Source: Eledone cirrhosa
Taxonomy: Eukaryota
NCBI GenBank assembly: GCA_964016885.1
Contig: OZ024743.1
Span: 13,392,001 to 13,456,000 of the forward strand
Reading direction: 5' to 3'
DNA: 64,000 nt
Part shown: one piece after another, positions 1-64,000 of the stretch
Layout: every line of letters begins with the position of its first letter
Numbering within the stretch: the first letter of the stretch is position 1
Made by a program: the position numbers and the translations under genes
Notes under the pieces: model-generated
Seen by the model: the letters and a program-made list of their open reading frames with translations, nothing else
Told to the model about the DNA's origin: nothing
Database searches by the model: none

Positions 1-1061
1 TTACATTTTGACTCCTTAAAATTCCGCTGAGGTCAACTTTGCATTTCAATCTTCTGTGATAAACTTCTGAAGGTTGATTTAATCAAGGTTGTCATTCCCT
101 CAAATTTGCTGGTCTCTGCTTAACTTAGACACTAATATTAATACAATTATTTCAATTAATTAAAAATATGAGAATAATCTCACCAAAGGTATCTTACTCT
201 CTTCAGACCCATATACATTTTGAACTTGTTCAGCAAGTTACGCGAAGTGGGTAAACTATTCCTTTGCACAATACAGAGATACATAGATGAATGAATTGTT
301 GAACAAGTATAGATGGCTGTTTCCATAATGATTATCGAGCCCGTTATAAGCATGGCGTCCGAACCTCTACCGATACTGCCAATCCCGCCTATATATACAC
401 ATATAATGGGTGATGGTCATGTTTGAAACGTCTTCTGAATAGATTTGCATGATCTCGCTTGACCTGGGAGTTAAACTACATGTTTGGACAATCAACAAGC
501 CAGGTTTTTTTTTCAATAGTCGATTGAATCGACTTTAGAATATTTCTTGTTCGTTTTTTATTGACTACTGAATAGGATAAAAGGTTAAATTGATTCATCT
601 GAAGTTATCACTCAGAACATAGAACTTAATACCGCAGGGTATTTATCCTGTATCTGCAATTCAATTTACGCAGTGAAATGATACACTTCAGGAAAGTAAC
701 TTACAGGAAGAAACTAAAATGAGTTCTATCGACTATAACTTTTCTCTCTTTCAACAAGAACATAATGTCCAAACACACTAATATAGATACCATTGAACAC
801 ATTCTATTGATCATAGTAGTATCAGTAAGTTCATTTTATCACAGTAGCATTCAATCTAAGCTACTTTTTCAGACAACTATTATCAGTTTCGTTGATATTT
901 CTTAAGTTCATGAAACTAACATAACACCTGAAAAAGAATAAATAAATAAATAAAAAATAATATATATATAAAGCCTTGATTAAATATCTTTAGCTGTTAT
1001 CTAATAATCCTTTTTCATACTTCTCATAACTGACGGATTTCTGTTTTCACTTCAATTCCAG

Positions 1062-1116
1062 CTACTCACGCCATAGCTCCTCCCCAAATATTCGATTATA
1101 TAATTGGATTTGGAAA
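1062..1116 (+). CDS. Zinc metalloprotease gene, first recognisable coding exon (THAIAPPQIFDYIIGFG); start codon or upstream exon not identified
   Basis: Acceptor ttcaattccAG, donor GTAAGT. Its phase-2 end (aa) joins the c of exon 8601 to give an open GFGNFSHG junction. Confidence 0.6.
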
Positions 1117-1386
1117 GTAAGTGACAATCTTATCATTACAGTCTATATCGCATAATATTTATTCGCATACGCACACACGTATGTTCATACTCCCTCAAGT
1201 ATCACCATGTAATACACACACACACACAGTCACACACACAAATTATATATATATATGTATTGTATATATATATATGTATATATATATACACATATATATA
1301 TATACATATACATATACATATATATTTATATATACATATATTTATATTTATATATACATATATTTATATTTATATATACATATATT

Positions 1387-1534
<148 letters not shown>

Positions 1535-1549
1535 CATATATATATATAC

Positions 1550-1580
<31 letters not shown>

Positions 1581-1726
1581 CATATATATATATACATATA
1601 TATATATATATCTATATATATATATATATAATATTTGCTATGAATCGACGTTGTAGCTGCCATATAACAGGTACTACTTGAGTTGTATGAGGTATATATA
1701 TATATATATATATATATACGTTCACA

Positions 1727-1769
<43 letters not shown>

Positions 1770-2115
1770 ATGTTTGCCTTTTTAAATATTTGCGCAAAAA
1801 ATCTAAAGAGTGTACAATGCATCTAGTGGGGTAAAGAACTGATCGTTAAAGTTAACTATATTTCTATTACTTCAAGTTTCTTTAACGAAGACGCCTTTGA
1901 CACTTAGCACGTCAACGAATAGTACTTTGAAATCTAATGGAATTATCTTTGACGTTCATGCCAAGAGACGGCAGATTTATATTTGCTACATTTTGTAGAC
2001 GTCAAGTAGATCAATCAGGTTTCATGGAGATCTCAAGGTAGAATTTGATTTCATTACGGCCACTTTACAGTATCTACATCGTTCCGATTATATTAATTGT
2101 TTTCATTGTTATTAT

Positions 2116-2338
2116 AAGCGGGTTGACCGTATCGGTAGAGCGCCGGAGGATAGAGTTATGTGGGATAGAGTTATGGCTTTTTACGTTCTGAGTTCAAATC
2201 CCGCCGACGTTAGATTTACTTTCATCTGTACGGTGTCGATAAAATAAAGTACTAGTAATGCACTGGGGTCGATTTAACCATCTATCCCCTCCCCAAAAAA
2301 ATCGTTGGCCTTGTACGCAAAAGTAGAAACAATTATTA
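2116..2338 (+). mobile_element. Near full-length tRNA-derived SINE with Meta-type (Sauria-SINE-like) core and ATT tail
   Basis: A-box-like head, B-box gagttcaaatcc, core ctttcatc..gtcgataaaataaagtac, tail ggccttgt..agtagaaacaattatta. Confidence 0.8.
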
Positions 2339-2699
2339 TATGCTATGCCTGCTTTGTGTATTTAGAATTGCTCTGATTGGTCAGTGGATGTTGAATTGTT
2401 CAACAAAGCGAGTTTTGAAGTGCATATCTGAATAAGTCATTGATATTTATATTTTCCCTGTTCCGGAAGATTGGTTTATGTTTAAGGAAACGCTTTTCCA
2501 TGTATATTCGTACACTTTGATGCAAGTTTCTCATTTGACCTATCATTATGTAGGGCTATAGAAATTTATTCCGTAATATATCACAGAAAGGTTTTGTATA
2601 TATGTAACTGACCTTCATGTTGCATTTGCTAAACAGTTATAGTGGATCTGTCAGATAGGGAAATCATGTTTAATTAGTTTTAAGGCATTTGTACAATTG

Positions 2700-3500
2700 A
2701 CGAAATATTGACATCCTGCCGACACCCGACACTGAAGATTAACCGTATATGCCATCTGACGAACGCCTCTTTACAGGGGAATTGATGTCCCGAAAACGTA
2801 GGCACCAGAAATCATAAGTGTCGAGAGATATACATGTGGCTACAATTTAGCTTGATATTGAGCTTAATTGGTGGATTTAAAAGATTAGCAGCATGAGATT
2901 TTTTCGGTAACAGACTAGATGGCGAATCGGGCAGCTTGAATACACAGATGAATCAGGTAATCTGACAAAATGCCAAATGAGTCCATTTAGTTTGTAGATA
3001 ATTTGATTTACAGCAGCAGTCTGTGTATTTGTTATTATCGGGTGGTGATTCTCTATAGCAAAGGATGTGGACAATAGAAGTACTGCCAGACTACAAACTG
3101 GTATAATATGAGCCTAACAAAAATTTTACTACAGGTAAATTTATTCAATATATAGACGCCATTAGGTACAGGCACTTGTAATATTCCACTTGCGTGTCCT
3201 GTCAGAACTGGAGACACTGGGACAAAGGAAACAAAATCGCAGCAGCCATCTAGAGCATTTTCTAACTTCATTCCGCGAGGCCTCAGGAGATAGAATGGCT
3301 CTTCCAGCGCATCTCCCTTACCATCTTCTGGGGAAACACCGTCTCTATTCAGTCCGCCGGGGCTGTGGGGCTGCCACCTCATGGATCCCCATTTGCTCAT
3401 AATAAAGAGATATGGGGAGGTCAAGAGAGATGGAGGCGATGACAGTGGGAGTTCAGTTACAAAGAAAGCGAGAGGTAATTGAGAAAGTCAGCAACAACAT
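2700..3500 (-). mobile_element. Decayed Penelope-like element 3' remnant
   Basis: Minus-strand frameshifted EQMxIHE...HSPGGLNRDG resembles the C-terminus of PLE GIY-YIG domains. A (TA)n tract lies nearby. Confidence 0.4.
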
Positions 3501-3528
3501 ATATTTAGTATGTCTATATATACATACA

Positions 3529-3571
<43 letters not shown>

Positions 3572-3725
3572 GGAATAACAAGTTATCGTTATAGGTAATC
3601 CAGTTAGTGTACTCTACGTCGTGGATGGTTTTTACGTACGGCTTTGTTTGACTCAACAAGATGTTTTCACAGTTATGCAGCGAGTTCGCGGTAATTTCTA
3701 TGCAGGTTATACTTGGAGTAATAAA

Positions 3726-5211
<1,486 letters not shown>

Positions 5212-5411
5212 AGAGAGAGATAGATAGATATAGATTTATATAATTATATGTGTCTGATATTTAGTACCTAATTCAATGTCTATGTATATGTAGTCACACG
5301 TATAACAGCAAATTACAATATCCATTAGAAGTAAAATTAGTGAACGGTTTGCTGCTAATAGCGAAACACTAAATATGAAATTCGCTACAAATCATAAAAT
5401 ATAAACGTAAA

Positions 5412-5522
5412 ATAATAATTGTTTCTACTTTTTTGGCACATGGCCAGCAAATATCCCAGTGTATTACTGGTACTTTATTTTTATCGACCTCATAAGGATG
5501 AAAGGCAAAGTTAACCTCGGCA
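5412..5522 (-). mobile_element. SINE 3' half
   Basis: Reverse complement of the core and tail of the same SINE family. Confidence 0.75.
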
Positions 5523-6038
5523 ATAATAATAAGGATTTGAAGATGCACTTAATGTACTTTTTTTATATATACATGCAAGTTTACAGTAAACAACAAAAAA
5601 GAAATTAGTTTGTACATAATGAATTATAGTTCTCTTTAAAAGAGTAGGTGGGTTTTCAGAAATAGTCACGATTATTTAATTAGTTGTTGTACTTCTCAGT
5701 TTTGCTATGACTAATTTTTTCATTTTAATTTGTGCACGGGTTGAATATATTTAATATATTTTGCCGCGTGTCATGTTGAATTTATTCAATATAACATGCA
5801 GCAACTTCTGTGAAATATATTCATCATAGCTAAACTGGTTGATAAAGAAATAATTACATTATCATGCCTATTTCTCAAAACTCACCTATATTTTAAAATA
5901 ATATATATAACTTATTTTATGAACACATTTTCATACGCTGTGTACTGTAAATGTGTATGTATATACATAAAAAAACATTTTGGTGCATCCCCAAACCTTT
6001 ATTATTTTTGTTCCTATATATATATATACGAGTATATG

Positions 6039-6793
6039 CTAGCTAAACTACCCGCCCTTTGGACGTTTAAAGTAGCTTTCGATGTAGCTCATTAAACTAA
6101 ACAAAGTAAATTTGAATACATAGAAGAAAAACGTACTTTATGAAAACATGAAAACCTTAGGCACTATTCCAGCGAAATAATTAAATATGTGAGCTCGGTG
6201 TCATCCGTTATACCATGTAACAATAGAAATCCAGTCTAGGTATACATTTTTTTGACAACAGTAAAAGCGCACCATGAAATAGAGAAGTGAAGTGAATAAT
6301 AGACACTATTATGTACAAAGCATAATATTGTAAAAGTTATGACATCACTTAATGTATGAAACGATAAATTATACAATGTCAAATCTATAACTTAACTTAG
6401 TAATCTGTTAGAAATTGCTGGTTGTGAAATATACAAAATGATATTGTTAGTCTCAAGGAAGCGTACCTTTTGTTTCAAGTACAAAGTGTAAATTAAAATC
6501 CAAATGAGCCGTATTACGAAAGATAACTCTTGTCTTACTTAAAGATAACTCTTTTCTTACTTAATCATGAAAATTGACACAAATTACCGAAACCTTTTTA
6601 ATGTCTCCAAAGGCCCCAATATCGATTTTCGAAAGCCTTTATAGATCATGTACAGGTTTTGTGCAAGGAGAAGCTCTGTAAAAAATTTCAAGGAAATCGC
6701 ATGAATGGTTTAGAATATATGAGCCCTCATTAAAAATTGTCCACACACACATATACACACATACAGAAAACCTCGTCTTTATAGAAATACAGA
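6039..6793 (-). mobile_element. Non-autonomous Helitron-like element
   Basis: On the - strand: A|TC start at 6793, CA/TG microsatellite near the 5' end, subterminal hairpin cgtcc-aaa-gggcg and terminal CTAG at 6039-6042. Confidence 0.55.
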
Positions 6794-8600
6794 TAAGCAA
6801 AAGGGATATTTAATTTGTTGGTAATTCAACAAATATAAATGTTTATAACTGATTCAAAGCACTCGACAAGTTTTCTGGAGTATAATATTTAATGATAAGA
6901 AGGGAAAGAGAAGAAAAGTCAAATATTTCAAATTATTAAGATGAGTATGGAAATGAGATTGAGGTATCGGGGTGAAAAAACCCCGTTATTTTTAGACGCT
7001 AGGTATATTTAAATAATTATTATGATATATGTATGTGTAGGAAGAAGAAAGAGAAAGAAAGAAGAGCTTGTATTTACGTTAATTTAAAAATAATTAACAG
7101 TTTGTAGGAATGGTGGAATATGATTCCATAATTTTTAAAAATTATTTAGCTATATTATGAGTTATAATATTGTATATATAATCAATTAGATTATATGAAG
7201 AATTATGGTTGTAAATACATTTTATCTTATTACATTACAATGGGTTTTAAGTATATAAATATCTATATACATTAATAATTGTGCAAGTATAAGTATTATT
7301 GGTGATTTTATAGAAATAAACCACAATTATTAATTGTTTATATTTCTCATGAGTTACAAAGCATGATGATTTTACATTTTACATATGAAATTTACATTAA
7401 AAAATTTACATAAAAAATTTAAGAAAAAGACGTAGTTCAAGTTGTAAGAGGAGAACAATTTGTAGATATTTTGTTCCAACATTGAACATGTTTTCAGAAT
7501 ATTGTTATATAGTTTATCATACAAGTTATCATGTGTAAGTTTGCTCAATTGTAAAGGAAAAGATAACTCCAATCTTATTTGCTAACCATTAAATTTGATG
7601 AATGATTTATTCAGAAAGTATGTAGAGAAAATTATATATTATTTCGTGTGAGATTATTTTTTTCAAGGGTGAGAATTTCAATTACATAGTATTTAGGTCA
7701 AAGGATGTGTGAAAAGTTTGAAGATTAATAAAAAGAGGAAAACAAATATTATGCATTTCGAACAACTATCGTAAAGCGGATATCTTTCAGAATGTCAATT
7801 AAAGATTATCAATCGACATCTAAAAAATAGATTAAGAAGAGTATCATTTGGAAAAGAATATCAAATGGTAAAAATACTAAATTTAAGAAGGAAGATCATT
7901 TAAAAAATTTTTAAATTTTAAAGAAATACTCAGTAAATAATAGGATCATTTTAAAGGTGTATAAGATATAGTCAAGTGTAATGAATATCATAGATTAAAA
8001 ATACTTCTGAAAGTGTAATTTTGGCGATGTCTGCAACTAGAAAATAATTCTGTTTTTAAATTAATATAGTTTTGACAGTTAATTATATAAAAGAAATTTC
8101 CTCGATACACAAATGACATATTCTTGAGAAAGCCATATTTCGGTATATATATAATTATTAAGGTTAGTTAATATAACGCTGCCACACCAGGTACGTACGT
8201 TTCGTCAGTCATGCGGACCAAATTATTCAAGCTTTGTCGATAACAATGAACCGAAAAATGATTACTCAAAAAGGAAATGTAGTCCCAGCCCCTCTCCTCC
8301 TAAAGATGGTGATTAACTCTTTTATAAAAGTGTCGAGGGCGTGGCCAAGTTCATAGATCCTAAGAGCCAGACAACTCGTCTGGAAATCCGGGAATTTCGT
8401 GCGTAATATATATATTTATATAGAATAAAAACTATCAAAGAAACTTATGTTTTCGTTACTAAAATTAATGTTCTGTCGTTTTCTCTGTGGACTTCTTACA
8501 TCGTTGTATTTCTTCTTGAAGCTGTTGCTGATTGAGTAGCAGCAAAAATGTATCCATGCTTCACATGAATAAATTATATACTCAATGGTTTTCTTTGTAG

Positions 8601-8733
8601 CTTCAGTCATGGCAGAGTATCTTTTCGCAGCAAATATATCACCCACGGCGGTAGGATTTACGATTACTTACCAAATGAACCAGCAGTTTCCCTCACAGCT
8701 ACTAACACAGTTCCAGAGTTGGCCGTGAAAAAG
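8601..8733 (+). CDS. Zinc metalloprotease exon (FSHGRVSFRSKYITHGG...PELAVKK)
   Basis: Acceptor ttttctttgtAG, donor aag|GTAATT. Only one frame is open and it joins exon 9430 in phase 0. Confidence 0.75.
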
Positions 8734-9429
8734 GTAATTCTTTTATTTTGTAATAATTTCTTTTATTCCGAAAATGATGGATAAATAATTATATGTTACT
8801 TTGGTGTCAAATTTGTAGAGATGTGCATAACGCCAATGGCTACATCTTCACTGCAAACATATTACATAATTACATGTATACCTAGGAAGAATGAAAAGTA
8901 AACATTATTCTTTACGTTCTCCTCGAAGGAAACAGTTAACTATTTTGACTACCATTTTTGTCATAGAATATGATTGTATTAAGATATTCACACATTTCGA
9001 TTTTAAGAGAAATTATTAGATGTCTTTACATCAATATTAAATCTATCATAGAGCAATATTTGTACTTATTTCATATAATTAAAAAGAAAAACAAAAATGG
9101 AGCTAGTCTTAAAAGTTAATGTTAGGAAAAATGTTCATGTGTCTAATTTTCACACGATCATGGTAGGGTTTCACTTGCAGAATATGTGACAACTACTTTT
9201 AAGATAACATGCGGTCGCATAGACACATCCACGTTGGCTCGCCTTTCTCGTTGCCTCTTTCCGGATGGTTGATTTAGAAATGTGAGAAATATTAATCAAA
9301 AGTGAAAAGGTCATTATTTCAACGTGGTGAAATTGAAATCTTATGCAGCGAAAACATTTCTTTTGTTGCATGAAAAGTTTTATAATATTTTGTACCCTTT
9401 ACTCTATGTTGTCTTAAAATAATTTTCAG

Positions 9430-9583
9430 GCTGCCAGTATAATTATAAAGATGGTGAGGAACATGCCTGCTGTTGTATTTAGAGGACTGTCAACATCTCA
9501 AGGTGCTGGTCTATTTTCCCGGTCGGAGGGACCCACAATCTACCCAGAAAATGCAAATCTCGCAGACCGACCAGAATGTTATA
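9430..9583 (+). CDS. Zinc metalloprotease exon (AASIIIKMVRNMP...ADRPECY)
   Basis: Acceptor aattttcAG, donor GTGAGT. Same frame as track ORF 9451..9672. Phase-1 join to exon 16230. Confidence 0.85.
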
Positions 9584-10017
9584 GTGAGTCATCTATAATC
9601 ATTTCCCAAAGTTCTTTTATTTCCTGTTTGTTTCTTTCCCTCTTTCTATATTTCCGACCTATTACGTTTTAATTTTTCCCTGTTACAATAATATATGTCA
9701 AACTTAATCAAACGTATATGTGTTTGCGTGTGTATGATGTATAGCATATTTCCAGCAGACACTATCATTTTATTGTTTAATGAACGGTCGGAAATTGGTA
9801 AAAAGTAATCGTGAAAACAACTATACAATAAAATGGCATTCTTAAAACATTTTAAATATATACATATATTAAAACTTCATAAATACATTCTCTACTAATA
9901 AGAATTTCAAGACCGCACCATCTAAATATAAAGTTTTGACTATCTGCCTCGGCTTATAAAAGGGCTTTGAATTTCTGCCTACTTCTCAGATATAATATAA
10001 TATATATATATATATAA

Positions 10018-10094
<77 letters not shown>

Positions 10095-10539
10095 CAGTGG
10101 CGGACTGCGTTTAAAATTATTGGTTGCCAGGAGATAAATATTGATTGCCATATACAGAATTCTATCATTTAATTTTTATAATGAATAAATAAAATTTTCA
10201 AAAAATACATAGGTGAAAAGAAAACAGTGCAATCAAAGTTTTCGGAAAAAATGTGTATTTTTTACTAAATATAATGTACATATTAATGGCAGTATACAGT
10301 AATACTAAATATTAATAGAGAATGTTATTGAATTTTTGATTAAATTTGAAAATATTATATAGAGTGTAGTATGTAAGTGACCAAACTTACGTTAGCCAAT
10401 AAAAAATATAAAGTACTTTGCGAAATATACACGTCCAGAGACTTTCAGTAATGAACTTTGGTCTTTCGCACTCATTCCATATATATATCTGGGACTGTGT
10501 GTATGTGTGTACATGTGTATATATAGATTTATATGTTTT

Positions 10540-11416
10540 CAACTTGTACAAACATTATTTGGCGACTCATTCTCCCTAGGGGCTATAGACTGAAGAACTG
10601 ACCACTAATTGATTTTACATATATATTTAACCCATTGATATATTTTAAATTTTTATATATATATATTTTTTATATATATATTTTTTTATATATATATTTT
10701 TTATATATATATATTTTTTATATATATATATTTTTTTCTTTATTCTTATTTTCACTCTCATCGTCCTTTATATTTAACCTTATTCTTACTTTTATACCTT
10801 ATTATAGTGTAATCTTCCCCATGCCTTATTATACATTATTAATTATAGATTATTATTATTACTCTTATCACATTTCTATTTACATCATGTACTTTCTCCT
10901 CAGTTATATATATATTGTATGCAGTTTGTGTGTGTGTAGCATCTGCACACACTCTGCACCCTACTATCGACGCCACCCCATCTATGGCCCCCACTAACCA
11001 CTCGACTCCGGGAATGAATATGACCACAGCTAGTAAACAAGGACCCACACCCCACCCTCCCGCACCAAAATTAGACTTATCGTCCCCCTGCTTTTGCTCT
11101 TTACTCTCTAAACACTTTGTTCTTGAATGTTTGGTTGGTAGAGTCTATAACACCAACCAAAGCCCTTTTATAGCTCTGAATTCACTGGGGAACTGGAGTC
11201 ATATCAACTCCAGTTCCCCCAGTGAATTAACAACCCAGCAAGGAACTGGGCATATCAGAGTATTGACAATATCATACACCTAAACACATATGTACTTGTC
11301 TATACCATACTAATTCAAACTGCCTGAAGAGGTCACAGCCAAAGATGGCTGTCACTGAAATATATATAGCAGTAATAAACGAAGCTAAATTTTAATCATT
11401 TGACTTTTATTTAACT
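10540..11416 (+). mobile_element. Penelope-like element 3' end (pseudo-LTR) carrying a hammerhead
   Basis: Remnant YLATHSP*GL*TEE (GIY-YIG C-terminus-like) at about 10548-10600, followed by a hairpin, the hammerhead, AATAAA and (TA)n. Confidence 0.6.
11319..11373 (+). ncRNA. Minimal type-I hammerhead ribozyme
   Basis: Stem I actgc/gcagt; CTGAAGA; stem II ggt.acagcca/tggctgt.act; GAAA; palindromic TATATA stem III; AUA cleavage triplet ending at 11368. Confidence 0.85.
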
Positions 11417-15080
<3,664 letters not shown>

Positions 15081-15147
15081 GCCTAACAGTTAGAATCATT
15101 GGCTTACTGTATTCTCTCATGCATACATACATGGACGCACGAACACA

Positions 15148-15202
<55 letters not shown>

Positions 15203-15523
15203 CATATATATATAAATATGTATATATATATATATGCGTGTGTTTGTGCGTCCCATGTATGTATGCATGAGAGAATACAGTAAGCCAATGATTCTAACTG
15301 TTAGCACCACCATATACTTCGGTTTCTATTTATTCCCTAGGGAATTGCTTGACCGAATGCTTTGCTTATTTGTTTATTTATTAAAAAAAATATTCTTTAT
15401 CTAAGATACTTTTTTAAAGATATTTTTTTAAAGCAAAGCATTGACTACGAAAATACTACAGTGGGCCACTGCAGTTCCACCGTGGCCCCCCTGAGGCAAC
15501 CGGGCAACCCGGCCAGTCCGCCA

Positions 15524-15585
<62 letters not shown>

Positions 15586-16229
15586 GCATCTATGTATGTA
15601 TATATGTGTGTGTCTATTGTTTGCTTACAATAAATTAGCAGTTCAACGAAAATGTGACCGATCAAATAAGTCCTGGTATCGATATATAGATTAAATTACT
15701 TCTAAACGGTACTCCAGGGTGAGTCTGGTCGGTAGAACCAGCATTAAACATATATATATCCACTATTCTTTGAGTAAAGGATGAAAGACAAAGTGTTCGT
15801 TGGTATGTTATTTAACGTTTGAGGGCAGGAGCTCCTTACTTCCGTTATGCTTTATCCTCCATAGTTTCTCACAATAAATTAACAAGAAAACTATATCGGA
15901 ATGAATTGAATAATTTAAAAATAAAATCAATTTTTATCACTTACACGTAATAGTTTTCATATTCCTGGTTTGATATGGTTTATTCCAATTTTATTCTTTA
16001 TTACTAGTAAATATATGATAAAAGAAGGTCGCAGACGGCGGCGATTCGTTCGTTTCATGTATAGTGTAGCTAGTGTAATTAAAGTAGATTCTTCCCGATT
16101 TTAGGATGTTAGGAAAGGTACTATGGGAGTTTAGTTGTCATAACTAATTTTCCACAATAATATAGACGCTTACCTTTTGTCTGTTAAACATTGTTTTTTA
16201 ATCAATCATTTCTTGAAATTTCTTTGCAG

Positions 16230-16438
16230 GAAAATGCTCTGGTGCCTGTGCCATTACATGTACATTTGACGGACGTAAATGGCAACATATCGCAGGTCTG
16301 TCTGGGACCCGTTCAGTTTGCTTAGATGATATTGTGCTATGTAACAGTAGAGATCCATATAGACATAAAGAGAATATTTTCTGCCATGAATTTGCTCATT
16401 TAGTGATGAGATATATGCCAACACAATGGCGTGAAAAA
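16230..16438 (+). CDS. Zinc metalloprotease catalytic exon with HEFAH (KCSGAC...RDPYRHKENIFCHEFAHLVMRY...WREK)
   Basis: Acceptor tttctttgcAG, donor GTAAGT. HEXXH is encoded at 16385-16399. Confidence 0.9.
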
Positions 16439-16819
16439 GTAAGTTTAATTTTATTTATGTATAACCAAGTATGGAAATCAAATGCATTGACTGTAGTTCT
16501 TAAGTGACATACACAATTTGTCATCGGCTTAACACCACAATGAACTGACCATTCAGCACATTCACCATAATCCACTCTAAGCGTTCGGACGAGATTCTCA
16601 GTTTTAGAGTATATGATTATCTTAAAGTGCTTGTTTCTATTGCAAAATCTCATGAAGTTCGTTTTCGTATGCCTTATCCCCGAATATGTGCTACTCTACT
16701 GAGAGAAAATTAAATTGTTACGTTTACAACGCATTTAAAACATGTTTTTAATATATCATTATATTTTAAAATCATCACATATTTTAAAAGCTTTGCAAAT
16801 GTAGCAATTGTAAAATGTT

Positions 16820-18360
16820 ATTAAATAATTTTGTCCATTTTACTATACCTGTTTAATGAAACAGATCTAGCGTTTATTGCTTGCGCAGTATTTCCACAAT
16901 TGAAACTGGTCTTGAGGTTCATCCTAAATGATCGAAAGTACTCTTTTCTGACAAATTTGTTCATTGTTTTACTTTTTACTTTATGGCTATGTATCACATC
17001 TAGATATTTATATGCTTTGTCTGTTTCTAGTGTCTTGATTCTTTCAGTTTGGTAGTAAGATTCCCTCACACGTTTTCCCTGCTTCACCTCTATCATTGCA
17101 CAGTTGAAATGCCATACCTCATTCCAATGTCTTAGGAAATTACACTGACTGTTTGCACTAAGGTGTCTAGTTCTTCTATATTACGACCATATCATTTTAA
17201 ATCGTTCATAAACAATAAGTAATTGAAGTTGCTCCTACCTTTATCTACACTGTATCCAATCGACACGCTTTCAAGAACAACAAACAATCTGCTTGGAAGA
17301 TGCTGCACTAATCTTCACTTCACCTCATCTTTATCCGGTAGATGTCAATTCTACTTTCCATTTAGACATTGATTTCACTATAAAGATTTTCATATTGTCT
17401 GATACCTTACAATATCCAAACACTGCCATGTGGCACCATATCACAGGTCTTCTTGTAGTCAATCCAAGCAAAGTGAATTCTTGTTTTGCAGTTTTTTAGT
17501 ACCATTTTCATCAATCATCAGCTGGGCTTTCTTTTCTACTCCCTTCCCATTCACCAGGAAGTAGATTTTCTCTCTGTAGGTCTGTATACGTTTCTTCAGT
17601 TAATATTATTGATAGGAGCCTCCACATAAGAGGAAGTCCTGTAATTGTAATAATTCCCTTATTCTTTACATGATATCTTTGCAGTAGTCCTTTTTCCTAT
17701 TCGTTCTTTTCCATTCTTCCACATTGCTTAGATTAGTCTTCAATTTTGTATCACTGACCTGAATCCTTCTATTCCACCACGACTGCCTGTTAGTCTCTTT
17801 TCGATTTTACTTCCCAAAAAGACAGCTATAATATTTGCCCCAGCATGTACATGTAGCTTTGTATCACTCATGTATTCTGTATTGTACTGATGACTTCGTT
17901 GACAAGCTTAGTTTTCTCTCTAGTGTTCATTCTATCAGCCACCCCCAGGTTAATTACTACAAGTTCATCTGGATTTTCCAGTTTCGTTCACAGCATTTTT
18001 GTGATTGTTTATTTTTCACTACTAATTTCGTTTCTCATTTCAAACTTACATCTTTCCCGTATTCATCTTAACGGGCTAGTTAGCTATGTTTAAGTTGCAT
18101 GGAACATATATCTAACCTCATTCCAGTTACTGACCATTACTTTTTTGTATCCCCTTCCTCCTGGCTTACTTCGCATGTAGCACTCCATTACAATCTTGTT
18201 GACACTTTTGTCCATTTAACTTTCATCACTTCAGCAGTCTTTTGAAGATGAGAGTGCCTACTTTGCTGATCAATGGGACACGGGCGAGAGACTTTCAGTT
18301 GAGGTTCCAGCCCCAATTACGCCGTTTTCTATATTCATTGTATTTGATATTCCCCCTCAT
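16820..18360 (-). pseudogene. Old, heavily decayed R4/Dong-type non-LTR retrotransposon
   Basis: Minus-strand remnants KIVMECYMRSKP.GRGY and YKYLDV...KEYFR...NCGNTAQAINARSVS match the younger Dong copies at 40-51 kb. Confidence 0.7.
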
Positions 18361-18796
18361 TTAAGTTATTGTGGTTTAATGAGTTTTGCTTCCCAATATT
18401 TTCATCGTGACACCATCACTAGATAGATTGTGTACCTCTAGTCTATCCTCATCTTGAGAAAACAATATTTTGCGCCAGGTCTCGAACAGGTTTTTATGAA
18501 ACCATTATTATTTTTGGTGACAGTGACCGTGTTGGTGATGTCCATCAAGGTTTTAGTGATATTGGTAGTGGTGGTGATGTCATTGCAATTATTTTGGTTG
18601 CTCTGTTCAGTGAAAGCTGACAGGATATATGCCTCCATTTGGGAAAATAAATCATTTTTTTAGGGGAGTGCAAATTCAGAATATAAATATTGAAGAAAAA
18701 TTAAATATTTTGGTCAAAGGCCCACATTTTTATAAACACCCTGCACCCAAAACTATATGAAAACAAGCGTTTTAAACATGTGAAATAACAATAAAC

Positions 18797-19114
18797 TTAC
18801 GGGAGCCATTCGCCTGTCACAAAGCATGTGTTGGTATCAACATTATTATATTCATTATTATTTGTGAGAAAATAAATTTTTCGTAACATCGTTACCTCCT
18901 GACCGAATACATCCATAGAACTTATATGTTCATCATATATTCGGTCACCAATGACGACAGTAAGGTAAGGTTCAGAATCCCAGTAATATAATTGGCGACA
19001 TTTGCCCGAGGTGGAGCGCAATTGAATCGAAATTGGAATAACCAGCGAGCAAAACAAAATTCGTAACCACATGGGCTTTGCTTTTACCTCTATATCACAC
19101 AATTTCTTCAACAT
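18797..19114 (-). pseudogene. Possible Tc1/mariner transposase remnant
   Basis: LRILFC...GKCRQLYYWDSEP loosely resembles ILFSDE...NRQNCRYWxSENP. An aaacaccctg TIR-like end lies at about 18735. Confidence 0.25.
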
Positions 19115-20175
19115 TGTGATATAGTTTTGTCCATAACTTTGTTTTCGTTTCCAGTTTGTATTATATATTCACTTAATATTAATAAAATACAATAAATGGA
19201 GAAAGACAATCAAGAATCGAACATGATTGTGGACAATTTTCCAGAGGCAAATTCATAACATAACAATTGAATACTTCGAAAACAAATTCTTAATTCATAT
19301 TTTGCTAACTTCACAAATGCATAGTCATGAAACGAGTAATACGCAGTAAGTGATATGGGTGACAAAGAGAGAAAGGATGAAAAAACTAGATGCTATAAAC
19401 ATTGTTATAAGGCCTAGTTATATATTATATTGCATATAACAGACGGAATTATATGCGTAGCATACTCGTAAGTGCAATATATCGAAAACGAAATAGACTT
19501 CTGAATACCATATTTCGAAAATCAGAACATAAAACTTGCATGAAAATAAAGATGGATGCACAATACAGAGTCAGTGAATTTTGATGGAACACCAATAGAA
19601 TTTAGCTCTATGCTAAGTGCTAACATTATGATAATTATAGTTACGATGTTCGTAGATGTTAAGCCCATTTCCTGAGTATTTAATATGCATTCATGAGGAA
19701 TTAAAGAGAAATGAAATAAGTTAGAAAGAGTAATAGGGTAATAAATAGAATGTATTTGAAATTCCCGGCAAGATTTTGCCATAACTCATTATTATACGTA
19801 ATTGGAAAGATTTCTGCTGTGGTCATTTTTTTAATTTAAAGGCAGGGGAAAAAACATTGGCGTTTAAATGTTACTTAAATGGAGATATCAAGTGACGTAT
19901 ACACTGAGTATAAAGAAATGCACAAATACACATGCATGCATGGAAATCTGACGGATCCTGTGAGAAGACCGATGTGTTTGAGTAATGGAACAGCCTGCAC
20001 TAGAAATTAGTGGACAAGTGTCTGAGCATTCCGCAGACAAATGTACATTTATCGAAGTTTTCAGGGACATTCAACGTGACAGAGTGTGTACGACTGTTTT
20101 TTTTCTAGAATAATCTGCAGCAAAATGGCATAAAGTGCCGCGCGCAAAGACACAAAATGGCGCCAATAATCAACC

Positions 20176-20565
20176 GGGGTGGATTGGCAGTATCGGGAGA
20201 GGGTCGGACGCCATACTTTGCAACATAGGGTTACGGCTTTTTACGGTCTGAGTTCAAATTCCAGCGAGGTTACTTTGCCTTTCATGCTTGCTGGGTCGAT
20301 AAAATAAAGTACCAGTAATGCACTGGGATAATTGTTGGCCTTGTGCCAAAAGTAGAAACAATTATTTCAGTGCGGTGGATTGACAGTATCGTTAGAGCAT
20401 GAAGCATCATGCTTTGTAACATAGAGTTATCGCTCTTTAAGTTCTGAGTTCAAATCCTGCCGAGGTTAGCTTTGACTTTCATCCTTATGGGGTCGATAAA
20501 AATAAAAAGACCAGTAATACACTGGGATAAATGCTGTCCTTGTGACAAAAGGAGAAACAATTATC
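20176..20565 (+). mobile_element. Two tandem SINE copies (about 20176-20368 and 20370-20565)
   Basis: Each copy has A/B boxes, core and an agaaacaatta tail. The second starts directly after the first tail. Confidence 0.85.
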
Positions 20566-20670
20566 ACCGTAAGAGGAACACACTAACTGCTAAGCCAAGT
20601 ACCTCCACAGACACATGCACACAGGCCCACAGACACACACACACGCACACACACTCTTACACACACTCTT

Positions 20671-20770
<100 letters not shown>

Positions 20771-20856
20771 CATTATCCCTAACAAGCTCATATGTCCCAA
20801 GGCTCTGATACCATCAACATTATAAACACAGAGCTGGCATATCTAAGAACTGACTA

Positions 20857-20912
20857 ACTGCCTGGTGAGGTCATAGCCATTCAATGGCTATCATCGAAAT
20901 ATATATAGCAGT
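20857..20912 (+). ncRNA. Minimal type-I hammerhead, same family as 11319 (core mutated to CTGGTGA)
   Basis: actgc/gcagt stem I, atagccat/atggctat stem II, GAAATATATATA, then AATAAA and (TA)n. Confidence 0.75.
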
Positions 20913-20955
20913 AAATAAAGGATTATGAGTTCATGCAATTGACTTATGTTTCGTC

Positions 20956-20994
<39 letters not shown>

Positions 20995-21486
20995 TTTAAT
21001 ACATAATAGCTTCTTAAGGATTAGAACTGTTTCATTCCAAGGAAATCAACAGTGTGTTACCTTATGTTTAACAGGGACTGGGGATTTGCATGACGTAAGT
21101 AGTGATAATTATTACAACTTACTAACTTCAATTAAGCGCACACCCATATATATTTTACGCTAAAGTCTAAATTCTCCAACGACTCCTTTGGCCTACGACG
21201 ATTGCCTTTCATTTTCGCATGATTGTAACGGGCACATTCTGGGCAGATTCCGTAAAAAGAAAAAATGACACCTTTCATGCATTAGCACTTAGAATTACGG
21301 TTGATACGTATGTTACTAATGCTAATTTCTTAGATGTAAACTTAGACTTAACCAACCTTCATATAAACCATACCATATGCCTACCGAATAATTGAAATAT
21401 GTTGATAAAGCATCACAGCTATACTAGGTGTGTATGTATATAAGGTATGTAAAATGTGTATATAATGTATGTATAATGTGCATATA

Positions 21487-21543
<57 letters not shown>

Positions 21544-21909
21544 TATATACTTTCAGACGTTCAATCATCTGGCAGGAAGGTATAAAGTGCTGACAATAGC
21601 TAATAAGCTTGAAACTAGTACATCGTTCCTGTGTCAGTGTTGAAAAAAAAGGCGACGATGGTAGCCTGAACACTGTACGGCGTAATTCGGGCTGTTTGTT
21701 TACAAACAAACCGAACATTATAATAAATGTTCGGTAAACCCATACGTACATATATATATATGTGTGCATGTACATATATATATATATACATACTACTTTA
21801 CGTCTGTATACATATATGTATGTACGTATACATACATACTTACATTTAAGTATCAGCCGTACTAAGAGTGAGAAATGAAATTTCGTTTCATTCTTTTCCA
21901 TATATATAT

Positions 21910-22170
21910 ATAATTGTTTCTACTTTAGGCACAGGGCCAGCACTTAACCAGTGCATTACTGGTACTTTATTTTATCGACCCCGTAAGGATGAAAGGCAAA
22001 GTTAACCTCGGTGGGATTTGAACTCAGATCGTAAAGGGATGTAACTATGCTGGAAAGCATAGCGTCCGACCCTCTACCGATACTGCCAATCCAATATATA
22101 TATAATTGTTTCTATTTTAGGCACAAGGCCAGCAATTACCCAGTGCATTACTGGTACTTTATTTTATCGA
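21910..22170 (-). mobile_element. SINE copy (21910-22095) plus second 3' fragment (22102-22170)
   Basis: Reverse-complement head, core and tail motifs. Confidence 0.85.
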
Positions 22171-22195
22171 TCCAATATATATATAATGCTTGCAG

Positions 22196-22344
22196 ATTAC
22201 GAGTGCTTATAACTCTGCGAAAGCAAGGGCCACATGGAGACTGAATACCTATGCTATGGCAACATCATGGGAATATTGGGCTGAAGCGACTGAAGCATTT
22301 TTCCTCGACACAACTAGAACAGATGTTACAGGAGGCATGAATAT
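22196..22344 (+). CDS. Zinc metalloprotease exon with likely third Zn ligand (ITSAY...TYAMATSWEYWAEATEAFF...GGMN)
   Basis: Acceptor ttgcAG, donor GTGAGT. The YAM...EYWAE motif is typical of gluzincin-like third-ligand helices. Phase is consistent with both neighbouring exons. Confidence 0.9.
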
Positions 22345-23157
22345 GTGAGTAATTTTCAATCATTTATCTATATGTCAGATATTCAAATTAACGGAAGATT
22401 TGACTTAGGTTATATAGTCGAGACGGCGATAGAACTTTACAAACTACGCTTGTCTGATTTCAATATACATTATAATTATTTTCTTTTATCAAACCAAAAG
22501 AACTTTTATTACAGACTTATGTTACAGGCTCAACAATACAATGGATATTCTTTATTTATCATTGGTTTTTGTATGAAAAACAGACCAGCCATGAAAAGCA
22601 AGTTTTCTCTTTAGATGAAGTGTATTTAGAGTCACATAATCCTATTCTAACGCGTCTTTTAAGGACATGAAAGAGACACATATCTATGCAATCGAGCAGG
22701 CAAATATCGGTCCCTTCGTTCGTTCACATGAATTTGTTATATGCTGTTATTAATGTGTATTAACAGTACGAAATAAACTAGTATAAAGTAATGTGAAATT
22801 CAGGCATAAGGTACAATATTGTATCGAGCCGGAAGGATGGAAAGCAAAGATGACCACGGCGTTTCAAAACAGAACGAAAGACCCGCAGAAAATACTGTTA
22901 AGCCTTTATCCAACGCTCTAAGGACACTACCAAATGTTATTGAAAGTATGTAAACAAGATAACATATTTAAAGAATGTTTGAGTTGTTTTCATATCGGTA
23001 TTGAAATTCCTAATATTGTTATTTTAGCTGGATTGGATACATGTGTAATCATATTAAATCATGTATTTCAGAGATCATAATAATATATTCACTTGTGTTT
23101 TTAATTCATTCCAAGCTCCATACCATATCTGATTTAAGTTCGATCTGATTGATCATT

Positions 23158-23280
<123 letters not shown>

Positions 23281-24338
23281 GTGGATGTGTGTGATAGAGA
23301 ATATGTGAAAAAGTGAGAGAGAGAAAGAAAGAGATAGATAGATAGAAAGTGAGTGAGATAGATAGATAGAGAGAGAGAGAGAGGGAAGTGGCGTCTTGTT
23401 TTTAAGGGGTTGGTGAAACGTTCATAAAACCGTGTGTTATACCAGATATTGCTTTATATTATTGAGCAAAACATTTCACACACCTGAGGCTGAGTACCAG
23501 CAGTAGTTGGATTTTAACCCTGCAATAGAATAGCATCTACTTCTGGGGGAAGTATTGTACTCATATTCACTTAATACCGATGAAAATTGAAACCGGGAGA
23601 TGGGCAACGGTGAGGAAACCCTGATGACTGAGGACAGACTTTAACTATTTGGTACTATATATAGGAATAGTTGGTCCCTTTAAGAAGCAGCAACATTGTT
23701 GATTTGACGAATGATTTGTGAGCTTGCAGTTTTATCTGGAGGAAGATGTATCAGCTATCGAGCAGTCATCATATTCAGAGGGTGATTACTCTCATCTGTT
23801 TCTGTTTGCAAACATTTGTGTAGCATTTCTTAAATGCTAATATTCGTTTCTTTTCTCTGAGCTCGAGCTCAAATTCAGCACTGGGACATATGCATAAATT
23901 AAAATAATTGTTTCCCTCTTAATTATAAAAGCAAAATTGAGTTGCATATTTTAATAAATGGATACTGTAGACATTGAAATTAAAATATGAGTAGCTGAAA
24001 AAAAAGCTAATATTGTTTTGCAGTTTATGTTGAAATTATTTATATTAAAATTTACAGTTTGCTTGAAGAAGGCTATCAGGCAAACCTATACTATAAGTTC
24101 TTATCCAAAGCAAAATTTAGCAACGAAACGTAAATTAAATTTCAGTCATTGAGTGAAATGCACACGCTGGAAATAGAGTGTATAAGTAATACAGACGTTT
24201 CTAATTGTTTCATCTAACAAAAGCTTTACTCCTGGGTTGCACCATATCCATCAACGTACCACTATTTCAATGACATTTACTAATTATTTCAAATACAGTT
24301 TTAAAATGATTTAAGCCAACAAATTAAATATCTTGCAG

Positions 24339-24483
24339 GTGTGGAACAAATCGCGTTTGCCCCAGTGAAATGGCATCGAGAGCTTATCTCAAGAAACACG
24401 ATCCGGTACTGTTTCAGGTTCTCTCATATGCATATACAGGAAACAACCCAAGCATTCCAGGTGGATTGCGGGTGTGTGAGTAG
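24339..24483 (+). CDS. Zinc metalloprotease last coding exon (CGTNRVCPSEMASRAYLKKHDPVLFQVL...VCE*)
   Basis: Acceptor tcttgcAG; at+g restores Met. The RxYLKxHDP C-terminal motif precedes TAG at 24481-24483. AATAAA signals lie near 24573 and 24617. Confidence 0.85.
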
Positions 24484-27154
24484 GTAAGTAGGAAGCGAGA
24501 GTATATGTCGCAGAATGTACGAGATATTATCTGTCCATATGTGTATGTATGTATTTATTTTTATACGTAGTAAATAAAACCTCTATTTGTCGTTTATATA
24601 AAGCCGCAAGAAGACGAATAAATATGGACATATTTTGTCCTTGCTCATGCTGTGTCGTATCTACCTAGTCTATACCATGAGATAGTATAGTGACATGTTA
24701 TTTGCAATACAAGGAAATTTATGAGTGATCTGGAGAACAGGCCAGTACCCGTCATGTCTATGATAAGAAGTATCCATCTCCCTAGTATATGTATTTATAT
24801 ATGCAACAATTGTGGGCATGTTTTAGAACCTCACATATGAAGATGGAAAACGTTTATAGTTTATGGTTTCACTTACAAAAATTAATGTATTGCAGTAGAA
24901 TTCCAAATATATTAGCATGATTCCCTAAGTAACCAATACTACCTATTTGCATGACTTTCAATCTTTCGGGGTCATATTTTTATTTTATTACTCTCAATAG
25001 CTGTAGTAAAAACGAAAGTATATTTGATATATCTAGGACAAACCAGAAATCTATAGAACCATCGAACAAAAATAATTGTCAATATTCAAATGAAACACTT
25101 AGATTTTAGACGATGATTTGTGTAAGAACAATATGTAAAACAATCTTCCTAAATTTTACAAGAAACCTAATGCACTGGGACTTGGGATACAAAACAACGT
25201 ACTTATGGTGTGCTCTGACATGCTTCAGTTAGATATTTAGCCTGTGTGATGAGTAATAGTTAGTTTCTCTGAGATTTCTGTCATAACTAGTGTCAATGAG
25301 AAAAGCTGAAACAAAACTTCCATATGTTTCCTAGTATTGTCCCTGCTTAGATCTTCTCGGTTTAGCTAACTTTACATATTCAGTCCTGCTAACATTAAGC
25401 GATTAAGCGGCACTTTCTCATGCCTATGCAGTCTGGCTTTTGTAAAGGAATGATTTTGCACGAGGCATCGTATATAAGCAAACGTGAGAATTACGACACA
25501 CCACACGATCGGGTATATATCGCGTCTGCTATTTTATTGAGCTACACTCTCATTTCATAATTTGAGCACGAATATTCTGTCGACATATTCTTTGTTATGG
25601 TATTTTTCGACACAAATATGTGAGATATGTGACACTGTATTTCATTGGCCTATCTCCTTTCTTACATGCTTCCTTAGTAAATAATGACATGTTCATATTA
25701 AATCCCTTCGGTAGCATGAGGATATATTGATTGGAATGTTTGCTGTTCGCTGCATTTAAGCGAATTTATGTTAGTTTATAATACACCTCTTAATTTGACC
25801 AGTGCAAAGGCTCATATTCGCATTGAAATGTGCATGTGCCTAGTTACAACGAACATTTGATGAGAGGTGAAATGTACGTTGTTGTGGACATAAGGTAGTG
25901 TCGTAGGATTGTACAAAAATTTAACATTTTATAAATATAACCTCATCTGTATATTTAAAATATTGCTGTATTAAAATGTTAGGTTATAATCTGGCATTAA
26001 TTTTGAATTCTGGATTTTGATTGGACAGCCACTTTTAGAGCCCATGACAGGTGAACAGCAAAGGTGAAGCGGTTGGAAATAAAAGAAGACCACTAAAATG
26101 AACTTTGAATATTTATGTGAAAAAATATCTATCTAAAATTTAAAATAAAAAAAATCGTTACAGTTTTATATTTATTATTTCATATTTACTTAATAAAATT
26201 TAATATGATATTCAATATCAAACGGGTATGGTTTATCATGATTATAAAACGAACGCATATTCAGAAATAATAATAGATCTGTATGATAAGTGTTATAGAT
26301 ACGTAAGAAAACAAAATCGAATTCTGAATAATTGATATTCAATGTGAAATGCGTTTCTAAAGGCATTATGTATTGGTGCAAATTAATGTAGTGATAATGA
26401 ATAATGTTTGTGTTCAGCGCAACCGTTGCTGCAACATTTAGTCTTTTGTATATATATACATATATAAGGGAAAATGTGTGAGATACTTGTTACAGTTAGG
26501 TATATTTGAAAAAAAGGAAAAGAATGACTTCACTTGTAGTGTTAAAAAATGTTATGATGTAATGTTATAATATAATATAATATTATGAGTTGGTAGATTC
26601 AGTAAGTTCTTTGTTAACTTCGGTGGGAAGAATTTTAGAGATTCCTGGTTAACTTGGGTTGGAGAACTTTCTCGCGTTCGTCTGTCTGTGGCGATTGTCA
26701 AACTGAGGTAAGGTTGTGTTGAAATGTGTGACTATATATAAGAGAGAGATTTGGATGTGTCTGAGGTGTGGCGTGTGGTGTTAATGAATGCTGATGATGA
26801 TGAAGGTTCTGAGTATACACACACACACACACACCCACACACGTACATACACACACACATATACACCCACATATTTATACACTCAGAAAATGGTGAGATT
26901 GTAAGATAAGGGTGTTTGAGAAGGTAGTCATAAACCAACTCTCCTGTTGCTTTTATTTCATTAGCTGACCTATGATTAGTTTATAATGGCATAGCTGAAT
27001 CAACTCTTCTCTTCCGAATCCATAAAGAATATATTCTACAGATTTGTATATCAAAGATGAATTTAGGTGCTTGTCTGGGTTTTAATGAGGTGTAAGATAC
27101 ATGTCTTTTGATAAGAATGGGATGACAGGTAAACGAGAAAAGAAGGATAGTTAA

Positions 27155-27941
27155 TGCCTCTCTAGTAACTTTGTCTACAAATGTAAGGTTGAAACACTCA
27201 CGTCCCGTAGGGCCTACATAGGGTTAACCGCCAATAGATTCAAGCAGCGTCTTTACATGCATACCCATTCTTTTCTTTACCCTTTAAGAAGGAATATGAC
27301 GTCACTGTCAGCTTATATCTAGAGTCTAAAAGACAACCACACCCAATATAAGTTACACTGGGAGATCCTATCTAGGGCTAGATCGTATAACGGAAATAAA
27401 AGACCATGTGACCTCTGTCGCTGAGGCCCTGGAAATACTCAACGCCAAAGACCACATCTTAAACAAAAAATCTGAGGCAATTTCGGCTTGTAACCATAAA
27501 TTGCACAAAACTTTCCTGTATTACAGACCCACATTATACCCTAACGGATAGTACGAACTATACGCGGATATTTTATGTCTTGATGTGGTAACTAAGTATA
27601 TGTTATGTTTATACCATTACTTATTTGTATAGGTAAGTATATATTACCTGTATGTTTTGTGAGAGTACGTATACTTTCTCGTACGTATATTTGATTGTAT
27701 ATGTTATGGCGTAGATATTATTATTTACTCCGTTACATATGCTTTTGGTTATGTGTATACGTGAGTTTTGCGTCTGTGTGAGTATGCGGGTTCGTTCATA
27801 TGTAGGGTGTGTGTATATGTGTACATCGTGTTTTGGTTGACGTACGTCTCCGAACATATGTGTATTTACATGTAGGTATGTGCGTGCTTGTTATATACGC
27901 ATTTATTTATTTATATACGTTTATTTAATTATATGTATACA

Positions 27942-27976
<35 letters not shown>

Positions 27977-28310
27977 TTTTATGTGTATTTGGTGTATACA
28001 TTCATATGCGTGCGGGAACAGGCGTTGCGTGGGTTCTGTATGTGCGTGTGGTTTTTTTTTTGGTTTTTTTTTATGTGTGTACGTGCGTGTATTTGTGTAC
28101 CTATGGCGAGTGTTTTGCGTATGCTTGTGTATGTACGTATATGGATGCGTGTATGTATTTATTTAATTTCATTTACCTCTGTATTTTATTTACTTTATTC
28201 TTAACTCTGATGCCGAGAATCATTCGGTTTCCTAGTTAGAATTTTAGTCTACGACTTCAGTTATACCATAAACGTGCTTTTGTCTTTGCGTGTAATTGTT
28301 TTTCACCGCT
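27155..28310 (+). mobile_element. Penelope-like element 3' part with GIY-YIG pseudogene
   Basis: CLSSNFVYKC..AYIGLTANRFKQR..H...LSAYI*SLKD...LHWEIL..A..Y...CDLC / ILNKKSE.ISACNHK. A decayed hammerhead-like taactCTGATG...TCagtta lies at about 28202-28263. Confidence 0.8.
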
Positions 28311-28314
28311 CCAA

Positions 28315-28452
28315 ATAATTGTTTCTACTTTAGGCACAAGGCCAGCAATTACACAGTGCATTACTGGTACTTTATTTTATCGACCCCGTAAGGATCAAAG
28401 GCAAAGTCAACCTCGGCGGGATTGGCTTTGCCTTTCATCCTTACGGGGTCGC
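28315..28452 (-). mobile_element. SINE 3' half with short inverted core duplication
   Basis: Minus-strand tail and core, then ctttgcctttcatccttacggggtcg in + orientation. Confidence 0.75.
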
Positions 28453-28762
28453 TCTAAATAATGACGTATTATATTCGTTTTTTCCCGTTCTTTGCCAGGG
28501 AACGTTTCCACGAACCAAAGTATCGTCTTCCTGTCTTCCTCCGATTTCAACGTTTTTTGAAATATTCACTTCTGCGTTAACAGATTGACTTTGTTAGTTT
28601 CAGAAGATCCGGTTAACGGTGAAAGCAGTGATTCTTTGCTTAAACTTTAATCTGTTATTTTAATAAATATATATATATATTTATATCTTATAAATACATA
28701 CACATACACACTAAACATACATATATATTATACTATACATATCCTGTACATACACATACACA

Positions 28763-28844
<82 letters not shown>

Positions 28845-28907
28845 ACTTACGTTACATACATATACATATATACATACATATACATACACATATACATACA
28901 CACACAT

Positions 28908-28975
<68 letters not shown>

Positions 28976-29238
28976 GATTTATAAACTAAAAAAGAGCACA
29001 GGACTAGGATCTTTCACTTAAATGTTGCGAAACAAATTTGAAATTTAAAATTTAAAATTTGTCCAGGTATCACGGCTATTGCCAATATAGGTTTGTTTTT
29101 ATTGATTTATTATTTTAAATCGAGACAGGCAAACCATATTATTTTAATTAGTATTTTTTAATCTAGCTAACTTGGTCATTTGCAATGCGAACATATGCAT
29201 ACTTGTATCAGTGTTTATCCCTATAATATATTCATTTG

Positions 29239-29346
<108 letters not shown>

Positions 29347-29671
29347 AGTAGTACATCTACCAACATATGTACTAATTTAGATGTACTAATTCTCTATATT
29401 TATCTCCAAATTATTTGTTGAGCAAACTTGCCAAATCTACTGCTAATTCAAAGTAGTAGTACTAGACTCTTGTCATAATACCACCCCACTCCTAACTGAC
29501 TAACCTCAGTGTCACGTGATTAATTCTTTAGAATCTGCCATTGACCAGAGGCAGTGAACTTTTTCAGTGCTATGGAATTTAGTCCTCGCTAGCTTATTAC
29601 ATCCACTGAATTATTATTTTTATATGGGTTCCTAGTGTCCGCGCATTGCCTGGGAAGTTAGCTGAGAATAG

Positions 29672-29753
29672 ACTCCCTGATGACGTAATGAATTCTCGAT
29701 AGTTACATTGTGTAACTATATTTATCCCATTACAGAAACTAATTAGTTGGAGT
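29672..29753 (+). ncRNA. Type-I hammerhead ribozyme (second family)
   Basis: actcc/ggagt stem I; CTGATGA; gtaatg/cattac stem II with inner atagttaca/tgtaactat hairpin; GAAAC-taatta-GTT. The first stem II pair is mismatched (C.A). Confidence 0.75.
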
Positions 29754-29809
29754 GAAAATTTTAGGAAGTAAGTTAATTTTTAATTTTTAAAATTTTCTTA
29801 TTTTACGTC

Positions 29810-29854
<45 letters not shown>

Positions 29855-29890
29855 CATATACACCAGATATACATACATATATATTTTTTC

Positions 29891-29936
<46 letters not shown>

Positions 29937-30189
29937 AAAGTGAGGTTTTTTTTACAAAATGAAAAATAACCGGTGTCCTACACGAGTGAAAGTATGAGGA
30001 AAAAAGATGATATTGAAAATGCAACTGTAGTCTTTTTTTTTTTTAAATATATATAATTATTTGGTTCCTTTACCGGTTTCGCAGTTCTTCTGCCTTTCAA
30101 AAGTAGAGCTGAGATGGAAGGTCTGTGGTTTTTCTCACATCTGTGAGAAAAACCACAGACCCTCCATCTCAACTCTACATTTCTACAAA

Positions 30190-31107
30190 CAAAGGGAGAT
30201 AAGCTGACAGATCCCTGTTTCACACTGTTGGTATTCCTCAGAGCTTAGCACTCCCCTCGTTTGTTGAAAATTATGAATGTTGGATTCTTATAGAATTCTA
30301 GTTTATAACCAGGAACTGATTATACAGACCGGTTGCCGGTCCAGCAAAAATTGAAAATTAGAATTGGTGCTCTGAAATAGCGATATATATATGAATGTAT
30401 ATATAGTGTATTTTGCAATACACTGTATGCTTAATTAAAAGCATTTTGAAGACCTTACGCTATTGTTTTAAAGTAGTGACTATGTCACTTACTCCTTTTT
30501 TCAACAAACAAAGAGACAAAAGCTGACAGATCTCTGTTTCCTACTGTTGGTATTCCTCACCTGGTTTGTTGAAAATTATGGATGTTGCAATACACTGTAT
30601 GCTTAATTAAAAGAATGTTGAAGACCTTACGCTATTGTTGTAAAGTAGTGAATATGTCACTTACTTCTTTTTTCAACAAAAAAATTCTAATTAGAAAAGT
30701 AAGTAAAAAGAAGTGGCATAGTCACTACTTTAAAACAATAGCGTAAGGTCTTCAAAATGCTTTTAATTAAGCATACAGTGTATTGCAAAATACACTATAT
30801 ATACATTCATATATATATATCGCTATTTCAGAGCACCAATTCTAATTTTCAATTTTTTCTGAACCGGCAACCGGTCTGTATAATCAGTCCCTGATTATAA
30901 ATGGAATTCTATAAGAATCGAACTTTCATACGAGGGGAGTGCTAAGCTCTGAGGAATACCAACAGTATGAAACAGAGATCTGTCAGCTTATCTCCCTTTT
31001 TCTGTTGAAAAAAGAAGTAAGTGACATAGTAACTACTTTAAAACAATAGTGTAAGGTCTTCAAAATTCTTTCAATTAAGCATACAGTGTATTGCAAATTA
31101 CAGTATA
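30190..31107. repeat. About 315-bp unit in direct and inverted copies (large imperfect palindrome)
   Basis: Unit 30190-30505, deleted direct copy 30506-30680, inverted copy about 30706-31000, partial inverted copy 31003-31107. Confidence 0.9.
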
Positions 31108-31219
31108 TCTATCTATCTAAGGCGGGTAAAATTCCCAAGAACCATGGACTGGTTCTCTCCAGCGGTATCTGCCCCTCATTATCGCTGCCATTTCCTGCGT
31201 CTCCAACAGTATATATAAA

Positions 31220-31255
<36 letters not shown>

Positions 31256-31346
31256 CATGAATACATTTATATATATATGTATATATATTTGTATACATAT
31301 AACTATCTATCTATCTATATGTGTTATATCTATAAAATATATATAG

Positions 31347-31391
<45 letters not shown>

Positions 31392-32033
31392 AGAGCATTG
31401 AAGTTTGCTTGAAGCATTGTGGAATAATAGGTAAATATCTTTAAGTCGTTTGGAAGCCTCGACAATGCAAATGGGTAAATCTCCGGGTAACAAGATCCGG
31501 TGGTGGAGAGAGAGCTGTAAGTGGGTGTACGTTGAGATGCGTGGTGTGTATAAGACGTGTAGAGGAATGAAGGAAAGAGTATAAAGGATAAAATAAAAAT
31601 AACAACACGAGAGAGAGAGTTACCTTGGGAGAGATTTAATTGTCCCTATATATTTCGGATTAACATCCATCAACTGGGGTTTTTTCCGGGGTGGGGGAAA
31701 GGTTGTCTGTCGGAAAGGTGCGAAACGCGTCAAAACAACAAACATTGCATCTCGAAAGTCATCGGTGTCACCCAAAATTGCGAATGCAAATAAATACATA
31801 ATTTATTTCAATATTACCAGTAATCAAATACTAAGAAAAATGTGATATCTGTAACAAATACATTTTGGCAGTGAATAATACATCTGCAATTTAGTTGAAC
31901 TTTAGAGAAATGAAGACGTATCTTTTGAGATACAATTATGTTATCACTATGATAAAGGTAAAGATGCATATTACATAAAATATATCATGCGAAAAGAAAC
32001 AAGGCCTGTGTTAAATATATTTGAAAACAAACA

Positions 32034-32233
32034 AAACTTAGAGAAATAATTGTTTCTACTTTAGGCACAAGGCCATCAATTAACCTGTACATTACTGGTA
32101 CTTTATTTTATCGACCCCGTAATGATGAAAGGCAATATTTAACGTTACGGGGTCGATTAAATAAAATACCAGTAATGTACTGGGTAATTGTTGGCCTTGT
32201 GCCTAAAATAGAAACAATTATTTCTCTAAGTTT
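32034..32233. repeat. SINE-derived fold-back hairpin (89-bp arms, 22-nt loop)
   Basis: 32034-32122 is a near-perfect reverse complement of 32145-32233, including non-SINE flank. Confidence 0.9.
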
Positions 32234-32878
32234 GAAGAACACTGTTCTTTCATTTGTCGGAGATTCCCTCTAAAGCTTATTGGTAATCTATGGGATAGAT
32301 CTGCAATATAGCTCTCTATGATGAAAACAGAAAATCTATACACAAAGATGTAAGAAATGGAGAAAGAAAAAAGAACAAAAAATGTATTATTCCCTGTGAA
32401 AGCAGATTTAATAAATATGCTGATATGAAATATAGAATACAGTAATCATTTAAAATACTATTTTATGTCTACTTCTTCAACCTATGAGAAACAACTTTAA
32501 CATTCCAGTAATATTTTATGCAATCCACAAAAGTATGCTACAAATTAATACATAATGCTCTTACTGAAAATGACTCTAGATTCTCAAATTCCTCGTTGTT
32601 TGATTGATTAATAGATGAAATATCTGGTATAGTAAAAAAAATGATAGTAATAGTACTAGTAAATGAAATCTGAATAAATATATATAGAAGAAAATAATTG
32701 ATGTAAAGTGATACAATCAATATATATATATGTTGTAACATTAATAAGGAAATCGAAAGCGTTGGATAACATTTTTTTTTGCAGTAAGGAGAGCCATCAT
32801 GAATTAATTAAGCAAAGGAAAAAGAAGTGAATATTGGAAAATAATCACTGTTAGAAGTAGTAAAATTATAATTTCCAT

Positions 32879-34963
32879 TTAGATTTCTTCGTAAGTAGAT
32901 GCTTGCAGGAGGATTTCTGTGAGGCGTTCCCAAAACAGCTTCTGCCCCCGTTCTTCTTTGGACCATTCCAAATACGTCTTACGCCTTAGTAGTAGGGCTA
33001 GCCGTTTGGTCTGTAGTTCAGTAGGTATCTCTTCAAGTAGTATTGGAACAACAATATCTTTCTTCTCCTCAAACAGCCTTTGTTGTGCAAGGCTGGTTTC
33101 GAACTGGCACCATTGACTTTGAGCAAAATCTGAAGATAACACGAGTACCACCTTACGGCTTTGTTGAATACTGTCTATAATATTATCAACAATATCATTG
33201 CCTACCATAAAATCCCTGTCATGCAAACAGAGGTGTATATGGTTCTCTTCTTCGAGAACAGGTAGTAAATAATTGACAACCCATTGAATATCGGAACCGC
33301 AATAACAGACAAAAGCATCATAATTATATTCATTAGTATTCTTCAGAAATTCGTATTTCTTTCTCCTGGCAAAAAACAGATAAATCCAGTATCGAATCGA
33401 CCATCTTTTAGTGTAAGATATTATTCCAGATATAATAAAAATTATAGAGAATGTTCCAAGTACAACTCCACACACAGCTATGGATGATGGCTTTGTTACG
33501 TTCTTACAGTACTCCAATGAAACGTAATATTTTGCTACCTGGTGGTATTTGAGAAAAGGTGGATTAAAACATACATATGATTTAGGATATTTTATAAATT
33601 GCGTGGAACACCGTCTCATCCACTCCCGAAACCAAAGTATTTTACAATTGCATTCAAAATTATTAAAGGAGAGATCCCATTTGAGGTTCACATTAGAAAG
33701 GAGAGATTTTGCAAAAGTACTTTTATTTACATTAAATATCCTGTTAGATGACAATGAAAATTTCATTAGAGTGCTCATGACAGAACAATTTGCTTTTTGC
33801 CATTTTCTAACCCTTGTATTTGAAAGATCAAGTGTATGAAGCTTTTTCATATTGCATACGCAATCTGGAATGACTCCCATCGTATTCACAGTTATTTCTA
33901 AATGTACCAGGTTTGTTAAAATCTTTATGATATCATTCATAGATGTATTTCCCTTCATAGATACAGAATGCAATTTCAACAAATTGATATGACGACAGGT
34001 ATCAAATATACCGCTAAAATTAAAACTATCAAAAGTGATATTTTGAAGAATCAGTGAACGTAACGTTTTACTAGCAAAAGCATTGGTGCCCAAGGTTATT
34101 TTATGTGACGTTTTAGAAACGAGAGAAAATACTACTAAACCTTTCAAGTAATCCAATGCTTTGGGCTTTATCAGGATCAAATCAGGTGCATTGATGTGTA
34201 ACGTTTTGACCTGATTCAAGCCATTAAATATGACCCTGTTCAGAATATACCACTGATGTAAAGATAATTGTAACCTTATCAATTTGGGAAATACGATATT
34301 CTGATTAGAATCTATGAATCGAGGCATCTTAGTTATAAAGTTTCCATTTAAGTTTAGATGTGTTAGATATGACTGCTTTCCCCAAGATATAATTTTATAA
34401 ATGCTATTAAAGCTTAAATCAAGTATTCTTAATTTCTTTAATGGTAAAAGTTCGCTACCATTGAATACTCCTATTTTTGACCATGATATGCAGAATCGGG
34501 TAATATTGTTGTCTGTCAAGCCGTGTAAAAATTTGAACGACCAGGCTCTTTCGTTAACCCCATCAAATATTAGTGAAGTTACATTCAAAACGGAAATACT
34601 TTGTAAGATGTGATGCAAATCAGTGTCTGGCACGCGACACATCTTAAAGTTGAGTTGTTTCAGAGAGTTCAGTCCTGAAAAAACATACTTAGATGCATTT
34701 GTAAACACACAACCTATAAATGTTAAAGTTTCCAAATGTATCGCAGTTAAATTTGAAACAGTTTCACAGGAGAGTATGTTAAATGTAGGATATTCAATTT
34801 GAACATTCGTCGTATTGGCTGGGAAATTTGGTATATACGATAGACTTTCACAATAGCATCTCTTTTTACTGCAACCGCACGATCCATCGGTGAGTGATGA
34901 GATACAAAATGCAATCATAGCATTTAAAGTAATCAATCTAATCAAGGAATAATAGAGATCCAT
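32879..34963 (-). CDS. Toll-like receptor, intronless 694 aa ORF (signal peptide, LRRs, LRR-CT, TM, TIR)
   Basis: Hydrophobic N-terminus, Cys cap, LxxLxLxxN repeats, NNFECNC..W...YVC LRR-CT, TM AVCGVVLG...ISGII, and TIR boxes YDAFVCY, LCLHDRDF.VG, SQWCQFE, LFW. Confidence 0.96.
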   Translation of the reverse strand: MDLYYSLIRLITLNAMIAFCISSLTDGSCGCSKKRCYCESLSYIPNFPANTTNVQIEYPTFNILSCETVSNLTAIHLETLTFIGCVFTNASKYVFSGLNSLKQLNFKMCRVPDTDLHHILQSISVLNVTSLIFDGVNERAWSFKFLHGLTDNNITRFCISWSKIGVFNGSELLPLKKLRILDLSFNSIYKIISWGKQSYLTHLNLNGNFITKMPRFIDSNQNIVFPKLIRLQLSLHQWYILNRVIFNGLNQVKTLHINAPDLILIKPKALDYLKGLVVFSLVSKTSHKITLGTNAFASKTLRSLILQNITFDSFNFSGIFDTCRHINLLKLHSVSMKGNTSMNDIIKILTNLVHLEITVNTMGVIPDCVCNMKKLHTLDLSNTRVRKWQKANCSVMSTLMKFSLSSNRIFNVNKSTFAKSLLSNVNLKWDLSFNNFECNCKILWFREWMRRCSTQFIKYPKSYVCFNPPFLKYHQVAKYYVSLEYCKNVTKPSSIAVCGVVLGTFSIIFIISGIISYTKRWSIRYWIYLFFARRKKYEFLKNTNEYNYDAFVCYCGSDIQWVVNYLLPVLEEENHIHLCLHDRDFMVGNDIVDNIIDSIQQSRKVVLVLSSDFAQSQWCQFETSLAQQRLFEEKKDIVVPILLEEIPTELQTKRLALLLRRKTYLEWSKEERGQKLFWERLTEILLQASTYEEI

Positions 34964-36931
34964 ATTTATACTATTTACAATTAAGATAGATAAATTAAGA
35001 TTTGAACGTATTCATTTGAGAAATTTCTTCCCCTTATTAGATACAGTCTTACACAAATTATTTCTAAATATCTGTAATATCAAAGTAACCGAAATATTCA
35101 ATAAAACATAAATCACATTTAAAATAAACTATGCTACGTAGAGTAAAATATAAATTCTCTCATGTCTTGTTTGTTCTTTAAACAATTATATCAAGGAATT
35201 AATACCAGAAGTTAGCTTATCAGGTTGTTTAGAATAATAATTTCAAAATATGAAATTAAGATTTGGAACCAAAATACTAATGTATAGTTAATGACATAAA
35301 TGGGAATCTATAATTACTGCAGAATCCATATGTGTGTGAATAGAATCCATGTTTACATCCGTGAATAATTGTTAAAGCCTTGTCTTTGGTAGGGTTCTAC
35401 AAGAAAATGTGACATTTATAAGCATTTTAAATAACAAAGAGAAATATAATTGTAATGCATATATAATTGTTTACTAGCATTAATACTGCCTTTGCAAATA
35501 GATAAATGTTGACAATATATTACAGATGTCTATAGGCATCTATGTATCTAACAATCATTATCATATATGATGGTAGTTAAACACAACGCTCCTGATAATT
35601 TTCATTCATAGGTTTAATGCCATGTGATAACCTCGTGGATATTTTTTCTGATCTATGTTGAAATATTAGTACTCGCATATTTTCTGTTTACAGCTTGAAG
35701 AAGCTTACAGCGACTGATGTCCCAATTACGATGTTTTATGTTTTGTTTTCTTTGATATTAATCCTTTCATTCGCTGCAAATATAAATCTAGTATAGCAGG
35801 AGGAACGCTGAAGTTTTATGCAATATGTGCAATGTTCCATACATACACTCATATCCACATATTTCTACGTGAGTCCATTACTTCGAGGCAGTACCACATG
35901 ACTAGTATTCGCACTCAATGCAAAGTGTATAACCACATGTGTATTTCATCCTGTAAATATATATCTGGATGGGGGCAAAGTACCTAGACTACGAATCAAA
36001 AACAGCATTGATGAAATGCTTCGTGGTAGCTAATAAACAATAGACTGATCAAGAACCATTCGAGATGTAATTGAATTCGGCATAATCATATCGTATCGAT
36101 GGCTGTTTTAAAATCTATTGTCTCAGTCACGACTCTTTCACGATGTTCAGCTGATGGCAATACAATGTTATACATTTTATTTTATTTCAAAATGTGTTAT
36201 TGATAGTCAATATAGAGAAAATAAAATGTCATTTCCTGGTGTTCAGATTAATTGGAGATGTGCACATATAACAATATGGAATGCATGTCTGTTAAAAGGG
36301 AAATTAAAATTCACGAATGGTTAATCTAGCTACAAACTGCAAGTCACAATTCCATGTTAGTGGCTAAGTGAAGTGGGTTATCAAATTTAAACACAATATT
36401 CAATTTATATTTTGTCAGCAAAGAACAAATTAGCCGCAAAACAACAAACAACAAGTTTACATTAGAGCTATGATTTAACTGTGTCATCATATGCAACAAA
36501 TAGAGCGTGTATTGGCGTGTGATAACAATTAGTGTAAATGAAATTCTTTTGCAAGATATGTCTTTTCTATGGTCAAATGAGATCTCATCTTTAATAATTA
36601 CGCGTACAAATGTCGCATATTCTGGCCTGTAGATTAAGCAATTCTGTTCTAGCGCAACTCATCTGTACTTCTTTCACGTGGACAAAATATGTATGCTTGT
36701 AATTCTACTTGAACAATACGGCTCAATGTTTAATAGCTATATTTATTTTGTCTCACTAGTTGTTTTCCGAAATATATACAAGCATACACACACACACACA
36801 CACATACACACAAACACACACACACACACACACACCTGTACATACAAGCATACATACATAGATACATACGTACATACATACATACATACGTACATACATA
36901 CGTACATACATACATACATACATACATACGT

Positions 36932-37384
36932 ACCTGAAAATAAAAACTGCCACCAAATTAAAGCACAACCGGCCTGATATTGTTGTTTGGGACCACACAT
37001 TGAAAACGTGTTCTGTTGTGGAGATCAGCTGCCCACTTGATGTAAACGTTGTCAGAAAAATACAGGATATGGAGGACATCTACGGACCACTGATGAGGAG
37101 TTTACAAATCCAGTATCCAAGATACACCTTTAGCTTCATACCCATCATTATTGGAGCTACGGGTTATATACCAACCCGCTTGGACCAAAGTATGACTGAA
37201 CTTGGATTTGCGGACAAAAAGCGCAGCTCCCTAATTCATAGTCTACAAATGGCTGCGATAGCTGGCACCTTCAAAATTTGCAAAACATTCTTGCGATTCA
37301 AGGGATGACAAATTCTTTTCTTTTACAACCTTGCCACCAGGAAGGTGGCCGGTCAAAAAAATATACTCGAAATTAAGAGAAAGA
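36932..37384 (+). mobile_element. 5'-truncated RLE-type non-LTR retrotransposon (endonuclease domain plus 3' UTR) in (TACA)n
   Basis: KHNRPDIVVWD...VVEISCP...PIIIGATG PD-(D/E)xK-type domain, 3' UTR hairpin gccacc/ggtggc, (TACA)n on both sides. Confidence 0.85.
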
Positions 37385-37921
37385 GATACGTACATACGTA
37401 CATACATACATACATACGTACATATATACATACAAGCATACATACATACATACATCTATTGATAAATGACCGAATTAATTCTTACAATATATTTTTACAA
37501 TTAATCAAAGTGGAAGTTTATACCAAAAATGTAAATAAGGCAAATTCAACACTTAGTGCATTTTTGTATAGCATCAATGTTTTCCTTTTCTATGTAAGTT
37601 TATAATCTATGACAATTCAGAGAGGTGAGCAAGTTGGAATAGGGAGCTAGCTGGAAATGTCGGATTATGTACGTCAAAGTAAATCCTATAAATATGAATT
37701 AATTTAAACTTTACTGAAGTTCAACGCATTTCTAATTCCTACGTTAGTTTCGTGTACTTTATTGCAGTCAAAGCAATTTTGTTAGCTTTAAATACAAAAG
37801 TAAAATGAATCGTAACTGTGAAATGAAGCAATATGTGGATATTGATCAATCTACAATTAGGGAAACACAAACAATAATATATAGATAACATGTACATATG
37901 CCCGAATGTCTATATATAAGT

Positions 37922-38038
<117 letters not shown>

Positions 38039-38046
38039 CACACACG

Positions 38047-38118
<72 letters not shown>

Positions 38119-38224
38119 TACATGCATATATATATATATGTATATAGGAAAATGTTCAAGACACCGACGGCAGACCTAAAGCTGTTTCGACGGCTGTTTC
38201 TGGACTCACACATATATATATATT

Positions 38225-38298
<74 letters not shown>

Positions 38299-38356
38299 GT
38301 ATTTATATTATTCAAAATATTATTAAATGAAGACCTTCACATAATCAAAATATATG

Positions 38357-38418
38357 TTTTATTATATATATTTCGGAGGTACTGTGCTGTTTTTTCAGTT
38401 CGTCCTCATCAGATAAAA
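38357..38418 (-). ncRNA. Minimal type-I hammerhead ribozyme with intact core
   Basis: Minus strand: ttttat CTGATGA gga...tcc GAAA tatata TA ataaaa. Confidence 0.85.
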
Positions 38419-40207
38419 TACATAAATTGATGTATGACATACCTCAACTGTCTTGATGGTTTAATTTCAGTCTTGGCAGTGATTTATTACAACAAAACTC
38501 TATGTTTATATACCACAAGAAGGAATAACATGACAAACTAAATATGATGAAGAGAGGGATGTGGAGCGAGATATAAGTATCAATAGGGGGTGGGTATGAG
38601 AAAATATAGAATAAATAAATAAACACATAAGTACATACATGTTAAAATATTTAAATATTCATGTTAGAGAGAAACAGAAGAGAGAGAGAGAGTGCAAAAT
38701 AGAAGAGAGGAGGGAAAGAAAAAAGATGAAGGTAAACAGCAGGAGGGAGAGGGAGATAAAAGAGAGGATGGAATACATAGCTGCAACAGGAAAGAAAGAC
38801 AGAAAGAAAGAAGAAAGGGACATGATGCGTGACAGTTGTTTTCAAATATTAAGTTAGGTAGAAGCGACCAATTAAATACCGTTAAAATTATTACTATCTA
38901 TTGTATTTGGTTATGTTTGAGCGAAATTATACTAATATATTAAATCAAAATTAAACAATATGAAATATTTTCAATGATAATCAGAAGTATAGTTAAATTA
39001 ATAAATTATATTCAATATTTTGTTACAAAATTCAAAATCAGAAACATTTAACCTACAAATAAAGTTTACAAATATAGTAAATGTGTATGAGTATATTTAT
39101 CATAACTTAATCACATATCACCATCTGTAAATGCATTTAATATAATGTTTACAATTAAAATTATAAACATTACAAACAGTTTAAATCAATAATTGTCAAT
39201 TACATATAGGATTAATTAATAGTTATATATACTCTTGAAAGTATTATTATTTCGAATCAACCCAAACCTACTACATGCAACAGTATCAATTATGTTAAAT
39301 ATATATTATTAATCCATTTGGATAAAAACGAAAATTATATACGATAAATGTAAACAAATGAGCTCCGTACAACATATCTGATCTTTTAAATTAGCTAAAT
39401 GCTTTGAAAGCCAGGAGGTATTTCAAATCACAAATTTAAAAAATTCAAGTTATACAAAGACGATTCTAAAACCAAACTAAAGGTATTTAGTCAATCATGA
39501 AATTAACTCACCATATAAAGGAGCCAATATGCAATTTTATAAGGTAAGGTAAAACATTATACTTAATAACAACGGTAGCATTTCAAGAATTATTAATAAA
39601 AGTCAATACTTTTTCATTCATTCAGTGTTTTTTTTCTAAATTTAAATGATGCTTGAAATGATTTTCCAGATTTATGGAGGCAAGTTACAAATAATTCATT
39701 TTTCTTATTAATTAAATTACCATAATTAGTAATTATTAATAGAGTTTCCAAATTGCAAAGATGGCAGATTGGTGTGATGGAAGCATTCCGATATGATTCA
39801 GAGTTTCTAAGTTTAACCCAAGAAATTGAGTATTTTATATTTTACTCTTTTAAATACCATATTAATTGTGATAACGAAGTAGAAAATTTTTTATGTGGAT
39901 TAGAGAAAGAATGTTTATGATTAAAAAAGCGAAGTTTAAAGTTCGATGAAGTTGGACCTATGTAGTTATAAGTAATATTATTATTTGTTTTAATGGTACA
40001 TTTATATACTAAATTTTTATCAAGACATATATTTTGTAAAGGGCATTCAGATTTCCTCCTAGAGTTACAGTTCGATTCAATGCTATTTCCATAACCTAAA
40101 CTGTTCGTATTATCATTGTTAATGTTTCTAGGTGTTCCACTATATATGTTTAAATTATTGTTATTGTTATTCGCATTAACTACTGTATTATTGTTATTAT
40201 TATTATT

Positions 40208-43200
40208 GTTCTTTGAGTCTCAGTCATTGATGTTGGTTAACTATAAAGTTTGTTGAAATGAATATCAAGCCACTACCTGCAGCCTCAGATATTCAGGACG
40301 TATCGGAGTGTTCTTGCTGTTCCCAGCAAGCATGCCTTTTGAAGTGTGCCAAAAAGAGTGGCGGGGCCAATTTTCTTTAACCATCCCTGGAAACCACTTC
40401 TCAAAATGTGGTAAATTGTTTACTTTGCATAGGCGCCAGTGGATCACCCTGCCCATCACATCATGTCTCCAGCCTTTATAGTGAGTCTGGGCTAGGTGTT
40501 TACACTCGGATACAATGTGAACCACAGTCTCCTCTCTCTCTCCACAGATCCTGCACAGTGGGCTAGCCCCCTCCTTGTAAATATGGTGTTTCAACCACTT
40601 CGTTTTGAGGGCTTGCTCTTGAGCAGCCATTAGCATTCCTCCTGTAGCCTTTTTAAGGTCTCCTCTTTTCAACCCGTTCCATGTCTGTGGATCTCTGAAT
40701 TCAGTTTTCTCAAAGAAGGTACTATGAAGGGACTTTTCTCCTTGTTGTTATTTCCTCCTTGGACATCCCCTGGTCTATTGTCCCCTCCTTCAGTACAATT
40801 CTGAGTATTGGGTCCTTACTATCAGTCACGTATTTGTGTAGGTTGTTTTTCTCCATCTGAACACAGTCCTCTATGCTGATAAGACCTCTTCCACCTTCAG
40901 ATCTCCTTAAGTAGAGTCTATCGACATCACTCCTCTTGTGGAACATGTTGTAGATAGTCAATAGCTTCCTAGTCTTCCTATCCATTTCTTTTTGTTCAGC
41001 AACATTCCATCTCAGAATTCCCGCACTGTACATAATAATAGACACAGCTCGGGAATTTACTGCACTTATGGCATTCCTACTGTTCAGATGTGATTTTAAT
41101 ACGCTCCTTACTCTCCGAATGATCTTATCAATTCCTTCATTTTTTCGTTCTTGATGTCATCAGCCTCCAAACACCCAAATACTTGTATCCTTCTTCAGTG
41201 TCAATTTCCTTTATCATCTCACCTGTTCGTACCTGGATTCCGTTGCTTCTGCTCAATTTACCCCTCTTCATCACAAGGATTCCACACTTACTAATACCAA
41301 ATTGCATACATATATCATTGCTGAAAATACGGACAGTGTCTACAAGCACATCCAACTCCTTCTCACTATTCCCGAAGAGCTTAAGATCGTCCACGAAGTG
41401 GTGGTGATTGATAGTAAGCTCTCCCTTTCCCAACTTGTATCCTGCTCTCAATTTTCGCAGTATAATGGTCAGGGGCATCAGGGAAAGGACAAACAACAGA
41501 GGGGACAGACTATATCTCTGGAAGATACCTCTCTTGATCTTCAGGCCTCCCAAGGATTCTTCAGCTGATATTAACTCTGTTTTCCAGGACTTCATACTTT
41601 TGCTCAACAACTGTCTGATGTTATCTGCCACCTTGAAGATCTCTAGGCTTTTGGTGATCCAAGAATGAGGCACCATGTCAAATGCCTTTTTGTAGTCTAT
41701 CCATCCCATGACAAGACCAGTGTGTCTCCTCTTGCAATTCCTCATTACCATCTTATCAATAAGTAACTGGTCCTTTGTACCACGGGACTTCTTTCGGCAT
41801 TTTTTCTGTTCGTCCGGTAACAAGTTGTTTGTGTGGAGGTGATGGTAGATTTCCTCAGACACAATGCTTGTCAACAGTTTCTACATTACGGACAGACATG
41901 TGATAGGTCTATAGTTGGTAACATCATTACCCTTGATTCGGTCATTTCCTTACCAGAATTGTGGTACCTTTTGTCAACTACTCTGGTACCTCACCTGACG
42001 TCAAGCAGTCATTGAACATGGTTGTCAGTTTCGGGTGGAGGGATGTTATATTTCTAATTCAATACCCCTGCACACCATCTGGGCCTGGTGATTTCAAGTT
42101 GGTTAGTTTTTTGGCCTGCCCCTTAAGAGTTTCAACTGTGATACTCAAATCAGTTTTTTGGTGTGACTGTTCACTAATCTCCTTTTGTACTGTCTCAATC
42201 CACACTGCCTGGTCATTATGTTTAACATCCTGCTCCCATATTACTCTCCAGAATGTCTTAGTTTGTTCCACCTCAGGGATCAAGTCGTGGCCTCTTTCTT
42301 TCCCTTCTAGCTGTCCAAACAGCATCTTCTGGTTGTTGTGAAACATGCGGTTCTGTCTATACTGACTGACTCTACTCTCGTATCGCCTAATTTTTGCACT
42401 CTTTGCTACAATGCGTTGCTTCAGTTCCTCTATGATAATATGTAGCTTTTTCTTCCTAGTTTCGTACCTTATTTCCAGTCTATTTTTAGTGTCTATGTTT
42501 TTTAGTGTCCCATTCAGTAGGGACTCAAGCTTTCCAATGTTATTTCTCATTTCCCTGATTTGACTCTTCAGTCGTTTCTTCCACCAAGGTTCTGATCTTT
42601 CTTGTTTGTTGTTTCCTCTCGCTTTTATGCCAAGTAATTTCCTCACCGCATTTGCTGTTGCTTTGAGGATATTGTTGCACTGGTGAAGGCTCCTCGCCTC
42701 AAGGTATGGGGTGACTTTGTTTACCTTAGCTGTTGTTTCTTTTAACTTTTTCCTGTCTACAAATCTTAGGTTCATAGGTTTCCCACTATCATTGTTCATT
42801 TCATCTACCACTAAGTTTAGGATATCAACCAAATCTTCTCCTAGCCCGTCAGCATTCATTTCCTCAATGGCCGTATCTTTGTTCCAGGTATCATGTATTT
42901 CAGCATTCAGATCATTGTCTGCTACGGATGGTTCCTCCGTTCTCTCAACCACTTCACCTTCATTTCCCACTGGCTCGTTTGCCTGGCATACTCCACTTTC
43001 CATTTCCAACCTAATCTCTCTGCTCAGTTCCTCCAGTTCCAGCTCGCTTATCCACCCATTACTTCTTATTAGCCGTGCCGGCCCGGCCAATTTTTGTTGA
43101 TCTAATTTAAATAGACCAATGTCGTTCCAGATGTTATGCATCCGTTTCCTATAGCCTTTCTCCTTGGGGTTACTCTTCAGGTAACATTGCATAACAGCTC

Positions 43201-43540
43201 TATTCATTTCTTTCACCCAGTTGGTTCTGGTCCCTTTCCTTCTTCCTCTTCCTCCAACACCAGCAGTATTTGGATAACAGCCAGGTTCCTGCTGCTGGCC
43301 CAGGGAGCACCTGCAGGATGAGAGACTGTGACATGCCATTCCAGTCCCCACTTCACCGTTATTCGAACTGTTTAGGTTCGACATTTAAGCACTCATAGCG
43401 AGGATTGGTGAATGTATGGTTACATAACTACCGGTGATTTCATCACCCACAGTGATGTCATCACCCCCAGTGATTTTAGCGTGGCACCGTCACGCTGTAG
43501 ACGAACATAAATAAACAAAAAAACAAATAGATAAAAACAC
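40208..43540 (-). mobile_element. R4/Dong-type RLE retrotransposon copy A, near full-length but disrupted, with about 300-bp deletion of the RLE
   Basis: ORFs 42059-43384, 41137-41874 ([12 protein letters not shown]) and CCHC CRICGE...HIVSEC; TAA repeats at both ends. The junction at about 40393 skips the RPD..D region. Confidence 0.92.
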
Positions 43541-43553
43541 ATTATTACTATTA

Positions 43554-43640
43554 CTTTGCCCTTCATCCTTACGGGGTCGATAAAATAAAGTACCAGTAAT
43601 GCACTGGGAAATTGCTGGCTTTGTGCCTAAAGTAGAAACA
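43554..43640 (+). mobile_element. 5'-truncated SINE between two Dong copies, flanked by (ATT)n
   Basis: Core and tail; attattactatta before and (ATT)8 after. Confidence 0.9.
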
Positions 43641-43664
43641 ATTATTATTATTATTATTATTATT

Positions 43665-46600
43665 GTTCTTTGAGTCTCAGTCATTGATATTAGTTAACTG
43701 GAAAGTTTGTTGAAATGAATATCAAGCCACTACCTGCAGCCTCAGATATTCAGGACGTATCGGAGTGTTCTTGCTGTTCCCAGCAAGCATTTCTTTTGAA
43801 GTGTGCCAAAAAGAGTGGCGGGGCCAATTTTCTTTAACCATCCCTGGAAACTCTTTGAGACAGTACCTAGTGCGCCTATGACAATCGGGACCACTTTGAC
43901 TTCATGGCAGTTCCAAATCCTTTTTACCTCCCACTTTAAGTCCTGGTATCGATTAATTTTCTCCTTCTCCACCTCTTGCACTCTCGTGTCGAATGGGCAG
44001 GCCACATCCACAATCAGGCACGATCTTTTTTCCTTGTCCAAAACCACAAGGTCAGGTCTATTGTGTTCCAGTTTCTTGTCCGTCTGTATCCAAAATCCCA
44101 CAGCACCTTCACTTAATCGTTTTCTATCACCGCCTCTGGCTTATGCTCATACCACTTCTCAGAATGCGGTAAATTGTTTACTTTGCATAGGTGCCAGTGG
44201 ATCACAATGCCCATCACATCATGTCTCCAGCCCTTATAGTGAGTCTGGGCTAGATGCTTACACTCGGATACAATGTGAGCCACAGTCTCCTCTCTCTCTC
44301 CACAGATCCTGCAAAGTGGGCTAGCCTCCTCCTTGTAAATATGGTGTTTCAACCACTTCGTTTAGAGGGCCTGCTCTTGCGCAGCCATTAGCATTCCTTC
44401 AGTAGCCTTTTTAAGGTCTCCTTTTTTAAACCAGTTCCATGTCTGTGGATCAGTGAATTCAGTTTTCTCACAGAAGGTACTATGAAGGGATTTTTCATGA
44501 AGGCTGCTCTTTCTCCTTGTTGTTATTTCCTCCTTGGACATCCCCTGGTCTATTGTCCTCTCCTTCAGTACAATTCTGAGCATTGGGTCCTTACTATCAG
44601 TCACGTATTTGTGTAGGTTGTTTTTCTCCATCTGAACACAGTCCTCTATGCTGATAAGACCTCTTCCACCTTCAGATCTCCTTAAGTAGAGTCTATCGAC
44701 ATCACTCCTCTTGTGGAACATGTTGTAGATAGTCAATAGCTTCCTAGTATTCCTATACATTTCTTTTTGTTCAGCAACATTCCATCTCAGAATTCCCGCA
44801 CTGTACCTAATAATAGACACAGCTCGGTAATTTACTGCACTTATAGCATTCCTACTGTTCAGATGTGACTTTAATACGCTCCTTACTCTCCGAATGTATT
44901 CAGATCTTATCAATTCCTTCATTTTTTTTGTTCTTGATGTCATCAGCCTCCAGAACACCCAAATACTTGTATCCTTCTTCAGTGTCAATTTCCTTTATCA
45001 TCTAACCTGTTGGTACATGGATTCCGTTGCTACTGCTCAATTTACCCCTCTTCATCACAAGGACTCTACACTTACTAATACCAAATTGCATACATATATC
45101 ATTGCTGAAAATACGGACAGTGTCAACAAGCACATCCAACTCCTTCTCACTATTCCCGGAGAGCTTAAGATCGTCCATGAAAAGGAGGTGATTGATAGTA
45201 AGCTCTCCCTTTTCCAACTTGTATCCTGCTCTCACTTTTCGCAGTTTAATGGTCAGGGGCACCAGGGCAAGGAAAAACAACAGAGGGGACAGACTATCTC
45301 CCTGGAAGATACCTCTCTTGATCTTCACGCCTCCCAAGGATTCTCCAGCTGATGTTAACTCTGTTTTCCAGGACTTCATACTTTTGCCCAACAACTGTCT
45401 GATGTTATCTGCCACCTTGAAGATCTCTAGGCTTTTGGTGATCCAAGAATGAGGCACCATGTCAAATGCCTTTTTGTAGTCTATCCATCCCATGGCAAGA
45501 CCAGTGTGTCTCCTCTTGCAATTCCTCATTACCATCTTATCAATAAGTAACTGGTCCTTTGAACTACGGGAATTCTTTCGGCATCCTTTCTGTTCGTCCG
45601 GTAACAAGTTGTTTGTGTGGAGGGGTGATGGTAGATTTACTCAGACATGATGCTTGTCAACAGTTTCCACATTACGGACAGACATGTGATAGGTCTAAAG
45701 TTGGTAACATCATTACCCTTGATTCGGTCTTTCATTACCAGAACTGTGGTACCTTTTGTCAACCACTCTGGTACCTCACCTGACATCAAGCAGTCATTGA
45801 ACATGGTTGTCAGTTTCGGGTGGAGGGATGTTATATTTCTAATCCAATACTCCTGCACACCATATGGGCCTGGTGATTTCCAGTTGGTTTGTTTTTTGGC
45901 CTGCCCCTTAAGAGTTTCAACTGTGATACTCAAATAGAGTTTGTTGGTGTGCCTGTTCACTAATCTCCTTTTGTACAGTCTCAATCCACACTGCCTTGTC
46001 ATTATGTTTAACATCCTACTCCCATATTCCTCTCCAGAATGTCTTAGTTTGTTCCGCCCCAGGGATCAAGTCGTTGCCTCTTTCTTTCCCTTCAAGGTGT
46101 CCAAACAGCATCTTCTGGTTGTTATGAAACATGCGGTTCTGTCTATACTGACTGACTCTGCTCTCGTATCGCCTAATTTTTGCACTCTTTGCTACAATGC
46201 GTTGCTTCAGTTCCTCTATGATAATATTTAGCTTTTTCTTCCTAGTTTCGTACTTTATTTCCAGTCTATTTTTAGTGTCTATGTTTTTTAGTGTCCCATT
46301 CAGTAGGGACACAAGCTTTCCAATGTAATTTCTCATTTCCCTGATTTGACTCTTCAGTCGTTTCTTCCACCAAGGTTCTGATCTTTCTTGTTTGTTGTTT
46401 CCTCTCGCTTTTATGCCAAGTAATTTCCTCACCGCATTTGCTGTTGCTTTGAGGATATTGTTGCACTGGTGAAGGCTCCTCGCCTCAAGGTATGGGGTGA
46501 CTTTGTTTACCTTAGCTGTTGTTTCTTTTAACTTTTTCCTGTCTACAAATCTTAGGTTCATAGGTTTCCCACTATCATTGTTCATTTCATCTACCACTAA

Positions 46601-47076
46601 GTTTAGGATATCAACCAAATCTTCTCCTAGCCCGTCAGCATTCATTTCCTCAATGGCCGTATCTTTGTTCCAGGTATTATGTATTTCAGCATTCAGATCA
46701 TTGTCTGCTACGGATGGTTCCTCCGTTCTCTCAACCTCTTCACCTTCATTTCCCACTGGCTCGTTTGCCTGGCATACTCCACTTTCCATTTCCAACGTAA
46801 TCTTTCTGCTCTGTTCCTCCAGTTCCAGCTCGCTTATCAACCCATTACTTCTTATTACCCGAGCCTGCCCGGCCAATTTTTGTTGATCTAATTTAAATAG
46901 ACCAATCTCGTTCCAGATGTTATGCCTCCGTTTCCTATAGCCTTTCTCCTTGGGGTTACTCTTCAGGTAACATTGCATAACAGTTCTATTCAATTCTTTC
47001 GTCTATTTGGTTCTGGTCCCTTTCCTTCTTCTTTTTCCTCCGACACCAGCAGCATTTGGTTGACAGCCAGGTCCCT
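43665..47076 (-). mobile_element. R4/Dong-type copy B, 5'-truncated, with stops and frameshifts
   Basis: [46 protein letters not shown]...Y. Confidence 0.93.
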
Positions 47077-47717
47077 ATGGAGCTATGTCGAACAGTTGCT
47101 GTCGCGTGTGGGACTGATCCGGTTGTCGGCTGAGTCCATTGTGCAGATGGTCTCGCCGTCTTCCTTCGAGGAGGAAGGGCAGGCAGTTTTCATCTGCCTG
47201 GTGGCCATGGCGAAAGAGATTGTGTGGTGGTCAAGGTTAAAAGGATTAAAGACAAACACTTTCCTCTTCGGCGAATCCCTAATTAACTTTTTCAAGTTTC
47301 ACTTGAAGAGAAAAATAAGGGTGGAGAGGCAAGTGCTGCTTTCTAGCAAGTTTGTTGAAAGGTGGGTGAATGTAGCGAGAATGGTCCGAGTGAACGGGAC
47401 CGCTCTGAATATACGTCTATAGTTTGAGAGATGGAAAAATTGAGAGAGGGCGCTTGCCCTGGTAGTCAGTGTGGCCGTGGTCTTTTGTGTGGTTTTCGCC
47501 ACGAGTAACCCTCGGAGGTTTCCCCCCTATTGGGAAATTTTTCATTGTTTCAGTTTTCATTTTATTGTTTATATATATATATATATGTTTTATGTCTTTT
47601 TTTTCTTTTCTTATATAAATAATAAAATTATTTACACGCACAAAACCCACATCGTACCGCCCTGTTCCGTCTGTGATGTTTTTCTTGATGTCATCCCTTG
47701 TGGCCAATAAAGAAATC
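47074..47717 (+). mobile_element. 5'-truncated Tx1-clade LINE (ORF2 C-terminus plus 3' UTR)
   Basis: LWSYVEQLLSRV...INFFKFHL matches 56900-57248. Ends aataaagaaatc followed by (ATT)n. Confidence 0.9.
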
Positions 47718-47728
47718 ACTATTATTAA

Positions 47729-47760
<32 letters not shown>

Positions 47761-47761
<1 letters not shown>

Positions 47762-50700
47762 TCTTTGAGTCTCAGTCATTGATGTTAGTTAACTGGAAAG
47801 TTTGTTAAAATGAATATCAAGCCACTACCTGCAGCCTCAGATATTCAGGACGTATCGGAGGGTTCTTGCTGTTCCCAGCAAGCATGCATTTTGAAGCGTT
47901 CCAAAAAGCGTGAAGGGGCCAATTTTTTTTAACCATCCCTGGAAACTTTTTGAGATAGTACCTAGTGCGCCTATGACAATCGGGATCACTTTGACTTCAT
48001 GGCAGTTCCAAATCCTTTTTACCTCCCACTTTAAGTCCTGGTATCGCTTAATTTTCTCCCTCTCCTTCTCTTGCACTCTCGTGTCGAATGGGCAGGCCAC
48101 ATCCACAATCAGGCACGATCTTTTTTCTTTGTCCACAACCACCAGGTCAGGTCTATTGTGTTCCAGTTTCTTGTCCGTCTGTATCCTAAAATCCCACAGC
48201 ACCTTCACCTCATCGTTTTCTATCACCGCCTCTGGCTTATGCTCATACCACTTCTCAGAATGTGGTAAATTGTTTGCTTTGCATAGGTGCCAGTGGATCA
48301 CCCTGCTCATCACATCATGTCTCCAGCCCTTATAGTGAGTCTGGGCTAGGTGTTTACTCTCGGATACAATCTGAGCCACAGTCTCCTCTCTCTCTCCACA
48401 GATCCTGCACAGAGGGCTAGACACCTCCTTGTAAATATGGTGTTTCAACCACTTTGTTTTGAGGGCCTGCTCCTGCGCAGCCATTAACATTCCTTCTGTA
48501 GCCTTTTTAAGGTCTCCTCTTTTCAACCAGTTCCATGTCTGTGGATCTCTAAAGTTAGTTTTATAACAGAGGGTACTATGAAGGGATTTTCCCTGAAGGC
48601 TGCTCTTTCTCCTTGATGTTATTTCCTCCTTGGACATCCCCTGGCCTATTGTCCCCTCCTTCAGTACAGTTCTGAGCATTGGCTCCTTACTATCAGTCAC
48701 GTATTTGTGTAGGTTGTTTTTCTCCATCTGAACACAGTCCTCTATGCTGATAAGACCTCTTCCACCCTCATATCTCCTTTTCTTAAGTAGAGTCTATCGA
48801 CATCACTCCTCTTGTGGAACATGTTGTAGATAGTCAACAGCTTCCTAGTCTTCCTATCCATTTCTTTCTGTTCAGCAACATTCCATCTCAGAATTCCCGC
48901 ACTGTACCTAATAATAGACACAGCTCGGGAATTTACTGCACTTATGGCATTCCTACTGTTCAGATGTGACTTTAATACGCTCCTTACTCTCCGAAGGTAT
49001 TCAGTTCTTATCAATTCCTTCATTTTTTTGTTCTTGATGTCATCTGCCTCCAGAACGCCCAAATACTTGTATCCTTCCTCAGAGTCAATTTCCTTTATCA
49101 TATCACCTGTTGTTATCTGGATTCCGTTACTACTGCTCAACTTACCCTTCCTCATCACAATGACTTACTAATACCAAATTGCATACATATATCATTGCTG
49201 AAAATACGGACAGTGTCAACAAACACATCCAACTCCTTCTCACTCTTCCCGAAGAGCTTAAGATCGTCTATGAAGAGGAGGTGATTGATGGTAAGCCCTC
49301 CCTTTCCCAACCTGTATCCTGCTCTCACTTTTCGCAGTACACTGGTCAGACTATCTCCCTGGAAGATACCTCTCTTGATCTTCACGCTTCCCAATGATTC
49401 TCCAGTTGATGTTAACTCTGTTTCCCAGGACTTCATACTTTTGCCCAACAACTGTCTGATGTTATCTGCCACCTTGAAGATCTCCAGGCTTTTGATGATC
49501 CAAGAATGAGGCACCATGTCAAATGCCTTTTTGCAGTCTATCCATCCCATGGCAAGACCAGTGTGTCTCCTCTTGCAATTCCTCATTACCATCTTATCAA
49601 TAAGTAACTGGTCCTTTGTACCACGTGACTTCTTTCGGTATCAAGTTGTTTGTGTCGAGGTGATAGTAGATTTCATCGGACATAATGCTTGTCAACAGTT
49701 TCCACATTACGGACAGACATGTGATAGGTCTATAGTTGGTAACATCATTACCCTTGATTCGGTCTTTCATTATCAGAATTGTGGTACCACACTGCCTGGT
49801 CATTATGTTTAATATCCTGCTCCCATATTACTCTCCAGAATGTTTTAGTTTGTTCCGCCTCAGGGATCAAGCCGTTGACTCTTTCTTTCCCTTCAAGGTG
49901 TCCAAACAGCATCTTCTGGTTGTTGTGAAACATGCGGTTCTGTCTATACTGGCTGACTCTGTTCTCGTATCGCCTAATTTTTGCACTCTTTGCTACAATG
50001 CGTTGCTTCAGTTCCTCTATGATAATATTTAGCGTTTTCCTCCTAGTTTTGTACTTTATTTCCAGTCTATTTTTAGTGTCTATGTTTTTTAGTGTCCCAT
50101 TCAGTAGGGACTCAAGCTTTCCTATGTCATTTCTCATTCCCCTGATTTGACCACTCAGTCGTTTCTTCCACCAAGGCTCCGCTATTTCTTGTCTGTTGTT
50201 TCCTCTCGCTTTTATACCAAGTAGTTTCCTCACCGCATTTGCTGTTGCTTTGAGGATATTGTTGCACTGGTGAAGGCTCCTCGCCTCAAGGTATGGGATG
50301 ACTTTGTTTACCTTAGCTGTTGTTTCTTTTAACTTTTTCCTGTCTACAGATCTTAGGTTCATAGGTCTCCCAATATCATTGTTCAATTCATCTACCACTA
50401 AGTTTAGGATATCAACCAAATCTTGTCCTAGCCCATCAGCATTCATCTCCTCAGTGGCCGTATATCTGTTCCAGGTATTATTTATCTCAGCATTCAGATC
50501 ATTGTCTGCTTCGGCTGGTGCTTCCGTTCTCTCGACCTCTTCACCTTCATTTCCCACTGGCTCGTTTGCCTGGCATACTCCACTCTCCATCTCCAAGCTA
50601 ATCTCTCTGCTCAGTTCCCCCAGTTCCAGCTCGGTTATCCCCCCATTGGTTCTTATTACCCGAGCCTGCCCGGCCAATTTTTGTTCATCTAATTTAAATA

Positions 50701-51135
50701 GACCAATCTCGTTCCAGATGTTATGCATCCGTTTCCTATAGCCTTTCTCCTTGGGGTTACTCTTCAGGTAACATTGCATAACAGTTCTATTCAATTATTT
50801 CGTCCAGTTCGTTCTGGTCCCTTTCCTTCTTCTTCTTCCTCCGACACCAGCAGTATTTGGTTGACAGCCAGGTCCCTGCTGCTGAGCCAGGGAGCACCTG
50901 TTGGGTGACAGTCTGTCACATGACATTCTAGTCTCCATTTCACCGTTATTCGAACTGTTTAGGTTCAATATTTAAACACTCTTATCGAGGATTGGCGAAT
51001 GTATGGTTACATAACCACCGGTGAATTCATCGTCTCCGGTGGTTCCGTCACTCCACGTGATTTTTATGTGGCATTATCACGCTGTAGACGAACATAAATA
51101 AACAAACACACAAACAGGCAAAAAAAACCCCAAAA
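47761..51135 (-). mobile_element. R4/Dong-type copy C, near full-length with several internal deletions
   Basis: ORFs 49748-50794, 49155-49592, 48742-49158, 47837-48727. 5' UTR shared with copy A. Confidence 0.92.
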
Positions 51136-52152
51136 TGAATAAGCATAAGTTTCATTGTAATGAATGTCTGACTTAGTTTTTCCCTTCCCTTCTCTGTCCG
51201 TCTGTTTGTTTTTCTTCATTTTATTTCCTTTACGTTTTTCGTTGTTGCTGTGCTGCTTTGATTTTTATTTTTGATTTTGTTTTTTTGTATTTTTGATTTT
51301 GACCGGGTCATCAATTCAATCTATTTATATATTTTGATGCCTTCCTCTTTTAGTGGGGGTTCTACGATGTAGCAGGTGTAGCGGGAGAGAATAGCGGCGG
51401 TAGTGATAATGATGCAGTGGTGGTGGTGGCGGTGCTGTGCTAGCAGCAACTAGCAGGAGGTAGTGTGAGATAATAGCGGCGGTAGCGATAAATCATTATT
51501 AGGCAGTGGTGGTGGTGATGTGATCGTATTACTGTAGTGATGGTGTTGAAATTGGAGTAGAAATAGCGGTTGAGTCGACTTAACCAGAGTTTTCATCGTG
51601 GTAGTGGTGGTGGTGTTGGTGGTGAAATTATCTTTAGTTATTTAGTCATTTTGTCATTTTCCTCCTTTTCGACTCTAACATTCCTGATCCAAAATTAAAT
51701 ATTAATCTTGTTTATTAATATTGTCTAGTGATACCGCCATCTTCCCCTTTCGTAAGTTAACAGAAGGTAATGGGGGGATAGCGGTGGTAGCAATGAAGGA
51801 GTGGTGGCGGCGGTGATGGGATAGTGGTAGTAATGATGGATGGGCAGCGGTGGCGGTGACTGTAGTGATGGCGTTGTCGTTACTGAGTTTTGTTGAATGA
51901 ACTGTATTGTTATTATCATTATGTTATGGCCGCACATGTGTGAAGACAGTACAAATCTGCGGGGGAAAAGGTTCGTAACTTTAAGCTGTTTTAAAGTGTC
52001 ATTTTTTGTATCTTCTTGTCGTTAACGAAACTTAAGGTACACATCTTGATTTAAAGAGAGGGATACCTCTCAATATTCGGGCTTTAAGCCCGAATATTCA
52101 GATTTATTTTAAAAAACTTCGAAAAAAATCGCTTCCCCACCAAAAGAAAATT

Positions 52153-53793
52153 ATGGAAATTTTCGACCTTGAAACGGTAAACAACGTTCAGGTCAAAAGT
52201 TTAACGGCAGCCACTGTAGATTTTACCACGACTACGACGGCTACAGTCATGCCTGTCATCCACTCTACTGAATGTGAAGGCAAAACTCAAAAGCTACCAT
52301 CACAACCTTCTGCGATAGCAGCAGTATCATCTGAAAACGACATCACCACCACCGCCACCACCACCACCACCACCACCACCACCACCACCACCACAACAAC
52401 AACAACAACTCAGAGCAATAACGACAATAACACCGACAGCTTCAATGTAAACAAGGATGGCGGTGGCAACACCAATAACAACAGCAAGAATGACAACAAC
52501 AACAATAAGAGCATCAGAAACACCACATTTGCTGCAGCAGCAGCAAAAACAAAGCGCTTATTGAATATTTATATTGATATTAGCGATAAAGACGAAAAGT
52601 TGGCCAAAGCGTGGAGGCTAATTAAACGGGAGAAGTCCTGGGCAAACCTGACCATCCTGGACGAGGCAATAGCGGCCATGCAAAGGAGGACGGTGTTCTT
52701 TCGATGTATTTCGGTGCAGACACGAAAAGTGGAACTTGCGACTATGAATAACATCCCGGATTTTGCCCGCCTGCAGGACAGGACAACAATCCAACTAATG
52801 ATTGACGGAAGAAGGCCACGCTGCTTCGTCTGCGGGGAAGTAACGCATCTTCAAGCCTTCTGCCCTCAGCGCAAAAATGCAGGGGGTCGCAAACCTCCTT
52901 TGTTGCCAACGCCAGTGTCAGCACGGAAAGCTGCACCACCACCACCACCAAAAACAACATCAACAAAAACACGGACACCAACATCAAAAACAGCCGGATC
53001 ACCATCAACACCAAATCCAATCCAAGTAGAAAACGAGGAAAGCTCTCCCACTCCCCCTACCCCCCCCCGCAATTATACACATAGACAAAACAATAAACGC
53101 ACACACAGACACAGAGACACTCACAGACACAGACCCTTTGTATTCCAGCAGCGAAGATGAAGGAAAACCCAAAAGTGCAAAAAAAAAACAGAGAAAACTC
53201 ACAAAAAAAAGCCCCAACAAAACACAAAAACACACACAACAAAAAATACAGACACCACTAACGCAAACACTTCGCCAATAACATCATCACCAACAGCAAC
53301 ATCGACACCACCTCCACAATCCCCGAAACGCAAACAACCTAAACAAACACAAGTACAAATAAACACACAAATACCGGAAATTGCAGACACCACACCTACA
53401 ACAAACATAGACATACCCGAAACAACACCACCAAAACCATCGCCACCACCTTCACCAAAACGAAAACAAATAAAACCACACCAACAAAATGTTAAAAACT
53501 TCGTGCTTGTCAGAAGGGCCAACAATAAACTGATGGCCCTCTTAGCGCGAAGCGAGGACATTCAAACAGAGGGGGAGATTTTTGAAATGAGCTCATTTTG
53601 CGTGCCAGAAGATTTGCTTCTGGTCCGAATGTCACTCAATTCCTTCAAAGAAATTCGAGAGAGCATTCCTCAAGACGTGGGAACCCCTAATGTGAAACCC
53701 ACATCAAGACTTTTAAAGGGGGTTCCCAAAAGAAACCCCACCAACCATGGAGGTCGAACCACCCGACCTTCACAAGACCCGGGAGGTAAGTAA
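52153..53793 (+). pseudogene. Tx1 ORF1 (gag-like, CCHC knuckle), frameshifted
   Basis: GRRPRCFVCGEVTHLQAFC, low-complexity T/N/P tracts, frame break near 53100-53160. Confidence 0.75.
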
Positions 53794-53824
53794 ACCTTCC
53801 CTCTCTCTCTCTTAGCTTACCAAT

Positions 53825-56800
53825 ATGGCCATATTAAGAGTAGGAAGTTTAAATGTTCGCGGCCTGGGGTCACCCTGGAAGCAGGGTCGCCTGCTCAACG
53901 ACCTCCGGTCGCTGGAAATGGATGTGATTGCCGTAAGCGAGACCAGAATTTCCGACACGCGCGCACTAGCCCCCATTTTCGACGACTATCAGATCTTCGC
54001 ATCTGTTAGCAGGCCAGCAATGGGGGGTGGGGTGGAAGTGCTGTTTAAGAAAGGACAGGATCTCGAGGTAAGGTCGATCTTCCGGGACCCGGACGGTAAG
54101 TTGGTGGTCTTGGATGTGAGCAGTAGCGAAGATGGTGCCTTTAGACTGCTGGCCGTCTACGCCCCTACGGGGGCCGGACGACCTGACTTCTTTAGGCGCC
54201 TGGAAACCTTTCTGGGTACGTCTTGCCCTTTACTGTTAGCGGGGGACTGGAATGGCATCTTAGACGCACGCTGGGATTGTGTGGGAGGAGCCGATAGGAG
54301 CGGGGGGTGCAAAAGCCTCAAGCACCTACTCAGCCAGTTCCAACTGTCTGACAGGTATCGACTAGATTTCCCCAATGTGCCAGTATGGACATGGACCAAC
54401 CGAATGGGGTCATCTAGATCGTATATAGACAGGATCTTCATTAGGAAAATAGATAGAAATAGTGTGGGCTGTCCACTTTTTAAAACGGTCACCTATTCAG
54501 ATCACAAATTTCTGATCTGTACGGTCGACCTAAATAAAACGCGTAGGTTAGGACCGGGTTACTGGAAGCTGAACATGTCATTTCCGGCACGTAAGGCTTA
54601 CAGGGACCGAGTCAACAATTTAGTTAAGCAAAAGTTGACTGGGGGATCATCAACAACAGATGGTGGGTGGCTCTCAAAAGAGAGATTAGAGTAACTTCGA
54701 TAGAGTTCAGCAAAGAACTAGCGTTAGAGAAAAATAGAAAGGAAGGGGAGCTGGTAGATAAGTTAGATGAGGCTATTTGTAGTGGCATCGCAACTGACGT
54801 GCTAGCGGCGAGAATGGCATTAGACCATTTCTTCAATGCCAAACACGAAGGTTGCATTGTCAGAGCTAAGGCGCGTGCGCTGAGAAACGAGGGAACTGAG
54901 GTTGTTCGATGGGCCCGCGTGGCGGAGGCGCAGCGTGGTAATAAAACCACAATTCGGTCGTTGGCGGACCGAGACGGACACGAGATAAGCGATTCCAAGT
55001 GGATGTGTGAGGCCTTTCGCCAGCACTTTGCTCGGTTGTTCAGAGAGAGTGGCGAGTCAGAGAGAGTAGCGGATTTCAGTCCCTACCTTGACGGCTTGAT
55101 GCGCATCTCGACGGTCGACGCTGAGCGCTGCGAAAGGCCGATTACTTCAGCCGAAATTCAGGACGCCCTTGTCGGCTGCATGAGGCGCAAGTCACCCGGT
55201 TTGGATGGCCTGTCCTACGAGCTTTACGTAAATATGCCAGACTTGCTCTCCGAACTCCTCGAAGCACTCTACTGCAACTGGCAGCAGAATGGGAGTATTG
55301 CCAGTTCTGTGAGCAGGGGAGTGGTGATGCTGATAAGGAAAGACGAGAACAAGAGGGATGCATTAGACAACTTCAGGCCCATAACTCTGCTCAACACAGA
55401 GTTTAAGATTTTGGCCAAGGTGTTAGCAAAGAGATTGGCGCTTGTCGTCGAGGATTTGGTTGGGGAGGCGCAAACTTGCGCAATCCCAGCCAGGTCCATA
55501 CACGACAATCTCCACCTCACGCGGTACATCATAGAGAGGGTAGGGTGTAAACCTGGGTTCGGTGGGGCACTGATCAATTTAGATCAATCGAAAGCATTCG
55601 ATAGGGTCGACCATCGGTATCTGGAGTTTGTACTCAAAGCAGCTGGCTTCAGTCCTGTCTTTAGAAGCTGGATCGTTGCAATGCACAGCGACACATGCTC
55701 GGTGGTCAAGGTTAATGGCCACCTCTCGGAACCATTTCGGCTCTCCCGATCTGTCCGTCAAGGGTGCCGTCTCTCTTCCCTTCTGTACGTATTGACTCTC
55801 GAGCCTTTACTGCGGAAGCTGGAGCTGTTGCAGGGCATCCCGCTCGAACCGGGACGTGGAAAGGCGGTGTCGGCTTATGCGGACGACATCACCGTGATGG
55901 TGTCGAACACCTCAGAAATCGAGGTAGTCGGCACCTTATTGAAGGAATATGAAAGGTTGACAGGAGCCAAACTTAACCCGGAAAAGTCGGTGGGCTTGCA
56001 GCTCGGAACCTGGAGAGGCAAGCCCATGCCGTCCAACAGCGTCGTGGGGCGCTGGACGGACGGACCGGTAAAGTTGCTCGGGGTTTGGTTCGGACCAGAC
56101 CTCCAGGTGGAAAAGAATTGGGACGAGGTAACGAGCAGAGAAGCCAGTCTCACCCAAAAATGGGCTGGGAGGAAGCTATCACTGAAAGGTCGCGCGGAGG
56201 TGGCGAATGCGTACACCGCGTCCGTCATCTACTACCGCCTGACCGTCGTGCCTTTCCCTCGTCCGCGCCTCATCAAGCTGGAACGGCTCCTCTTCAAATT
56301 CTTGTGGAGGGGACAAGTTCCGTTGGTGAGGCGGTCCATCTGCTGCCAGCACCCTCTACGCGGAGGGCTGGGCATGCCGTGGCTAATGATGCGCAGACAT
56401 GCGTTGAGGCTGCGACATCTCCAGATATTCTGCCTCAACGGTGAACAGGTGTGGTCGCCGTTTATCAGACGGGCCTTTCCGCAGCTCATTTCTTTGACTG
56501 AGCTGCAGTCCTGGGTCAAGAAGAGACCGAGACTGGGTGACTGGCACCTGGAATGTTGCCAGGCACTCACTGACTTCTACCATGCGGGCAATGCGATCAG
56601 TGGAACTTCCACTCTCGAGTTCTATAGAGGATTAGTGGTGGGCAAGTGCGATGACGCACTCGAAGAAGCTTTGGGCCTCGACGAAGTCGAACTGACCAGT
56701 CTGTACCGGAGGACTTTTGAGCCGGGGACGATGGACAATTTCCAGAAATCCCTCGCTTGGCAGTGCTACCGGAGGGCACTGCCGGTTCGGGATAAACTCT

Positions 56801-57248
56801 ACAGGCACGGAAGTGCTGTCAGACGGACATGCCCAAGATGCGCACAGAACGACGAAACCGTTCTGCACGCACTTGTCCAATGTCCGTGCATTACTGACTT
56901 GTGGAGTTATGTCGAACAGCTGTTGTCGCGTGTGGAACGAATCCGGCTATCGGCCGAGTCCATAGTGAAGATCGATCCACCGCCTTCCTTAGGTCAGGAA
57001 GAGCAGGAAATTTTCCTCTGTCTGGTGGCAGTTGCGAAAGAGATTATATGGTGGACCAGGTTGAAAGGACTAAAGACAGACACTTTTCTCTTCGGCCAAT
57101 CCCTCATCAACTTCTTCAAGTTTCACCTGGAAAGGAAGGTGAGGGTGGAGAGAGAAGTGCTGCCCCCCCCAGTACATTTGCTAAAAGGTGGGTGAATGTG
57201 GCGAGAATGGCTCGTGTGAATGGGCCTACTCTGACCATGCAGCTATAG
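53825..57248 (+). pseudogene. Tx1 ORF2 (APE endonuclease, RT, C-terminal zinc finger) with two frameshifts
   Basis: SLNVRGL, VSET, VYAP, GDWN, IDRIF, SDH; KSPGLDG, FRPITLLN, DQSKAFD, RQGC, YADD; CPRC..ETVLHALVQC. Breaks near 54650 and 57170. Confidence 0.92.
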
Positions 57249-57523
57249 GCTGGCTAACTTGAGGAGAGGGGTGCTCTCCCTGGGTGCCCTAGAAGCGCAG
57301 GGTGGTTCAAGATTGGTGGGGTACCTGAGCACCCCAGGGTCGTACACCCCCTATCGGGGAATTTATTTTGTTATATTTATGCATAGTTTATTTAATATTT
57401 TTATATTTTCATTGTTAAATTAGTCTTGCCATTGTGCACTTTTACTCCACCTTATTGTAAACCCCACTGTCCCTGTCTTTGTATTGTCCCTTACATGTCG
57501 GCCCTGGTGGCTAATAAATGAAA

Positions 57524-57573
<50 letters not shown>

Positions 57574-57592
57574 ATTATTATTATTGTTGTTA

Positions 57593-59041
57593 TTCCTTGA
57601 ATCTCAGTCATTGATGTTGGTTAACTGGAAAGTCCGTTGGAATGAATATCAAGCCACTACCTGCAGCCTCAGATATTCAGGACGTATCGGAGGGTTCTTG
57701 CAGTTCCCAGCAAGCATGCCTTTTGAAGCGTTCCAAAAAGCGTGAAGGGGCCGATTTTCTTTAACCATCCCTGGAAACTTTTGGAGATAGTCCCCAGTGC
57801 GCCTATGACAATCGGGATCACTTTGACTTCATGGCAGTTCCAAATCCTTTTCACCTACCCCTTTAGGTCCTGGTATCGGTTAATTTTCTCCCTCTCCTTC
57901 TCTTGCACTCTCGTGTCGAAAGGGCAGGCCACATCCACAATCAGACTCGATCTTTTTTCTTTGTCCACAACCACCAGGTCAGGTCTATTGTGTTCCAGTT
58001 TTTTGTCCGTCTGTATCCTAAAATCCCACAGCACCTTCACCTGATTGTTCTCCATCACCGCCTCTGGCCTATGCTAATACCATTTCTCAGAATGTGGTAA
58101 ATTGTTTACTTTGCACAGGTGCCAGTGGATCACCCTGCCCATCACATCGTGTCTCCAGCCCTTATAGTGGGTCTGGGCTAGGTGTTTACACTCGGACACA
58201 ATGTGAGCCACAGTCTCCTCTCTCTCTCCACAGATCCTGCACAGTGGGCTAGCCTCCTCCTTGTAAATATGGTGCTTCAACCACTTCGTTTTGAGAGCCT
58301 GCTCCTGCGCAGCCATTAGCATTCCTTCTGTAGCCTTTTTGAGGTCTCCTCTTCTCAACCAGTTCCATGTCTGTGGATCTCTAAATTCAGTTTTCTCAAA
58401 GAAGGTACTATGAAGGGATTTTCCCTTAAGGCTGCTCTTCCTCCTTGATGTTATTTCCTCCTTGGACATCCCCTGGCCTACTGTCCCCTCCTTCAGTACA
58501 GTTCTGAGCATTGGCTCCTTACTATAGGTCACGTATTTGTATAGGTTGTTTTTCTCCATCTGAACATGGAACGCTTCAGGCTTTTGGTGATCCAAGAATG
58601 AGGCACCATGTCAAATGCCTTTCTGTAGTCTATCCATCCCATGGCAAGATCAGTGTGTCCCCTCCTGCAATTCCCCATTACCATCTTATCAATAAGTAAC
58701 TGGTCCTTTGTACCACGTGACTTCTTTCGCCATCCTTTCTGTTCGTCCGGTAACAAGTTGTTTGTGTGGAGGTGATGGTAGATTTCCTCAGACACAATGC
58801 TCGTCAACAGTTTCCACATTACGGACAGACATGTGATAGGTCTATAGTTGGTAACATCATTACCCTTGATACCTAGGCCAGAGGCGGTGATGGAGAACAA
58901 TCAGGTGAAGGTGCTGTGGGATTTTAGGATACAGACGGACAAAAAACTGGAACACAATAGACCTGACTTGGTGGTTGTGGACAAAGAAAAAAGATCGTGT
59001 CTGATTGTGGATGTGGCCTGCCCTTTCGACACGAGAGTGCA

Positions 59042-59042
<1 letters not shown>
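57593..59042 (-). mobile_element. R4/Dong-type copy D: truncated, RT core deleted, with inverted 169-bp self-duplication at its 5' end
   Basis: Deletion junction with filler at about 58567-58577. 58874-59042 is the reverse complement of 57903-58071. Confidence 0.9.
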
Positions 59043-59095
<53 letters not shown>

Positions 59096-62000
59096 GGCGA
59101 CCTACGTAGTAAATCGTATTATCGTGAGCTCCGCAAATGTTTGTTATTTTCAGTTGTTTAAAATTGCCATTTATGGAAAATTTTTATTGTTAACTGCATA
59201 TAAGTGCACATATATTGTTTTCTGAGAAGGACACTGAAAAAGATTGGGGCGTCGAGCCCAAAATTTAAACTTTTATAATTATCAAACAAAAAAAAAAATT
59301 TCTTTGAAAAATCATGTCAGACTCACAGCTGAACCCAGTAGCTGAGAGCCTTCCTCACACACTAACACCTCACACCGACACCACCATTGTAAATATTACT
59401 ACGTTTGCCAACACTAACAATATAAGCAGTAGCAATATATTGAATTTGTCTCATGCAGACATTCATTTCCCGCCATTACCAATGACTGCAGGTGCTGAAG
59501 CCGCCACCACCACCACCACCACAGCGACAACAGAAACAAAATAAATAAATAAATTATCTCGTGCCATCGAAATGGATTCACCAAAAATGAACTCTTCGAC
59601 ACCGAACACCACTGCGAACACCACCACTACAACTGAAACTAAAATTAACAATAACAAAAATAACGATAACAACAACAGCAACAACAATGAGAATAAGAAA
59701 ACAACCCTGTCTTTTGCCAGAGTAGCAAAAAAGTGCGAAGCAATCCAGGTTGCTCAGGAGGAGTTAGAAGAAGCCAAAAGAATGGTAAAGAAAGATGGGT
59801 ACAGGGTCAGCCCCCCCCACACCTAATAAAATGGAGCATCGGCGCCTATGCACCGTGTCTTATCGGACGATTAACATAAAATCGCGCCGTGTGGAACGGG
59901 CATCCGAGTCCCAAATCCAAAAAGCTTTGGGACATGTGTGGGCAAAAAAACCGCCACATCAGACGTGGGCAGAAATATGGAACCGAGGACGTGTTCTTTG
60001 GAACACCACAGGAGGCCAGAGAACACTCCATGGCCCCATTAAGAAGTGACGACTTCACACTCGTCCCAACCTATTGTGGCCAGAGACTCGTGAAGATCAA
60101 GGTGACCCTCGTTCCACCAGCCATCGAAATTCCCTGGCTAATGGCTGCCGTCCTCGCCGGCATCGAGGGCAACAGCAAGATAATCGAAATAGCGAAAGAA
60201 AAGCAGGAGAACTGGTCCGGATCTGGGATGGAGCTCCTGATCCAAGCGGACCAAAAAAGCATTGAGGAGATCCCAGAGGTAATAGATCTCACTGACGGCA
60301 GCCACCTCACCGTAATCGTCGAGGGCAGAAGGCCGAGGTGTCTCGTTTGTGGTGAAGGAACCCACCTAAGGAATTTCTGCCCTCAGGCTAAAAGGTTGAG
60401 GCCACCTCTCTTACCCACCCCAATGACTCAACCATCAACACCACCAGCAGCAGAAATGGAAGCGACAACTGTAGCAGCAACAACAGAAGCAACTGTAACA
60501 GCAACAACCCCAGCAACTGTAGCAAAACCAACACCACCACCACCCAACGCCCCAGAACTAGCACCAGCGCCTACACCATCCACCACGCCACAACCAAAAC
60601 CAACGCCTGTGGAGGAGTTTCCACTCCCCGACCTATCGCAACTGGAGACAGATTGCGACCACGAGGAGTGGGAAACGGTATCAGGAAAAAAGAAAAAAAG
60701 AAAAAAAGAAAAAAAGAAAAAAAGAAAAAGAAACGAAAAAAGAAAAAATCCCCATCCTTCTCCATCCAAAAACAAAATACAGGGGGAAACAAATAAACTA
60801 TCAAAAAAAACGTTAGGACAGCTATGCCACCATCCACACCAGCATCACCAACCCCATCACCACAAACACCAACACCATCACCATCATTAACCCCAACACC
60901 ACCATCACCAACACCACAAAAGTCACCAAAAAGCGAAACATAAACAAACCCACAACAAACGCAAACAAAACAAAACAACCAAAACGATATACACTACACA
61001 GCATTAAATTTGAACAACAACCAATTATTATACTACATCCAACACAACACCAGCATCACAGAAAAAGATTACACAACAATCCAAAAGTTAGCACCACCTC
61101 CACACATACAAATCACTCGCATCACAGAGAAAACGTACACGACACTAAAGCAAAAATTCCCCAAAGACATCGGAGACTTCCGACAAACACTCTCCAGGAG
61201 GATTTATAAGGACATCCTTCCGGAGGAGGTCAGAAGCAGTGAAAAGGATGGAGAAACCATGCTTCCTCTACGAGAAGTAAGGTAACTGGTCTTTCCCATC
61301 TTTTCTACTCCATATGACCTCACTCAGAATAGGCAGGCATAAATGCGCGTGGCTTGGGGTCGTCATGGAAGCAGGGCCACCTGCTCAACGACCTCAAGTC
61401 ACTAAACATAGATGTAGAGGCCATCAGCGAGACCAGAATCTCCGAAGCACGGGCCTTCGCATCGATCTTCGGCGGCTACGATGTGTACGCATCTCCCAGA
61501 CGTCCTGGATCGGGGGTGGAGTTGCTGTGCTTTTTCGGTGAGGTTTGGATCTCGCCATACGGGCCATCTTCCTGGACCCAGAGGGTAAGTTGGTGGTGCT
61601 GGACGTGACCAGCGGAGACGGGCAAGCTTTCAGGCTAGTGGCCGTCTATGCCCCGACAGGAGCAGGGCGGCCTGATTTCTTTGGGAGTCTGGAGAACTAC
61701 CTTGGAACGTCCCGCTCTTTAGTGGTAGTGGGCGACTGGAACGGGATCTTAGATGCACGCTGGGACTGTGTGGGATTAGCGGATAGGGGAGGAGGGTGCA
61801 AGAGCCTCACCAACTTGCTCAGGCGTTTTGAACTGTCTGACAGGTACCGATTGGATTTCCCGAATGTGCCAATGTGGACTTGGACAAATCGCATAGGGTC
61901 ATCCAGATCATATCTAGATAGAGTATTTTATAGGGAAATAGATAGGTCTAGCTTAGGCTGTCCACAATTCACGATAGTCAGCTACACGGACCACAGATTC

Positions 62001-64000
62001 CTGATCTGTGTGCTTGACTTAGATAGGCTTCATAGAGGAGGACCCGGCTACTGGAAGCTAAACGCGTCCTTACCAGCGCGCAAGGCCTACAGAGACCGGA
62101 TTAGCGAACTAGTTAAGCGTGCGTTGACGGGGGCCATCCTCAACAACAAGTGGTGCTTTGCTCTGAAAAGAGCGATTAGAATAGAATACATTAGGTTTAG
62201 TAAAGCTTTAGCAATAGAGAAAAATAGTGCTGAGGGAGAACTAGTTAGAAAATTAGACGAGGCGCTTAGCAAAGGCATTGCGACCGACGTACTTGCGGCG
62301 AAATTGGCCCTTGACCAATTCTTCAATGCAATGCACGAAGGCTGCGTTGTCAGAGCTAGGGTGCTTGCTTTCAGACACTAGGGGACGAAAGCCGTTCAAT
62401 GGGCCCGTCGTGGCAACAAAGCCACGATCCGGTCTTTGGTGGACCACGACGGGCGCATGCTACTCGATCCCGGGCAAATGTGTGAAGCTTTTCAACGACA
62501 CTTCGCTCAGCTATTCGGGGGCAGCGGTGGGGCGGGTCGAGGGATGGACTTTAGTGTCTACCTCGACGGATTGCCGCGGCTCTCGGCCACTGAGGCGGAG
62601 TGTTGCGAAAAGCCGATAACAGCTGCTGAAGTAAGGGAGACAATGACTGGCTGCACAAGGGGTAAATTGTCCACGACAACCTCCACCTCATGCGATACAT
62701 CGTAGAGAGGGTAGCTAGGGAACCCGGCACGGGTGGGTCCTTGATCAATTTAGATCAGTCGAATGCTTTCGATAGGGTCGACCATCGTTACCTAGCGGCA
62801 GTCCTGAGGGCAGCTGGCTTTGGGCCCGTCTTCAGAGGCTGGATCGCTGCCATGCACAGCGACATATGCTCTGTGGTGAGAGTGAACGGTCAACTTTCGG
62901 AACCGTTCAACATCATGCGCTCGGTCCGCCAAGGATGTCCCCTCTCGTCCCTCTTGTACGTATTGACTCTCGAGCCATTACTGCACAAACTGGAGACGTT
63001 GAGGGGCGTCCCGCGCGAACTAGGATGCGGAAGATCCGTGTCAGCATATGCGGACGATGTCACCGTAGTGGTGTCGAACGCCAAACACATCGAGGCGATC
63101 GGCACTACACTAAGAGAATACGAAGCGGTGACAGGAGCAATGATCAACCAGGAAAAGTCAGTGGGACTGCAGCTCGGCACCTGGAGAGGCAGCTCCATGC
63201 CGTCCAACAGCGTCGTCGGATGCTGGACGGACGGACCGCTTAAATTACTAGGGGTCTGGTTCGGTCCGGACCTCCAGACGGACAAAAACTGGAACGAGGT
63301 GACGAGCAGTATTGCCACCTCACTCAGAAATGGGCGGAGAGGAAGCTATCCCTGAAAGGTCGAGCGGAGGTGGCTAACGACACATCTCGTCCGTCATCTG
63401 CTACCGCCTGACCGTCGTACCTTGTCCTAAGCCCCGCCTGACTGCGCTGGAGCGTTTGCTCTTTCGTGTTTTGTGGAAGGGACGCGCTCCGATGGTCAGG
63501 CGGTCCATCTGCTGTCAACACTCGCTACGTGGAGGGCTGTGAATGCCGTGGCTGATGATGCGCAGACACGCGCTCAGGCTACGACATCTCCACCTCTTCC
63601 TCGACGGTGATCAGGTGTGGTCGCCGTTTGCTAGACACGTATTTCCCCAGCTCCTGTCCTTGACGGAGCTGAAGTCATGGGTCAAGCGAAGACCGAGAGG
63701 GAGCGCCTGGAGACTGGAATGTCTTCAGGCGCTCACAGCCCTCGACCAATCGGGCAATGTGATCGGTGGAAACTCCACCTCGGCGTTCTATAGAGGATTA
63801 GTGGAGGGGAAGAGCGACGACGTACTTGGGGAAACTCCAGGCGTCGACGAAAATAAACTAGCCAATCTCTTCGGATGAACTTTCGGGCCGGGCCCTATGG
63901 ACAACTTCCAGAAATCTCTGGCCTGGCAGTGCTACCGAGGAGCCTTGCCAGTTCGGGATAAACTCTACAGGCATGGAGGTGCCGTCAGCCGGGCATGTCC
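59096..64000 (+). mobile_element. Tx1-clade LINE copy 2 (different subfamily, disrupted, runs off the window)
   Basis: Starts GGC right after (ATT)18. ORF1 GRRPRCLVCGEGTHLRNFC; ORF2 VYAP, GDWN, YLDRVF, TDH, DQSNAFD, QGCPLS, YADD. About 300-bp deletion near 62665. Confidence 0.92.

What the first reader, a model, noticed from the sequence alone, without database searches (positions are those of the whole stretch)
40186..64000. Self-renewing (ATT/TAA)n retrotransposon array with strict opposite polarity of two unrelated LINE clades
Seen order: (ATT)n <DongA (ATT)n SINE> (ATT)n <DongB|Tx1> (ATT)n <DongC ... att Tx1> (ATT)n <DongD (ATT)n Tx1>. All four RLE elements are minus-strand; all APE LINEs and the SINE are plus-strand. 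There are three tail-to-tail junctions (43641-43664, 47718-47760, 57526-57592). Inference: two different endonucleases nick opposite strands of the same microsatellite, and each insertion leaves new target for the other. The result is a 24-kb or longer array 5 kb upstream of a TLR.
Basis: partly seen in the sequence, partly recalled or inferred. Interest (0 to 1): 0.8.

Follow-up and report, generated by a model that had tools for sequence, protein, structure and literature searches.

The report
Two retrotransposons share one microsatellite back-to-back
In this octopus-like genome two unrelated kinds of jumping gene sit in the same three-letter repeat at thousands of places, almost always facing opposite ways, likely because their enzymes start on opposite DNA strands; this window holds one ordinary example of the chains they build.

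Summary
The array is real and mapped nearly as described. The polarity rule holds genome-wide in this 3.0-Gb octopod-type genome. One Tx1-type 5' end follows (ATT)3 at 2,474 places and an AAT run at 0. The Dong-type 5' end follows AAT in 1,355 matches (some double-counted) and ATT in 4, all at (AAT)n(ATT)m switches. 5'-truncated copies are flanked on both sides, so the repeat is a target, not only a tail. The SINE duplicates 11-18 nt starting at pyrimidine^ATTAT, which suggests a strand-specific nick by the APE enzyme. Duplicated target is re-used, and the two LINE kinds cluster together. Corrections: one tail-to-tail junction is SINE-Dong; a 169-bp plus-strand Dong piece lies inside the window; the array runs about 35 kb and flips polarity past the window; similar arrays are common, so the TLR is probably a bystander. 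Known precedents: Dong in TAA repeats, microsatellite-specific Tx1 families, and TRAS/SART in telomeric repeats. Not found in 8 literature searches: ATT-targeting Tx1 plus SINE, and an APE and an RLE family sharing one dispersed target in opposite polarity. Nicking itself is inferred, not assayed.

The parts
40186..40207 (+). Left ATT run, degenerate then (ATT)4; 3' flank of DongA
40208..43540 (-). DongA: RLE-type LINE, cut in its 5' UTR, ~300-bp internal deletion at 40393, ORF broken
43541..43552 (+). Degenerate ATT spacer between DongA 5' end and SINE
43553..43640 (+). 3' part of an abundant ~190-250-bp SINE
43641..43664 (+). (ATT)8, SINE 3' end against DongB 3' end
43665..47076 (-). DongB: RLE-type LINE, 5'-truncated, frameshifted
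47078..47717 (+). Tx1C: 3' 640 bp of an APE-type LINE, fused head-to-head to DongB with no repeat
47718..47759 (+). ATT run with (ATT)10, Tx1C 3' end against DongC 3' end
47760..51860 (-). DongC: RLE-type LINE with internal deletions and part of the long 5' UTR (right edge approximate); CCHC, RHD and PD..D..K region intact
51905..51927 (+). Degenerate ATT run at the DongC / Tx1A head-to-head junction
51928..57525 (+). Tx1A: near full-length APE-type LINE, ORF1 with zinc knuckle, ORF2 APE-RT-CCHC, frameshifted
57526..57592 (+). (ATT)15 plus degenerate Dong tail, Tx1A 3' end against DongD 3' end
57593..58870 (-). DongD: young subfamily (99.4% to copies elsewhere), truncated and internally deleted
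58874..59042 (+). Inverted 169-bp copy of DongD's RLE region: the one plus-strand Dong piece in the window
59042..59095 (+). (ATT)18, 5' flank of Tx1B
59096..64000 (+). Tx1B: second APE-type family, 71-78% identical to Tx1A; ends at window position 64,662, followed by (ATT)5 and a second Dong family on minus
32879..34963 (-). Toll-like receptor ORF (LRR + TIR), ATG 5.2 kb from the array; neighbour, not counted as part of the system

Best explanation
Dong/R4-type RLE LINEs sit in (AAT)n on their sense strand, Tx1-type APE LINEs and a SINE sit in (ATT)n on theirs, and chains of them likely grow because each enzyme primes reverse transcription on its own strand of the same repeat and each insertion leaves repeat on both sides. 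SHOWN: both kinds carry the repeat at 5' and 3' junctions, also when 5'-truncated; polarity relative to the repeat strand is nearly exceptionless genome-wide; APE-side insertions duplicate 11-18 nt that begin at ATTAT directly after the element's last base; new insertions land in the flank of older ones; the families cluster. INFERRED from the target-primed reverse transcription rule: the APE nicks the (AAT)n strand at a T/purine step (5'-ATAAT^R), the RLE makes its first nick on the (ATT)n strand. INFERRED: the SINE uses the Tx1 machinery. INFERRED: an array is the sum of independent insertions at different times, and fold-back copying at a junction makes the rare (AAT)n(ATT)m switches that flip local polarity. 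The TLR is likely a bystander.
For: Whole-genome exact counts: Tx1B 5' end after (ATT)3 2,474, after AAT in any phase 0; Dong 5' end after AAT 1,355 matches, after ATT 4, each at an (AAT)n(ATT)m switch. Best-hit loci outside the window: Tx1B 5' 29 of 29 ATT, Tx1A 5' 28 of 29, Tx1A 3' 28 of 29, Dong 5' 27 of 29 AAT, Dong 3' 28 of 29. Elements abutting 253 distinct runs: Dong 159 of 159 AAT-sense, Tx1 136 of 136 ATT-sense, SINE 79 of 81. Truncated copies start right after the repeat at arbitrary points. SINE: 29 of 41 informative duplications start at ATTAT in unique flank, base before is C/T in 29 of 29 against 67% background, p 9e-6; that base lies outside the primer, so annealing cannot choose it. 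Tx1 duplications of 15-17 nt in L056, L015, L028; Dong duplications in L297, L299. Clustering on the first 83 Mb of C1: 5 of 31 Dong 5' ends within 2 kb of a Tx1B 5' end, all opposite strand, null 0.23; 16 of 99 Tx1B gaps under 15 kb, null 1.8. Bombyx Dong has (TAA)n on the same, sense side (PMC3774820, passages).
Against: No nicking assay; strand choice is read from junctions. For Dong the nick site is hidden by its own (AAT)-type tail, and informative duplications were not above the shuffled control in the automatic test (3 of 61, control mean 1.4). Ten more SINE duplications begin in the tail of an older SINE with A at the -1 place; counted in, C/T is 29 of 39, near background. The test for which family came second at 20 tail-to-tail junctions was inconclusive. 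Exceptions: the inverted 169-bp piece in the window, an old minus-strand Dong 5' UTR remnant next to plus-strand (AAT)18 just past the window, and an old 76-84% Dong-like fragment flanked by ATT in the grid (2 of 5 Dong contacts there). SINE-Tx1 3'-end likeness is modest (shuffle p 0.008-0.07). Best-hit loci include a few segmental duplicates (L008/9, L023-25).
Confidence: 0.7

Rival explanations
1. Targeting is real, but polarity is set by annealing of the RNA 3' end to the primer: read-through transcripts end in (AUU)n or (AAU)n and can pair with only one strand, while the endonucleases nick AT-rich repeat on either strand.
For: Dong carries a family-fixed degenerate AAT tail. Tx1 and SINE RNAs could read into the flanking repeat. 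Sister Tx1 families with the same 3' motif are followed by (TATC)n, which tails alone could also keep up. Annealing at priming is discussed for L1 in PMC3812793 (passages).
Against: Tx1 copies can be followed directly by GTT, ATC or ACT units, so no fixed tail is added. The pyrimidine before ATTAT in 29 of 29 unique SINE targets is outside the pairing. It may still hold for Dong, or act together with nicking.
Confidence: 0.2
2. The repeats are only 3' tails of the elements; there is no target choice and neighbours meet by passive accumulation in repeat-rich regions.
For: Both kinds end in the repeat, and the elements are abundant (Tx1-like 6.6%, SINE 2.4%, Dong 1.2% of the grid).
Against: The repeat stands at 5' junctions of full-length and truncated copies, where a tail cannot be; mutual orientation is not random (44 Dong-Tx1 pairs across one run, none against the rule).
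Confidence: 0.03
3. The array arose by local tandem or segmental duplication of one Dong-Tx1 unit.
For: Repeated Dong-(ATT)n-Tx1 pattern; some arrays elsewhere are segmentally duplicated (L008/9, L023-25).
Against: The four Dong copies are 90-94% identical to each other over a shared 470-490 bp and each is closer (93-99%) to copies elsewhere; breakpoints differ; the three Tx1 copies are different families, 71-79% alike.
Confidence: 0.02
4. The array is kept by selection at this place, as a regulator of the TLR gene or as a dedicated small-RNA locus.
For: 5.2 kb upstream of the TLR ATG; longer than most arrays I mapped; mixed orientation would give antisense RNA on read-through.
Against: Comparable mixed arrays at all 6 other regions mapped, which were picked for holding such junctions; 8 of 60 grid stretches hold such ends; all window copies are decayed. 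No expression data were obtained.
Confidence: 0.05

Closest known systems
TRAS and SART of Bombyx mori telomeres
   Same: Two non-LTR families insert into one short tandem repeat in opposite orientation and form mixed arrays (PMC10088271, passages). Strand-specific cleavage by their endonucleases is recalled, not read here.
   Different: TRAS and SART are both R1-clade APE elements in telomeric repeats. Here one partner is an RLE element and the other an L1-group APE element, the target is a dispersed interstitial microsatellite at thousands of sites, and a SINE shares it.
Dong (R4 clade): Bombyx Dong, DongAg, snail DongBg
   Same: TAA microsatellite target, also in a mollusc (PMC3812793, passage); (TAA)n upstream on the sense strand (PMC3774820); single ORF with RT and RLE. 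Dong-R4 is listed as recently active in Octopus vulgaris (PMC13282606).
   Different: No 5' HDV-like ribozyme was detected by Rfam; long 5' UTR with ~330-bp tandem units; two families share the target; RT phylogeny with named Dong not tested.
Microsatellite-specific Tx1 families: Kibi, Koshi, crocodilian Tx1
   Same: APE-type two-ORF LINEs that insert into a microsatellite: (TC)n, (TTC)n, (TTCC)n/(TTTC)n (PMC4494074, passages); shared target used there to link a SINE to its Tx1 partner.
   Different: Target is (ATT)n, with sister families in (TATC)n; neither target appears in the passages read. Repbase and Dfam entries could not be seen.
R1 and R2 in 28S rDNA (recalled)
   Same: An APE and an RLE element share one multicopy locus.
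   Different: They use different unique sites of a gene in the same orientation, and insertion does not multiply the target.

Membership tests
R4/Dong clade | Single ORF with RT, then CCHC finger and PD..D..K restriction-like endonuclease; no APE | tested here: met
   RVT_1 and no Exo_endo_phos in Dong ORFs; weak match to R2 RLE region, E 0.002; 1,136-1,141-aa open frame in 9 of 20 fetched copies
R4/Dong clade | Insertion in TAA repeats with (TAA)n on the sense strand | tested here: met
   Bombyx polarity from PMC3774820
R4/Dong clade | RT phylogeny groups with named R4/Dong | not testable with these tools
   No named reference among 120 listed homologs or 10 clusters looked up; label rests on domain order and target
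R4/Dong clade | HDV-like ribozyme at the 5' end | tested here: inconclusive
   No ribozyme family at E<=1 in 7 loci; Rfam models may miss it
Tx1 clade (L1 group) | ORF1 with zinc knuckle; ORF2 APE-RT-CCHC; endonuclease of L1 type | tested here: met
   C-x2-C-x4-H-x4-C in both ORF1s; Exo_endo_phos, RVT_1, zf-RVT; best PDB matches are L1 endonucleases, E 2e-8
Tx1 clade (L1 group) | Sequence-specific insertion with target duplication | tested here: met
Tx1 clade (L1 group) | RT phylogeny separates it from L1 proper and places it with Tx1L/Kibi/Koshi | not testable with these tools
   Homologs are unnamed or hypothetical; Tx1 versus another L1-group clade is not settled
TRAS/SART system | Two families in one tandem repeat in opposite orientation | tested here: met
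TRAS/SART system | Both are R1-clade APE elements in telomeric repeats | tested here: not met
   One partner is RLE-type; target is interstitial (ATT)n along chromosomes. Works like it, is not a member.
TRAS/SART system | Strand-specific cleavage shown in vitro | not testable with these tools
   needs purified domains
tRNA-type SINE mobilised by the Tx1 families | Short, non-coding, target duplications, same target and strand as the LINE | tested here: met
tRNA-type SINE mobilised by the Tx1 families | tRNA-derived head; 3' end shared with the partner LINE | tested here: inconclusive
   A- and B-box-like words seen (consensus recalled); no tRNA call; 3' motif likeness to Tx1B/C/A at shuffle 15, 36, 138 of 2000, none to Dong

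The most novel reading that the evidence does not exclude
Octopods carry a genome-wide, self-assembling landing-pad system: an APE lineage with its SINE seeds and multiplies ATT repeat, an RLE lineage occupies the other strand, and together they account for about half of the genome's (ATT)n runs and for many repeat hotspots. Because every array holds the two lineages face to face, read-through from one makes antisense RNA against the other, so the arrays would be thousands of mutual-silencing small-RNA sources built by target choice alone.
Probability: 0.15. Interest if true: 0.8.

Novelty: new variant of a known kind. Interest (0 to 1): 0.48.

Why it matters
It gives a mechanism for part of the repeat clustering reported in octopus genomes and for the origin of many (ATT)n microsatellites there (19 of 34 sampled runs touch these elements). 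It names a likely LINE partner for a SINE that covers over 2% of the genome. It offers a natural test set for target specificity: two unrelated endonuclease types on opposite strands of one 3-bp repeat, and sister APE families on (ATT)n versus (TATC)n whose hairpin-loop residues differ. Intact Dong ORFs exist, so the assay is within reach. The principle itself, opposite polarity in a shared repeat, is already known from TRAS/SART.

Tried and rejected
Local duplication rejected. Tail-only reading rejected. Order of insertion across families: the spacer between Tx1-type 3' ends and Dong 3' ends peaks at 18 nt (54 of the first 100 listed, hand count), near the duplication length; but 20 such loci showed no diagnostic tail letters repeated at the 5' side: inconclusive, and 3 of the 20 were a SINE variant ending like Tx1, so the 164 junctions are not all LINE-LINE. 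Automatic search for Dong duplications did not beat its control. Rfam: no ribozyme or tRNA; ARAGORN none. Metagenome scan gave mostly 25-34% relatives with no informative flanks. Named references for a clade tree were not found, so no tree was built. Sequencing runs: no RNA holder listed, so expression and piRNA were not tested. Earlier scan findings: none returned. Three primary papers (Dong 1993, Kojima and Fujiwara 2004, SART1 1997) are not held. PMC3124438 held nothing on this.

Full report
Observation. Four copies of a single-ORF RT + restriction-like endonuclease element lie on minus; three copies of a two-ORF APE-RT element and a SINE 3' part lie on plus; ATT runs separate most of them. 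All window copies are broken by frameshifts, stops or deletions. The APE domain matches L1 endonuclease structures; the C-terminal region of the minus elements matches the R2 endonuclease region weakly. The labels Dong and Tx1 rest on domain order, target and the literature; no named reference was available for a tree. Amendments: the junction at 43641 is SINE-Dong; a 169-bp Dong piece lies on plus at 58874-59042, 98.8% identical to DongD's own 3' region; the array goes on to about position 74,940, with a second Dong family and a polarity flip.

Host. The window is G000:C4:13392001-13456000 of a 3.0-Gb assembly. The best named relatives of the APE-type ORF2 are from Argonauta hians, 61-66%, so the host is likely an octopod. 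Dong-R4 and L1-Tx1 are listed as recently active in Octopus vulgaris (PMC13282606, first third of text and passages) and as expanded in coleoids (PMC8967140, passages).

Is the repeat a target or a tail? Five searches of the own genome gave 29 outside loci each. Flanks: Dong 3' 28 of 29 AAT, Dong 5' 27 of 29 AAT, Tx1A 3' 28 of 29 ATT, Tx1A 5' 28 of 29 ATT, Tx1B 5' 29 of 29 ATT (a few loci are segmental duplicates). The one Dong 3' flank scored ATT is, by my reading, L017, where Dong abuts another repeat's end. 5'-truncated copies begin right after the repeat at arbitrary points of the element. So the repeat is a target.

Polarity. Exact whole-genome counts: (ATT)3 + Tx1B 5' end 2,474, reversed control 0; AAT run + same end 0. 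AAT + Dong 5' end 1,355 matches, with double counts on the forward strand; ATT + same end 4, and all 4 are (AAT)n(ATT)m switches with AAT further upstream. Over 174 targeted loci, 240 of 253 distinct runs abut a library element: Dong 159 of 159 AAT-sense, Tx1 136 of 136 ATT-sense, SINE 79 of 81; 44 runs have Dong on one side and Tx1 on the other. These loci were chosen by element ends, so I also took 60 fixed-grid 10-kb stretches: Tx1 8 of 8, SINE 13 of 13, Dong 3 of 5, both exceptions from one old 76-84% fragment. In one other organism's contigs the Tx1A-type 3' end is also followed by ATT repeat (89 loose ends, run X6); the other three runs listed no such end among the rows shown.

Where the nick likely falls. 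Of 143 distinct SINE copies, 65 have an exact duplication of 10 nt or more; 41 are informative; 29 start at ATTAT right after the SINE's last base, length 11-18 nt, mode 18. The base before is C or T in 29 of 29 (background 67%). Ten further duplications start in the tail of an older SINE, where that base is A; they show re-use of fresh target but weaken the statistic if pooled. Tx1-type copies give 15-17-nt duplications that start at the element's last base (3 informative cases among 67 copies with both junctions). By the target-primed rule the primer is the AAT strand, cut at T/purine, as for L1-type enzymes (established knowledge). The -1 base is outside the primer, which favours enzyme choice over annealing for the APE side. 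For Dong, duplications are visible in L297 and L299 but were not above control overall, and its own tail hides the nick; the ATT-strand first nick is inferred from orientation only.

Array growth. On the first 83 Mb of C1, 16 of 99 gaps between Tx1B 5' ends are under 15 kb (uniform null 1.8), 14 of 16 same-strand. Five of 31 Dong 5' ends lie within 2 kb of a Tx1B 5' end, all opposite (shifted null 0.23); 11 within 20 kb, 10 opposite. Short tail-to-tail junctions of the window's type occur 164 times, control 0, some with a SINE variant (3 of 20 checked). Six other regions, picked for such junctions, hold mixed arrays. The window's Dong copies are each closer to copies elsewhere than to each other, so the array is a sum of independent insertions. 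Which family came second at a junction could not be shown. In the grid 19 of 34 (ATT)>=4 runs abut an element against 2% expected. Nine of 20 fetched full-length Dong copies keep a 1,136-1,141-aa frame; none of 20 Tx1A copies has a frame over 988 aa.

TLR. The LRR-TIR ORF starts 5.2 kb from the array. Eight of 60 grid stretches hold such LINE ends, so the adjacency needs no explanation. I have no evidence either way on regulation.

Known versus new. Dong elements target TAA in silkworm, mosquito and a snail, and Tx1-clade Kibi and Koshi target TC and TTC (PMC3812793 and PMC4494074, passages; the two papers assign TC/TTC alike). Bombyx Dong has the same sense polarity (PMC3774820, passages). 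[quoted passage not shown] PMC4640811, PMC4758252 and PMC9115989 (passages) add background and do not mention this target. Eight searches of the open library found no report of ATT-targeting Tx1 in cephalopods or of an APE and an RLE family sharing one microsatellite. Kojima and Fujiwara 2004, Repbase Reports and Dfam could not be read and may already hold these targets; supplements were not opened.

Verdict. Real, general and cleanly patterned; the mechanism is a new variant of a known kind. The window is one instance among many. Interest 0.48.

Noticed in passing
L238:6237+, L239:7712+ and 8755+, L241:2129+ and 7698+, and window-relative ~110,800 (L065): Sister Tx1-type families (71-75% DNA identity, same 3' motif) are followed, and in L239 also preceded, by (TATC)n instead of (ATT)n. 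Their predicted endonuclease hairpin loop differs (NHSGKSRSY, SNRNGSSRSY versus TNR[MI]GSSRSY). A target switch inside one lineage.
   Followed up: partly
window 43553-43640 and genome-wide: The SINE's 3' end resembles the Tx1 3' ends (CCTTGTG...GAAA), and a longer variant ends in GAAATC exactly as Tx1 does: likely SINE-LINE pair.
   Followed up: partly
L381-L384, L062:849, L264, L291: (AAT)n(ATT)m palindromic switches at Dong junctions, 13 of this order against 3 of the other in fetched loci (four loci were fetched for this feature). Possible fold-back copying that flips array polarity.
   Followed up: partly
L061 (window-relative 64,679-68,660 and 69,664-74,836): A second Dong-type family with a different 3' end shares the AAT target; the first family's 5' UTR holds 1-3 tandem ~330-bp units, and 5' junctions sometimes repeat the first 5-15 nt of the element.
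   Followed up: partly
L008, L015, L030, L075, L139, L280, L044, L297: At least three further unclassified repeat ends recur next to ATT runs in fixed orientation; two look like 5' ends of more Tx1-type families.
   Followed up: no
window 32879-34963 (-): Single open frame for a Toll-like receptor, 694 aa from the first Met, LRR + TIR.
   Followed up: no
window 11400-15200: About 3.7 kb of interrupted (AT)n, over 80 short runs.
   Followed up: no
window 32050-32217: Two SINE 3' parts in inverted, head-to-head arrangement, 0.7 kb downstream of the TLR stop.
   Followed up: no
Best-matching copies of both LINE kinds fall mostly on the four largest contigs and C28; the grid also found most LINE ends on C1-C4. 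Not normalised.
   Followed up: no
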